This document shows positions 1 to 64,000 of a stretch of 64,000 nucleotides of DNA, in pieces. The DNA is taken from assembly GCA_963575745.1 (NCBI GenBank), contig CAUYUJ010000331.1, positions 1 to 64,000 on the forward strand, given 5' to 3'. Source of the stretch: Prorocentrum cordatum (Eukaryota). Position numbers and translations under genes: made by a program. The notes under the pieces were generated by a model that had not been told where the DNA came from, did no database searches, and was given only the letters and a program-made list of their open reading frames with translations. Numbering within the stretch: position 1 is the stretch's first letter; every line of letters starts with the position of its first letter.

Positions 1-8405
<8,405 letters not shown>

Positions 8406-8784
8406 CAGGGAAGCTGGAAAAGGTAGAAGCCAGAAAATCAGTGAAAGGAGAAGTGGCCAGGGCTGGAAAAACTAGCACTGTGTGAAACAAGCCCGAAACA
8501 GTAGGGATGCGGTCGCCGGGGCTGGAGAAACAAAAGGAAACTGCCCAGGGCTGGAAAGAGTGCGAGGCGGGGATTTATCCATGTCCACCGCCTGGGAACC
8601 GACGTCCTGGTGCCCCAGCGGGCGGTGGATATGGATACAATTTGGCCCTTGGGGCCCGAATATGTCCATATCCACCGCCTGCCGAGGTCTCCGATAATTG
8701 ATCCTCCAGGCGGTGGTCATGTATAAGTTCCCGCCTCGGAAAAAGCAGAGGGGCCGGCCGCAGTTACTTTTTCCAGCTTCCATG
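8406..8784. mobile_element. Small non-autonomous TIR element (MITE-like)
   Basis: CAGGGAAGCTGGAAAAGGTA at 8406 and TACTTTTTCCAGCTTCCATG ending 8784 form a ~20-bp imperfect inverted pair. Subterminal GGGCTGGA repeats and internal TCCACCGCCTG/GGCGGTGG motifs are present. No TSD seen. Confidence 0.5.
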
Positions 8785-8905
8785 TCAAGATTCCTCCTCC
8801 CCGACGGCCGCCGAGGAACCTGCGGGGCCGGCCGGCGTGGTCGGCGCCCAGCGCGCGCGCGCGCCTTGTCGTACAGCTCGACACCCATATTGCGCAGCTT
8901 TTCCT

Positions 8906-8942
<37 letters not shown>

Positions 8943-10074
8943 TCTTTCTTTGTCATTATGTCTCCCTCCCGTCCTCGTTCCCTCTCCCTCTCTCTCTCAT
9001 GTGGTTTCTCTCTCTCTCCCTTTCTCTTCCCTCAAGGGCAGGAAAGAGAAGGGCGGAGGAGAGGAGGAGGAGAGAAGGAGGAGGCGGTAACCGGGAAGAG
9101 GTAGGGGGAAAGGGGAGGCACTGAGGAGGAAGGAGAGGAGGGAGGGAGGAAGGCGGGAGGAGGGATGGAGGAGGGAGGGAGAAGGAACGGACAAGTAGCT
9201 CAGAAGACGGAGGAGTGGTCAGGAGAGAAAGGAACAAAAGGATGAGTGAGGAGAGGGGACGGGGGTGCGGGGGCGAAGAAGGCCGAAAGAAGATTCGGCC
9301 TTTTCCGCATCATCCGGCTCCTGCTGATCCCCCCTCCTGCTCCCCCTCGTTCGCTTGCCCCCCTGCTCCTCGTCCTCGTCCTCCTCCTTCGCAGCCTCCT
9401 CCCCAGTCTCTCGACTCATCCTCCCTCCTCCCTCGTCCTCCTCATGTCTCTCCTACCCCCTCTCCATCCTCCCTCCTCCCTCTTCCTCCCGCACTCGCGC
9501 GCGGCTGCGGCTGGCTCTCCCTGATGGCGTCCGAGTCGGCAAAGCGCCTGGCCTGGCTTCGGGGGCAGAGAGGGAGTCTACCGACAGGCGCGGGAGGACA
9601 AGGAGGGGGAAGACTCCTCCTCCTCATCCTCCTCCTCCTCCTCCTCCTCCTCCTCCTCCCCTCCTCCTCCTCCCCCTCCCCCTCCCCCTCCCCCTCCCCC
9701 TCCCCCCCCCCCTGCTTGTTGCCGTCGACGGCAAGCCGCAGCCCAGGTACACCACGAGCGGGGAGGCGAGGCCCACAAGGAGGATAAAGAACCCGAGGAG
9801 CGAAGCCGAGTCGTCAGAGACCGCATCGAGCGCGACAGGCGCAGAGGCAAAAACGGGCGGCTTGCACCGTCCAAGGACCAACCTGCCTCGGAGAACCAGG
9901 CGCCACAGGCCCGGTCGAAGACGAGGCGGGGTCATCACGCACAGGCTGGCTGCTCGAAGCTGCGGCCAAGAGGCGCCTCATGGCTGCCTCGAGGCGCAGC
10001 TCCCGGGCCGAGGCCTCCACCTCTGAGGGAGATGGGGGGCTCAGGGGCGGGGACCTCCGCTAGGAGGTGTGGGG

Positions 10075-10232
10075 GGGGGCACACGCGAACACTACCCCTA
10101 CCCCCTATCCCCCACGATCTCTGAGGGGGAGGAGTGGGGTTCACTTCGCTCGAGAGCTCCCGAGCGAAGTGAACCCCACCCTCCCCCTCAGAAATCGTGG
10201 GGGGTAAGGGGTAGGGTTCGCGTGTGGCCCCC
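10075..10232. repeat. Long near-palindrome (foldback)
   Basis: Perfect 19-bp core arms at 10134-10152 and 10161-10179, extending imperfectly to about 75 bp per arm. Confidence 0.85.
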
Positions 10233-10896
10233 TACTCCTCATCCTCCGCCTCCGAATGTACGAACGCCCGAGGGCCGACGTTCACCGTGACGCCAGAGCA
10301 ACCCTGGATGCCGTTCACGACAAAGTTCCTCCGGGCGAGCTTTCTCCCTTGGGCGCCGACAGGCGGGAGAGGCCTGGCTCGGGCTTGGTCGCCCGTCGCA
10401 TGGTGGCCACAGTCCATGCGCACAGAAACCAAACTCGAGTCCGCCGCGTCAACAGACAATATCTTGCGCCCGAAGACCGCAATCGATCGGGCGTTGGCAG
10501 AACTGGGTTTAGTGGGACCTGGTTCAGTGATGTGTACTGGGGGACGCCCCCACGCCCCGTTCCACTAACCGGAACTGCCGTCACCCGAAAAGCACCAGCT
10601 ACGGCAGACCTGGTGTAGTGATTCTGGTCCATTTAGGGGCTCCAGGGCACTACTGCTAACCGGGTCCATACCCTTACCTGGGGTCCTGGCTATACCCGAA
10701 TCTAGGAGCATCATAGCCTCGGATCCCGACACCGACTCCACCTCGGCAAACTCCCTGGGCGGGCCGATCTCTCGAGCGAGCTCCACCGAAACACCTCGAG
10801 CACTGCCGGCAGCGCCCCCGCCCAGGACCAGCGGTGGCTCTGCCTGACGGGCTTAGAAACAACAGCGCTGGGACGAGGCTCCACTCTGGCAACATT

Positions 10897-11104
10897 GTCG
10901 GGGAGACGTAAGACTCGGGTACGGGGGATTCGGGATGGCCTGACGGGGGCCATGTTTCAAATAACGAGACACAATCTGAAATTTGACGCGGGCTCCCGCT
11001 GCAGACATCCCACGAAAACGGGACCGTCAAAATCCAGGACGCGCTCGCCAAAAAAAGTTGGCAAACCCGAGGTCTGGCTTACTCGAGTCTTACGTTTCCC
11101 CGAC
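10897..11104. mobile_element. 208-bp MITE-like element with ~25-bp TIRs and ATT direct repeat
   Basis: GTCGGGGAGACGTAAGACTCGGGTA ... TACTCGAGTCTTACGTTTCCCCGAC, flanked by ATT at 10894-10896 and 11105-11107. Confidence 0.65.
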
Positions 11105-12639
11105 ATTAGGCCCCATCTCGAGCCTAGGCCAGAGGGGCGAAGGTTTGGCAGCAAACTTACACTCAGCAAGTGCCACCCTGAATGATCATCAAGCTGCTGG
11201 ACAATCTCCCGATCAAACTCGGGATGCAAATCGAAGCGCTTTTAACCGACAAATCCACAGCATAGCTACCTTCGCGCAGGAAGCGCGCCTCGTCATCTTC
11301 GCCCTCTGAAGTGGGTTTTGGCCTTAGAAACCAAACACTGAGACGAAAACTCTCTACAGAACTGGGCAACTCTGGCACACATACGCCAAGAGGATCACTG
11401 TAGATGGAAGGACAAGCCGTGGAAACCAACACTATTCTGGCAGTCTAAATGCAGGGTGGACTGACCAACGCACCACTGCTGAGCAACACTGTAGGTGAAA
11501 AACTCGACGGCCTGGGGGGTATGGGGCGCAGGGCCCCAAACGGGACTGAGGACTCGGACCACTTCGAGACATGCAACACGATCCTAAACCGAGCACGCCC
11601 AACCAGCACGACTCGGCTCCGAAACAATCCTTCTCGCACAGGATCCTCGCACAGGATCCATCTCCGAAAATGTCCCCTTGGCTATCTCTGGAAAAGGTCA
11701 CCTTCGACTCCTTGAGCCCATTCAACTTGCATTCCTCCTGGCGTGGCTGGCCCTGGAAGCTTATCAGCAGGATGCGGGGGAAGCATAAAACACGAAGTAG
11801 GCAAGCGCATCATCGGCTTCGGCTGCGAACCTACGAACAGCGTCAGAAACAAGCTCTGATTGCTCAACTTCAACAGCCGTGCACTCCCAAACTCAGTGCC
11901 TTCGTGTGTCACGGGCCTCGCGGCACAGGTCAAAGAGCTCTAAGGTGACGTAACCTAGGCTGACGGCTCGAGCACGCGTGTAGCTGGTATCGCAAAACAA
12001 GGCACGAATGCACCCATGCTGGAAGGGCGTGAACTTCTTCGACCGTAAAGAATGCAAGGTGTCATCTACACACGCCCTGGAAGACAGGTTGAGGCGGGCC
12101 CCCAGGTCCCACTCCAAACCACGGAGAACTGCTTCCAACAGCAAAACCTTAATCAGACACGGCGAAACCCCGTCAGTTGAATCACATGCCCCCGGTAGGT
12201 CAAAAACTCCGCGAACGAAAGTATGGCCCGGGAAATTCGTTCACAGCTCGCCCGCAGCCCAGATTTTACGCAACTTTGCGAGGGGGACAGAGTAGGGGTA
12301 GAGATTAAGGTGGGAAATCCAGACCTCCTTCGCCCACCTTGTCCAGACCTCCTTCGCCCACCTCACCGTGAGCGCCACGGCAGCGAGCCAGCAAGGCTCC
12401 TGATGAGCCAAAGAGCAGACACGCGAGACTACGGCCATTGGCTGACGGCTTCAAAGCCACAGCAGCTTGCCTCTTAAACATCAACAACTCGTGGCCCGTG
12501 ACCCCATGGATGTGGGCTCCGAAAAAATCGGTGGCCAGAGCCCCAGACTGTGCGGGCGACCCTCCCTCCGACGGCCCGGCGGACCCTGGACACCCTGGAA
12601 AAACAAGTAGCCCAGAACGATTGACACAAGCCTCGGCTT

Positions 12640-14400
12640 TGCCTCCTCAGCCTTACCCATACTCAGACTCACTCATACTAAGAAGCACTCATACTCGGAC
12701 TCACACATTCTCAGGCCCATCCCTAACTATGGCTCGAACACGTCGCTTTATCCTTCAGAATCATTCGTGCTGAGGATCACCCATGCTCAAACTCACACAA
12801 AACCAAGCATTCAGACTCCCTCATACTCAGACTCATTCAGAATCAGACCGACCCACACTCAGACTCACTCATATTCACACTCGGCCATACTCCGACTCAG
12901 TCGAATCACTTACTCCCTCAAAGACACTCATGCTCAGACTCACTCTTCCCTTCACGCTGACTCGGGCGCATCACCCCCTCACTCAAACTCACGCATGCTC
13001 TGAATGACTCACGCACACACAGCCACACACCGTGAGAATGTCTCCGGCGAAGCGTTGGCTTCCGCACACCTTGGGGGGGGCCGCCACTGGGTATGACACA
13101 GGCCCGCTCGCGCCCAAATTGTGGGAGTGTTTCCGGCAGTTTGCTTGTTTTGGTGGCCGGAGCCAACTGCATGGACGTTTCGGGCGAGGCGCTGGCTTCA
13201 CACCCCAGGGACGAGCTGCCCAGGGTGTTACACGGGCCCGTTCGCGCCCAGTTTGTGTTGATGCCTAAAGCGGCTTGCCCGTGCGCATGCTCAACATCTT
13301 CTGCTGTCGGAACACACCGCCAGGATATATCAGGCGAGGCGTTGGTGTCAACACCCCAACGGGGAGCCGCCCAGGCGTATGACACGGGCCCATTCGCGCC
13401 CAGATTGTGGTGATGTCTCAAGCGGTTTGCCCGTTCGAAAGTTCAGCATCGTGTGTTGTCCGAACAATTTGTGAAGATGTCTCAGGCGATTTGCCTGCTT
13501 CTGCCCCCTTCTGGCTTGTCTGTTTCGTGGTCCGATGACTACCGCTATATAACATGCGTGGCACTTGGGCATCCCAAGAGGGAGCCGCCAGGGGCGGGGA
13601 CACTCCAGGATTCGCGTCCAGATTGCAGGGGTGCCTCAAGCGGTTTGCCTGTTTCTGCCCCCCGTAATGTTTTGGGCGGTCCAATGCTTACCGTGATATA
13701 CTAGGCGTGGCATTTGGGTACCCCAAGGCGGAGCTGCCAGGGGTGTGGACACTTCAGGATTCATGCGCACACTGGACGAAAGTCCCACACGGTTTGCATG
13801 CTTCCGCCCCCATAAAGTTGTTTTGGGATTCGTGCGTTCCCCACTCATTCAATCACTTCCTTCCCCCTTGTCCCCACCCGGACGCACTCATTCGCAGCCG
13901 GAATTACTCATCAGCAACTGCTCCTAACCAAAAACTCAAAGTCGCATCCAAACTCGTTGACATTCACATTCGATAATTAGCAGAACCAAATATACTCATT
14001 CAGTCCTGCTCAGAATCGATCAAAGTCCGAATCACGCACACCCGGTCCAATTCACATTCAGAGCCACCCGCACTCAGACCCAGCAGCCGTCGGAATCACT
14101 CGCACTCTGACTACCTCGCACCCAAGCTCACCCATCTTCATATTCGTACTCATCACAATCAAACTCTGACTGTGATGAGTACGAATCACACTCAGACTGA
14201 AGCACACTCAGACAAAGTCGCGCACACACTCGCCCGGATTTAGACTCACGCATACTAAGACCCACTTGTACTCAGACTGACCGTATCCAGACCATTCACA
14301 CTGAAGCTCACAAATCTATTCACACTCCGACTCGCTCAATATCAGATCACCCACGCTCTGATTCTTACAATAAGGCTCACATACAAATGGCTACCGCGAT
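12640..14400. repeat. Degenerate (ACTCA/GACTCA)-rich low-complexity repeat with an internal block of degenerate longer repeats (~13040-13830)
   Basis: Recurrent ACTCAGACTCAC-like words. The internal block repeats GAGC(C/T)GCC..GG and GCGGTTTGCC motifs. Confidence 0.6.
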
Positions 14401-15049
14401 ATAGCCAGCATGGCAATCTGGCACCCTCAATGCCAGCAGGCGCCGCGAGTAGCACGCCAGAGAGCGGGCGTAGCAAGTCCATGAGCGCTTGCCTGAGTTG
14501 CCGCGGGAGACCAGCAAGAGGAACTCTCCTTGTTATTACATGTTCGTTCCCCTCGTCTTGCCTGAAATATGTCCAGAGGAGGAGGAGGAGGAGGACGTCA
14601 CTGAAGTCGTCGCTGTCGTCGTCATTGCCACGCCTGTCGTCTACGCGGACTCGCTCACACACCCAGATACTCATAGACAGAGTTCCTCAGCGGAACGTGA
14701 CAAAAATATGGGATGCAAATATGGCGAGCTCCGCGTCGAGTAAGTTTGAACGGTCATCCTGATCCTCCGCCTCGTCATCATCCTCATCCTCCCCATCATC
14801 CTTCTTCTCCTCCCTCCCCCTTCCTTCATTCCCATCTTTATCCCGCCTAACCCTGCTCCTCCACTTCCTTTAACTACACTTGCTGCCCGTGCTCCTCCAC
14901 ATTATCCCCCTTTTTATCAAGACCAACCCCATTCCTGCTGAAACAATCTCCCTGTCACACCGCTAGACGTGTCGTTAGGGCGGGCTGGGCGTATCGCATG
15001 AGGCTTCCGCACAGGTCACTGTCTGAGAGATTGAATGTTTCAGTAGTCG

Positions 15050-15670
15050 CACGCGTGGAGAGCGGGTGATTTTCAAAATGGGGCTCTCCCACCATAACGC
15101 CGCGCAAAATCGTCTGTAGTACTCCGATCAGGAACACGAATGGAGGGCGAGTGGCTTTCAAAATGGGGCGTGCACTCGTATAACAACTGTCCAACATTTA
15201 CACGGACGGAGGGCGGGTGATTTTCAAAAGGAGACTCTCGGCGTGACGCCGCGCACACTCGTTTCAAAAAAAAACAAAGTTGCACGAGTGGGGGGCGGTT
15301 CCTTTCAACATGGGCCTCCAGCATGAGAATTCATCAACAACGAGAGCCAGAACAGGTGCAACGATGCGCAAAAATTGAACGGACTGACGGTTGTTCCCTT
15401 TCACCATGGGGCTCTCCCTTGAGACGTCGTTTGGTGTGTGGCCGAACGTACAATTTATTCGGTACGGATGGAGGACGTTTCCTTCTGAGAGCGGCGCTAT
15501 CGCTGGGCACTTCGCTGAACTTTATGACACTTCCCTGTAGCAGTCCCTGTAGCTCGGAGAATGGAGGGCAGCTTCGTTCAAAGCGAAACTCCCGCATGAC
15601 TTACGGGCCCACGGGGCGCTCATCATTAAAGACATCGCTTCGCGCAACGAACGCGAATGCTTGGAGGGAC
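15050..15670. repeat. Degenerate ~70-100 bp tandem repeat
   Basis: GGAGGGCGGGTGATTTTCAAAATGGGG-like motif near 15057, 15142, 15208, 15290, 15390, 15470 and 15563. Confidence 0.6.
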
Positions 15671-15844
15671 AAACCAACTAAGAGACCTCGAGACGGGATG
15701 GTGTATTACAGCATCGCTGCTAGATCTTGGGCTTGCTCCGACTATCCGCCGATCCCTCCTCCTCCGCCTCCTCCTCCTTCTTATTATTATTGTGCTCAGT
15801 CTTATGATTCGCCTTGTTACACTACTCCTACTCGTAAACCTCCT

Positions 15845-18290
<2,446 letters not shown>

Positions 18291-20884
18291 AATACAATAA
18301 TACTGAGTTCATCATGCTTTTCCTCCTCCTCCTGATCCGCATCCGCATCCGCATCCTCATCCTCGTCCGCATCGGCATCCTCATCCTCTCGGGGGCGGGG
18401 CCGCCTGACGCATGGACTCCCGCTCCGAGACCAGCGCCAGGATCTCCTCCTGCGCGGGTGGGGCGGCGCCCGGGGTAGAGGGGGAGAGAGGGGGTTGCGG
18501 CGGCAGATCTGCGGCACGCTCTGCCCCCGGGCAGGGGCAAACGACGACGACGACGACGACGAAGACGACGACAGCGACGAACGACCAGGGATGAAACGAC
18601 GACTACGACGACGGGCAAGTCGGGGTGGGAAAGCACCAACGGTGACGACGACCAGGGGGAGGGGAAAAGGCTCTGAGCGGGGAGACTGGGGAAGGGGAAG
18701 AAAAAAAGGGGAAAGGAGACGGGGAGGGGGAGAAGGAGAGGAGAGAGGGCAAGCTAGGCACGCTCGCGCCATATCTGACATCCTACCCCTCTCACCCATC
18801 GCTTCCCATTGCGCTGATATATTCTCTATCCGCTGACGCGCGTCATAGCGGACCTGGAGCTCCAAAATGGACCCCATCGTGTCATGCGGAATTACAAAAG
18901 GGGAGCTGCATGCAATGGGTGGCGAATTTGCAGGGGGAAAAGGAGGAGGGTGATGGAGAGGGGAGAGGGGGAGGGGGGCGGGGCGAGGGAGACGGATGGA
19001 AACACCTCCGCTCCTCATTCTTCGAGCGTCGCCTCACCTTCGTGAATCCGCTGGCTCCTGCTCTCACCCGTTTTATGTTTTTGCAGCGGAAAGGCAGCGT
19101 GGCTCTGGGACACCTCCTAGCCCGACCACGCGACTGACCACGCACTGCCAAGATGAAAGGGGAACACTGGGGAGGAGCAGCAGCAGCAGCAGCAACAGCA
19201 GACTGTCACGCCGGTATCTCCGACTTCACTACGCAATGCGTCGCCTGGTCAACATACCAGTCCCGAAAACTACAAGGCCTGTGACGAAGGGGAGCAAGCC
19301 AGAACATCGATGGAGGGTGGCCTTGCCCCAGAACCGTTGGCCAGCAAACCGCTGGCCAGTGATGAGCCAAACTCCCTCCCTTCCCCGATCCTGGAGGGAA
19401 ACGATAGGGGAGGACCTACTCAGGCAGGAAACAGCGAGCTTGAATCGGCGGTGCATCGCGGATAGATCGGAAATAGGCCCCCATCAACGAAACCGCAGAT
19501 TCCTGGGAGGGGTGGCTTGTCAATCCCCACAACGGCGTTGAATGGGCATTTCGGGATCCATGCACTCCCCCCATGAGCCTTTCCCCACTTCAATGTTGCC
19601 CCTGACCTCATCTTCCCGACGTCGGCAGTTCCTCTTCCCACCAGGTGCTGGCATTAAAAAAAAAAATCCAGGCGAAGGCCGAGACACCACGCGCATGGAA
19701 GGGGCACGCAGGCCAGCTCGCGAACCGGTGCCGAGGCCTCGGCGGGTCGTCTGGAGAGGAGACGACGACCACCACCACCGCGACGTCGACGACGCCAACG
19801 ACGATGACGACGATCACAGCCACCACGACGACGAACACGACCACAACGACCACGACCACGACCACGACGAGGGCGGCGGCGGCGGCGACGACGACGACGA
19901 CGGCGGCGGCGGCGCTTCGGCGGCCAACCGCCAGGCGAGGAGGACGAGGAAGAGGAGGAGAATGAGAGGGAGAAGGAGGAGGAGGAGAAGGAGGAGGAAA
20001 AGGAGGAGGGGGAGGAGGAGGAGGAGGAGGAAAAGGAGGAGGAAGAGGCGGCTCTTCGGGCGGATAGTTCGCCATCGCGCCCAAAGGGCCTCGGACCCCC
20101 AGGGGGCGGCCGCCCGGCGCTCCCCCGCCGCGAGGCCGCCGGGGCCCCCCCCCGCGGGCCTCGGGGCAGCGAGGGCCTCCGCCGCTCGAGCCCGGGCAGC
20201 AGGCAGCAGGCAACACGCGCATCGCTACGCTGCCTCCTCCTCCTCCTCCTCCTCCTCCTCCTCCTCCTCCTCCTCCTCCTCCTCCTCTCCTTCCTCCTCT
20301 TCCTCCTCCTCCCTCCTCCTCCTCCTCCTCCTCCTCCTCCTCCTCCTCCTCCTCCTCCTCCTCCTCCTCCTCCTCTTAAGGAAGCTCTACGAGTCATTTT
20401 CAAGAGCTGTAAGGAGAAGAAGGAGTGAGGAGGAGAAGGAGATGGAGGAGGCTGAGGAAGAAAGGGGGAGGAGAAGGAGCAGGAGGAGGAGAAGGGGGGG
20501 AGGAGGAAGAGGAGGATGGCGAGCAGGAGGGGGGAGCGTGGAGGGGGAGAAAGAAAGACGATGATGATGATGATGATGAGAAGGAAGATGAGGAGGAGGA
20601 GAAAGAGAAGGAGAAGGAGGGGAAAGAGGAGAAGGAGCAGATGAAGGAGGAAGAGGAGGAGGAAGAGGAGGAGGAAGAGGAGGAAGAGGAGGAGCAGGAG
20701 GAGGAGGAAGAGGGGAGAGGAGGAAGAATTATCCCGGCAAAGCAACCTAACAGCGATGTGTAGGAGCATATCTGGAAGCATTCCCCTTAAGATTCGGATG
20801 AGAATCCTGTTGTAGAATTCTGCTGTTCTCGCAGTCGTAGTCGCATTCGCGATGGCAGTCGCAGTGGCAACGGCCGTCGCAGTC

Positions 20885-22658
20885 ACAGCCTCAGCCTCAG
20901 CCTGCCTCAGCCTCAGCCTCAGCCTGCCTCAGCCTCAGCCTGCCTCAGCCTCAGCCTCAGCCTGCGTCAGCCTCAACATCAGTCTGCGTTCAGGCTCGGC
21001 CTCAGCCTCAGCCTGCCTCAGACTCACCCTGCATCAGCCTCAGCCTCAGCCTCAGCCTGCCTCAGCATCAGCCTGCCTCAGCCTCAGCCTCTGCCTGCCT
21101 CTGCCTCAGCCTCAGCCTGCTTCAGCCTCAGCCTCAGTCTGCCGTCGGCCTCGGCCTCAGCCTCAGCCTGCCTCAGCCTCAGCCTGCATCAGCCTCAGCC
21201 TCAGCCTCAGCCTGCCTCAGCATCAGCCACCTCAGCCTCAGCCTCAGCCTCAGCCAGCCTCAGCCTCAGCCTCAGCCTGCTTCAGCCTCAGCCTCAGTCT
21301 GCCTGCAGCCTCGGCCTCTGCCTCAGCCTGCCTCAGCCTGCCTCAGCCTGAGCCTGCCTCAGCCTCAGCCTCAGCCTCAGCCTGCCTCAGCCTGAGCCTA
21401 CCTCAACCTCAGCCTCAGCCTGCCTCAGCCTCAGCCTCAGCCTGCCTCAGCCTCAGCCTCGGTCTGCCTTCAGCCTCGGCCTCAGCCACAGCCTGCCGCA
21501 GCCTCAGCCTGCATCAGACTCACCCTGCATCAGCCTCAGCCTCAGCCTCAGCCTGCCTCAGCATCAGCCTGCCTCAGCCTCAGCCTCAGCCTGCCTCTGC
21601 CTCAGCCTGCCTCAGCCTCAGCCTCAGCCTGCCTCAGCCTCAGCCTCAGCCTGCTTCAGCCTCAGCCTTAGTCTGCGTTAAGCCTCGGCCTCAGCCTCAG
21701 CTGCCGCAGCCTCAGCTGCATGAGCCTCAGCCTCAGCCTCAGCCTGCCTCAGCCTCAGCGTGCCTCAGCCTGCCTCAGCCTGCCTCAGCCTGCCTCAGCC
21801 TCAGCCTCAGCCTGCTTCAGCCTCAGCCTCAGTCTGCCTTCAGCCTCGGCCTCAGCCTCAGCCTGCCTCAGCCTCAGCCTGCATCAGCCTCAGCCTTAGC
21901 CTCAGCCTGCCTCAGCATCAGCCTGCCTCAGCCTCAGCCTCAGCCTGCCTCAGCATCAGCCTGCCTCAGCCTCATCCTCAGCGTGCCTCAGCCTCAGCCT
22001 CAGCCTGCTTCAGCCTCAGCCTCAGTCTGTCTTCAGCCTCGGCCTCAGCCTCAGCCTGCCTCAGCCTCAGCCTGCATGAGCCTCAGCCTCAGCCTCAGCA
22101 TGCCTCAGCATCAGCGTGCCTCAGCCTGCCTCAGCCTGCCTCAGCCTCAGCCTCAGCCTCAGCCTCAGCCTCAATCTGCCTTCAGCCTCGGCCTCAGCCT
22201 CAGCCTGCCTCAGCCTCAGCCTGCATGAGCCTCAGCCTCAGCCTCAGCCTGCCTCAGCATCAGCCTGCCTCAGCATCAGGCTCAGCCTGCCTCAGCCTCA
22301 GCCTCAGCCTGCTTCTGCCTCAGCCTCAGCCTGCCTGCAGCCTGCCTCAGCCTCAGCCTCAGCCTCAGCCTCAGCTCAGCCTCTCAGCCTCAGCCTCCTT
22401 CAGCCTCAGCCTTCAGCCTCGCCTCAGCCTCAGCCTGCCTCAGCCTCAGCCTGCATCAGCCTCAGCCTCAGCCTCAGCCTGCCTCAGCCTCAGCCTCAGC
22501 CTCAGCCTCAGCCTCAGCCTCAGCCTCAGCCTCAGCCTCAGCCTCAGCCTCAGCCTCAGCAGCCTTCAGCCTCAGCCTCAGTCTGCCTTCAGCCTCGGCC
22601 TCAGCCTCAGCCTGCCTCAGCCTCAGCCTGCCTCAGCCTCAGCATCAGCCTGCCTCAG
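20885..22658. repeat. (CCTCAG)n/(CCTG) compound microsatellite
   Basis: Directly visible. Confidence 0.97.
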
Positions 22659-23063
22659 CATTCAAAATGTGACCCGGGAATGGAGTTCTGGGAACTCGAA
22701 GGACACGAAGTGGCCTACAGTTGGCTCCGGGCATTCAAAATCATGCCCAGGAAGGGTGTTCTGGTTGGGAAGTCCAAGAGCACGAAGTGGCCTACAGTTG
22801 GCTCCGGGCATCCAAAATTCGGCCCGGGAATGGAGTTCTGGGAAGTCGAAGAGCACGAAGTGGCCTACAGTTGGCTCCGGGCATTCAAAATGTGGCCCGG
22901 GAATGGAGTTCGGGGACGTCGAAGAGCACGAAGTGGCCTACAGTTGGCTCCGGGCATTCAAAATGTGGCCCGGGAATGGAGTTTTGGGAGGTCGAAGAGC
23001 ACGAAGTGGCCTACAGTTGGTTCCGGGCATTCAAAATGTGGCCCGGGAATGGAGTTCTGGGAG
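22659..23063. repeat. 73-bp tandem minisatellite, ~5.5 copies
   Basis: CATTCAAAATGTGGCCCGGGAATGGAG...GAAGTGGCCTACAGTTGGCTCCGGG with ~73-bp period. Confidence 0.95.
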
Positions 23064-23299
23064 CGTCAAGAGCGATTTCGCGAGGATGTCTCAAGCGATT
23101 TGGGTGGCGGCGGCAGAGCGCCGGCAGATCGCCGGATCCCGCCCAGACCCCCCTGGGGAGTCATGATGCTCTCTTTTGACCCTACTAGAAACCTATCAGT
23201 CTTCGCTGTTAGGTAAAAAGAAGGAGAAGGAGAGGCGGAGGAGGAGGAAAGTGGGGGAGGAACAGAAGCTCCGAGAAGTGTTTCTCAGCTTCTTTGCCA

Positions 23300-23890
23300 G
23301 CCTACAGCTCGAATGAATTAGAGAAAAACGATCCTCATTTCAAGAAAAAAAACGCGGAGTAGGTATCAGCCTTGGTTGCAGCTTTGGTAGCAGACCGATC
23401 TGAGACAACTAGATGTTCAGAAATAGCGTTTCTGATGGTGTTCGGCCGATTGCTGTGCCAAACAGCTCTGTAGCTCATCTGCAGCTCGAGTTATACCAAG
23501 AATGTCATCATCATCTCTTAAACAATTAGCAGAGTACGGATAGCTTTTCGAACCCAGCTCTGGTAGCAGAGCAAGTTCGGGCATCTAGATACTTGAGACC
23601 AGCGCTTCTGCTGATTCTCTTTCGATTGCTGTGCCGAACAGCCCTGTAGCTCATCTGCAGCTCGAGTTATATCAAGATAGTCACCATCATCTCTTACAAA
23701 GATAGCAGAGTACAAATAGCTTTTCGGACCCAGCTCTGGTAACAGAGCGAGTTCGGGCATCTAGATACTTGAGACTAGCGTTTCTCATGATATAATTCGA
23801 TTGCTGTGCCGACCAGATTTGTAGCTCATCTGCAGCTCGAGCTAAGTCAAGAAAGTCATCATCATCTCTTGCCACAAAAAACAAAAAAAA

Positions 23891-23981
<91 letters not shown>

Positions 23982-24275
23982 GAATAGCTGTTCGGACCCA
24001 GCTCGGGTAGCAAAGCGAGTTCGGACATCCAGATACTTGAGACTAGCGCTTCTGGTGATGTTATTTCGATTGTTGTGCCGAACAAATCTGCAGCTCATCT
24101 GCAGCTCGAGTTAAGTCCAGAAAATCGACAGCACATGCTACGATAACACTGAACAGCCGATTCCGCCTGAGTGCTTTTTGACAGCAATATGTACCCGAAC
24201 GACCTGGGATTAACGATGGCGGGGGAATAAGATCGAAGATGAGGGGAAAAATACTGGAGCTCTATCGACATTTCA
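23300..24275 (-). repeat. Composite repeat unit H (partial): ~175-bp satellite array plus conserved GTGCTTTTTGACAG(C/T)AATATGTACC block
   Basis: Monomer AGCAGACCGAGTTCGGGCATCTAGATACTTGAGACTAGCG...CAGCTCTGTAGCTCATCTGCAGCTCGAG. The same block recurs near 27680, 28995, 41945 and inverted near 29955. Confidence 0.85.
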
Positions 24276-24310
24276 AACTGGAAGCTGGCGGGAAACCGTC
24301 GACCTCGGTT

Positions 24311-25771
24311 TTTTTTTACGGTTTGCGGTCCGCCACTAGAACCCGAATCCGAATCGGCGGAGCAGTGCAACTGAGCCCCCACCATCTTAGGTAGGTCGCA
24401 GCAGAGCGCACGCCACCTTAGCAGCAGCTCTCGTCAGGGCAGCGCAGGCAGCTAGTTCACAGCAGGTTACCGTGCTACCTGGAGGCAAGCTCATCGCCTC
24501 CTCGGCCACATCGCGCCAATGGAAGCTGCGCGAGCTGGTGCAGGAGGAAGAGGAGGAGGAGGAGGAGGAGATGGGAAAATCAACCTGCACGCTGGAACCC
24601 TACCTACAACGCCAATCTGAAGCCACCACCCACCTCCACATCCTTCATTACTGACACCCCCATCGAATGCACCACGGAGAGCAGTCTTACGAGTACTGAG
24701 GAACTGATCATATGCAAACCAGCGAGTAATAGTTTGGCCACCTCTGGCCTCCCACGACAATCTATCCGCACGTTCATTACCCTCACGAAAGAAATGCTTA
24801 TACAGATTCTGTCCCGATGCAGGCGAGGTCGGTCCGCATCCAGACAACATCGACACCGTATTTTGTAGTGTTCCCACCAGTCGTAAATACTGCTTGTTGC
24901 GAATCTGCCACCCACCACACATCCAGTTAACAACCGTCTTACTATCTCCCAAAATCTCCATCCCAAGACGCCCAATATTCTCACACCTCCACTCCGTTTC
25001 ATTCTCATACTTAGCGGCAATACGGTTGCTAATCCTCTCATTCATCTCTCTCTCCTCCTCCTCCTCCTCCGCCTTCACGTGCCTCACACCAGTGGCCTGG
25101 GTAAAACAAACAAGTCGAACAAGTGTTGCATGCCAATCACAGTCAGCAAATGTTTGCAATATTTCTCTCGGGACCCAGCGGAGCTGTCGAACGAGAGGTA
25201 CCACTCACAACCAAAGAGATCGCACAAACACCAGTCCCACACAGTATGTCCACGGGCAGGTGCGCCCATGCTCATGCGCGTGAGATGCTTCCTATCTTTT
25301 GCAGGCAACGCTAGAATACATGTGTCCCGATGTTCCGTCCACTTCCCCCTTTCCATGTAGCATGGCCAGCCTAGATATCATCCATTCACGTGACATATCC
25401 GACTCCTCAGGCATGGCAGGCTGATCGTCCGTTGTCCGCCGACGACAGCCACTCGACATCTGGGAGATCTGAGATACATGAGATGCATGAGAGGCCGCCG
25501 CCACCGCCATCGCCCGAGTTTTCCTCTGACGCCGATTTGGTACCGTCTCTCCCTCCTCCTCCACTGTGTGTGTTGTGTATCTCCTCATACGAATACTTGC
25601 AGCAACTGGGACATCCTTAGCCCAACCCCAACAACGAAATATCCACATCTGCACCGCACTTCGGAATCCAAGGTCAACGAAACTCTGTCGTCCAGCTTTG
25701 TATCGCCTACGTTGAAACTCAGACCAGCCTTCAGTTCTCCGCTTGCGTAGACCTGACATTAACGCCAGGCA
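24311..25771 (-). mobile_element. LINE family A, copy A1, 5'-truncated (3' 1.46 kb)
   Basis: Near-identical to the 3' end of A2. A-tail present. 12-bp TSD TCGACCTCGGTT at 24299-24310 and 25772-25783. Frameshifted. Confidence 0.95.
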
Positions 25772-26996
25772 TCGACCTCGGTTACCGCCGGGAACTCGTA
25801 GAGCTTCCTTGCGTTATACATGAATGAGATGCGGGCGCGGCAATCTCGCCTTCCGCGCGCGCGAGGGCGCAGTTTCATGAGGAGGACGCGAAGGAGAAGA
25901 AGAAGTGAGAAGGAGAAGGAGACGGAAGAGGATAACGAGGAGGGGCATGTGGAGGAGAAGGAGGAGGAGAAAAAAAACAAAAACAACAAAAAAATGAGGA
26001 GGAGCAGCCTATGAATTTAGTACAGGATAAACATGTGTGTATATATATATATATATACATTCTTACAAAATATTGCAGAGTGCTCAATTGTAGCTCTGGT
26101 GGCAGACCAATCTCAGACGTCTCGATACTAGAGCGGTGTCCTTTCCAGCTCCCTGGCTTGCCTATAAATTGAATGCAGAAATCCAACGCCGTCGAGTACA
26201 ATTGTTTTTTGGTTCCAGCTCTGGTAGCAGACCGAGTTCGGGCATCCAGATACTTGATACTAGCGTTCCTGATGATGTTATTCCGATTGCTGTGCCAAAA
26301 TCAGCGGAGTACGGATAGTTGTTCGGTTCCAACTCTGGTAGCAAACCGAGTTCGGGCATCCAGATACTTGAGACTAGCGCCCCTGATGGTTCCCTTTCGG
26401 TTGCTGCGCCGAACAGCTCTGTAGCTCATCTGCAGCTCGACTTACATCGAGAAGCTCATCGTCATCTCTCTTTTTTAAGCAGTGCACGAATAGTTTTGTC
26501 GGGCCCAGCTCGGGTAGCAGACCGAGTTCGGACATCTAGATACTTGAGACTAGCGCCCCCGATGATGTTCTTGCGATTGCTGCGCCGAACAGCTCTGCAG
26601 CTCATCTGCAGCTCGAGTCACATCAAGAAACTCATCATCATCTCTAGAATATAAGCAGAGTGCGAATAGTTTTTCGGGCCCAGCCCCGGGTAGCAGACCG
26701 AGTTCGGGCATCTAGATACTTGAGACTAGCGCTCCTGATGGTTTCCTTTCGATTGCTGTGCCGAAGAGCTCTGTAGCTCATCTGCAGCTCGGGTTACATC
26801 AAGAAAGCCACCATCATCTCTGAAAAATAATGGAGTACGAATAGTTCTTCGGACCCAGCTCGGGTAGCAGACCGAGTTCGGGCATCTAGACTTGAGATTA
26901 GCGCTCCTGATGGTGTTCTTCCGATTGCTGTGCCGAACAGCTCTGTAGCTCATCTGCAGCTCGTGTTACATCAAGACAGTCATCATCACCTCTGAG

Positions 26997-27036
<40 letters not shown>

Positions 27037-29170
27037 CTCTTACAAGATATTGCAGGGTGCCCAGTTTTAGCTCTGGTGGCGGACCACTCTCAGACTTCTC
27101 GATACTATGGGCGACGGTCTGATGATTCCCTGTTGAGCGGTGTCCTCTCCAGCTCCCTAGCTTGCCTATACATTGAATGCAGAAATCCAACGCCGTCGAG
27201 TACAATTGTTTCTGGTTCCAGCTCTGGTAGCAGACCGAGTTCGGGCATCTAGATACTTGATACTAGCGCTCCTGATGATGTTATTCCGATTGCTGTGCCA
27301 AAATCAGCGGAGTACGGATAGTTGTTCGGTTCCATCTCTGGTAGCAAACCGAGTTCGGGCATCTAGACACTTGAGACTAGCGCCCCTGATGGTTTCCTTT
27401 CGGTTGCTGCGCCGAACAGCTGTGCAGCTCATCTGCAGCTCGAGTTACATTGAGGAACTCATCGTCATCTCCAGAAAAAAGCAGAGCACGAATAGTTTTG
27501 TCGGACCCAGCTCGGGTAGCAAACCGATTTCGGGCATCTAGATACTTGAGACTAACGCTTCTGATGATCCCCTTCCGGTTGCTGTGCCGAACAGCTCTGT
27601 AGCTCATCTGCAGCTCGAGTTGAGTTCAGAAAACCGACAGCACCTGCCAAGTTGGCACTAAACAGCCGATCCAGCCTGAGTGCTTTTTGACAGTAATATG
27701 TACCCGATCGACCTGAGATTAAGATGGCGAGCGGAAATAAGATCGAAAATGTGTGGGAAATCTCAATCTCACTCTAAGGACCTTTCAAATTTCGAGATTC
27801 GCCGCTTTGCTCTTAGGGAAACTCCACGAGTCATTTCGAGAAAAATATTTTTTAATAGGCCAAAAAACCAAACATCCGTCGATATGTTTCGGGCCAACTG
27901 GGCGCCCGCGGCAAACCGTCAACCTTGGCTACCGCCGGGAACTCGTAGAGCTTCCTTGCGACATACACGAATGGGATGCGCGCGCGGCAATCTCGCTTTC
28001 CGCGCACGCGAGGGCGCGGTTTCACGAGGAGGGCGCGGAGGAGAAGAGGAGCGAGGCGAAGAAAGAGAAGGAGGAGGATAACGAGGAGGGGTAGGAGGAG
28101 GGGGAGGAGGAGGTGAAAGAAAGGAAGAGGGGAAGGAGGAAGAGGAGAGGCAGCCTATGAATTTAACACAGGAAACATACATATATCTCTTACCAAATGT
28201 TGCACAGTGCTCAATTGTAGCTCTGACTAATCTCAGACGTCTCGATACTGTAGGCGACGGTCTGATGATTCGAAAATTTGTCCAGTCGCAGCTGCGCTTG
28301 CAGGCCAAATTCAGACGTCTCGATTCAGCAGAATACGATTGGCTGTTGGGTTCCACCTCTGATAGCAGACCGAGTTCGGGCAGGTTGTCTCCCGATTGCT
28401 GTGCAAAACAGCTCTGTAGCTCGTCTGCACCTCGAGCTACATCTAGAAAGGCGTCATCATCTCAGAAAAAAACAGCAGGGTACAAATAGTTCTTTGGTTC
28501 CAACTCTGGTAGCAGACCGAGTTCGGGCATCTAGATACTTGAGACTTGCGCTCCTAATGTTTTCGCATTGCTGTGCCAAGCAGCTATGTAGCTCATCTGC
28601 AGCTCGAGGCACACCAAGATAGTCACCATCATCCCTGAAAAAATAAAGAGCACAAATAGTTTTTCGGACCCAGTTCGGGTAGCAGACCGTGTTCGGGCAT
28701 CTAGATACTTGAGACTAACGCTGCTGCTGGTTTTCTTTCGATCGCTGTGCCAACCAGCTCTAAAGCTCATCTGCAGCTCGAGTTAAAAAACACCGCAGAG
28801 TACGAACAGCGTTTCGGACCCAGCTCTGGTAGCAGACCGAATTCGGGCATCTAGATACTTGAAACTAGCACTTATGATCATTACCTTTCGATTGCTGTGC
28901 CAAACAGCTCTGTAGCTCATCTGCAGCTCGAATTAAGTTAAGAAAACCGAAGGCGTCTGCCGCTATGACACTGAACAGCCGATCCCGCCCACATGCTTTT
29001 TGACAGTAATATGTACCGATCGACCTGAGATTGAGATTCCGAGCGGGAATGAGATCGAATATGCTGCGAAAAAAAAAGAACTCTATCGACATATCGAAAT
29101 TCAAAAAAAAAAAAATGATTCTAAATAAATCGAAAAAATGACAAAACTTCCGTCGATATTTTTCGGGCCA
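25772..29170 (-). repeat. Two tandem composite H units (hairpin end, purine-rich spacer, ~175-bp satellite, conserved block); putative non-autonomous Helitron-like elements
   Basis: Same architecture at 25772-27897 and 27898-29170. An empty hairpin target sits at ~27898-27960. Confidence 0.75.
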
Positions 29171-29880
29171 ACTAGCCCCCAAGCGCGCCGGAATTACTCT
29201 CTAGCTTCGCGGCTTCGCTCTTGGGGAAGCTCTACGAGTCACTAGCCCCCCAGCGCGCCGGAATTACACTCTAGCTTCGCCACCTCGCTCCTAGGGAAGC
29301 CTTACGAGTCACTAGCTCCACTCCGCGCCGGAATTCCTCTAGCTCGTCGATGCCGAAGAGCATTGCAAGGTACTTCCGTCGAGATTTTTCGGGCCAACTA
29401 GACCCCCAGCGCGCCGGAATTACTCTCTAGCGCCGCTTCGCTCTCAGGGAAGCTCTGCGAGTCACAAGGGCGCTTCAGCCCCGTAGCCAGCCTACATCTT
29501 GAATACAGTGGAACAAAATAGAGACAAGGACACCTGATCATTTTCTTCTGAGCTCTGTACCAAGCAGCTCAGTAGCTCACCTGCAGATCAATTCACGTTA
29601 AGAAAACCATCATCATCTTTAAGAAAATATCAGAGTCCGAATAGTGACTCCGAGTGCTTCCCGCAGAGCGAAGCGGCGAAGCCAGAGAGGAATACCTCGA
29701 AGAGCTCTTCGGCATCGATGAGCTATCGGAATTCCGGCGCGGGGCGCAGCTAGTACCTCGTAGAGCTCTTCGGCGTCGATGAGCTAGAGGAAATCCAGCG
29801 CGGGGTGCAGCAAGTACCTCGTAGAGCTCTGCGGTATCAACGAGCTAGGAGAATTCCGGCGTAGGGTGCAGCTCTAAGGT
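29171..29880. repeat. Cluster of short CTAG-ended hairpin modules in two opposing orientations
   Basis: ACTAGCCCCCCAGCGCGCCGGAATT-like x4 (29171-29425) and inverted AATTCCGGCGCGGGG.GCAGCTAGT-like x3 (29730-29875). Also at ~40523, 40584 and 42118. Confidence 0.8.
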
Positions 29881-29889
29881 CGCTTGAAC

Positions 29890-31177
29890 TCTAATATATG
29901 TTCCCTCCATCTTCGATCATATTCCCGCTCGCCATCTAAATCTCAGGTCGGTCGGTACATATTACTGTCAAAAAATACTCCGGCGGGATGGGCTGTTTAG
30001 TGTCATCTTGGTAGGTGCTGTCTGTTTTTTGAACTTAACTCGAGCTGTAGATGAGCTACAGAGCTGTTCGGCACAGCAACCGAAAGGAAATCATCAGAAG
30101 CGCTAGTCTCAAGTATCTAGATGCCCGAACTCGGTCTGCTACCAGAGCTGGGTCCGAAAAAATATTCGCACTCTGCTGATGTGGTAAGAGATGATGATGA
30201 GCTTCTTGATGTAACTCGAGCTGTAGATGAGCTACAGAGCTGTTTGGCATAGCAGTCAAAAGAAACCCATCAGAAGCGCTAGTCTCAAGCATCTAGATGC
30301 CCGAACTCGGTATGCGGCCAGAGTTGGAACCAAAACACTATTCGTACTCTGCTGCTTTTTTTCTGAGATGATGACACCTTTCTTGATGTAATTCGAGCTA
30401 CACATGAGCTACAGAACTGCTTAGCACCGCAGTCGGAAGAGCATCATCTGGAGCACTAGTCTCAAGTATCTAAATGCCCGAACTCGGTCTGCCACCAGAG
30501 ATGTAACAAAAAAACAAATCGTATTCTGCAATGTTAGGAGAACATGATCGTTCTGTACTTTATTTGAGCTGTAGGCTGGCTAAGAAGCGGAGACACTTCC
30601 CGAAGCAGAAGGTCATCACGTACATTCGCCAACCACATCGGAACGTCGAAATTCGGTCTGCAAGCGCAGCTACGACTGGACAATTTTCTCGCATTGCAAA
30701 TATTGCACCAGCAATGATGTGCGTTTCCCGATTGAGATTCGAGCTCTACGCGCCACGGAGCTGAGACGCACGCCAATCGACAGAGTCTAGACGCCTAAGA
30801 TCGGCTTGCCAGACCGTCACCTATAGCATCGAGACGTCTGAGGTCGGTCTGCCACCAGAGCTACAATTGAGCACTCTGCAATATTTGGTAAGAGATAATG
30901 TATACATACATATATATATCCTGTACTCAATTCATAGACTGCTCCTCCTCCTCCTCTTTCCCTCTTTCTTTCTTCTGGTCCTCCTTCTCCTCCTTCCACC
31001 CCTCCTCGTTATCCCCCTCCTTCTCCCCCTGCTCCTCGCTCCTTCTACTCGTCCACGTCTCCCTCCTGAAACCGCGCCCTCGCGCGCGCGGAATGCGACA
31101 TTGTCGCGCCCGCATCCCGCTCATGTATATCGCAAAGAAGCTCTACGAGTTCCCGGCGCCCCGGCGGCAACCAAGGT
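29890..31177 (+). repeat. Inverted composite H unit, ending at the LINE cut site
   Basis: Reverse-complement satellite and conserved block. Terminates at ...CCGGCGGCAACCAAGGT (31177). Confidence 0.85.
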
Positions 31178-31326
31178 AAATGTTTCGATCGTAAAACTTC
31201 ACCTAAAAAGCTGCCCCGCTCTCAGAATGAAGCTCATATTCTGTTAGAGGGAACGAAAATCTGCTTTCTCAGAATGAACGGCCAAGTATATTCTAAACTC
31301 GGAGCCGGCATAAATCGTCAACCAAG

Positions 31327-33105
31327 TTTTTGTTTCCGGTTTGCGGTCTCGCGGCCAGGCCCTCATGGGGCAGCGAGCGGGCTCGCAATAAGCCAGGAAA
31401 ACAGCGACACAGCCGAGCCAAGATGGCCGAGGCATGCGCATCAAGGGCCTGCCGAGCCAGTAGGCGTAGGCAGTCACCAGAAGGCAAACCAGAGATGAGA
31501 ATCGCAACGGCAAAACCGCCGCGGACTCGACTCCAGACATCCCGCCTGCGTGGTCCCACTAGCAGGACCCCCGTCACGCAGTCACGCAACGCCAAGCACT
31601 CCAAACGAGGCCGAAGAGATAAAATAAGACCAAGAATACCGGAAAAGCCAAGCCAGGGAAGAGAAATGCCAGGCCCCGTAGGCTTAGGCATAGCGAGTAC
31701 AAGACAAGGACGAGGACAAGGACCTTTGAGGCATACAAGTGACCTTCTTTGAGGCATCCAATAACAGATAAAATATAGCAAATACAACCGATCAAACTAT
31801 ATGCACGCATGTACAAACATACAGACTCAAACGAACAACCAAGAAGGAACAGAAGTAACCTCGCGACACCGCAACAAATGAAGCGAAGTGCACACGTGAG
31901 AGAACTCAAGATCAGAAACGCCTCCGTCGAATAACCCAAGGGTCGCGATGAGCGCTTCACATGGATAATCACAAACTTGCATGAATTGAGAAGAGCACAG
32001 TACGGCATGAGGCCACTCCGTCAATTCCAACGGGAGCCCCCAACACCAGCTCCACGTCTCACTGCATTTCGAATTGAATGTCTCCTAATCATCATCGAAA
32101 ACTTGAATAAGGATCAGAAGTAACCTCGCGTCACCGCTACAATTCAAGCGAAATGCACACGTAAGAGAACACGAGATCAGAAACGCCTCCGTCGAATAAC
32201 CGACGGATCGCGATGAGTGTTTCACCTGGATAATATCAAAGCTGCATGAATTGAGAAGAGCACAACACAGCATGAGGCTACTCCGCCGATTCCAACGGGG
32301 GGGCACAACACCAGCACTACGTCCCATTGCATTGAACTTCAAATTGAATGTCTCATTGTCACCATGAGGATGTACCTGGACAGTCACAAACTTGCCCTCT
32401 GCAGGATAAGAGTGCACGGTATGGGGAGCACAGACAAGCGCCCCTGGGGAACCAATGTTTGATGTCCAGGGTCTTCACATTCAAAGACGGATCCTTCGCA
32501 CCTTGAGAGCTCCCGCGCTCGAGCCAGCATCAACTTGTCCAGATCACGTATCGCATGGGAAGCTGAGGAAATTACAGGAAGGGAGGTTAACGCAAGAGGA
32601 ACAAGCTGCTGTCCGCACACGTGAGAGAACTCAAGATCGAAAACCCATTCGTCAAATAACCCACGGATCGCAATGAGTGCTTCACCTGGATAATTACAGA
32701 CTTGCATGAATTGAAAAGAATACAGCACAGCATCAGGCAGGCCACTCCGTCAATACCAACGGGGGGGCCCAACACCAGCTCCACGTCTCATTGCATGTTG
32801 AAACGAATGTCTCCTTACCAGCATCGAAAACTTGCATGAATTGATAAGAATAAGGATCGGAAGTAACCTCACGCCACCGCTACATTTGAAGCGAAATGCA
32901 CACGTCAGGACTCAAGATCAGAAACGCCTCCGTCGAATAACCCACGGATTGCGATGAATGTCTCACCTGGAAAATTTCAAAGCTACATAAATTGAGAAGA
33001 GTACAACACAGCATGAGGCCACTACGTCGAATCCAACGGGGGCCCACAACACCAGCTCTACGTATGATTGCATTTTGTATTGAACCATGAACGAAAACTT
33101 GCACG
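31327..33105 (-). mobile_element. Putative non-autonomous retroelement D with LINE-type tail; includes four ~265-bp degenerate repeats (31850-33105)
   Basis: Follows target left half GGAGCCGGCATAAATCGTCAACCAAG. Minus-strand tail GACCGCAAACCGGAAACAAAAA resembles those of A and B. The 5' limit is uncertain. Confidence 0.55.
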
Positions 33106-33215
33106 AACTGGGAGCCGGCGGTAAACCGTCAACCTTGGTTTGTTTTGCGGTTTGCGGTCCGCCACTAGAATCCGAATCCGAATCGGCGGAGCAGTGCAAC
33201 TGAGCCCCCACCATC

Positions 33216-36200
33216 TTAGGTAGGTCGCAGCAGAGCGCACGCCACCTTAGCAGCAGCTCTCGTCAGGGCAGCGCAGGCAGCTAGTTCACAGCAGGTTACC
33301 GTGCTACCTGGAGGCAAGCTCATCGCCTCCTCGGCCACATCGTGCCAATGGAAGCTGTGCGAGCTGGTGCAGGAGGAAGAGGAGGAGGAGGAGGAGGAGG
33401 AGATGGGAAAATCAACCTGCACGCTGGAACCCCTACCTACAACGCCAATCTGAAGCCACCACCCACCTCCACATCCTTCATTACTGACACCCCCATCGAA
33501 TGCACCACGGAGAGCAGTCTTACGAGTACTGAGGAACTGATCATATGCAAACCAGCGAGTAATAGTTTGGCCACCTCTGGCCTCCCACGACAATCTATCC
33601 GCACGTTCATTACCCTCACGAAAGAAATGCTTATACAGATTCTGTCCCGATGCAGGTGAGGTCAGTCCCCATCCAGACAGCATCGATACCGTATTTTGTA
33701 GTGTTCCCACCAGTCGTACATACTGCTTGTTGCGAATCTGCCACTCACCACACATCCAGTTAACAACCGTCTTACTATCTCCCAAGATCTCCATCCCAAG
33801 ACGCTCAATATTCTCACACCTCCACTCCGTTTCATTCTCATAATTAGCGGCAATACGTTTGCTAATCCTCTCATTCATCTCTCTCTCCTCCTCCTCCTCC
33901 GCCTTCACGTGCCTCACACCAGGTGGCCTGGGTAAAACAAACAAGTCGAACAAGTGTTGCATGCCAATCACAGTCAGCAAATGTTTGCAATATTTCTCTC
34001 GGGGCCCAGCGGAGCTGTCGAACGAGAGGTACCACTCACAACCAAAGAGATCGCACAAACACCAGTCCCACACAGTATGTCCACGGGCAGGTGCGCCCAT
34101 GCTCATGCGTGTGAGATGCTTCCTATCTTTTGCAGGCAACGCTAGAATACATGTGTCCCGATGTTCCGTCCACTTCCCCCTTCCATGTAGCATGGCCAGC
34201 CTAGATATCATCCATTCACGTGACATGTCCGACTCCTCAGGTATGGCAGGCTGATCATCCGTTGTCCGCCGACGACCGCCACTCGACATCTGGGAGATCT
34301 GAGATACATGAGATGCATGAGAGGCCGCCGCCACCGCCATCGCCCGAGTTTTCCTCTGACGCCGATTTGGTACCGTCTCTCCCTCCTCCTCCACTGTGTG
34401 TGTTGTGTATCTCCTCATACGAATACTTGCAGCAACTGAGACATCCTTGGCCCAATCCCAACAACGAAATATCCATATCTGCACCGCACTTCGGAATCCA
34501 AGCTCAACAAAACTCTGCCGTCCAACTTTGTATCGCCTACGTTGAAACTCAGACCAGCCTTCAGTTCTCCGCTTGCGTAGACCTGACATTAACGCCAGGC
34601 ATCTACCTTCAAAAGAGTGAACAGCAGCAATGGTGGAATAGTCGGGCGTTCTGCCCTCACAGTTGAATAATAATGCAGCAATCACTTTAGCTTGATAACG
34701 AGTAAATCTCTCAGCCAAATCAATCCCAGAGCAGCGATAATAAGCGATTTCCCCAAAGAACATCTTCTGGGCTTTCTGGAGCATGGCCTCTGAGTCCGAG
34801 TGGTCCTTCCAGGTCTCCTCCAGAGTGGCTCCCAGGATCTCAAACGACTGAACACGCGGCAGGACCACTTCTCGGGCCCCAAGAGCAGCGTCACTAGACG
34901 GCACCAGCACACGGATATCCTGCTCGGGGGACGGCGGGATGCCAGGCGGCGCACCAAAGTAAATATACATCAAGGATTTCGGCTTCCAGGTCATTCCTGC
35001 ATTCATCAGCGGGATACTCATGTCACGCACCATCAACTCGAGGTCAGTGCGGGTCTTCGCATACAACAGAAGATTATCTGCCCAGAAACTGTGGGTCATA
35101 CGCTCACCGTTGAACATGCGCTCATCATTTTCCAATTTGATACCGTACTGCGTATCCTGCCTCCACCTGTCGATCACATCTCTCCAGAGTACAATAGAAA
35201 CTGCTAGAAAAATCATCGGCCCCTCCACTCCTCCCGTTCGAATAGATTTGTCCCAATAGACCGCTGAAGATGCCTCGATGCCCTCGAAGCTGGCCACGCA
35301 CTGATTATCCATCATGGGTTCAATCAACGCCACAATGAGATCAGCTGGTATGTCAAGAGCACGAAGACAGCGCATGGCGAGGCACGGAGTGACATTATCG
35401 AATGCTTGTAAAATATCAAGGTTGGCAAGCCACAAACTGTCTCCTTTGCCCCAGACAGCGGAGTGCTGGCTGAGCCTTTTGGCAACGCTGGTGATTTCCG
35501 ATGTTTTACGTCCCGATCTGAATCCGTACAGGCATACATAGTGTCGGTGCTCCTCAATCCTCTTCTCAATCATCATCACAATACATGTCATGTACCATTT
35601 CATAAGACACGACTGTAGACATAGTACACGTGTATCTGTCAAATGTTGTATGTCAATTTCTTTAGGCATGAGTGTGGCAGCTAGTTGACGCCAACTGTCG
35701 GGGCAACATAACCTGCGGGAATACACACCTTGGAAGCTCACCAGCACACGTCGAACAGATGCCCACGAGAGCTGTTTCAACATCGTGACAGTCACGTTGT
35801 CGGGACCTGGGGCCTTTCCCGTGGACAGCTTCGCCCTCGCCCGCAGCAGGAGCGACATCGAGAACACCTCTGAGGATCCGCTTCCCGAACATAGACCACG
35901 CAGCGACTGTAGCTCACGAAGGGTCACCTCCCTGGCCTCGGGGTCCTCCACCTTAGACTTCATGTGCCCCAATATCTCGTCCCCCCACTCCTCGCGGTTC
36001 TGGGACTCCATCCCGTTGGCAAGGATCAACGTCTCCGTCTTGGCCCTCCTCCTCCTCCTCGTGTTCATTTCCGTCCTCCACCTCTGTACTCTTGCCTCCA
36101 GCCTCCTTCTTTCTCTCCTCACTATCTTTGAGCACCGTTTGGCCTCCTCTCTATCCCCGCGACGAAGTGCTTCGCGTTTACTTTCCTGGGCGGCCCAGTG

Positions 36201-37391
36201 GATCTCGGATTTCTTTGGCACATTATTCCTGGGATTGGTATCTTTCTGGGGGGTCTCCTCGGCGGCCTTTATGAGGTCAGTTCCCAGCATATCCAACATC
36301 TCCCGGCGATCCTCTGGGTCAGCATGTTCCTGGCACAATGCACGGTAACGACTGCCCCGATCGTCCATGTTCTTCGCGAACTCAAGCTGCGACACCGGTT
36401 GCAAGTAGATGAATTTGCGAGCAGGCTGGGTCCGTCTCTTCGCAGACGGCGCACAAGACAAGCGAACAACTATGCAAGCGTGGTCAGACAGCGCACGCTC
36501 GTATCTGCTGCATGGGTGCTCCGTCCAGGCGTGGCCCACTTCCGCAGGCAGCATCCAGCCTACAGTGATATCCTGCCTGTGTAAACGACGGCTGACACCA
36601 ACATAGTCGAGTACCTTCTCCACCCCCGTACTTGATTTGAAAGTAACCCTCCTCTGCCCAAATGTGTTCTCCATCCTGATGCCCCAGAGCCCGCAGAAGT
36701 CCAGTAGGGCCCTCCTCATAGATTGCAGCCTAGACGCCCGTCGAGTTTCGAAGCCCGAGACAACCCTATGAGGTCTTGTTTTACGTGCACCACGTTTTGT
36801 TTGAGTCATATACGGGTTGCCGTCATCCGATCCTTCCTCCATCCCAGTATCAATCTCCGTAGAATCCCCAGCAATCCCAGACGCCTCCAGAAGCCCTGAT
36901 CCAGTAACTCTAAAGCCGTTGACCTCCGAATCTGGCTCGAGTTCGACGTTAGCATCTGTCAAGAAGACCAGGTCCTGCGGCTGCTTCGGGAACTTAGACC
37001 TATGTGTGCGAAGCACTTGGGATATATCAAACAATATCTGCTCATACACATCATGTTCATGCTGTTCTTCCGTAAGGGTACGAATACTCTCATGTGGCAT
37101 ATATGCAACAATAACAGTAACACTAGAATAACTACAAATCACAAAACCTGTGCCACGATATGTGACTCTGAGCAAGTCTCTCCAAGACTTAGACATGATC
37201 ACCGCAGCCTTCCGACAAGTACTCCGAAAAATTGTGTAACCTCGCATGCTGAGATCACGAACTGAAAGGAACTGGCACTCGCACAACCCCGCGAGTCCCA
37301 CATCTAAGCGACGTAGTGAATTAATTATGTCATGGCCGTTCTCTGCACCTGCCCGACGCACATTCCATGACGCAATGGTGTCGTGGCACCT
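33216..37391 (-). CDS. ORF2: AP endonuclease + reverse transcriptase + circularly permuted RNase H (open frame, no upstream ATG)
   Basis: APE motifs TIASWNV, GLCE, AYMP, TDAN, NTF, LDYV, SDH. RT motifs KAPGPD, YGFR, DILQAFD, IRTGG, FWADN, ILG. C-terminal GDS...REGNERAD...FDGG...CELAA. Confidence 0.95.
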   Translation of the reverse strand, partial: RCHDTIASWNVRRAGAENGHDIINSLRRLDVGLAGLCECQFLSVRDLSMRGYTIFRSTCRKAAVIMSKSWRDLLRVTYRGTGFVICSYSSVTVIVAYMPHESIRTLTEEQHEHDVYEQILFDISQVLRTHRSKFPKQPQDLVFLTDANVELEPDSEVNGFRVTGSGLLEASGIAGDSTEIDTGMEEGSDDGNPYMTQTKRGARKTRPHRVVSGFETRRASRLQSMRRALLDFCGLWGIRMENTFGQRRVTFKSSTGVEKVLDYVGVSRRLHRQDITVGWMLPAEVGHAWTEHPCSRYERALSDHACIVVRLSCAPSAKRRTQPARKFIYLQPVSQLEFAKNMDDRGSRYRALCQEHADPEDRREMLDMLGTDLIKAAEETPQKDTNPRNNVPKKSEIHWAAQESKREALRRGDREEAKRCSKIVRRERRRLEARVQRWRTEMNTRRRRRAKTETLILANGMESQNREEWGDEILGHMKSKVEDPEAREVTLRELQSLRGLCSGSGSSEVFSMSLLLRARAKLSTGKAPGPDNVTVTMLKQLSWASVRRVLVSFQGVYSRRLCCPDSWRQLAATLMPKEIDIQHLTDTRVLCLQSCLMKWYMTCIVMMIEKRIEEHRHYVCLYGFRSGRKTSEITSVAKRLSQHSAVWGKGDSLWLANLDILQAFDNVTPCLAMRCLRALDIPADLIVALIEPMMDNQCVASFEGIEASSAVYWDKSIRTGGVEGPMIFLAVSIVLWRDVIDRWRQDTQYGIKLENDERMFNGERMTHSFWADNLLLYAKTRTDLELMVRDMSIPLMNAGMTWKPKSLMYIYFGAPPGIPPSPEQDIRVLVPSSDAALGAREVVLPRVQSFEILGATLEETWKDHSDSEAMLQKAQKMFFGEIAYYRCSGIDLAERFTRYQAKVIAALLFNCEGRTPDYSTIAAVHSFEGRCLALMSGLRKRRTEGWSEFQRRRYKVGRQSFVELGFRSAVQIWIFRCWDWAKDVSVAASIRMRRYTTHTVEEEGETVPNRRQRKTRAMAVAAASHASHVSQISQMSSGGRRRTTDDQPAIPEESDMSREWMISRLAMLHGRGKWTEHRDTCILALPAKDRKHLTRMSMGAPARGHTVWDWCLCDLFGCEWYLSFDSSAGPREKYCKHLLTVIGMQHLFDLFVLPRPPGVRHVKAEEEEEREMNERISKRIAANYENETEWRCENIERLGMEILGDSKTVVNWMCGEWQIRNKQYVRLVGTLQNTVSMLSGWGLTSPASGQNLYKHFFREGNERADRLSWEARGGQTITRWFAYDQFLSTRKTALRGAFDGGVSNEGCGGGWWLQIGVVGRGSSVQVDFPISSSSSSSSSSCTSSHSFHWHDVAEEAMSLPPGSTVTCCELAACAALTRAAAKVACALLRPT

Positions 37392-38438
37392 CTAGTTCGT
37401 ACTGGAAATCCTCGCTCGCAACTCATCAATGTTGATCCCTGGGTCAAGCTGATTCATTGCACGAGTAATCTCCCAGCCATTCTGCAGAGAGAACTTGGCC
37501 ACCATCTTCCCTGGAGGTGGCAAGTGGTCACTGGAGCCCCACATGAACGTAATCGGTGGTCCCGTCTCAGCCCTGAGATTTGAATGATGCTTCTTGAAAC
37601 TCTTGAACTTTGCCTGAAAGATCCCAGCGGCATCCAGATGGGGCTTCTTCCAGGGGGGGGCCTCCACGTGGACCTTGAAGACCCTGGGAGCGTGCTGGAG
37701 TTTGTTGTCGGCAATCGCGGCGACGAGTCGACGACGGAGATCCCGCAGCTGGTCACTGGTAACCCCATTATGGAAATAAAGCCGAGCACGCGAATAACCC
37801 CATGCCTCTCGACCTGTGTTGAACCTCTTGGATTGGTTCAGGTCCAGAAACTCCTTGACACCACTGAGCCATTCTCCAGCCAGGACCTCATTCAGTAGTA
37901 AATTCAACGCCTGCTGTGATAACATCTCCTCCTGACGCTTCTCTGCATCCCGCCAGTCCGTCACCCATCCCTTGAGCTCGACGAACGACGGAGTGAAATT
38001 CTGCATGGACTGCCGAGCTTCCGCCGAGGACGCCGTCGTAGAGGTGCCTGCTCAGGGGGCCCCACCTGCAGGAGCCTGCTGGAGCTGGATAATCTGGAGC
38101 CTCTGATCCTCCACCTTCTTAGTAATAGCATCTATGTCCGTCATCGCCTGCTGTACATTTTTCTCGACCGAATCAACACGAGCATTGAGTTGGGTGCCGA
38201 GATCCGCGATGCTCCGATGAGTTGACTGGAAGCCCTCAGTCATCTTACCTCCCAGAGATGCAACAAGCATCGTGATCTTGTCCATACCCTTAGTCATGGC
38301 CTCCTCGAGGCCTTCAACCGTCTGAACTTTGACACGTTTTCCCTCTGGGACCTCCTCCTCCTTGGCTCCTGGAACGGGCATATCAGTGGCATCCATGGCG
38401 AAAATCTCGGGGGCTGCAGCAGCTGATGAGGCAGCCAT
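37392..38438 (-). pseudogene. ORF1 of A2 (coiled coil + probable RRM), frameshifted near 38052
   Basis: Two ORF pieces match the continuous ORF1 of copy A4. Confidence 0.85.
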
Positions 38439-38939
38439 CTTGCCGTCTGAGATGTTACAAAGGATATTCCACTTCTCACAGAACGATCGATCTTCTCGAG
38501 TACGTTTGAGATGCGCACTTAACTGATGAAAGTTATATGGGGCAACAGGATTGTGAGGTAAAGTGGGGGATAGATCAGGTGGTCCAGATGGTATGTCAAC
38601 TAGAGAATCTTTATCGTCGTGACAAGATCTACCAACCTGTCTGGCAAGATACTCCCACTCCCAGTGTCCGAAGTTGGATCCCCAGCGGTCCAGATCGATC
38701 GATTGACTCTGGCTCGTCCCGTCCAGCTCGACGCAGCAAAATGCCGCAACAATGCACACAAACAAATACAAACAAATGGCAGGCGGCCTGCTTACCTCGG
38801 ACTCGCCGAAGTCGCCGAAGATGCCGAGTGGCCCGATCGCCACGCGCCCCCGCGCGGCGGGCCAGGCCAGGGGCAGGCAGCCTGACTGCACAATGCAGCT
38901 CGAGCCGCACGAGGAGGCCCCACGAGCCCCAGCAGCGAC

Positions 38940-40767
38940 CAACCTTGGTTACCGCCGGGAACTCGTAGGGCTTCCTCGCGCAATGCGGGCGCGGCAATCT
39001 CGCATTGCGCGCGCGAGGGCGCGGTCTCATGGAGGAGGCTGTGGAGGAGAAGAAGGAGCGAGCCAAAAGCATTTCTGGGAAAAATAAAAGACATACCAGG
39101 CCGAGTTCAGGCGTCTGGGCACTTTGAGCTAGCGCGCCTGTTGATTCCTTCCGATTGCTCTGTCGACCAGCGTAAAGAAAACCATCACCATCTCTTTAAA
39201 AATATAGATTACGAATAGTTGTCCAGCGCTGAAAGCAGACCGAGTTCAGGCGTCTAGATACTTTAAACTAGCGCGCCTGATTATTTCCTTCCGGTTGCCG
39301 TGCCAAACAGCTCTGTAGCTCATCTGCAGCTCGAGTTAAGCCAAGAAAACCAATACCATCTCCCAAAAAAGTTGCAGAGTATGGATAGCTGTCCAGCCCT
39401 AGCGCTGATAGCAGACCGAGTTCAGGCGTCTAGATGCGTCAGACTATCGCGCCTGATGATTCCCTTTCGGTGGCTGTGCCAAACAGCTCTGTATCTGCAG
39501 CTCGAGTTAACTCAAGAAAAGCATCGCCATCTCAAAAAAATGCAGAGTATAAATAGTTTTTCGGCCAGGGCGGATCGCAGACCGAGCTCAGACGTCTAGA
39601 TACTTTGAACTAGCGCGCATGATAAATTCCTGCCGATTGCTGTGTCGAACAGCTCTGTAGCCCATCTGCAGCTCGATTCAAGTCAAGAAAATCATCATCA
39701 TCTCGAGAGGAAAAAAAGAAAAAAAAAAAAAAAAAAAAAAAAATGTGCGGCCCCAGCGCTGATGGCAGACCGATTTCAGGCGTCTAGATACGTCAGACTA
39801 TCGCGCCTGATACTTTGCTTCCGATTGCTGCGCCAAAGAGCTCTGTAGCTGATCTGGAGCTTGAATAAGAAATCGAGAAAACTGGCGCCGGCGGTGAGCC
39901 GTCAACCTGGTCCCCGCCGGGAACCTCGTAGAGCTCCTTGCACGCGTAAGAGTGCTCAGAGTCGAAGCAGACAGCTTCTCGGAGCATTTCTAGAAAAACG
40001 TCAAATTTGTATTTTTCAGTGTCAACCTGATGTCGGTTCCTCCAAATGTTTCGATAGGAAAACTCTCTCTAGAGAGCTGATTCTCTTTCAGAATGAATTT
40101 TAAACACTAATGCTGAACGTGAAAATCTGATACCTCAAAATGAACTGTTAAATATCTTTCAAATCTTAGCAGAACCGAGCCCAAATTACCACATTGTCCT
40201 TTCTGGCCGGGTCGACCAACTGGCGCCAGCGGTGAACCGTCTACCTGGTCACCGCCAGAAACCTCGTAGAGCTCCCTGCACGCGTGAGAGTGCTGAGAAT
40301 CGAAGCAGGGAACTAAAATGAAAATTGTCTTGAAATCTATATTTTTGCATTTTTTGATGTTAATATGAGGTCGGCTCCGGGAAGTGAACCGATAGTAAAA
40401 CTCCCTCGGGAGAGCTGAGCTGCTTTCAGAACAGAGCTTATATACGAATGATCAGCGCAAAAGTCTGGCTTGGCAAAACCGAGCCCAGGTCACCACATTG
40501 TCCGTTCTGGTCGGGGCGACCAACTAGCTCCACCCCGCGCCGGAATTCCTCTAGCTCATCGATAACGAAGAGCTCTACGAGGTACTAGCTCCGCCCCGCG
40601 CCGGAACTGGGAGCCGGCGTTAAACCGTCAACCTTGGTCACCGCCGGGAACTCGTAGAGCTTCCTCGTGCAATGCGGGCGCGGCAACCTCGCATTGCGCG
40701 CGCGAGCACGCGGTCTCATAGAGGAGGACGTGGAGGAGAAGAAGGAGTGAGGAGAAAGCATCTCTGG

Positions 40768-40843
<76 letters not shown>

Positions 40844-42225
40844 AGAGAGAGTACAAATAGTTTTCTGGTTCCAACTCTGAAAGCATGACGAGTTCAGGCA
40901 TCTGGATACTTGAAACTAACGCGTCTGATAAAGTCCTTGCGATGCTGTGCCAAACAGCTCTGTAGCCCCTCTGCAGCTCGAGTTACCTCAAGAGGGTTAC
41001 CAACATCTTTCTAAATAGCAGAGTACGAATAGCTTGCCTGATTCATCTCTGATAGCAGACCGAATTTAGGCGTCTAGATACTTTAGACTAGCGCTTATTA
41101 TCATTTCCTTCCGACTTATGTGACAAGCAGCTATGTAGCTGATTCTTCAGCTCGAGTTAAGTCAAGAAAACCATCACCATCTCTAAAAAAAGCAGAGTAC
41201 GAATAGTTGCTTCGAGAACCCAGCTCTCATACCAGACCGAGTTCAGGCGTCTGGATACTTTGAGCGCGCCTGTTCAGTTCCTTCCGATTGCTGTGCCGAA
41301 CAGCTCTGTAGCTCAGCAGCCCGAGTTAAGTCCAGAAAAACCATCACCATCCCCAATAAATTAGCAGCGTACGAATAGTTTGTTCGGCCCCAACGCTCAT
41401 AGCAGACCGAGTGAATAGTTTTTCAGCCCCAGCGCTGATAGCAAACCGAGTTCAGGCGTCTAGATACTTAGCGCGGCTGAGTATGTTCTTCCGATTGCTG
41501 TGCTGAACAGCTCTGTAGCTCATCTGCACCTCGAGTTAAGTCCAGAAAACCATCACCATTTCCAAAAAAATAGCAGGGCACGAATAGTTGTTCGGCTCCA
41601 GCGCTGGTAGCAGACCGAGTTCAGGCGTCTAGATACTTTAAACTAGCGCGCCTAATGATATCCTTCCGATTTCTGCGCCGAACATCTCTGTAGCTCATCT
41701 TCAGCTCGATTTAGGTTACGAAACTCATTATCATCTCGAAGAAATAGTAGAGTACGAATACTTTCGCGGACCTACCTCAGATAGCAGACCGAGTTCAGAC
41801 ATCCAGCTGCTTGAGACGAACGCGCCTGACGATTCTACATCGATTAGAGGTACCTACCAGCTCTGTAGTGCCCCTGCAGCTCGAGTAAAGTTCAGAAAAC
41901 CGACAGCACCTGCCAAGATGACACAAAACAGCCGATCCCGCCGGAGTGCTTGTTGGCAGTAATATGTACCCGATCGAGCTAAGATTGAGATGGCGAGCGG
42001 GAAGAAGATCGAAAATGAGGAGAAAAAATACCAGAGCTCTAACGAATGTTCAAATTTCGAGACATCGATTTTAAACCGAGCAAAAGTATGCAAAACTTCC
42101 GTCGATATTTTTCGCCAACTAGCCCCCCAGCGCGCCGGAAATACTTTTCTAGCTTCGCCGCTAACGCTCTTAGGGAAGCTCTACGAGTCATTCCCCTAGC
42201 TCATCGATGCCGAAGAGCTCTACAA
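38940..42225 (-). repeat. Composite H-type units (second satellite subfamily, GAGTTCAGGCGTCTAGATAC) with three empty hairpin targets
   Basis: Satellite at 39090-39860 and 40850-41890. Empty sites at ~39882, ~40220 and ~40607. Confidence 0.8.
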
Positions 42226-42260
42226 GGCACTGGCGCCGGCGGTGAACCGTCAACCTGGTC

Positions 42261-44649
42261 CGCGGAGTCTGCGTCGGCCGATTCGAGCTCCCTGGAGAGC
42301 AGGCCAGGACACAGAGAACCTAAACAGCGAAGCTGTACAAGGAACAGCGAAGCTGATAGATTAAAGCAGCAAGATTATGCAGCGAAGCTGTATAAGAAAT
42401 GTGCAACCTACATATATAAGTGCACAAATCAGCAACTCCCGACAATAAACTCTGAGATGCAGCAAGCTCCACCCAACCACAAGATGTGCCTAACACACAA
42501 CTGCCGCCATCAAAAGAGCCTCTCACCGCGTGTACACCATATTGTAAAACTAAGAGAATGTGAAAGTAGAAACAATGCGAGCTCATGCGGTAACCAATGA
42601 TGCGGTTGCCTTCTCGGCACCACTGACGTAAATGCAACAAGGAAAAAGGAATGAATTGAAAATCAAATGTAAGCGAAGAAAGCGTGCCTAAACCTCTTAT
42701 GAGACCTGCCAGCGGAGAGCGGAAGGAAAGCCAGCGGGAGAGCGGGAGAAGCCCAAAGAGCGAAAGCGAACCCAGGGGCAAAACAGCGGGGAAGAGAGGG
42801 GGAGAAACACACACAGAAGCATGTGCAATCACTCAAACACTCAATCAATTGGGTGTCCGACCTTGGCCGCCAACTCGCAGTTGTTCATTACGTTGCGACG
42901 CCTCCATTCATCCTGAAATTCCAACACGTCGCACATAGATTTCGTAACGCTTTTGGGAACAAGTCTGTGGTGCATAAAGTCTCTGATATCCGTCGACAGA
43001 TGGGTCAAAATGGCTATCGGGCCAAGTCTCGCGCGATCCCGAAGAAGCGCGTCAAGCAACGCAGCCTTTTCCTCGGCACCCGAGGCCATAAGGCGATGCA
43101 GCGTGGCAGCCGTGAAAGAGTGAACGAGCTTTACCCAGCCAGACTTGCGGAAACAGTATTTCCTGATCCTTAAATTGCACGCCAACTAATACGAATAATC
43201 TGCATGGTCACGTTTCTCCTCGTCCTCCATCACATTCCTTCCATCAGCGTTTATAGAAATTTTAGGTGGTGAAGAAAAACCGAGGCATCCAAAGAAACGT
43301 TCCCCTCCTCCTCCTCGTCCTTCACGTCCCGCCCCTCAGCCTTCAAAGTACGGTGGGCATCACCCAACTCCAACTCTCGATCCGTAAGGTTCGAAGATGC
43401 AGACAACCACCTAGAGCCAGATCGGGCAACCGGCTCAGCAGCACCCGCATTCACACCCACATCTGTCGAGGCGACTCCCACTTCCGAATTCATTTGCGAC
43501 GCAGCCGTCTCGGAGTGGCAACTGGAGCTCTCAAACGCGCCATGTGAAGAGCTCCCAAGGTTTGACGAACTCGCGACGATGTTGGACTGACAACTTGAAC
43601 TCCCACCAATATTGGCCTGACAACTTGAACTCTCAACAGTCGCGGCAAGGCAACTTGGACTGCCAGCGGCATCATGTGAAGAACTCCCCAAGTCTGGCAC
43701 ATATGCACGAGCGTCCCAGAGCGCCGAAAAGTGCGAGCCAACTCATCCCAACCTTCTTCCGCGAACTGGGTTTGCACAACAGCGTCTAAAATTGCGAAGG
43801 CGAGATTGCTTGCACACCAGCGTCCTGACATTGCGCAGTAGAAACTGTTTGCACACCAGCGTCCTGCAACTGCGAATTAGATTCAACATGTACAGCGGCG
43901 ACACCCGTACGAACAGCAAGCTCCCTTGAACCGCCCTGGAACCACCTTGAACCCGATGGGGGCGTCGGTTCTGCAGCACCCGCATTCACTCCCAACTTAG
44001 TTGAAGAAAGTCCCACTTCCGAATTTATGTGCGCACCTGCGGCCGGAAATTGCAAGGGTGAAACTGCATATATACCGGCGTCCTGCATCTGCATATGAGT
44101 GTCCTCAACCCATTCCTCTTCCTCAGAATCGTCCGAGCAGAAATTCCGATAATATCTGGGCGCGCAAATACCCGCGTGAACAAGGCACGACGAATCTGGC
44201 CCCCGAGCCGTGGACCACAAACGATACCTAATACGTTTCGCCCGCAGGCGGCGCAACTTCGATAGAGAAACTTCGACAGCATGCCCATACAGCTGGTCTC
44301 GCTCACGCAGGCGAGACTCACCTCCGCACGAAGGGCGAACACGGCAATATAGATCACTAACACACACTTCGAGCGTAGACAAACGAGCCGCGAGAAACTC
44401 GGAAGTAAACAACGCCGTTTCTGTCCAATTTGAAGCTACAAAATCCGCGCCTGACAATTCAGATGAAACAAACTCCATATATGAAACGTGGATTCCCTCA
44501 ACAAGAAGAAGGCAAATCACAAGCAATAACAAGATGGACAGCTGAGTACGAAACGTGCGCATGTACAAAAACCTGCCCGCACGACGCAGCTCGAGGAGGC
44601 CCCCGACGGGCCAGGTCGCCGCTGAGATCCCCGAGGAGGGACAGCAGCG
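42261..44649 (-). mobile_element. Non-autonomous insertion E1 (~2.4 kb) in the variant hairpin target
   Basis: Absent from the empty sites at 39882 and 40220. Flanked by ACCTGGT (42253-42259, 44650-44656). 5' end GGTCGCTGCTG and GGGGCCTCCTCG are shared with LINE A. Confidence 0.75.
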
Positions 44650-44656
44650 ACCTGGT

Positions 44657-45858
44657 ATTTTGCGTCTTTTGCGAAGGCCGGTTCGAGCTCCCATGGGAGC
44701 AGGCCTAAACACAAAGAACCTAAACAGCGAAGCTGTACAAGAAGACAGCGAAGCTTCAAAGATTAAAGCAGAGGTGCATCAAACGGCGAAGCTGTACAGA
44801 TATGCACAAGACTGCCAATACACTAGAATACAAAACAACAAAGATGATAAAAGAAGCTGTACAAGACAGCAAGAAGCAGTGCGAGACCATGCAGTAACCA
44901 CATATAGCGATTACCGTCTCAGCACCACTGAAAATAAAAGCAGTGAGAGACCATACAGTAACCACTGGTGTATACAGCGATTACCGTCTCAACACCACTG
45001 AGACAAACACAAAACTAACAACTAAAATGACGAGTACACTTCACAGTAATGCGAGACCATGCAGTAACCACATATAGCGATTACCGTCTCAGCACCACTG
45101 AAAGACCATGCACGTGAAACACAACGAATTTGCGGTCGACTGTGCACAGAGTCAGGCAAGACACCCACCACTCTTTGAGCGGTAGTGGGCAAATGCAAAA
45201 CTCGTATTCAGAACAAGGTGAAGATCACGCGGAGCTCTTATACCAACATGCGCGCATGTCCGACACACACAGCATGGCAAGAGTCAACGCAAACACAAAG
45301 TCCGAAATATGTCGTAACAACCCGCGGTAAGACAAGAGTCGTATGCTCACGTCAGATATGTGATAACTGAATGTCTGATAACGCACTCAAGAAGTAACTC
45401 TCGGATAACTGAATGTCTGATAACGCACTCAGTATCTTGAATCACCTGCATAACTGAATGTCTGATAACGCACTCAAGTATCTTGAATTCTGATCGATGC
45501 GATTCAAAGAAAGAATGAAAACAGGCACGCCAATACAATGCAGAGAACCTCAATCTCAATATATTCCAATGTCACAGAACTGTCAAAGTACCTCAATGTC
45601 AAAGAATACACACGTGTGCAAGAACAATAATGGAGAAAGCGCAAGCAGGCAGTACAAACAAGTACAAACCGACGACAGCGGCCTATGCGTTGAAGTCAGT
45701 CCCACTTATGATGCCAAACAGAGCTGGCCTCCAGCACCTATCGTCTGTAGGTCCAAGGAGAGAAGGTCGTCGCAGCCGACGAAGTACCCGAATTTATTGC
45801 ACGGCCCGCCCGCGCGCACACGGCCGCCCAGGGGGCAGCCTGAGGAGACAACCTTGAG
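44657..45858 (-). mobile_element. Non-autonomous insertion E2 (~1.2 kb), tandem with E1
   Basis: Its 3' ~100 bp is homologous to that of E1 (TTCGAGCTCCC...GAACCTAAACAGCGAAGCTGTACAAG). Flanked by CCTGGT, and the target resumes at 45859. Internal tandem repeats. Confidence 0.75.
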
Positions 45859-46248
45859 CCTGGTCACCGCCGGGAACCTCGTAGAGCTCCTTGCACGCGT
45901 AAGAGTGCTCAGAATCGAAGCAGAGAGCTTCTCGGAGCATTTCTAGAAAAACGTTAAATTTGCATTTTTCGGTGTCAACCTGATGTCGGTTGCTCCAAAT
46001 GTTTCGATAGTAAAACTCTCTCTGGGGAGCTGATTCTCTCCCAGAATGAAGTTTAAACACTAACGCTGGACGCAAAAAATCTGATATCTTAAAATCAATG
46101 GTCAAACTGGGAGCCGGCGGTAAACCGTCAACCTTGGTTTTTTGCGGTTTACGGTCAGAGCTGGTAGCGCTGGGGTCAGCGCCACTCGCGCCCTGCCACA
46201 ACTGGCGCATTGCAGTTTCGCAATCCCAGGAGCTTCGAGAGAGGGGCA

Positions 46249-49200
46249 CTACAGGCACAGCCTAATGATGTCCTGAACTCCTCTTAGAAGCTGAGTCGCT
46301 GCACAGAGTTCCGCGGACGCGATGGAAGTGTGGAGGGGGAGGGAGAAGGAGTGTAACGCAACATCTTCATACCACTGCTGGGCACAAGATGGGGAAAAGA
46401 AGAGCCTGGGAGAACACTACTCACGTTCACGTCACATACCCATCCTGCACCAACTCCTTCAGTCGAGACACCCCCGTCAAAGGCACCTCGTATCCCCGAT
46501 ATTGGAATAGTCTTCTGTTGACATTCTCTGATAAACCTCAAATCGAAAACTCGCTCCTGTCGTCCTCTCCTCGCATTCCAAGTCATCCGATCCGCCCTCG
46601 TATTGCCTTCTCTGTACACCCATTTCCAGATATCATGGCCTGCGCTCGGTGGGATAATCCCCGATGTCGTTGTGAGAGAATAAAGCAAGCTAGATACCTC
46701 CGCAATTTCATTCATATAAGTAAGATTGCTAGTATTATATAGCCCCGTCAGCCAATTCACAACCACCTGAGAGTCCCCACTTAATTCCATAGAAACGTAA
46801 CCTGGATAGAATTCCCAAGTAGACTGCCTTTCAAATATGTTTGCCAATCTCCTGGAGGTCTCAATGTTCTTTGGGTGCAGGGGGTCCGTGGACATCTCCT
46901 CGTCCTCCTCCTCCCTCACATGTATGTTGTTGTTCTTGAGCACGAAATACGGTATCATATGCTCGAACTTTCAAGCTCTCGGAGCGCCTGGCGACAGAAA
47001 TCTGACCATCCTTTCTCCGACCACTGAAGATGTCCTCTCCACCAGTACTCACCTCCCACGGAGTCAAAGATGCCAGCCCAGGAGTGGAAAGCTAGACGAT
47101 GAGCACCGTTCGAACGACCGCCGCTGCGACTGATCTCACGAGCCTGCTGGGTTCCAAGATACTCAATAAACAGATCCACTGCCTCCGCCCAAGCAATATT
47201 TCCCACGAGCATCAGAGTACGAGCCTGCAGGTGTGTGTTGAGGATTGCCGACTTCTCCGTCTTCAAGGCCCGCGGAGCAGGCTTGTGACCAAGATTCTCT
47301 TTCAGCCTCTGTGTATTGCCAGAGAGTTGGGTCCTCGTTTTCTTCAGGCCAGCACGTTGAGTTGGGCCCTCCCCCTCCTCTTGTCGACTCCTTTTGGCTC
47401 CATGTCTTCCCTCCTCCTTCGCCTCCTTAATCATCCTCGTGTGTCGTTGTCGCCGATTCTCAGACATTGGGACCTCCTCCTCCATCTCCTCCTGCATATT
47501 GTTGGTGTGTGGGGGCGTAGACACTGTAGAAGAGCAGGGTAACAGGGGTGGAGGAGGTGGAAGTACATGACATAAGGAGTCCGAGATATCCTTTGCCCAC
47601 TCCCACTGTTTACGCAGTACTCGTTGAACGAGACTCTCTCGCCCTGTTCGATGAAGCAACGCTCTCCCTGCTCGTATCCTTTTTGCCAAGAAGAGTGTCC
47701 AGTTTTCTTCCCGTCGTTTGGACCGCCACAGCATTTTGGCCAATAACCCTCCCTCCCTTGCGTGGATGAACTTGAGGCTGTTGGAGTCTATCGTGGCCCC
47801 AACGATGCCATACAGAAAACACGCTTGCACACGACTACAGCATCGAGCAATCTTTTTTCTGAGCGGCGGGGACCGATCATAGTAGTAGCTTTAATCACAC
47901 CAGAATGTTTTTTCCGCAAGCTCCCACCTGTGGTGTATGTCATCATGCTCCCGAAAACGTTTGTCTGTCCTGACCCCCAAGACGTCCATGACATGTACGT
48001 GCGGTAATTCAACTGCTGGATCAACATTCTGAATAATCATGCTACCCTCAGGCGTCTGGCGATATAGTGTTCATATACATGAGTGACTCCTTTTTCCAAT
48101 CAAAACCGTGTCGCCTCAGTGCCGTCGTCATCTCTCTGATCCTTATCTCCAGCTGATCATCCGATGCTGCAAACAAGAATACATTATCAGCACATAACAT
48201 GTTAGTGATATTCCAGTCGTTTGGCGCCCCAACAGTTGAAAGGGATACCCCAGGCCACGCTCAAACCATCCAGTACACACCGGCTCGAAAATCATAATGC
48301 TGACGAGAACCCACAGCATTGGGGCTTCCATCGATCCAATTCTAATACAACTGTCCCAAGGAATACTGGACGTCTCTATCTCCTGAAAACGAGGTGTTGC
48401 CATATTATTGGTATATCCTTCGAGCACTGCATACGCTAAGTTCGGGTCGACGTTGGAGAACCCCATAGCCTCCGCCGCACAAGGTATGGTGAAATTGTCG
48501 AAGGCTCTGGCGACATCAAGTGACGCCCAAGACAGCGAGCACGATTTGCCCCACATGGCCGTGTGCCTCACAATATTCTTGAGGCCACTCGTCACCTCGT
48601 GAGTTCTCCTCCCAGGCATGAATCCATATAATTGACAGTGCTTGTGGCCATCAATCGATCTAACATGCCTCTCCAAAAGTTGTGCTAGACAACTGCTGTA
48701 CCACTTGCTGAATACACTTAGAAGTACGATGGCTCGTGTTTCTGTGAAACAAAGGGCCCCATTCTTTTTGGGAAGTAGCGTGACACACAGCATTCTCCAT
48801 TCTTGAGAAGTGACAGATCTCCTGACATAGAGCTTCTGGAAGGCCTGCAATATCATACATAGAGATGTCCAAGGTAAAGCTTTGAGCAGAGACGCCCCAA
48901 TACCGTCCGCTCCCACTGCCCTCCCCATCTTGAATCTCGCCCTGGCCCGAAGTAAGAGCCCCATGGTAATCGGGTTCCCCTCGAGAGGTGTCGCCTCGGC
49001 CTCCTGGAGTAACTTCTGAACACACTCATCATTGGCAACCTTCTGGGAGCTGTCCGCATATCTGTTTAACCCATGCTGTTGGAGTGCCCTTTCCCAAGCT
49101 AGCCTATCCTCCGTCTTGACCCCATCCACCATGACGTGCGTGATGTGCTTACGTGCCTTCTTTCCGTCCCTAAATTTGTACTGGACCTGGCGGCTACGAT

Positions 49201-50437
49201 AGTGCCGTCGTACTTTATTCCAGATACGTCGACTCTGCCGAAACTCCTCCTTCGTGATCTCCCCCCTCTTCCATTGCTTGTGTTTTTGATAATGTTGATT
49301 CCTCACCTCCACCTCCTCCTTGGTCATCGATGGGGGCCTCAAGGGGTCATGTTGGAGCCCCTCAGGAAACGATGATGCTGTTCTCCTGATAGCTGTTGCC
49401 TGGACCTCAACATCGATCTCGTCCTCAGTGGAAATCACGTCCTCCCCCTCTCCTACTGCAAACGGATGAGATGTGGGAGCAAGGGCATGATCGAGACGCC
49501 TCGCCACAACTTTCTCCATCCCTGGCGGCACTCTCCACTTGGCAAAGGAAGGAATAGCTGGCACCGCCTTTCGAGATCTGATTTTGCTCCATTGGGTCAC
49601 GTTCATTTCCAACAACTAATGATCACTCAAGAGCGTGACGGGCGTGTCCGATGGCATGTCACATGGGAGAATCCAGTGCTTGGCGACAGTGAGATGCGGC
49701 CAACTGCGTGGGATGGCTATATGGTCGTACACATGCTCATATCCATACTGGGAACGCCACGTACATGCACTCACCTCCCCCCGAGATCCCCTTCGATCCC
49801 CAAACGTGTTGGTGAGCTGGAGTCCCAGAGCGCCCAGAGTGGTACATAGGGCGTCCGCCATACAGGTTCTGATAGCATGCTTCTGTTTTTCATGCCCCCC
49901 CCGTCGTGGAGCCTCGGAGCCCGAGGTAGCTTCCCCAGACACCTGGAAACCGTCCCTGACCGAGTTACGAAAGACTTCAACATTCGCATCCATGGAGATA
50001 ATCACATGCTTGATCCCGAACTCATTCTTGAGGTCCTGGACAGATAACGCCATACTAAGTAGCACTTGTTGATACAATGCTACTGTTTCCCGCTGTTTTC
50101 CCAGTTTCCAGAAGAATCGAGAGTATCTTTGTGTGGTAGGTAGAGGGATGCAAAGAGGAAGCCCTGGAAGACACAGATAACGAAACGCTCCTCCAGGCTG
50201 ATGTTTGCGAAAGAGTGGTAATAGCTTTTTTCCCACGGCAACCCCTGCCTTTCCCGTACTGCAAGGGAAGATATGATACGGCGTACCAGTATCAACCACC
50301 TCTTCCTGCATGAATTGACATTCTTGGAGTCCAATGACTTCCAATCCCATGTCAGTGACACGTTTGAAAACTGTGGCAGCCTGACGCGTCCCAAGCCGCC
50401 TTACATTCCAGCCTGCCACACGGCAGCCTGGGCACCC
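46249..50437 (-). pseudogene. Family B ORF2 (APE + RT + permuted RNase H), several stops and frameshifts
   Basis: VAGWNV, GLQE, MDAN, YDHI; RAVGADG, YGF, DVARAFD, LCADN; GDS, REGNTRAD, FDGG; and in a shifted frame SAELCAA. Confidence 0.9.
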
Positions 50438-51745
50438 CTACTCCGACCTGTTACTCTTAGCCTGGAGGTCCCGCGCGTCAATCGAGCTGTCGACTTTCGC
50501 AACCCCCGAGGCTGTGAGTTTCCATCCATCTCCTCGCGTCCAGACCCCAAAGCATACTTCATGTGCTCTCTGCATCTGCGGACGTGCGTACGCCCAACTC
50601 AAAGTACTTCCACCGTGTTCAACTCTGCACTGGGCCGTCGATACCTGTTTCATACTGTAAAGACCGCCGTAAGTTGCTTACCTGCTCGAACTTGGGACTC
50701 TTTCCATGGGGGATTCTCAACTTCCAGAGCCAAACGTTGATCGATCCTGACCCCCAAGGAGTCCTCACTTCGTAATCTCACATCTTTATTTTGAATAGCC
50801 TCCCACCACTCTCTCCGTACCTCCCACACCGTATTTTTGGATACTCTTGGCTTGAAAAAGACCTGAATCTGATAGACTCCATCCCGTCGGTGGTTGGCTC
50901 CAGAGGTCGCGATGCGATCGAAGATCTTAACCTCCTCACTCTCACGATGTCCAGAAATATCATTGATGAGTACTTTCACCGTCTGCTCTGTATTATCAGG
51001 AGGCAAGTTACGATCAGTACGTCCAACCACCTGTCTCGGATCACCTGTGGCCCATCCCTTAAGAACAATCCATCCTGGTGTATGCTCTGGGCGAACAATA
51101 TTCCAATCCGTGTTGTCAATACCCCTTCGACTCCCAGCATCAGATGGCGGTCCAGAAGTGCCCGCCCTCGTACTGGCCCCCATGGAGAGGACGTGCTGGG
51201 TCCAAATTCGGATTATGAAGCTTTGTGATGGCCTGCTCCTGCTCTAACTGTTTCCACTTCACGTCCTCCACATCCCTGGCGACGTTATTCAACGAGTCCC
51301 TGACAGGTGCCACCTCCTCCCGAACTAAAGCACGTCTTTCTTCTTTGAAACTCTCGAGTTTGGATTCCATCGTTCTGGTTTGATTGGAAAACATCGTAGC
51401 CAGAAAATCTTTGAGATCCGCATCCTGAGGACCCTGTGCTGGAGGTGGTGGCGGTGGGGCTGCCTTCCTGGAGGGCAGAGTCGAGCGTCCAATACCTGGG
51501 TCGTATGCTGCTGATGACTTGGCCTGCACTGGGGGTCCTGGTTTAACCGCAGTCGATGAGGCATCACTGGGGGCCGTGGGTACCTGTTCTGTCGGGCCTC
51601 CAGGGGCTGGGGCTGGACGGAAGCCTCCAGGGCCCCCTTTCCAAGCCTCTCCCTCACGAGAACCTGTCGCACCTCCTCCTCCAGCTCCTCTAGCTTCCTC
51701 TCCACGCAATCCTACATCATCCACCTACATACCTGACCCTGCTGC
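50438..51745 (-). pseudogene. Family B ORF1, disrupted
   Basis: Coiled-coil segment. WIVLKGW and VENPPWK match FVELKGW and VEAPPWK of family A. Confidence 0.8.
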
Positions 51746-52300
51746 CATTCTGCTAAGATGAAGGGCCCGTAGAAAGTCGTCTTCCTCAGGTGCCTCTTCA
51801 AGGGGTATATCACGATCGATATCATCGAGATCAATATGTACACACTCCTGTCTGTGAACTAATATGTTGCCCTGATGATATACAGCGTTCTGGGAAGAGT
51901 TCCACACTGAGTCCCCACTGTTGTCGAAATCGTCAGAGAAAGCCGTGGCGTCAACAATTTGCACCCAACTGCGTCAGGGGAAAAACTGGGCAAGGTGGAC
52001 CAGCACACACGTAACTGCACGAGCAATAACTGTAACAGCAAGCGACAGTGCGCACACCAATCCTGCACCAACAAGAGACAAGGAAGACACAGAAGAGATA
52101 AGCTGCAAGCAACAAACCAAGTGCACCTGAAAGAAATAGACCTGTCAATGTCCAGCTGCCAGAGGTCCAGCTGCCAGACTGCAGGCTCCCCTGCCGCAGC
52201 GATCGCACGGCCCCCCGCGCGCGCGGCCGACCCCCTGCCCTTCCGCACAATGCGGCTCGAGCCGCACGAGGAGGCCCCACGAGCCCCAGCGGCAACCTTG

Positions 52301-55300
52301 TTTTTTTTTGCGGTTTGCGGTCCGCCACTAGAATCCGAATCCGAACCGGCGGAACAGTGCAACTGAGCCCCCACCTTCTTAGGTAGGTCGCAGCAGGGCG
52401 CACGCCACCTTAGCAGCAGCTCTCGTCAGGGCAGCGCAGACAGCTAGTTCACAGCAGGTTACCGTGCTACCTGGAGGCAAGCTCATCGCCTCCTCGGCCA
52501 CACCGTGCCAATGGAAGCTCTGCGAGCTGATGCAGGAGGAAGAGGAGGAGGAGGAGGAGGAGGAGGAGATGGGAAAATCAACCTGCACGCTGGAACCCCT
52601 ACCTACTACGCCAATATGAAGCCACCACCCGCCTCCACATCCTTCATTACTGACACCCCCGTCGAATGCACCACGGAGAGCAGTCTTACGAGTACTGAGG
52701 AACTGATCATATGCAAACCAGCGAGTAATAGTTTGGCCACCTCTGGCCTCCCACGACAATCTACCCGCACGTTCATTACCCTCACGAAAGAAATGTTTAT
52801 ACAGATTCTGTCCCGATGCAGGTGAGGTCAGTCCCCATCCAGACAGCATCGATAGAGTATGTTGTAGTGTTCCCACCAGTCGTACATACTGCTTGTTACG
52901 TATCTGTCACTCACCACACATCCAGTTAACGACCGTCTTACTATCTCCCAAGATTTCCCTCCCAAGACGTTCAATATTCTCACACCTCCACTCCGTTTCA
53001 TTCTCATAATTAGCGGCAATACGTTTGCTTATCCTCTCATTCATCTCTCTCTCCACCTCCTCCTCCGCCTTCACGCACCTCACACCAGGTGCCCTGGGTA
53101 AAACAAATGACTCGAACAAGCGTTGCATGCCAATCACAGTCCGCAGATGTTTGCAATGCTGCTCGCGGGACCCAGCGGAGCTGTCGAACGAGAGGTACCG
53201 CTCACAACCAAAGAAATCGCACAAACACCAATCCCATACAGTATGTCCACGGGCGGGTGCACCCACGCCCATGCGCGTGAGATGCTTCCTATCTTTTGCA
53301 GGCAACGCCAGACTACATGTGTCCCGATGTTCCGTCCACCTCCCCCTTCCACGTAGCATGGCCAGCCTAGATATCATCCATTCACGTGAGATGTTCGACT
53401 CCTCAGGCATGGCAGGCTGATCATCCGTTGTCCGCCGACGACCCCCACTCGACCTCTGGGAGATCTCGGATACTTGAGGAGCCGCCGCCGCCGCCATCGC
53501 CCGAGTTTTTCTATGACGCCGATTTGGTACCGTCTCCACCTCCTCCCCCACTGTGTGCGTTGTGTACCTCCTCATACGAATACTTGCAGCAGCTGAGACA
53601 TCATTGGCCCAATCCCAACAACGAAATATCCATATCTGCACCGCACTTCGAAATCCAAGCTCAACAAACCTCTGCCGTCCAACTTTGCATCGCCTACGTT
53701 GAAACTCAGACCATCCTTCAGTTCTCCGCTTGCGTAGACCTGACATCAACGCCAGGCATCTCCCCTCAAAGGAGTGAACAGCAGCAATGGTGGAATAGTC
53801 GGGCGCTCGGCCCTCACAGTTGCATAATAATGCAGCCATCACTTTAGCTTGATAACGAGTAAATCTCTCAGCCAAATCAATACCAGAACAGCGATAATAG
53901 GCGACTTCCCCAAATAATACCTTCTGGGCTTTCTGGAGCATGGCCTCTGAATCCGAGTGGTCCTTCCAGGTCTCCTCCAGAGTGGCTCCCAGGATCTCAA
54001 ACGACTGAACACGCGGCAGGACCACCTCTCGGGCCCCGAGAGCAGGATCACAAGACGGCACCAGCACACGGATATCCTGCTCGGGGGACGGCGGGATGCC
54101 AGGCGGCGCACCAAAGTAAATATACATCAAGGATTTCGGTTTCCAGGTCATTCCTGCATTCATCAGCGGGATACGCATGTCACGCACCATCAGCTCGAGG
54201 TCAGAGCGAGCCTTCGCATACAATAAGAGATTATATGCCCAGAAACTGTGGGTCATACGCTCACCGTTGAACATACGCTCATCATTTTCCAACTTGATAC
54301 CGTACTGCGTATCCTGCCTCCACCTGTCAATCACATCTCTCCAGAGTACAATAGGTATTGCTAGAAAAATGATCGGGCCCTCCACTCCTCCCGTTCGAAT
54401 GGATGTGTCCCAATAGACAGCTGAAGATGCCTCGATGCCCTCGAAGCTGGCCACACACGGATTATCAATCACGGGTTCAATCAACGCCACAATGAGATCG
54501 GCTGGTATATCAAGAGCACGAAGACAGCGCATGGCGAGGCACGGGGTGACAGTATCGGATGCTTGTAAAATATCAAGATTGGCAAGCCACAAACTGTCTC
54601 CTTTGCCCCAGACAGCGGAGTGCTGGCTGAGCCTTTTGGCAACGCTGGTGATTTCCGACGTTTTTCGTCCCGATCTGAATCCGCACAGGCATATATAGTG
54701 TCGGTGCTCCTCAGACCTCTGCTCAATCATCATCACAATACATGTCATGTACCATGTCATAAGACACGACTGTAGACATAGTACACGTGTATCTGTCAAG
54801 TGTTGTATGTTCATTTCCTTAGGCATGAGCGTGGCAGCTAGTTGACACCAACTGTCGGGGCAACATAACCTGCGGGAATACACACCTTGGAAGCTCACCA
54901 GAACACGTCGGAGAGATGCCCACGAGAGCTGTTTCAACATCATGACAGTGACTTTGCCGGGGCCTGGGGCCTTTCCCGTGGACAGCTTCGCCCTCGCCCG
55001 CAGCAGGAGCGACATCGAGAACACCTCCGAGGACCCGCTTCCCGAACATAGACCACGCAGCGACTGTAGCTCACGAAGGGTCACCTCCCTGGCCTCGGGG
55101 TCCTCGACCTTAGACTTCATGTGCCCCAATATCTCGTTCCCCCACTCCTCGCGGTTCTGAGACTCCATCCCGTTGGCAAGGATCAGCGTCTCCGTCTTGG
55201 CCCTCCTCCTCCTCCTCGTGTTCATCTCCGTCTTCCACCTCTGCACTTTTGCCTCCAGCCTCCTCCTTTCTCTCCTCACTATCTTTGAGCACCGTTTGGC

Positions 55301-57951
55301 CTCCTCTCTATCCCCACGACGAAGTGTTTCGCGTTACTTTCCTGGGCGGCCAAGTGGATCTCGGATTTCTTTGGTACATTATTTCTGGGATTGGTATCCT
55401 TCTGGGGGGTCTCCTCGGCGGCCTTTATGAGGTCAGGTCCTATCATGTCCAACATCTCCTGTCGATCCTCAGGGTCAGCATTTTCCTGGCGCAATGCACG
55501 GTAACGACTGCCCCGATCGTCCATGTTCTTCGCAAACTCGAACTGCGACACCGGTTGCAAGTAGATGAATTTTCGAGCAGGATGGGTCCGTCTCTTCGCA
55601 GACGGTGCACAAGACAAGCGAACAACTAGGCAAGCGTGGTCAGACAGCGCACGCTCGCATCTGCTGCATGGGTGCTCCGTCCAGGCGCGGCCCACTTCCG
55701 CAGGCAGCATCCAGCCTACAGTGAGCTCCTGCCTGTGTAAACGACGGCTGACACCAACATAGTCGAGTACCTTCTCCACCCCCGTATTTGATTTGAAAGT
55801 AACCCTCCTCTGCCCAAATGTGTTCTCCATCCTTATGCCCCAGAGCCCGCAGAAGTCCAGTGGGGCCCTCCTCATAGATTGCAGCCTAGACGCCCGTCGG
55901 ATTTCGAAGCCCGAGACAACCCTATGAGGTCTTGTTTTACGTGCACAACGTTTCGTTTGAGTCATATACGGGTTGCCGTCATCCGATCATTCCTCCATCC
56001 CAGTATCTCTCTCCGTAGTATCCCCAGCGATCCCAGACGCCTCCAAAAGCCCTGATCCAGTAACTCTAAAGCCGTTGACCTCCGAATCTGGCTCGAGTTC
56101 GACGTTAGCATCTGTCAGGAAGACCAGGTCCTGCGGCTGCTTCGGGAACTTAGACCTATGTGTGCGAATCACTTTGGATATATCAAACAACGTCTGTTCA
56201 TACACATCATGTTCATGCTGTTCTTCCGTAAGGGTACGAATACTCTCACGCGGCATATATGCAACAATAACCGTAACACTAGAATAACTACAAATCACAA
56301 AACCTTTGCCACGATATGTGGCCCTGAGCGAGTCTCTCCAAGACTTAGACATGATCACCGCAGCCTTCCGACAAGTACTCCGAAAAATTGTGTAACCTCG
56401 CATGTTGAGATCACGAGCTGAAAGGAACTGGCACTCGCACAACCCCGCGAGGCCCACATCTAAGCGACGTAGTGAATTAAGTATGTCATGGCCGTTCTCT
56501 GCACCTGCCCGACGCACATTCCATGACGCAATGGTGTCGTGGCACCTCTAGCTCGTACTGGAAATCCTCGCTCGCAACTCATCAATGTTGATCCCTGGCT
56601 CAAGCTGATTCATTGCACGAGTAATCCCCCGGCCATTCTGCAGAGAGAACTTGGCCACGATCTTCCCTGGAGGGGGTAGGTGATCACTGGAGCCCCACAT
56701 GAACGTAGTCGGTGGTCCCGTCTCAGCCCTAAGATTTGAATGATGCTTCTTGAAGCTCTTGAACTTTGCCTGAAAGATCCCAGCGGCATCCAGATGGGGC
56801 TTCTTCCAGGGGGGGGGGGCTCCACGTGAACCTTGAGGGCCCTGGGAGCATGCTGGAGTTTGTTGTCGGCAATCGCGGCGACGAGTCGACGACGGAGATC
56901 CCACAGATGGTCACTGGTAACCCCTTTCTGGAAATAGAGCCGAGCACGCGAATAACCCCATGCCTCTCGACCTGTGTTGAACTTCTTGGATTGGTTCAGG
57001 TCAAGAAGCTCCTTGACACCGCTCAACCACTCCCCAGCCAGGACCTCATTCAGGAGTGAATTCAACGCCTGCTGCGATAACATCTCCTCCTGACGCTTCT
57101 CTGCATCCCGCCATTCAGTCACCCATCCCTTGAGCTCGACGAATGTCGGAGTGAAATTCTGCATGGACTCACGAGCTTCCGCCGAGGACGCCGTCGTAGA
57201 GGCGCCTGCTCTGGGGCCCCACCTGCAGGAGCCTGCTGGAGCTGAATAATCTGAAGCCTCTGATCCTCCACCTTCTTACTAATAGCATCTATGTCCGTCA
57301 TCGCCTGCTGCACATTTTTCTCGACCGAATCAACACGAGCATTGAGTTGGGTGCCGAGATCCGCGATGCTCCGATGAGTAGACTGGAACCCCTCAGTCAT
57401 CTTACCTCCCAGAGATGCTACAAGCCCCGTGATCTTATCCATACCCCTAGTCATGGCCTCCTCGATACCCTCGACAGTCTGAACTTTGACACGTTTTCCC
57501 TCTGGGACCTCCTCCTCCTTGGCTCCTGGAACGGGCATATCAGTGGCATCCATGGCGAAAATCTCGGGGGCAACAGCAGCTGATGAGGCAGCCATCTTAC
57601 CGTCTGAGATGTTGCAAGGGGTATTCCACTTCTCACAGAACGATCGATCTTCTCGAGTACGTCTGAGATGTGCACGTAACTGATGAAAGTTATATGGGGC
57701 AACAGGATTATGGGGTAAAGTGGGAGACAGATCAGGTGGTCCAGATGGTATGTCAACCAGAGAACCTTTATCGTCACGACGAGATACACAAACCTGTCTG
57801 GCAAGATATTCCCACTCCCAGTGTCCGAAGTTCGATCCCCAGCGGTCCAGATCAATCGATAAACTCTGGCTCGTCCCGTCCAGCTCGACGCAGGCTGCCT
57901 GACCGCACAATGCGGCTCGAGCCGCACGAGAAAGCCCAGAGTTCCCGGCGG
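52301..57951 (-). mobile_element. LINE family A, copy A3, near full length, degenerate
   Basis: Tail abuts the 5' end of B. Frameshifts, stops, a WAYN RT motif and a 5' UTR deletion. Followed by CAACCTCGGTT (57952-57962). Confidence 0.95.
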
Positions 57952-57962
57952 CAACCTCGGTT

Positions 57963-58453
57963 TTTGAGTTTGAGTCAGGGCGCGGACAGCTGTGACAGCT
58001 GAGCCCTAAGACTCCCAAACGGAGCACAGGGCAGCTAGAGAAGGCATCTCTTATCATCACACTGCCGAGCCACTGAGGCATAGGCATCGGAATAGGATGC
58101 AGGAACAAGGAAAAGGATGCAGCACGACATGTGAAATTGCAAAGGTGTGGGAACAGGTTAGAGATGAAAGAGGCTACCCAAAACGTGCACCACGGCCATA
58201 CAGAGCCGTTGCGCTGGAAACATCACACAGAACACGACAGAAGCCGAGGCATCAAGCGAGAAAGCTTCCTCCGCCACCAACAGCCACGTCCCGTGTACAC
58301 ACAAACCTAAACACCATTCTGCAGCACATCCCTCCACAGAGTGACCTCCGTCGAAGAATCCACGGAGGCCGTCTAGTTCTGTTTTGCTCGCATGTTCAAT
58401 AAGGGAAGTATGGAATACAACGTAACAATTTCTGGTTCTGGCCAACCATGTCA
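57963..58453 (-). mobile_element. LINE family C, 5'-truncated 3' fragment
   Basis: Translates LTWLAR...GLRGFFDGGHSVEGCAAEWCL...VAEEAFSL, homologous to the A/B C-terminus. Tail GACTCAAACTCAAAAA. Target flank GGGAACTCGTAGAGCTT resumes at 58454. Confidence 0.85.
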
Positions 58454-58926
58454 GGGAACTCGTAGAGCTTGCCCCTGGCCTGGCCCGCCTGCCCCTGGCC
58501 TGGCCCGCCGCGCGGGGGCGCGGGGCGATCGGGCCACTCGGCATCTTCGGCGACTTCGGCGAGTCCGGGGCAAGCAGGCCGCCTGCCATGTGTTTGTATT
58601 TGTTTGTGTGCATTGTCGCGGCATTTTGCTGCATCGAGCTGGACGGGACGAGCCAGAGTTTATCGATTGATCTGGACCGCTGGGGATCGAACTTCGGACA
58701 CTGGGAGTGGGAATATCTTGCCAGACAGGTTGGTGTATCTCGTCGTGACGATAAAGATTCTCTAGTTGACATACCATCTGGACCACCTGATCTGTCTCCA
58801 ACTTTACCCCATAATCCTGTTGCCCCATATAACTGTCATCAGTTACGTGCACATCTCAAACGTACTCGAGAAGATCGATCGTTCTGTGAGAAGTGGAATA
58901 CCCCTTGCAACATCTCAGACGGTAAG

Positions 58927-59973
58927 ATGGCTGCTTCATCAGCTGCTGTTGTCCCCGAGATTTTCGCCATGGATGCCACTGATATGCCCGTTCCAGGAGC
59001 CAAGGAGGAGGAGGTCCCAGAAGGAAAACGTGTCAAAGTTCAGACTGTCGAGGGCCTCGAGGAGGCCATGACTAGGGGCATGGATAAGATCACGGGGCTT
59101 GTAGCATCTCTGGGAGGTAAGATGACTGAGGGCTTCCAGTCTACTCATCGGAGCATCGCGGATCTCGGCACCCAACTCAATGCTCGCGTTGATTCGGTCG
59201 AGAAAAATGCGCAGCAGGCGATGACGGACATAGATGCTATTACTAAGAAGGTGGAGGATCAGAGGCTTCAGATTACTCAGCTCCAGCAGGCTCCTGCAGG
59301 CGGGGCCCCCAGAGCAGGCACCTCTACGACGGCGTCCTCGGCGGAAACTCGTGAGTCCATGCTGAATTTCACTCCGTCATTCGTCGAGCTCAAGGGATTG
59401 GTGACTGACTGGCGGGATGCAGAGAAGCGCCAGGAGGAGATGTTATCACAGCAGGCGTTGAATTCACTCCTGAATGAGGTCCTGGCTGGAGGATGGTTCA
59501 GTGGTGCCAAGGAGCTTCTTGACCTGAACCAATCCAAGAAGTTCAACACAGGTCGAGAGGCATGGGGTTATTCGCGTGCTCGGCTCTATTTCCGGAAAGG
59601 GGTTACCAGTGACCAGCTGTGGGATCTCCGTCGCCGACTCGTCGCCGCGATTGCCGACAACAAACTCCAGCATGCTCCCAGGGCCCGCAAGGTTCACGTG
59701 GAGGCCCCCCCCTGGAAGAAGCCCCATCTGGATGCCGCTGGGATCTTTCAGGCAAAGTTCAAGAGCTTCAAGAAGCATCATTCAAATCTTAGGACTGAGA
59801 CGGGACCACCGATTACGTTCATGTGGGGCTCCAGTGATCACCTACCCCCTCCAGGGAAGATCGTGGCCAAGTTCTCTCTGCAGAATGGCTGGGAGATTAC
59901 TCGTGCAATGAATGAGCTTGAGCCAGGGATCAAAATTGATGAGTTGCGAGCGAGGATTTCCAGTACGAACTAG
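58927..59973 (+). CDS. Intact ORF1 of A4 (348 aa from MAASS): coiled coil + probable RRM/CTD, L1-ORF1p-like layout
   Basis: Continuous frame with a heptad-like segment (LEEAMTRG...LQITQLQQ) followed by FVELKG. The start codon is inferred. Confidence 0.8.
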   Translation: MAASSAAVVPEIFAMDATDMPVPGAKEEEVPEGKRVKVQTVEGLEEAMTRGMDKITGLVASLGGKMTEGFQSTHRSIADLGTQLNARVDSVEKNAQQAMTDIDAITKKVEDQRLQITQLQQAPAGGAPRAGTSTTASSAETRESMLNFTPSFVELKGLVTDWRDAEKRQEEMLSQQALNSLLNEVLAGGWFSGAKELLDLNQSKKFNTGREAWGYSRARLYFRKGVTSDQLWDLRRRLVAAIADNKLQHAPRARKVHVEAPPWKKPHLDAAGIFQAKFKSFKKHHSNLRTETGPPITFMWGSSDHLPPPGKIVAKFSLQNGWEITRAMNELEPGIKIDELRARISSTN

Positions 59974-62900
59974 AGGTGCCACGACACCATTGCGTCATGG
60001 AATGTGCGTCGGGCAGGTGCAGAGAACGGCCATGACATAATTAATTCACTACGTCGCTTAGATGTGGGACTCGCGGGGTTGTGCGAGTGCCAGTTCCTTT
60101 CAGCTCGTGATCTCAACATGCGAGGTTACACAATGTTTCGGAGTACTTGTCGGAAGGCTGCGGTGATCATGTCTAAGTATTGGAGAGACTCGCTCAGGGC
60201 CACATATCGCGGCAAAGGTTTTGTGATTTGTAGTTATTCTAGTGTTACGGTTATTGTTGCATATATGCCGCGTGAGAGTATTCGTACCCTTACGGAAGAA
60301 CAGCATGAACATGATGTGTATGAACAGATATTGTTTGATATATCCCAAGTGCTTCGCACACATAGGTCTAAGTTCCCGAAGCAGCCGCAGGACCTGGTCT
60401 TCCTGACAGATGCTAACGTCGAACTCGAGCCAGATTCGGAGGTCAACGGCTTTAGAGTTACTGGATCAGGGCTTTTGGAGGCGTCTGGGATCGCTGGGGA
60501 TACTACGGAGAGAGATACTGGGATGGAGGAAGGATCGGATGACGGCAACCCGTATATGACTCAAACGAAACGTGGCGCACGCAAAACAAGACCTCATAGG
60601 CTTGTCTCGGGCTTCGAAATCCGACGGGCGTCTAGGCTGCAATCTATGAGGAGGGCCCTACTGGACTTCTGCGGGCTCTGGGGCATAAGGATGGAGAACA
60701 CATTTGGGCAGAGGAGGGTTACTTGCAAATCAAGTACGGGGGTGGAGAAGGTACTCGACTATGTTGGTGTCAGCCGTCGTTTACACAGGCAGGAGCTCAC
60801 TGCAGGCTGGATGCTGCCTGCGGAAGTGGGCCACGCCTGGACGGAGCACCCATGCAGCAGATGCGAGCGTGCGCTGTCTGACCACGCTTGCCTAGTTGTT
60901 CGCTTGTCTTGTGCACCGTCTGCGAAGAGACGGACCCAGCTTGCTCGAAAATTCATCTACTTGCAACCGGCGTCGCAGTTCGAGTTTGCGAAGAACATGG
61001 ACGATCGGGGCAGTCGTCACCGTGCATTGCGCCAGGAAAATGCTGACCCTGAGGATCGACAGGAGATGTTGGACATGATGGGACCTGACCTCATAAAGGC
61101 CGCCGAGGAGACCCCCCAGAAGGATACCAATCCCAGAAATAATGTACCAAAGAAATCCGAGATCCATTGGGCCGCCCAGGAAAGTAAACGCGAAGCACTT
61201 CGTCGCGGGGATAGAGAGGAGGCCAAACGGTGCTCAAAGATAGTGAGGAGAGAAAGGAGGAGGCTGGAGGCAAAAGTGCAGAGGTGGAGGACGGAGATGA
61301 ACACGAGGAGGAGGAGGAGGGCCAAGACGGAGACGCTGATCCTTGCCAACGGGATGGAGTCTCAGAACCGCGAGGAGTGGGGGGACGAGATATTGGGGCA
61401 CATGAAGTCTAAGGTTGAGGACCCCGAGGCCAGGGAGGTGACCCTTCGTGAGCTACAGTCGCTGCGTGGTCTATGTTCGGGAAGCGGGTCCTCGGAGGTG
61501 TTCTCGACGTCGCTCCTGCTGCGGGCGAGGGCGAAGCTGTCCACGGGAAAGGCCCCAGGCCCCGACAACGTCACTGTCATGATGTTGAAACAGCTCTCGC
61601 GGGCATCTCTCCGACGTGTTCTGGTGAGCTTCCAAGGTGTGTATTCCCGCGAGTTATGTTGCCCCGACAGTTGGCGTCAACTAGCTGCCACGCTCATGCC
61701 TGAGGAAATGGACATACAACACTTGACAGATACACGTGTACTATGTCTACAGTCGTGTCTTATGAAATGGTACATGACATGTATTGTGATGATGATTGAG
61801 AAGAGGATTGAGGAGCACCGACACTATGTATGCCTGTACGGATTCAGATCGGGACGAAAAACATCGGAAATCACCAGCGTTGCCAAAAGGCTCAGCCAGC
61901 ACTCCGCTGTCTGGGGCAAAGGAGACAGTTTGTGGCTTGCCAATCTTGATATGTTACAAGCATTCGATAATGTCACCCCGTGCCTCGCCATGCGCTGTCT
62001 TCGCGCTCTTGATATACCAGCCGATATCATTGTGCCGATGATTGAACCCATGATTGATAATCAGTGTGTGGCCAGCTTCGAGGGCATCGAGGCATCTTCA
62101 GCTGTCTATTGGGACAAATCTATTCGAACGGGAGGAGTGGAGGGGCCGATGATTTTTCTAGCAGTATCTATTGTACTCTGGAGAGATGTGATTGGCAGGC
62201 GGAGGCAGGATACGCAGTACGGTATCAAGTTGGAAAATGATGAGCGCATGTTCAACGGTGAGCGTATGACCCACAGTTTCTGGGCAGATAATCTCTTATT
62301 GTATGCGACGACTCGCTCTGACCTCGAGCTGATGGTGCGTGACATGAGTATCCCGCTGATGAATGCAGGAATGACCTGCCGTCTTGTGATCCTCTCTCGG
62401 GGCCCGAGAGGTGGTCCTGCCGCGTGTTCAGTCGTTTGAGATCCTGGGAGCCACTCTGGAGGAAACCTGGAAGGACCACTCGGATTCAGAGGCCATGCTC
62501 CAGAAAGCCCAGAAGGTATTCTTTTGGGAAATCGCCTATTATCGCTGTTCTGGCATTGATTTGGCTGAGGGATTTCCTCGCTATCAAGCTAAAGTGATTG
62601 CTGCATTATTATTCAACTGCGAGGGCCGAACGCCCGACTATTCCACCATTGCTGCTGTTCACCCCTTTGAGGGGAGACGCCTGGCGTTGATGTCAGGTCT
62701 ACGCAAGCGGAGAACTGAAGGATGGTCTGAGTTTCAACGTAGGCGATACAAAGTTGGACGGCAGAGGTTTGTTGAGCTTGGATTTCGAAGTGCGGTGCAG
62801 ATATGGATATTTCGTTGTTGGGATTGGGCCAAGGATGTCTCAGTTGCTGCAAGCATTCGTATGGGGAGGTACACAACACACACAGTGGAGGAGGAGGTGG

Positions 62901-64000
62901 AGACGGTACCAAATCGGCGTCAGAGAAAAACTCGGGCGATGGCGGCGGCGGCGGCTTCTCAAGTATCCCAGATCTCCCAGATGTCGAGTGGGGGTCGTCG
63001 GCGGACAACGGATGATCAGCCTGCCATACCTGAGGAGTCGAACATCTCACGTGAATGGATGATATCTAGGCTGGCCATGCTACATGGAAGGGGGAGGTGG
63101 ACGGAACATCGGGACACATGTATTCTGGCGTTGCCTGCAAAAGATAGGAAGCATCTCACACGCATGAGCATGGGTGCACCCGCCCGTGGACATACTGTAT
63201 GGGATTGGTGTTTGTGCGATCTCTTTGGTTGTGAGTGGTACCTCTCGTTCGACAGCTCCGCTGGGCCCCGCGAGAAATATTGCAAACATCTGCTGACTGT
63301 GATTGGCATGCAACACTTGTTCGAGTTATTTGTTTTACCCAGGCCACCTGGTGTGAGGCACGCGAAGGCGGAGGAGAAGGTGGAGAGAGAGATGAATGAG
63401 AGGATTCGCAAACGTATTGCCGCTAATTTTGAGAATGAAACGGAGTGGAGGTGTGAAAGTATTGAACGTCTTGGGATGGAAATCTTGGGAGATAGTAAGA
63501 CGGTCGTTAACTGGATGTGTGGTGAGTGGCAGATACGTAACAAGCAGTATGTACGACTGGTGGGAACACTACAAAATACTCTATCGATGCTGTATGGATG
63601 GGGGACTGACCTCACCTGCATCGGGACATAATCTGTATAAACATTTCTTTCGCGAGGGCAATGAACGCGCGGGTAGATTGTCGTGGGAGGCCAGAGGTGG
63701 CCAAACTATTACTCGCTGGTTTGCATATGATCAGTTCCTCAGTACTCGTAAGACTGCTCTCCGCGGTGCATTCGATGGGGGTGTCATTAATGAAGGATGT
63801 GGAGGCAAGTGGCGGCTTCAGATTGGCGTAGTAGGTAGGGGTTCCAGCGTGCAGGTTGATTTTCCCATCTCCTCCTCCTCCTCCTCCTCCTCTTCCTCCT
63901 GCATCAGCTCGCAGAGCTTCCATTGGCACGATGTGGCCGAGGAGGCGATGAGCTTGCCTCCAGGTAGCACGGCAACCTGCTGCGAACTAGCTGCCTGCGC
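59974..64000 (+). pseudogene. ORF2 of A4 with a deletion/frameshift near 62377 and a frameshift near 63605
   Basis: Compared with A2, the WKPKSL...IRVLV segment is missing and the frame changes. Confidence 0.9.

What the first reader, a model, noticed from the sequence alone, without database searches (positions are those of the whole stretch)
24277..58470. Site-specific LINE clade: three families and passengers hit the same hairpin
The empty target consensus is CTGGGAG-CCGGCGGTAAACC-GTCAACCTT-GGTTACCGCCGG-GAACTCGTAG, a ~12-bp stem with a 9-nt loop (empty variants at ~27898, 39882, 40220, 40607). A1, A2, B, A3, C, D, E1 and E2 all sit at the loop/3'-stem in the same orientation, with 6-12 bp duplications wherever both ends are visible. 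Sequence-specific APE LINEs are known (Tx1, R1), but I do not recognise this target or clade.
Basis: partly seen in the sequence, partly recalled or inferred. Interest (0 to 1): 0.88.

Follow-up and report, generated by a model that had tools for sequence, protein, structure and literature searches.

The report
LINEs targeting a conserved hairpin motif
Several unrelated-looking families of jumping genes (LINE retrotransposons) in a repeat-rich algal-type genome all insert at exactly the same nucleotide of one short conserved palindromic motif, and full-length copies rebuild that landing site at their own front end.

Summary
On the minus strand lie five protein-detectable LINE copies with a visible 3' end (A1, A2, A3, C, E; three families). 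Two non-coding inserts (B, D) lie there too. All seven have their 3' end at the same position of a plus-strand motif, ...CCGGCGGTAAACC-GTCAACCTT-GG^TTACCGCCGG. Duplications of 5-10 bp copy each site's own variants, so these are separate events. ORF2 has an N-terminal APE nuclease, a reverse transcriptase and a C-terminal RNase H-like domain. Its best solved match is human L1 ORF2p.

Outside the window, a metagenome scan gave 24 loci. Nineteen hold the empty canonical motif in at least four different flank families. One insertion, seen in two contigs, fills the same nick with a further element. Two loci carry diverged copies with the same loop and compensating stem changes. Contigs of four public runs show empty sites, other fillers, a head-to-tail junction and a truncated copy beside the right half.

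Full-length elements begin with an inverted copy of the target's right half. This rebuilds the site, which was hit again (A3 into C, E into A3). Whether the hairpin shape itself is recognised is not shown. No whole-genome census was possible. This is a new variant of target-specific APE LINEs.

The parts
24277..24308 (+). Target T1, left half (variant ACTGGAAGCTGGCGGGAAACC-GTCGACCTC-GG); TSD copy 24299-24308
24309..25771 (-). A1: 5'-truncated family A LINE, 97% identical to A2 over 1508 bp; A9 tail at the left end
25772..25810 (+). Second TSD copy (TCGACCTCGG) and right half of T1 (GGTTACCGCCGGGAACTCGTAGAGCTTCC)
27897..27957 (+). Empty, degenerate target T2 (9 of 12 stem pairs)
31126..31190 (-). 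Inverted right half of a target; it breaks at ..GCAACCAAGG|, the nick position, at the end of inverted segment 29876-31190
31296..31326 (+). Degenerate left half and loop (AACTCGGAGCCGGCATAAATCGTCAACCAAG); TSD copy 31319-31326
31327..31835 (-). B: short non-coding insert with an A-like 3' tail; second TSD copy CAACCAAG at 31836-31843; the right flank is not the 3' stem
33107..33138 (+). Target T4, canonical left half; TSD copy CAACCTTGG 33130-33138
33139..38939 (-). A2: full-length family A LINE. ORF2 33219-37391 (1391 aa, open) has APE, RT and RNase H-like domains. ORF1 is about 37395-38500 with one TGA. The 5' leader is about 38870-38939
38940..38990 (+). Second TSD copy and canonical right half of T4
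39881..39940 (+). Empty variant target T5 (V type; loop one base shorter), at the start of a ~338-bp tandem unit
40219..40278 (+). Empty variant target T6 (V type)
40606..40664 (+). Empty target T7 (10 of 12 stem pairs)
42229..42258 (+). Target T8, left half (V type, CCGGCGGTGAACC); TSD copy CCTGG 42254-42258
42259..45858 (-). D: 3.6-kb non-coding passenger with no poly(A). Its 5' end CTCAAGGTTG.. resembles part of the A 5' UTR
45859..45885 (+). Second TSD copy and right half of T8 (GGTCACCGCCGG; pairs 12 of 12 with its left arm through an A.T to G.C change)
46106..46137 (+). Target T9, canonical left half
46138..52300 (-). C: full-length, frameshifted LINE of a second family (ORF2 25% identical to A); its 5' leader ends ..CCAGCGGCAACCTTG
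52301..57960 (-). A3: full-length, frameshifted family A copy inserted at the site rebuilt by C's 5' end
57961..58453 (-). E: 5'-truncated 3' fragment of a third family, inserted at the site rebuilt by A3's 5' end; right boundary approximate
58454..58469 (+). Remnant of the target's right half (GGGAACTCGTAGAGCT); the 3' stem is deleted
58470..64000 (+). A4: family A copy in the opposite orientation, about 75 nt shorter at the 5' end than A2; runs off the window

Best explanation
The window, from a eukaryote that is probably a prasinophyte-type green alga, holds a nest of target-specific non-LTR retrotransposons. Their ORF2 has an N-terminal APE nuclease, a reverse transcriptase and a C-terminal RNase H-like domain. 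Inferred mechanism: the nuclease nicks the plus strand of a conserved motif of about 65 nt at ...GCCGGCGGTAAACCGTCAACCTTGG^TT. The freed 3' OH primes reverse transcription from a short A-rich tail (target-primed reverse transcription). The other strand is cut 5-10 nt away, on the 5' side of the loop, which gives the duplications. Full-length RNAs begin with the duplicated bases (CCAAGGTTG). These can pair with the cut second strand and so give a precise 5' junction. Next comes an inverted copy of about 30 nt of the target's right half. Each full-length insert therefore rebuilds a palindrome that holds the cleavage motif, and later insertions use it, which produces head-to-tail arrays. At least three protein families share the site, and non-coding passengers (B, D) use it too, presumably mobilised in trans. 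The target is a discrete, highly conserved palindromic module inside satellite-like repeats. Summed contig depth over it is far above that over the LINE. Shown: the domains, junctions, TSDs, orientation, re-use of rebuilt sites, and conservation of the motif elsewhere. Inferred: the nick positions, the order of steps, the trans-mobilisation, and which part of the motif is recognised.
For: Domains: RVT_1 in three copies. The profile matches L1 ORF2p at E 3e-39 over APE and RT, exonuclease III at 1e-9 and RNase HI at 2.5e-11. Catalytic residues are invariant in 12 of 12 aligned proteins. Junctions: 7 of 7 in-window events share the same position and orientation, and 5 of 5 protein-detectable LINE copies with a visible 3' end lie there. 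TSDs carry site-specific variants: TCGACCTCGG, CAACCTTGG, CAACCAAG and CCTGG. Flanks and truncation points differ. Elsewhere: of 24 metagenome loci, 19 are empty canonical sites followed by at least 4 flank families, and L016 and L021 (the same sequence) are filled at the same nick by another element. The core is 88-100% identical to the window while the flanks are 68-78% identical. In runs X1, X2, X9 and X6, contigs with the empty site number 22, 28, 4 and 5. Other fillers appear at the nick in X1 and X6. X2 has a head-to-tail A-A junction. X9 has a 5'-truncated A copy beside the right half. Leader: the A3, C and A2 leaders align to the right half at 26/30, 24/30 and 29/37. The A3 score is 41 against a maximum of 20 in 50 shuffles. 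A3 lies in C's rebuilt site and E lies in A3's.
Against: No genome is held, so the share of all LINE copies that sit in the motif is unmeasured. The run data are contigs, which break at the variable T-run, and 171 loose-end rows were not shown. X1 may be the window's own sample. Only one insertion is seen among the 21 canonical metagenome sites, which were selected by the left half. A hairpin requirement is unsupported: site B has no 3' arm, the in-window empty sites fold no better than shuffles, and nothing was tested biochemically. A4's 5' junction and E's 5' junction do not fit the simple scheme. D has no poly(A) and no similarity to the LINEs beyond a short 5' stretch. No copy in the window is fully intact.
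Confidence: 0.8

Rival explanations
1. Self-targeting as in Zepp. The 'target' would be LINE-derived sequence, namely the 5' leader of older copies and their junctions, so the elements simply nest into their own kind, and the palindrome is a by-product of head-to-head and head-to-tail junctions.
For: The right half plus about 20 nt is homologous to the LINE 5' leaders. Rebuilt sites at LINE 5' ends are re-used in the window and in run X2. Zepp and ZeppL are described as nesting into existing copies (PMC8226300, passages).
Against: Nineteen metagenome loci carry the complete motif with no LINE sequence within 600 bp on either side. The motif has sharp edges on both sides and at least four unrelated right-flank families. 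Diverged copies in L004 and L024 keep the loop and compensate the stem, which suggests the motif is constrained in its own right. Summed depth over the left half is 11-76 times that of the neighbouring LINE bin, although the tool warns that depth is no copy number.
Confidence: 0.15
2. The two half-sites are the termini of one composite mobile element with variable cargo, and the 'empty sites' are internal-deletion derivatives.
For: Both halves always flank the inserts, and the block has sharp outer edges (ACTGG... and ...GCTTCC) with diverse flanks.
Against: Direct duplications of 5-10 bp flank each insert and carry the local variants of the loop. Inserts are 5'-truncated at different points yet keep A-rich 3' ends. 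Both features are hallmarks of target-primed insertion into an existing site.
Confidence: 0.03
3. One ancestral insertion was copied by segmental or tandem duplication of the satellite array.
For: The region is built of tandem repeats: 176-bp, about 260-bp and about 338-bp units.
Against: There are three protein families, two non-coding inserts, different truncation points, different TSDs and different flanks. The same site is used in other samples by other elements.
Confidence: 0.02

Closest known systems
Tx1-clade target-specific LINEs (Tx1 in Tx1D; Tx1-Mar with SINEU in Mariner-N4_AMi)
   Same: These are APE-type LINEs that insert at fixed positions of another repeat family. Several LINE families and non-autonomous partners share the target, and some LINEs carry borrowed 5' heads (PMC4494074, passages read).
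   Different: The host (an alga-like genome) and the target differ. An RNase H-like domain is present here. The 5' leader is an inverted copy of the target and rebuilds the site. Membership of the Tx1 clade was not tested, because no reference RT sequences were at hand.
Zepp / ZeppL L1-type LINEs of green algae
   Same: They occur in green-algal lineages, nest into existing copies, form tandem arrays of the same orientation and cluster in repeat-rich (centromeric) regions (PMC8226300, passages).
   Different: No defined nucleotide-level target or palindrome is described in the passages I read. The original Zepp paper is not held. The phylogenetic relation was not tested. Here the site also exists without any LINE.
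R1Bm / TRAS / SART (R1-clade, APE-based sequence specificity)
   Same: The APE domain cuts both strands of one specific sequence in a multicopy target, with short TSDs (PMC1919474, abstract in the search listing).
   Different: Those targets are 28S rDNA or telomeric repeats in insects. The profile search of solved structures listed L1 nucleases but no R1Bm or TRAS1 nuclease at E<=0.01.
R2 and other RLE LINEs (co-transcription, target homology, branched-DNA intermediate)
   Same: Element ends carry target sequence that helps precise joining. A 4-way branched DNA is the substrate for second-strand cleavage (PMC6895275, abstract in the listing). A palindromic target could extrude a similar shape.
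   Different: R2 uses a restriction-like endonuclease C-terminal to RT. Here the nuclease is an N-terminal APE and the C-terminus is RNase H-like.
Shared 5' signature (Pr77) of trypanosomatid L1Tc/ingi and their non-autonomous partners
   Same: A short 5' sequence is shared by divergent LINE families and passengers. This comparison is recalled and was not checked here.
   Different: Pr77 is not reported as a copy of the insertion target (also recalled).

Membership tests
Non-LTR (LINE) retrotransposon, APE type | N-terminal apurinic/apyrimidinic-like endonuclease with its catalytic residues | tested here: met
   Invariant QE, D146 (TDAN), D262 and SDH 302-304 in 12 of 12 proteins. The profile hits L1 ORF2p from position 2 and exonuclease III at E 1e-9. 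Pfam Exo_endo_phos is found in only 2 of 12 members and not in P0001 itself.
Non-LTR (LINE) retrotransposon, APE type | Reverse transcriptase domain | tested here: met
   RVT_1 at E 1.7e-11 (A2) and 1e-9 (A4). Family C scores 1.2e-5, below the curated cut-off. RVT_1 is found in 11 of 12 homologues.
Non-LTR (LINE) retrotransposon, APE type | Marks of target-primed insertion: A-rich 3' end, variable 5' truncation, short TSD | tested here: met
   The exception is D, which has no A-tail.
L1 / Tx1 clade | Placement in an RT phylogeny with reference clades | not testable with these tools
   No named reference LINE sequences are available. The best solved match is L1 ORF2p, and the Atlas and name searches were uninformative.
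Zepp / ZeppL | RT/EN phylogenetic grouping with Zepp | not testable with these tools
   No Zepp sequence is held.
Zepp / ZeppL | Nested insertion into existing copies, giving same-orientation arrays | tested here: met
   C, A3 and E form a head-to-tail array, and run X2 holds an A-A junction.
RLE-type site-specific LINEs (R2, NeSL, CRE, Utopia) | Restriction-like endonuclease downstream of RT and no APE | tested here: not met
   An APE is present at the N-terminus. The C-terminal domain models as RNase H-like.
Known structured RNA (Rfam) for the target motif | Match to a covariance model | tested here: inconclusive
   No hit at gathering score in the window. Nothing relevant at E<=10 or E<=5 on the motif. 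The mir-299 hits on L005 only reflect a long palindrome.
Hammerhead ribozyme (considered for the motif) | Core CUGANGA ... GAAA around three helices (consensus recalled) | tested here: not met
   The order of helices is alike, but the motif reads CUGGGAG and GAAC, differing at recalled invariant positions (read by eye). No Rfam hammerhead match was found.
Helitron 3' end (considered for the motif) | Hairpin about 10 nt before a terminal CTRR (recalled) | tested here: not met
   In the matching orientation the block ends ...CTCCCAGT. No Rep/helicase gene is in the window (searches cover only the ORFs I scanned).

The most novel reading that the evidence does not exclude
The 65-nt motif would be a functional structured element in its own right, with an invariant loop GTCAACCTT and a stem kept by compensating changes across lineages. 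It would work as a cruciform or hairpin in DNA, or as an unknown structured RNA. An old LINE lineage, marked by a circularly permuted RNase H domain, would have co-evolved with it. The LINEs would recognise it and carry an inverted half-copy, so that each insertion rebuilds the landing pad. That makes a self-renewing 'safe harbour' that builds satellite and LINE arrays, possibly centromere-like regions.
Probability: 0.3. Interest if true: 0.85.

Novelty: new variant of a known kind. Interest (0 to 1): 0.62.

Why it matters
Target-specific LINEs are natural examples of precise, RNA-templated insertion into harmless genomic sites. Here at least three families only 25% identical, plus passengers, keep one target. 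The element restores the target at its own 5' end, which offers a simple explanation for how same-orientation LINE arrays grow. Such arrays are seen at green-algal centromeres. The motif gives a defined substrate for asking whether an APE nuclease reads sequence or DNA shape. It also seems to be constrained independently of the LINEs, and its function is unknown.

Tried and rejected
Whole genome: none is held, so no census was possible. Earlier findings: three look-ups returned nothing. RNA evidence: no RNA holder is listed.

Word-index protein searches gave no hit with P0001 and no useful names with the profile. The Atlas confirmed only 'APE+RT'.

Rfam and tRNA scans found nothing.

The motif pattern in viral contigs (2 hits) and prokaryote genomes (15 hits) is at chance level. 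My own estimate is about 17 expected, and none of these hits has the arms. L019 equals a Cyanobium hit, so it is chance.

D's ORFs have no Pfam family and no similarity to A or C, and they look non-coding. The filler of L016 has no protein similarity to A, C, D or E within 600 nt.

I considered that the motif heads a plus-strand SINE-like unit with a poly(A) tail. I rejected this because A105 and A73 are expansions of the A-run inside the 176-bp satellite unit. The hammerhead and Helitron-end ideas were also rejected (see Membership tests).

Folding of the four in-window empty sites gave z from -1.0 to +0.15, not better than shuffles.

Foldseek and VIA-align found no full-length match for the C-terminal domain, only half matches to RNase H. 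A single-sequence PDB search of that domain gave nothing.

The original Zepp paper is not held. Contig depth and uncovered parts were not used as copy numbers.
Full report
SETTING. The window is eukaryotic and almost wholly repetitive. It holds more than 6 kb of (ATC)n/(CCT)n microsatellite, other simple repeats, and satellites of 73, 176, about 260 and about 338 bp. No genome is held for it. It has no Rfam family at gathering score and no tRNA. The closest relatives of the LINE protein are short fragments, 73-96% identical. The two I looked up (P0004 and P0006) are labelled as transcripts of a Pyramimonas species in EukProt. I take the host to be a prasinophyte-type green alga; this is inference.

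The 5' arm pattern occurs 10 times against 0.55 expected, and the 3' arm pattern 19 times against 2.42; no shuffle out of 100 reached either number.

- Read on the plus strand, the canonical site is ACTGGGAG-CCGGCGGTAAACC-GTCAACCTT-GGTTACCGCCGG-GAACTCGTAGAGCTTCC.
- Empty but degenerate copies lie at 27897, 39881, 40219 and 40606.
- Seven inserts, all on the minus strand, have their 3' end directly after ...CCTTGG or its local variant. They are A1 (24309-25771), B (31327-31835), A2 (33139-38939), D (42259-45858), C (46138-52300), A3 (52301-57960) and E (57961-~58453).
- Where both ends lie in an original site, a direct duplication is present and carries that site's own variants. These are TCGACCTCGG (A1), CAACCAAG (B), CAACCTTGG (A2) and CCTGG (D).
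- A profile search of all six-frame ORFs found LINE protein only in A1, A2, C, A3, E and A4. So 5 of 5 protein-detectable copies with a visible 3' end are at the site.
- A4 (58470 to the window end, plus strand) runs off the window.

WHAT THE ELEMENTS ARE. A2 has an open 1391-aa ORF2.

- Pfam finds RVT_1.
- An exhaustive search found 1433 relatives at E<=0.001; the best full-length one is 31% identical.
- In an alignment with 11 full-length relatives, the APE residues (QE, D of TDAN, D262, SDH), the RT motif (W)ADN and RNase H-type residues are invariant.
- The profile matches human L1 ORF2p across APE and RT (E 3e-39), R2 proteins across RT only, exonuclease III (1e-9) and RNase HI (2.5e-11).
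- Family C is 25% identical to A over 1040 aa of ORF2. E matches only the C-terminal domain (27%, E 9e-4; E 3e-6).
- B and D have no detectable coding similarity. B has an A-like 3' tail, and D's 5' end resembles part of A's 5' UTR.
- All families end in short CCGCAAA-like repeats followed by an A-run; D is the exception.

INDEPENDENT EVENTS. A1 and A2 are 97% identical but differ in truncation point, TSD and flanks. A2, A3 and A4 are 94-95% identical. Three protein families and two non-coding inserts cannot derive from one duplicated event.

OUTSIDE THE WINDOW. One metagenome scan with a 21-letter pattern of the left half gave 24 loci:

- Sixteen loci show the complete canonical hairpin, with 12 of 12 stem pairs.
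- One (L020) is cut in its 5' arm, and two (L011, L023) are cut just after the start of the 3' arm. That makes 19 empty canonical sites.
- L016 and L021, which have the same sequence, are filled at the same nick by an unrelated element ending ...CAAACAAAAAA.
- L004 and L024 carry diverged hairpins.
- L019 is a chance bacterial hit, since the same sequence turned up in a Cyanobium genome.
- The canonical block has sharp edges. Upstream of ACTGG and downstream of GCTTCC the loci fall into several unrelated flank families.
- Against the window, the core is 88-100% identical while homologous flanks are 68-78% identical.

Contigs of four runs were laid on A2 with its flanks:

- Contigs with the empty site, whose loose ends continue ACCGCCGGG after 33140, number 22, 28, 4 and 5 in X1, X2, X9 and X6. 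Matching joints skip the element.
- Upstream of 33106/7 the sequence is diverse (agreement 0.47-0.56).
- Other fillers sit at the nick in X1 and X6.
- X2 holds a head-to-tail junction from an A 5' end to an A 3' end.
- X9 holds a 5'-truncated A copy that abuts CGGGAGACTCGTAGAGC, the target's right half.
- The bin holding the left half has 11-76 times the summed contig depth of the next LINE bin. The tool warns that this is not a copy number.
- X1 may be the window's own sample.

THE TARGET.

- Canonical copies fold well as DNA hairpins: z from -3.0 to -4.5, with 0-2 of 200 shuffles as good. The degenerate in-window empty sites do not.
- Variants keep pairing by double changes. The V type has A.T to G.C, and both arms of D's site carry it.
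- L004 has three copies; in the clearest (L004a) the arms are CGCGCGGTAAAC and GTTTACCGCGCG.
- L024 has three copies, including GCGGAGGACC paired with GGCCTCCGC, always around GTCAACCTT.
- A formal count on 13 sequences gave 76.9% of cells paired. Four pairs and 7 cells had changes on both sides (3 of 500 shuffles), and covariation was 0.111 against 0.067 (8 of 500). Three rows were partly out of register. This is moderate support for a constrained stem.
- The motif matches no Rfam family. In viral and prokaryote collections it occurs only at chance level.
- In the window it sits at unit boundaries of the satellite-like arrays.
- Its own function is unknown.

THE LEADER AND SITE REGENERATION. 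In element sense, the first bases of A2, A3 and C are the duplicated CCAAGGTTG. About 30 nt follow that align to the target's right half as read on the opposite strand (26/30, 24/30 and 29/37). The A3 score is 41 against at most 20 in 50 shuffles. A full-length insert therefore leaves ...GAGTTCCCGGCGGTAA^CCAAGGTTGCCGCCGGGAACTC... at its 5' junction. This is a new palindrome that holds the cleavage motif. A3's tail is joined to exactly this place in C, and E's tail to the same place in A3. Run X2 holds the equivalent A-A junction. D starts with CTCAAGGTTG although its own site has the shorter loop and a CCTGG duplication. The leading bases therefore travel with the RNA.

MECHANISM, AND HOW SURE.

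- Shown: APE, RT and RNase H-like ORF2; one insertion point and one orientation; staggered duplications; rebuilt sites that are re-used; a conserved motif that exists without LINEs.
- Inferred: the APE nicks CCTTGG^TT on the strand that then primes cDNA synthesis from the A-tail. The second cut falls 5-10 nt away, on the 5' side of the loop. The 9-nt identity between the RNA 5' end and the cut second strand guides a precise 5' join. B and D are mobilised in trans.
- Open: which part of the motif is read. All sites, including the rebuilt sites and site B, share ...GCGG(Y)AA...ACC(T/A)(T/A)GG on the primed strand. Site B lacks the 3' arm. Sequence recognition of the left half plus loop is therefore at least as likely as recognition of a hairpin.

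AGAINST.

- There is no genome-wide census.
- The run contigs break at the variable T-run, so the junction itself is poorly sampled, and many rows were not shown.
- The A4 and E 5' junctions are irregular.
- No copy in the window is fully intact. A2's ORF1 has a TGA where A4 has AGA, and A3, A4 and C are frameshifted.

COMPARISON AND NOVELTY. Target-specific APE LINEs are well known. The closest precedent is the Tx1 group, in which several LINE families and SINEs share fixed positions in a DNA transposon and some carry borrowed heads (PMC4494074, passages). Green-algal Zepp/ZeppL elements nest into their own copies (PMC8226300, passages). Four literature searches and the passages read showed no LINE with this target, none with a palindromic target, and none with a leader that restores its target. 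Repbase could not be consulted. I rate the finding a new variant of a known kind.

Noticed in passing
window 33219-33820 (minus strand; ORF2 residues ~1190-1391), and homologues P0002, P0005, P0008, P0172 and others: The RNase H-like domain has its catalytic motifs in permuted order: GDSK...NERAD comes first, then FDGG..GxGW..(A/C)EL. This order holds in 12 of 12 full-length homologues. An AlphaFold model (pLDDT 85, pTM 0.81) has the order b4-aB-aD-b5-aE-b1-b2-b3-aA. Sequential aligners match RNase H only by halves. One paper search found no report of such a permutation in LINEs.
   Followed up: partly
window 37392-37394 (A2), 56548-56550 (A3), 59971-59973 (A4) and ~50438-50440 (C): ORF1 and ORF2 lie in the same frame, separated by a single TAG in the context TAG-RGG-TGC-C. 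This is conserved between families A and C, and there is no ATG near the start of ORF2. That suggests stop read-through or re-initiation.
   Followed up: partly
window 23876-23980 and 40768-40840: A105 and A73 tracts are expansions of the short A-run inside the 176-bp satellite unit. They are not retroposon tails.
   Followed up: yes
window 29876-31190: This is an inverted copy of the satellite unit. Its end is an inverted right half of the target, broken exactly at the LINE nick position (..GCAACCAAGG|TAAATG). It may be a rearrangement started at the nick.
   Followed up: partly
window 1-8404 and 20886-23062: There are more than 6 kb of (ATC)n/(CCT)n with strong C-over-G skew, about 1.8 kb of (CAGCCT)n and a 73-bp repeat of 5.5 copies.
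   Followed up: no
L004 (three copies) and L024 (three copies): Diverged versions of the hairpin have other stems but the same loop. They are spaced 200-600 bp apart in contigs whose flanks are unrelated to the window, so the motif family is wider than the LINE-bearing satellite.
   Followed up: partly
L005 1-62; L001 and L012 upstream regions; window 29171-29344: An inverted left half lies directly upstream of an intact hairpin in L005. Repeated 70-bp units end in GGGAAGCTCTACGAGTC, an inverted right-flank fragment. These may be fossil junctions of earlier events.
   Followed up: no
3' ends of A1/A2/A3, B, C and E (window) and of the L016 filler: All tails consist of short CCGCAAA-, CTCAAA- or CCCAAA-like repeats before the A-run. 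They resemble AAACCGTCAA of the target's primed strand. The meaning is unknown.
   Followed up: no

What the first reader, a model, noticed from the sequence alone, without database searches (positions are those of the whole stretch)
38895..38985. Element 5' end is an inverted copy of the target flank
The element 5' sense sequence (B: GGTTGCCGCTGGGGCTCGTGGGGCCTCCTCGTGC; A nearly the same) matches the opposite-strand flank GGTTACCGCCGGGAACTCGTAGGGCTTCCTCGCGC. Five of six substitutions are A>G or C>T, which keeps G-U pairing. This ~35-50 nt is shared by A and B, whose UTRs otherwise differ. Possible models: the RNA 5' end pairs with target DNA as a guide or anchor; a junction hairpin processes read-through transcripts; or the cut target end (AACC-AA-GGTT) snaps back, copies the flank and then switches to the cDNA.
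Basis: partly seen in the sequence, partly recalled or inferred. Interest (0 to 1): 0.85.

Follow-up and report, generated by a model that had tools for sequence, protein, structure and literature searches.

The report
Retrotransposon leader mirrors its target flank
Two unrelated families of a site-specific jumping gene (LINE) begin with about 31 bases that are a reverse-complement copy of the DNA just upstream of their landing site, most likely a fold-back scar that became an inherited part of the element, and its function is still open.

Summary
At 38907-38981 the first 33 nt of a full-length non-LTR retrotransposon (sense strand = minus strand) and the 31 nt of target flank form an imperfect palindrome. 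It is centred on the 11-bp target-site duplication CAACCTTGGTT. The sense RNA folds at -76.1 kcal/mol (z -6.9).

The elements are endonuclease + reverse transcriptase + RNase H LINEs. They insert at one core in a multicopy target, read here as left arm, core, right arm. Empty sites, duplications and a 5'-truncated copy confirm this.

The leader is inherited, not made at this insertion:
- It matches its own flank at only 23-24 of about 31 positions.
- It is 44 of 45 identical to the leader of family B at another locus.
- That 49-nt 5' module is the only nucleotide similarity between families A and B.
- Three other 5' junctions on a right arm in the window lack any inverted copy.

The best reading is an ancestral snap-back junction, a known by-product of target-primed reverse transcription, that was captured into the transcribed 5' end and exchanged between families.

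The G-U bias (5 of 6) is confirmed as a count but is not significant (p about 0.11). Only three leaders could be examined. A guide or anchor role is neither shown nor excluded.

The parts
38951..38981 (+). Right arm (R) of the target, immediately upstream of the element in its sense orientation. It is the template of the inverted copy.
   Evidence: The same arm is present at empty sites 27931-27960 and 40640-40670.
38940..38950 (.). 5' copy of the 11-bp target-site duplication CAACCTTGGTT (quasi-palindromic core). It forms the loop of the junction hairpin.
   Evidence: the identical 11-mer lies at 33130-33140; public contigs join 33129 to 38940, with 11 letters fitting either side.
38907..38939 (-). 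Leader of family A copy 1. These are the first 33 nt of the element and are a reverse-complement copy of the R arm, with 23-24 matches over about 31 nt.
38895..38908 (-). 14-nt near-palindrome (GCGGCTCGAGCTGC on the sense strand) directly after the leader. It is a perfect palindrome, GCGGCTCGAGCCGC, in family B and in copy 2. It belongs to the shared 49-52-nt 5' module.
33141..38939 (-). Family A copy 1, a full-length LINE of 5.8 kb. ORF2 is open; ORF1 is split into 38438-38052 and 38006-37392.
   Evidence: Public contigs skip 5810-5812 nt here, which shows empty alleles or other empty copies.
33216..37361 (-). ORF2, 1381 aa read from GTG (1343 aa from the first ATG at 37247). It holds an ExoIII/APE-like endonuclease, a reverse transcriptase and an RNase H-like C-terminal domain.
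   Evidence: RVT_1 at 1.7e-11. profile against PDB: L1 ORF2p 8c8j 1.4e-19, R2 8gh6 9.1e-19, RNase H 6.6e-4, exonuclease III 2.7e-3 over the whole domain; the SDH motif is invariant (D293, H294).
33106..33140 (+). Left arm (L, 33106-33129) plus the 3' copy of the duplication (33130-33140). This is the downstream flank of the element.
46140..52293 (-). Family B element. Its leader lies at 52264-52293. It is joined head-to-tail to the 3' end of copy 2, with no R arm beside it.
   Evidence: Its RT fragment is 26% identical to A at protein level.
52301..57952 (-). Family A copy 2, 94% identical to copy 1. It carries a different, more R-like leader at 57924-57952: 26 matches, 2 substitutions and 2 one-base gaps against R. 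It is joined head-to-tail to the 3' end of fragment E.
40605..40670 (+). Empty target (L + core + R). It is followed by a purine-rich stretch and a pure poly(A) run of about 70 nt.
27896..27960 (+). Second empty target (L + core + R).
24311..25771 (-). 5'-truncated family A copy, flanked by a 12-bp duplication of a local core variant (TCGACCTCGGTT at 24299-24310 and 25772-25783). It has no leader and no inverted copy.
42256..45855 (-). Family C element in a type II target. Its 5' end starts with a core-like CAAGGTTG and has no R-like leader.
   Evidence: C UTR against R, 453 of 1000 shuffles as good.
58454..58470 (+). 17 nt of R arm (17 of 17 identical to the common R form). On one side it abuts the 5'-truncated fragment E (minus strand). 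On the other it abuts the 5'-truncated family A copy 3 (plus strand, 58471 to the window end). This head-to-head arrangement is unresolved.

Best explanation
The leader is a transcribed, inherited part of the element. It is the first ~31 nt of a 49-52-nt 5' terminal module carried by two very distant families (A and B) of a site-specific LINE with an APE-like endonuclease, a reverse transcriptase and an RNase H-like domain.

Shown:
- The elements insert at the core CAACC(TT)GGT of a multicopy target (L arm, core, R arm).
- They make 11-12-bp duplications.
- Their sense strand always points away from the R arm.
- The leader is a reverse-complement copy of exactly the conserved ~31 nt of R.

Inferred origin. 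In an ancestral insertion the 5' junction was made by fold-back (snap-back) synthesis. After the staggered cut, the upstream DNA end finishes in the self-complementary AACC-AA-GGTT(G). It can fold on itself and be extended along its own flank before joining the cDNA. Equally, the cDNA may have switched onto the nicked R strand. In either case a palindrome flank-core-copy results.

Inferred spread. Transcription of that copy started at or before the core, so the copy became heritable. It then moved between families by recombination or template switching at the 5' end.

Inferred consequence. Where a leader-bearing copy lies next to an R arm, a ~40-bp hairpin or palindrome arises as a by-product. 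Any present function, such as docking the RNA 5' end on the upstream target strand, is possible but not shown.
For: The leader-to-R similarity is real and bounded.
- Local alignment: 0 of 2000 shuffles as good.
- There is no significant extension beyond +31.

The target model holds.
- Two empty sites lie in the window.
- Public contigs join L directly to R, skipping 5810-5812 nt.
- The duplication is 11 bp at copy 1 and 12 bp, of a local core variant, at the truncated copy.

The leader is heritable.
- The copy 1 leader matches its own flank at 23-24 of ~31 positions, yet matches the B leader at 44 of 45.
- The 5' 49 nt at 95.9% is the only blastn match between A and B, although their RT regions share only 26% of residues.
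- In 2 of 3 cases the leader directly follows another element's 3' end, with no R arm to copy from. A third, different tandem junction appears in a public contig (table 5c).

It is not a routine integration by-product. 3 of 3 other elements whose 5' junction abuts an R arm lack an inverted copy.

The 5' ends are dynamic. Copy 1 and copy 2 are 94.35% identical overall. Their leader blocks agree in only 18 of 32 aligned columns (Fisher p 8e-10).

The mechanism has precedent.
- Snap-back 5' junctions holding reverse-complemented nearby target DNA are reported for R2-mediated insertion (passages read in PMC11371274 and PMC11331408).
- Inverted duplications of flank made by self-annealed 3' overhangs are reported at L1 insertions (passages read in 10.1101/2024.12.14.628481).

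A detail that fits. The base after GGTT is G in all 3 leaders and A or C in the R arms. This is as expected if the copy starts behind the last base of the duplication.
Against: - Only three leader-bearing copies could be studied, all from one window. No genome is held and three collection scans found nothing.
- No transcript data exist, so the start of the RNA is inferred and not seen.
- Near-identity of the module in two families with 26% protein identity could reflect function, not neutral carry-over.
- The substitutions between leader and R are all transitions and mostly wobble-compatible in the sense RNA: 5 of 6 for B, 2 of 2 for copy 2. The sense hairpin is 15 kcal/mol stronger than the antisense one. 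A pure 'scar' does not predict this.
- The one R arm with G at position +19 (1 of 9 R arms seen) is the arm next to a leader with G at that position. This hints at interaction or conversion between the arms.
- The ancestral fold-back event cannot be observed.
Confidence: 0.45

Rival explanations
1. The leader is functional as RNA. Either the 5' end of the element RNA pairs with the upstream target strand (the complement of R) and docks the RNA or cDNA end at the cut. Or, in read-through transcripts, the flank-core-leader hairpin is a processing or recognition signal that defines the 5' end.
For: - The sense RNA hairpin folds at -76.1 kcal/mol, z -6.89. The antisense one folds at -61.0.
- Substitutions are transitions, and most keep G-U pairing in the sense strand: 5 of 6 for B against the local R, 2 of 2 for copy 2.
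- The module is 44 of 45 identical in families that share nothing else at nucleotide level.
- In family B the leader has lost all five A's of R: four to G, one deleted. My post-hoc estimate for this gives p of about 0.008.
Against: - The direction bias is not significant: 5 or more of 6 gives p of about 0.11, and 4 of 5 if the first G belongs to the duplication.
- R arms are polymorphic in other copies (loose ends at 33140), so the source variant is unknown.
- Family C uses the same kind of site without a leader.
- 2 of 3 leader-bearing copies have no partner arm and no significant hairpin.
- The leader block is the most variable part between two copies of family A.
Confidence: 0.25
2. Common descent, with no copying event. 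The R arm would be the 5' head of an oppositely oriented, related (non-autonomous) retroposon. The palindrome would then arise because two elements with homologous 5' ends sit head-to-head at the same core.
For: - The ~31-nt R block is attached to at least three different downstream sequences (types Ia, Ib and II), as the leader is attached to A and B.
- Type Ib units end in poly(A), about 70 pure A at 40770-40840. They meet the 176-bp satellite at different points, as retroposed copies would.
- L arms start at the same base, AACTGG, with several different left contexts.
- Head-to-head elements do occur in the window, at 57952 and 58471.
Against: - Homology between R units and the 5' module stops at about +31. 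The palindrome hairpin and the rest of the module are not shared.
- R units lack the families' 3' end and show no core duplication at their far end.
- Some left contexts of L are in fact homologous to each other (24276, 27896, about 42100).
Confidence: 0.15
3. The inverted copy is made anew at every full-length insertion by snap-back on the local flank.
For: - Snap-back junctions are known (PMC11371274 and PMC11331408, passages).
- The cut end is self-complementary.
- Leaders differ between copies of one family.
- Copy 3 is preceded by 17 nt that are 17 of 17 identical to the common R form, in leader orientation.
Against: - The copy 1 leader differs from its own flank at 6-7 positions of ~31, plus indels, in an element about 95% like its sisters.
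- The same leader sits at another locus in another family.
- The B and copy 2 leaders lie in one array behind one R arm, yet differ from each other and from that arm.
- 3 of 3 other junctions on an R arm lack a copy.
Confidence: 0.07
4. Chance resemblance in GC-rich sequence.
For: Two other palindromes of about 30 nt or more occur in the 64 kb. The GC-rich UTR gives many weak alignments.
Against: 0 of 2000 shuffles reach the alignment score. The palindrome is centred exactly on the duplication. Three leaders at three loci all resemble R.
Confidence: 0.02

Closest known systems
Snap-back 5' junctions in target-primed reverse transcription. Sources: R2-protein-mediated insertion (PMC11371274, PMC11331408; passages read) and L1 insertions with inverted duplication of flanking DNA (10.1101/2024.12.14.628481; passages read).
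   Same: Reverse-complemented target DNA lies between the upstream flank and the element's 5' end. In those papers it is explained by a 3' end that folds back, or switches strand, and is extended before joining.
   Different: In those papers the junctions are sporadic, one-off and not inherited. Here the copy has diverged from its own flank, is carried from locus to locus, and is shared by two families at 44 of 45 nt. It has therefore become part of the element.
Site-specific APE-type LINEs that target repeated sequences or other transposons, such as the Tx1 and R1 lineages. These names are recalled; no call tested them.
   Same: They have an APE-like endonuclease and a reverse transcriptase, one precise target in a multicopy sequence, short duplications and 5' truncations. 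Several families share one target.
   Different: I could not place these elements in a named clade; the best protein relatives are 26-31% identical and unnamed. The 3' end is A-rich and ends in the core sequence, not in a poly(A) tail. I know of no report that such elements carry an inverted target copy at the 5' end, and my four answered paper searches found none.
R2 elements whose RNA keeps some upstream 28S sequence after ribozyme cleavage. The 'anneal' junctions are described in PMC11331408 (passages read); the rest is recalled.
   Same: Target-derived sequence at the 5' end of the element RNA can pair with the target and give precise 5' junctions.
   Different: In R2 the target-derived sequence is a direct copy released by an HDV-like ribozyme from a co-transcript. 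Here it is an inverted copy, and no ribozyme family matches.
Giardia Genie 2 / GilD, non-LTR elements with inverted repeats at their ends. Source: earlier finding e1-618892 and recall; not tested here.
   Same: A non-LTR retrotransposon associated with an inverted repeat at its end.
   Different: There the two arms are the two ends of the element itself. Here one arm is element and the other is the target flank, and the element's 3' end carries no matching arm.

Membership tests
Non-LTR (LINE) retrotransposon with APE-type endonuclease | Reverse transcriptase domain of the LINE type | tested here: met
   RVT_1 at 1.7e-11; profile hits to L1 ORF2p (8c8j, 1.4e-19) and R2 (8gh6, 9.1e-19).
Non-LTR (LINE) retrotransposon with APE-type endonuclease | N-terminal exonuclease III / APE-like endonuclease domain | tested here: met
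   exodeoxyribonuclease III chains at E 2.7e-3 to 1e-2, aligned over profile positions 7-249 (the whole domain); invariant D293 and H294 (SDH motif) and conserved N-terminal motifs in 11 sequences. Pfam alone gave only a weak hit in one relative (E 0.05). Support is therefore moderate.
Non-LTR (LINE) retrotransposon with APE-type endonuclease | Target-site duplication and 5'-truncated copies | tested here: met
   an 11-bp and a 12-bp duplication; a 1.5-kb 5'-truncated copy.
Non-LTR (LINE) retrotransposon with APE-type endonuclease | Poly(A) or simple-repeat 3' tail | tested here: not met
   the 3' ends read ...ACCGCAAAA(n)CCAAGGTT. They are A-rich but end in the core sequence and have no poly(A) tail.
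Site-specific LINE | Independent insertions at the same nucleotide position of a repeated target, with empty sites present | tested here: met
   five filled 3' junctions (24296, 31315, 33126, 42247, 46125) and four empty sites (27916, 39899, 40237, 40625) share the core; public contigs join L to R directly.
De novo snap-back 5' junction | Reverse-complemented flank between the upstream target and the element's 5' end | tested here: met
De novo snap-back 5' junction | The copy is identical (at the time of insertion) to the local flank and is unique to that locus | tested here: not met
   23-24 matches of ~31 to the local flank; 44 of 45 identical to the leader of another family at another locus.
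R2-like co-transcript with 5' ribozyme | Self-cleaving ribozyme at the 5' junction and a direct copy of upstream target in the RNA | tested here: not met
   no Rfam family at gathering score in the window; only three sub-threshold miRNA-precursor-like hits (24.2, 23.5 and 22.3 bits against cut-offs of 65, 196 and 97), which reflect the hairpin shape. The copy is inverted, not direct.
RNA-guided target recognition (as in group II introns) | Covariation of guide and target across copies, and retargeting by compensatory change | tested here: inconclusive
   Only 3 leaders and 9 R arms were available. One possible covarying position was seen: G at +19 only in the R arm beside copy 1.

The most novel reading that the evidence does not exclude
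The leader is a built-in RNA guide or anchor. The 5' end of the LINE RNA would pair, with G-U or G-T wobble tolerated, with the upstream target strand right next to the second-strand cut. It would hold the RNA 5' end, and hence the cDNA 3' end, at the break, so that full-length copies are joined precisely. The module would be kept nearly identical in unrelated families because they share the target. That would be an RNA-directed step in second-strand or 5'-junction formation of a LINE, and in principle it could be retargeted.
Probability: 0.15. Interest if true: 0.85.

Novelty: new variant of a known kind. Interest (0 to 1): 0.55.

Why it matters
How LINEs finish integration is still poorly understood, in particular second-strand priming and 5' joining. 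Here a structure otherwise known only as a sporadic snap-back scar is fixed in the element. It is carried between loci and shared at 96-98% identity by families that have nothing else in common at nucleotide level.

If it is only a scar, it shows that junction by-products can be captured into LINE 5' ends and exchanged between families. If it is functional, it would be an RNA-to-target pairing step in a LINE. That can be tested directly by compensatory mutation and would interest people who build retrotransposon-based insertion tools.

Tried and rejected
Looking for more copies:
- No whole genome is held for the window.
- An exact pattern of the R arm in metagenome contigs gave 0 matches.
- The ORF2 protein against metagenome contigs gave 60 pattern matches, none confirmed by tblastn.
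- A leader pattern and an empty-site pattern in viral contigs each gave 0 matches.
- Earlier findings of this scan, searched by place, by sequence and by words, held nothing on this genome.

Sequencing runs:
- No RNA holder was listed among the 24 runs, so expression and RNA 5' ends could not be examined.
- In the four contig sets laid, the indel table gives depth 0 (X1), 3.82 (X2) and 8.19 (X5) at 38922-38938. At 38846-38860 it gives about 510-560, 380-420 and 70-100. This is a part without cover in short contigs, and I draw no conclusion from it.
- 242 further 'other letter' rows and 243 loose ends were not shown.

Extended homology between the 5' UTR and the R unit beyond +31: not significant (54 of 2000; 155, 928, 360 and 367 of 1000).

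The native target as a strong palindrome: rejected. The empty sites fold no better than shuffles (z -0.93, +0.36, -1.05), although a short inverted repeat, CCGGCGGT...ACCGCCGG, does flank the core.

The leader as a mimic of the L arm that regenerates the target: rejected by eye. The spacing differs by 7-8 nt and few bases match. R plus core stay intact at every 5' junction, so tandem re-insertion needs no leader.

Complementarity of the leader to the element's own body or 3' end: none beyond 9-14-nt matches.

The target as a tRNA or a known RNA gene: no tRNA and no Rfam family.

Tool-level failures:
The second, with seed 8, did not list the junction palindrome itself, because indels break the gapless extension.
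- One paper search failed on term format.
- One protein comparison failed on stop codons.
Full report
**Setting.** The window looks eukaryotic and is rich in repeats: microsatellites, a 176-bp satellite and several retroelements. No genome is held for it. The runs that share its words are mostly marine or other water samples.

Three copies of one LINE family, which I call A, lie in the window:
- Copy 1 at 33141-38939, minus strand.
- Copy 2 at about 52301-57952, minus strand, 94.35% identical to copy 1.
- Copy 3 from 58471 to the window end, plus strand, 95-97% identical.

Other elements are:
- A 5'-truncated A copy at 24311-25771.
- A very different family B at 46140-52293.
- Family C at 42256-45855.
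- Fragments D (about 31330-33100) and E (57963 to about 58440).

**What the elements are.** ORF2 of copy 1 (1381 aa) has an RVT_1 domain. A profile of it and ten relatives hits the following PDB entries:

| PDB match | E-value |
|---|---|
| L1 ORF2p (8c8j) | 1.4e-19 |
| R2 proteins | 9.1e-19 and weaker |
| RNase H, with the C-terminal part | 6.6e-4 |
| Exonuclease III, over the whole N-terminal domain | 2.7e-3 |

These are therefore LINEs with an APE-like endonuclease, a reverse transcriptase and an RNase H-like domain. Their relatives in the large protein libraries are distant and unnamed, at best 26-31% identity over long stretches. Many short fragments of 83-96% identity also occur.

**The target.** All 3' ends join the same sequence. 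Read on the plus strand, the target is:
- an L arm, AACTGGGAGCCGGCGGTAAACCGT;
- a core, CAACCTTGGTT;
- an R arm, ACCGCCGGGAACTCGTAGAGCTTCCTCGTGC.

Evidence for this model:
- Empty sites lie at 27896 and 40605. A second type lacking the central TT lies at 39879 and 40218.
- Copy 1 is flanked by an 11-bp duplication of the core (33130-33140 and 38940-38950).
- The truncated copy is flanked by a 12-bp duplication of a local core variant. This shows that L, core and R belong to the target and not to the element.
- Contigs of four public runs join 33129 directly to 38940 and skip 5810-5812 nt. Their loose ends at 33140 and 38940 read R and L arms. The R and L bins are far deeper than the element body.

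The target is therefore a multicopy sequence, and it exists empty elsewhere.

**The observation.** On the sense strand the order is: complement of R, core, then the element's first 33 nt.
- Those 33 nt align to R with 23-24 matches over about 31 nt. 0 of 2000 shuffles align as well.
- The junction folds into a long hairpin:

| Strand folded | Energy (kcal/mol) | z |
|---|---|---|
| Sense RNA | -76.1 | -6.89 |
| Antisense RNA | -61.0 | -4.99 |
| DNA | -35.4 | -4.25 |

- The empty target does not fold better than shuffles. The palindrome is therefore created by the element's leader.
- The resemblance stops at about +31.
- The first A>G may be the last base of the duplication.
- With six transitions, five or more in the favourable direction has a probability of about 0.11.
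- Loose ends show other R variants, for example with GGGGGAC in place of GGGAAC. The variant from which the leader was copied is therefore unknown, and the bias is not established.

**Inherited or made on the spot?** Four results point to inheritance.
1. The copy 1 leader is a poor copy of its own flank but is 44 of 45 identical to the leader of family B at another locus.
2. Between A and B, whose RT regions share 26% of residues, the 5' 49 nt at 95.9% is the only blastn match in about 6 kb. Their UTRs further in are only distantly alignable.
3. In 2 of 3 cases the leader follows the 3' end of another element in a head-to-tail array, with no R arm beside it. A public contig shows a third, different tandem junction (table 5c).
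4. Three other elements whose 5' junction abuts an R arm (truncated A, C and E) have no inverted copy.

Snap-back is therefore not a routine outcome at this site, and the leader travels with the element.

The 5' end is nevertheless unusually dynamic. Copy 2, which is 94% like copy 1, has a different and more R-like leader: 26 matches, 2 substitutions and 2 one-base gaps. The leader blocks of the two copies agree in only 18 of 32 columns (Fisher p 8e-10).

**Mechanism.**
- *Precedent.* Snap-back 5' junctions that contain reverse-complemented nearby target DNA are described for R2-protein-mediated insertion (PMC11371274 and PMC11331408; I read the passages found with 'snap-back'). Inverted duplications of flanking DNA from self-annealed 3' overhangs are described at L1 insertions (10.1101/2024.12.14.628481; passages found with 'hairpin', 'foldback' and 'inverted duplication').
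- *Why here.* In this system the staggered cut leaves an upstream 3' overhang that ends in AACC-AA-GGTT(G). That end is self-complementary. In all three leaders the base after GGTT is G, as expected if the copy starts behind the last base of the duplication.
- *My reading.* I conclude that the leader most likely began as such a fold-back junction, was captured because transcription started at or before the core, and was later exchanged between families.
- *Possible site of exchange.* A perfect 14-nt palindrome, GCGGCTCGAGCCGC, lies right behind the leader. It is part of a 28-nt stretch that is identical in B and copy 2, and it is a plausible site for such exchange. This is inference only.

**What remains open.** The near-identity of the module in unrelated families, the transition-only and mostly wobble-compatible changes, and the stronger sense-strand hairpin are what a pairing function would predict. 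The single R arm with G at +19 is the one next to copy 1, whose leader has G at that position. I estimate a chance of about 0.065 for this. It is one site only.

I could not enlarge the sample and no RNA run was listed. The guide or anchor model therefore keeps a modest probability.

A further rival is that R is the 5' head of an oppositely oriented retroposon. The target units do look like retroposed, poly(A)-ended units inserted at different points of the satellite. However, the homology stops at +31.

**Verdict.** The finding is a real and unusual structural feature of a new, unnamed group of site-specific LINEs. It is best read as a heritable derivative of a known junction by-product. It is of moderate interest now and would be of high interest if a pairing function were shown.

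Noticed in passing
52294-52300 and 57953-57962: Head-to-tail junctions: the 3' end of one element, then a core-like CAAGGTT or CCGAGGTT, then the leader of the next element, with no L or R arm between. The core copies at the two ends of copy 2 differ from each other. Either repeated insertion at the 5' junction of a resident or end-to-end template jumping could have built the array.
   Followed up: partly
57963-58500: Head-to-head arrangement. The 5'-truncated fragment E (minus strand) and the 5'-truncated copy 3 (plus strand, with a 19-nt duplication GCCCCTGGCCTGGCCCGCC) are separated by a core variant and 17 nt of R arm. This cannot be resolved without the sequence beyond the window end.
   Followed up: partly
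52252-52265, 57912-57925, 38895-38908: A perfect 14-nt palindrome, GCGGCTCGAGCCGC, lies right after the leader in family B and in copy 2; copy 1 has one mismatch. It could be a hairpin or an RNA dimerisation site where 5' ends are exchanged between families.
   Followed up: no
40605-40845 and 38951-39092: The target unit (L + core + R + purine-rich stretch) ends in a pure poly(A) run of about 70 nt at 40770-40840. In two cases it meets the 176-bp satellite at different points. It looks like a short retroposed, SINE-like unit that the LINEs then target. L arms begin at the same base, AACTGG, with several different left contexts.
   Followed up: partly
38969: The R arm beside copy 1 has G at +19 (GTAGGGCTT), where the 8 other R arms in the window have A. 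The adjacent leader also has G at the mirrored position. This may reflect conversion between the two arms of the palindrome.
   Followed up: partly
10090-10235: A separate long palindrome with arms of about 65-70 nt, centred on GCTCGAGAGCTCCCGAGC. Another imperfect one lies at 8613-8687. Both appear unrelated to the LINE target.
   Followed up: no
1-8000: Kilobases of (ATC)n, (CCT)n and related triplet microsatellites with very strong GC skew, down to -0.74. These give long spurious open frames.
   Followed up: no
37392-38438 and 58588-63631: No family A copy is fully intact. Copy 1 has an open ORF2 but a split ORF1. Copy 3 has a long ORF1 frame but ORF2 split into 60004-62439 and 62411-63631. 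Copy 2 has a deletion of about 140 nt in the 5' UTR and a split ORF2.
   Followed up: partly
31841-33114: Fragment D consists largely of internal tandem repeats (units of 99-228 nt at spacings of 265-741 nt). It is followed directly by a second L arm and copy 1, giving the order L, D, L, copy 1, R, which simple nested insertion does not explain.
   Followed up: no

What the first reader, a model, noticed from the sequence alone, without database searches (positions are those of the whole stretch)
59960..60025. ORF1-TAG-ORF2 in one frame: probable stop-codon readthrough
ORF1 ends in TAG and the same frame continues RCHDTIASWNV, the first APE motif, with no ATG. This holds in A2 (37392), A3 (56548) and A4, and in B (50438: TAG then GCPGCRVAGWNV). 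The context TAG-RGG-TGC-C is conserved and followed by a stem-loop (A: UGCC/GGCA, CGAC/GUCG, CCAU/AUGG; B: CCAG/CUGG, CUGCC/GGCAG). It recalls gammaretroviral UAG-G readthrough, which is unusual for LINEs.
Basis: partly seen in the sequence, partly recalled or inferred. Interest (0 to 1): 0.75.

Follow-up and report, generated by a model that had tools for sequence, protein, structure and literature searches.

The report
In-frame leaky stop between LINE genes
In a group of jumping genes (LINEs) from a dinoflagellate-like alga, the first gene ends in a single stop codon that stays in frame with the enzyme gene behind it, so the enzyme is probably made when ribosomes occasionally read through that stop, as in some retroviruses.

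Summary
Three copies of LINE family A (TAG at 59971-59973 +, 37392-37394 -, 56548-56550 -) and one copy of family B (TAG 50438-50440 -; 25% protein identity to A) have ORF1-TAG-ORF2 in one frame. There is no ATG before the first endonuclease motif (WNV), which lies 8 or 9 codons after the stop.

Two further, very divergent families from metagenome contigs (L001, L002) are also in frame, with one stop (TGA in both), no ATG and no second stop before WNV. That makes 4 of 4 families. All 24 ORF1 homologue clusters that reach the C-terminus end at the same aligned position.

Two of the four stops carry textbook readthrough hexanucleotides: L001 UGACGG and B UAGGGG. Stop-NGG-UGC-C is shared by A, B and L001 even though the encoded residues differ. 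A local hairpin follows the stop in three families.

Programmed readthrough giving an ORF1-ORF2 fusion is the best reading (about 0.55). Restart of translation in place, without an AUG, gives the same genomic signature and is not excluded. No RNA or protein data were available.

Readthrough has already been proposed for same-frame Paramecium LINEs, so this is a new member of a known kind.

The parts
58487..64000 (+). Family A LINE copy (my A1; runs off the window end). ORF1 is intact; ORF2 is broken by an 84-nt gap near 62378 relative to the other copies.
   Evidence: blastn self-comparison; translation
58588..59970 (+). ORF1 of A1, 461 codons with no internal stop. The C-terminal 226 aa fold as an RRM-like domain plus a second alpha/beta domain.
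   Evidence: 0 TAA/TAG/TGA in frame; model pLDDT 88; weak two-domain match to human L1 ORF1p, Z 5.2
59971..59980 (+). The stop and its conserved context, TAG AGG TGC C.
59974..60006 (+). Eight spacer codons (RCHDTIAS) without ATG or stop, then the WNV codons (first APE motif).
59977..60015 (+). Local stem-loop starting at +7 from the stop (UGCC/GGCA, CGAC/GUCG, inner helix). Its 3' arm covers the W-N-V codons.
   Evidence: -16.8 kcal/mol, top 1.2% of 40-nt windows; block-corrected p 0.03; not favoured in longer folds
59974..62376 (+). ORF2 of A1 (APE and start of RT), open to the 84-nt gap.
   Evidence: (RVT_1, E 1e-09)
59963..60016 (+). 54-nt stretch (GTACGA...GGGCAG, next base G) that is absent from the A-like database protein P0003. 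It contains the TAG and the WNV codons.
   Evidence: single-block alignment, 96 of 112 identical when it is skipped
33106..38878 (-). Family A copy (my A2), about 5.8 kb. ORF2 is intact (1391 codons, 33219-37391, ends TAA at 33216-33218). ORF1 has one internal stop.
37392..37394 (-). Junction TAG of A2.
52290..57937 (-). Family A copy (my A3), with frameshifts in both ORFs.
56548..56550 (-). Junction TAG of A3.
46100..51800 (-). Family B LINE copy, decayed (approximate ends).
   Evidence: tblastn: 25% identity to A ORF2 over 1040 aa; translation
50431..50440 (-). B junction, TAG GGG TGC C (type III hexanucleotide UAGGGG).
   Evidence: classification from PMC13517186
50408..50431 (-). B hairpin CCAG-G-CUGCC GUGU GGCAG-G-CUGG, spanning +10 to +33; the inner stem starts at +15.
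   Evidence: z -2.76; -18.1 kcal/mol, p 0.02

Best explanation
These are APE + RT (+ RNase H-like) non-LTR retrotransposons with a gag-like ORF1. ORF1 ends in one leaky stop (UAG or UGA), and ORF2 has no start codon of its own before its first catalytic motif.

Proposed mechanism (inferred). Most ribosomes terminate and make ORF1 protein. A small fraction decode the stop with a near-cognate tRNA and continue in frame. Two features would help this: the local context (CG-RAN-stop-NGG-UGC-C in three families, UGA-C in the fourth) and a hairpin whose stable inner stem begins about 11 nt after the stop. The product would be an ORF1-ORF2 fusion of about 1850 residues in family A. That would set a low enzyme-to-coat ratio, as Gag-Pol does in gammaretroviruses.

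Shown here: the frame, the absence of an AUG, the conservation of the stop, the sequence context, and the predicted hairpins.

Inferred only: that ribosomes read through, which residue is inserted, the efficiency, and that the fusion is the active enzyme.
For: 1. Frame. 4 of 4 families (A, B, L001, L002; ORF1 identities to A 22-32%; A vs B ORF2 25%) have stop and APE in frame 0. The spacers are 8, 9, 13 and 29 codons, so several indels occurred and all were multiples of 3. No ATG and no second stop occur in those 59 codons.

2. The stop is kept. All 24 ORF1-type hits that reach the C-terminus, among the 150 listed of 727, end within -3 to +7 residues of A's stop position. An intact B ORF1 from elsewhere (P0152, 584 aa) ends in the same residues as the window's B.

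3. An AUG-started ORF2 would lack the catalytic Asn. The first in-frame Met lies after WNV in A, B, L001 and L002.

4. Stop identity and context. The stops are UAG, UAG, UGA and UGA, none UAA, while A's ORF2 ends in UAA. L001 has UGACGG (type II; 8 of 9 bases as Colorado tick fever virus UGA CGG UGU). B has UAGGGG (type III). The classification and the virus table come from PMC13517186 (passages read).

5. Constraint at the nucleotide level. GGUGCC sits at +5 to +10 in A, B and L001, while the residues differ (R/G/R, C, H/P/Q). Relatives with their own Met start 1-2 residues before WNV (P0070 MSWNV, P0046 MVTWNV), so those residues are dispensable for the endonuclease.

6. Hairpins directly 3' of the stop: A -16.8, B -18.1, L001 -16.4 kcal/mol in 40 nt, with block-corrected empirical p 0.03, 0.02 and 0.053 (L002 0.15). 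Fisher gives 0.002. The inner stems of B and L001 both begin at +15. The helix CCAN/N'UGG that closes on the Trp codon has U-A, G-C and A-U at the variable pair in A, B and L001.

7. Not a changed genetic code. There are 0 in-frame TAG/TGA/TAA in 461 + 1391 codons, against 5-51 per stop type in the off frames. Two different stop codons are used at the junction.

8. In DNA contigs of 4 public runs, none of the 40 listed variant positions (of 60) falls within 59935-60056. One 95%-alike contig spans the whole junction.
Against: - There is no direct evidence. No RNA run holds the element, and there are no peptides or ribosome data.
- A's UAGAGG and L002's UGACAAAUU are not canonical readthrough motifs.
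- A's hairpin is not favoured in 70-120-nt folds (z -0.75, -1.1). L002 has no significant structure (z +0.6).
- Hairpins that start at +7 to +10 would be partly inside the mRNA channel when the stop is in the A site.
- Restart at the codon next to the stop would also keep spacer indels in multiples of 3, so the frame test does not separate it from readthrough.
- Related elements have ORF2 with its own AUG, so the enzyme does not need to be fused to ORF1.
- The only two database proteins that cross the junction (P0003, P0122) both have a gap exactly at the stop. They are therefore not evidence for natural fusions.
- No Rfam family matches.
Confidence: 0.55

Rival explanations
1. Termination and restart in place. 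Ribosomes terminate at the ORF1 stop, the small subunit stays on the RNA (perhaps held by the hairpin or the GGUGCC element), and it resumes at or just after the next codon without an AUG. This would give a free ORF2 protein, as proposed for human L1 ORF2 (AUG-independent) or, with an AUG, for SART1.
For: There is no AUG anywhere in the 8-29-codon spacers, so any separate initiation must be non-AUG. Reviews describe L1 ORF2 initiation as independent of its AUG and SART1 coupling as needing a downstream structure (PMC5009743 and PMC5972666, passages read). Relatives with an AUG right before WNV (P0070, P0046) show that a free ORF2 protein is functional in this group. In-frame near-cognate codons exist in the spacers (AUU in A and L002, GUG in B and L001; read).
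Against: It does not predict leaky stop types or the canonical readthrough hexanucleotides in L001 and B. It does not predict that the stop itself stays in frame, unless restart is exactly adjacent. Mammalian L1 junctions, as I recall them, vary in frame and spacer and contain extra stops; here there are 0 extra stops in 59 codons. No stop-start overlap (AUGA, UAAUG or UUGA type) is present in any of the 4 families.
Confidence: 0.28
2. Splicing. A short intron containing the stop is removed from part of the transcripts and fuses ORF1 to ORF2.
For: P0003 (89% identical to A) lacks exactly 54 nt, 59963-60016. In A these begin GT, end AG and are followed by G. Skipping them gives one gap-free alignment, 96 of 112 identical. 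P0122 (a partial gene model named Prorocentrum cordatum by its source) also runs from ORF1 into WNV with a gap at the stop.
Against: The 54 nt also remove WNV, the catalytic Asn motif, so that product would lack an active endonuclease. Gene predictors routinely draw short GT-AG introns over in-frame stops, and I could not tell whether P0003 and P0122 come from RNA or from gene models. A 2-nt microhomology (GT) equally fits a genomic deletion. The donor is not conserved: B has GT shifted by one base, and L001 and L002 have none within 12 nt (sequences). No joints were seen in the contigs of 4 runs, but those listed as known kinds are DNA. Splicing does not explain why the stop stays in frame.
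Confidence: 0.07
3. No special mechanism. Either the copies examined are dead and the in-frame stop is inherited decay, or the host decodes the stop by other means (a changed code, editing, a suppressor tRNA).
For: None of the four A/B copies in the window is fully intact. L001 and L002 are decayed downstream.
Against: The stop sits at the same aligned position in 24 of 24 ORF1 clusters, and in four families at 22-32% identity. Differences among the A copies are enriched at third codon positions (ORF1 57 vs 22 and 27; ORF2 67 vs 42 and 35), so the lineage evolved under selection with the stop in place. No stop triplet occurs elsewhere in 1852 intact codons, and both UAG and UGA are used at the junction.
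Confidence: 0.05

Closest known systems
Paramecium Group 3 non-LTR retrotransposons (Guerin et al. 2017, PMC5405496; passages read)
   Same: APE + RT LINEs with an upstream ORF1 in the same frame as ORF2. [quoted passage not shown] That proposal also rests on sequence inference only.
   Different: Different host (a ciliate with a variant code), a different clade, and ORF1 ends in a zinc finger. No conserved context or downstream structure is described in the passages I read. Here four families at 22-32% identity, two stop types and canonical hexanucleotides support the case.
Arabidopsis ATLN LINEs (Noma, Ohtsubo and Ohtsubo 2000, DNA Res 7:291). Only the reference entry was seen; the paper is not held and the content is recalled.
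   Same: As I recall, part of the family has orf1 and orf2 in frame, separated by an amber codon, with a possible downstream structure, and suppression of the stop was proposed.
   Different: This is recalled, not checked. It is a plant L1-clade element, and other ATLN members use -1 overlap. Here all families examined use the in-frame stop.
Gammaretroviral gag-pol readthrough (MoMLV; type III UAG-GGA plus an H-type pseudoknot from +12; PMC13517186)
   Same: The logic is the same: one in-frame UAG between the structural and enzymatic genes, a G after the stop, a downstream structure and a fusion product. B has UAGGGG, which fits the type III pattern UAGGGV.
   Different: A has UAGAGG, and L001 and L002 use UGA. 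Hairpins, not a demonstrated pseudoknot, start at +7 to +10 (inner stems at +15). There is no protease to release the enzyme. It is a non-LTR element.
Type II viral readthrough, UGA-CGG plus an extended stem-loop (Venezuelan equine encephalitis virus, Colorado tick fever virus; PMC13517186)
   Same: L001 has UGA CGG UGC, against CTFV UGA CGG UGU, followed by a 12-bp hairpin.
   Different: The viral stem-loops start at +12 and are 78-126 nt long. L001's hairpin starts at +9 and is 34 nt.
Human L1 and Bombyx SART1 bicistronic translation (Alisch 2006 and Kojima 2005, as described in PMC5972666 and PMC5009743)
   Same: LINE ORF2 is made from the same RNA as ORF1 without a conventional scanning start. 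SART1 needs a downstream structure.
   Different: L1 has a 63-nt spacer. SART1 has overlapping UAAUG. Here there is no AUG, a single stop and strict frame conservation.

Membership tests
Programmed stop-codon readthrough site (Beier-Grimm types I-III, as summarised in PMC13517186) | The stop is UAG or UGA, not UAA. | tested here: met
   A UAG, B UAG, L001 UGA, L002 UGA. With n = 4, this is not significant by itself.
Programmed stop-codon readthrough site (Beier-Grimm types I-III, as summarised in PMC13517186) | A canonical hexa- or nonanucleotide: UAGCAAUUA; UGACGG or UGACUA; UAGGGV, UAGGUA or UAGGAU. | tested here: inconclusive
   Met by L001 (UGACGG) and B (UAGGGG). Not met by A (UAGAGG) or L002 (UGACAAAUU, which has only the CAA of type I)..
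Programmed stop-codon readthrough site (Beier-Grimm types I-III, as summarised in PMC13517186) | The downstream ORF is in frame 0, open from the stop, and has no start codon of its own. | tested here: met
   4 of 4 families; 59 spacer codons without ATG or stop.
Programmed stop-codon readthrough site (Beier-Grimm types I-III, as summarised in PMC13517186) | A stimulatory RNA structure a few nucleotides 3' of the stop (+2 to +16 in the review's table). | tested here: inconclusive
   Hairpins at +7 (A), +10 (B) and +9 (L001). Empirical p 0.03, 0.02 and 0.053; L002 0.15. A is not supported in longer folds. Only 3 distinct sequences are available for covariation.
Programmed stop-codon readthrough site (Beier-Grimm types I-III, as summarised in PMC13517186) | A readthrough product is actually made. 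| not testable with these tools
   No RNA holder among the runs; no proteomics available.
Gammaretrovirus-type (MoMLV) readthrough signal | UAG-GGR context with an H-type pseudoknot starting at +12. | tested here: inconclusive
   The context fits B only. No pseudoknot prediction was run. No Rfam family matched at gathering score or at E<=1, which does not exclude one.
APE-type non-LTR retrotransposon (LINE) | Reverse transcriptase domain. | tested here: met
   Pfam RVT_1, E 1.7e-11 (A2) and 1e-09 (A1), above the curated cut-off.
APE-type non-LTR retrotransposon (LINE) | An N-terminal apurinic-type endonuclease with the catalytic motifs. | tested here: inconclusive
   WN...E(C)Q...DANVE...SDH are aligned between A and B, and WNV and QE in all five rows. 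The assignment of these motifs to APE is from my knowledge. Pfam gave no APE hit at E<=0.01 and phmmer found no PDB hit.
APE-type non-LTR retrotransposon (LINE) | Multi-copy with 5' truncated copies, a defined 3' end and target-site duplications. | tested here: inconclusive
   There are three near-full copies and one 3' fragment sharing a 3' end. Word depth is in the hundreds in two runs. Target-site duplications and the tail were not examined.
L1-type ORF1p (coiled coil + RRM + CTD) | RRM followed by a CTD fold in the C-terminal half. | tested here: inconclusive
   Model pLDDT 88. Human L1 ORF1p is the top Foldseek hit at E 0.03. It is the only target spanning both domains, but Z is only 5.2 with rmsd 6.5 over 180 residues. 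No Pfam hit.
Termination-reinitiation with stop-start overlap (SART1 UAAUG, calicivirus or influenza B type) | An AUG overlapping or within a few nucleotides of the stop. | tested here: not met
   There is no in-frame AUG in any spacer and no AUGA/UAAUG at the stop in the 4 families. This lowers membership only. An AUG-less restart remains a rival.

The most novel reading that the evidence does not exclude
A whole, widespread group of dinoflagellate-type LINEs makes its endonuclease/reverse transcriptase only as an ORF1-ORF2 fusion. The fusion would come from readthrough of a single UAG or UGA, driven by a compact signal not yet described (CG-RAN-stop-NGG-UGC-C plus a hairpin closing on the Trp codon of the endonuclease). 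That signal would work with either stop codon. If so, Gag-Pol logic evolved in non-LTR elements, and this would be a first defined recoding signal for dinoflagellates.
Probability: 0.35. Interest if true: 0.7.

Novelty: new member of a known kind. Interest (0 to 1): 0.5.

Why it matters
How LINEs translate ORF2 from a bicistronic RNA is a long-standing open point. Even for human L1 the reviews read here call the mechanism unknown or unconventional.

A LINE group in which four deeply diverged families keep one leaky in-frame stop, textbook readthrough contexts and no AUG gives a clean, directly testable case. A 100-nt cassette in a dual reporter, or one peptide spanning the stop, would settle it.

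It would also show that stop-codon recoding signals known from RNA viruses and retroviruses work in dinoflagellate-type hosts, for which my two literature searches found no report.

There is a practical consequence. Gene predictors appear to split these elements or to draw false introns over the stop (P0003, P0122). Annotation of such genomes should therefore treat ORF1-stop-ORF2 as one unit.

Tried and rejected
- Whole genome: none is held.
- Word-based protein search with ORF2: no hit at E<=0.001.
- First metagenome scan, with an ORF2 alignment: 36 pattern matches, none confirmed.
- Viral contigs with the ORF1 alignment: none confirmed. The 19-row alignment was too diverse to give a pattern.
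- Prokaryote genome contigs: 2 confirmed stretches but 0 loci returned, so no DNA came from there.
- Junction-profile searches for fused forms. 'Longer' gave only P0152, which is an ORF1. 'Near' gave only P0122 and P0003. I do not count these two as natural fusions, because both have a gap exactly at the stop.
- Sequencing runs: no RNA holder was listed. Contigs of X1, X2, X9 and X3 showed no joints and no loose ends at the junction. These are DNA or of unknown kind, so this says nothing about splicing or expression.
- Spliced leader: a 21-nt dinoflagellate leader motif (recalled) has 0 matches with up to 3 mismatches in the window. Trans-splicing at the stop is also unlikely because L001 and L002 have no AG there.
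- Changed genetic code: rejected.
- Rfam: no match.
- PDB sequence search with ORF2: no hit.
- Long-range pairing: the 10-mer at A's junction has a perfect complement 656 nt upstream in two copies, but nothing comparable exists in B, L001 or L002. I treat it as probable chance.
- Earlier notes of this scan, by words and by sequence: none on this junction.
- Literature: the Noma et al. 2000 paper is not held. Searches found no tested case of LINE readthrough.


Full report
**What is there.** The window holds three long copies and one 3' fragment of a 5.8-kb non-LTR retrotransposon (family A), plus one decayed copy of a second family (B).
- My A1 is 58487-64000 (+), A2 is 33106-38878 (-), and A3 is 52290-57937 (-).
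- The 3' fragment is 24276-25786 (-). B lies at about 46100-51800 (-).
- The A copies are 95-97% identical to each other. B's ORF2 is 25% identical to A's over 1040 residues.
- A2 has an intact ORF2 of 1391 codons and A1 an intact ORF1 of 461 codons.
- ORF2 carries a Pfam RVT_1 domain.
- In front of the RT, an endonuclease region has the motifs WN, E(C)Q, DANVE and SDH aligned between A and B. I recognise these as APE motifs from knowledge; Pfam gave no APE hit.

**The observation.**
- In all three A copies ORF1 ends ...ISSTN-TAG and the same frame continues RCHDTIASWNV.
- In B it ends ...SNRSE-TAG and continues GCPGCRVAGWNV.
- There is no ATG between the stop and WNV. In A the first in-frame Met is 48 codons in, behind both the Asn and the Glu that I take to be catalytic.

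**Not a changed code.** The intact ORFs (461 + 1391 codons) contain no TAG, TGA or TAA. The off frames contain 5-51 of each type across the two ORFs. A's ORF2 ends in TAA.

**Relatives.** A full HMMER scan with the ORF1-(TAG read as Q)-ORF2 product gave 727 hits at E<=0.001.
- ORF1 belongs to a large family without a Pfam name.
- Of the 150 listed hits, 24 are ORF1-type and reach the C-terminal region. All 24 end within -3 to +7 residues of the position of A's stop. The stop is therefore a conserved feature, not decay.
- P0152, an intact 584-residue B-type ORF1 from another source, ends in the same ...KSNRSE.
- The C-terminal 226 residues of A's ORF1 fold with pLDDT 88 into an RRM-like domain followed by a second alpha/beta domain.
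- Human L1 ORF1p is the top Foldseek hit (E 0.03). It is the only solved chain that spans both domains, but at Z 5.2 this is suggestive only.

A pattern from the ORF1 motif PWK[QK]PH found two relatives in metagenome contigs; these were the only two loci found.
- L001 corresponds to the P0021 family and L002 to the P0035 family. Their ORF1 identities to A are 30-32%.
- L001 reads ...KLNAPN-TGA-RCQNAAELAVATWNV.
- L002 reads ...YRLDNS-TGA-QIGRRRKQKTLEGVETGAGESSATLVLASWNV.
- In both, the stop and the endonuclease share one frame. The spacer has no ATG and no further stop, and the other two frames are closed.
- So 4 of 4 families are in frame. The spacers are 8, 9, 13 and 29 codons, so indels occurred and all kept the frame.

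**Context.** The four junctions read as follows:
- A: ACG AAC UAG AGG UGC CAC
- B: UCG GAG UAG GGG UGC CCA
- L001: CCG AAU UGA CGG UGC CAA
- L002: AAU UCU UGA CAA AUU GGU

According to the classification quoted in a 2026 review (PMC13517186, passages and table read):
- UGACGG is the type II readthrough hexanucleotide. Colorado tick fever virus has UGA CGG UGU.
- UAGGGV is type III.
- L001 and B therefore carry canonical signals. A (UAGAGG) and L002 (UGACAA...) do not.

GGUGCC at +5 to +10 is shared by A, B and L001, although the encoded residues differ (R/G/R, C, H/P/Q). Upstream, NCG-RAN is also shared while the residues differ (T-N, S-E, P-N). Relatives whose ORF2 has its own Met begin only one or two residues before WNV (P0070 MSWNV, P0046 MVTWNV). 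The conserved bases therefore do not serve the endonuclease, and a constraint at the RNA level is the simpler reading.

**Structure.**
- B and L001 have clear hairpins: CCAG-CUGCC/GGCAG-CUGG from +10 in B, and CCAA-UGCUGCCG/CGGUGGCA-UUGG from +9 in L001. Both inner stems start at +15.
In longer folds it is not preferred, and its z-scores are unremarkable.
- I ranked the best 40-nt fold starting +4 to +17 from the stop against all equally sized blocks within 1.4 kb. The fractions were 0.03 (A), 0.02 (B), 0.053 (L001) and 0.15 (L002).
- In A, B and L001 the outer helix closes on the Trp codon (CCAU/AUGG, CCAG/CUGG, CCAA/UUGG), a pair that changes on both sides. With three sequences this is only a hint.
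- The review places known stimulators at +2 to +16 and states that 11-12 nt after the A-site codon lie in the mRNA channel. The inner stems at +15 fit that well; the outer pairs would have to open.

**Other evidence.**
- Differences among the three A copies are enriched at third codon positions in both ORFs, so the lineage diversified under selection with the stop in place.
- In contigs of four public runs the family is highly repeated.
- None of the 40 listed variant positions (of 60) lies in 59935-60056.
- One 95%-alike contig from a metagenome spans the junction.
- No RNA run was available.

**Proteins that cross the junction.** Only two of the listed hits do.
- P0003 (89% identical to A) lacks 18 codons, including TAG and WNV. 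In A the missing 54 nt (59963-60016) begin GT, end AG and are followed by G. Skipping them gives one gap-free alignment, 96 of 112 identical.
- P0122, a partial gene model that its source names Prorocentrum cordatum, runs from ORF1 into WNV with a gap at the stop.
- These could be real splice forms, a deletion (there is a 2-nt microhomology), or introns drawn by gene predictors to avoid the stop. I could not tell which.
- The donor site is not conserved in B, L001 or L002, and the A form would lack the catalytic Asn. I therefore rate splicing low.

**Mechanism.**
- Best supported (about 0.55): programmed readthrough of a leaky stop giving an ORF1-ORF2 fusion. This is the Gag-Pol logic transplanted to a LINE.
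- Main rival (about 0.28): termination followed by restart at the adjacent codon without an AUG. This leaves the same genomic footprint (coding spacer, frame kept) and has a partial precedent in the AUG-independent translation of human L1 ORF2, as described in reviews. It does not predict the leaky stop types or the canonical hexanucleotides.
- Splicing (0.07) and decay or other decoding (0.05) are minor.

**Host.** Earlier notes of this scan on other pieces of the same genome call it a dinoflagellate, because LINEs there begin with the spliced leader. I found no leader in this window and did not verify the host. The only named relative is from a dinoflagellate.

**Novelty.**
- Read-through has been proposed for same-frame Paramecium Group 3 LINEs (PMC5405496).
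- As I recall, it was also proposed for Arabidopsis ATLN elements (paper not held).
- My searches found no experimentally tested case and nothing on dinoflagellate LINEs.
- This is therefore a new, comparatively well-supported member of a known but unproven kind. It is of moderate interest and easy to test.

Noticed in passing
window 1-6393, 7532-8404; also 15843-16266, 17591-18295, 20886-22659: Kilobase-scale imperfect trinucleotide and hexanucleotide arrays: ATC-like for 6.4 kb with GC skew down to -0.74, then CTA, TAC and CAGCCT arrays. They give long spurious ORFs in several frames. A 100-N gap lies at 16267-16366.
   Followed up: no
window 23447-23870, 26311-26993, 28393-28782, 30036-30529, 39223-39861, 41052-41827: Arrays of a roughly 170-188-bp satellite flank the LINE copies. 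The sequence at A2's 5' flank (38888-38940) recurs at A3's 3' flank (52245-52297), suggesting a preferred target. Earlier notes of this scan describe LINE targeting of a repeat in this genome. Poly(A) runs of 105 and 73 nt lie at 23876-23980 and 40768-40840.
   Followed up: partly
window 59317-59326 (+ copy) and 38039-38048 (- copy): Inside ORF1, 656 nt upstream of the stop, lies a perfect reverse complement of the 10-mer UAGAGGUGCC at the junction. It is G.U-compatible in the third copy. Nothing comparable exists in B, L001 or L002. It is either a possible long-range pairing or chance.
   Followed up: partly
window 59963-60016: A 54-nt stretch bounded by GT...AG|G is exactly what the A-like database protein P0003 lacks. 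It could be a cryptic mini-intron, a deletion, or a gene-predictor intron over the stop.
   Followed up: partly
window about 62378 (+ copy): The + copy lacks about 84 nt present in both - copies (34903-34987, 54060-54144), which ends its ORF2 early.
   Followed up: no
window 58167-58481 (-): An RNase H-like fragment, 27% identical to the C-terminus of A's ORF2, abuts the 5' end of the + copy. It is probably the 3' end of a third LINE family.
   Followed up: no
window 58588-59970 (ORF1) and relatives P0021-P0151: ORF1 defines a large family without a Pfam model, with conserved motifs such as E-KGW, N-GR, PWK-PH and GPP. The predicted fold is RRM-like plus a second domain, weakly like L1 ORF1p.
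   Followed up: partly
L002 5361-9019; L001 1501-1840: Both metagenome copies are decayed downstream of the junction. L001 has stops after about 113 ORF2 codons. L002 has a stop near ORF2 codon 540 and later frameshifts.
   Followed up: no
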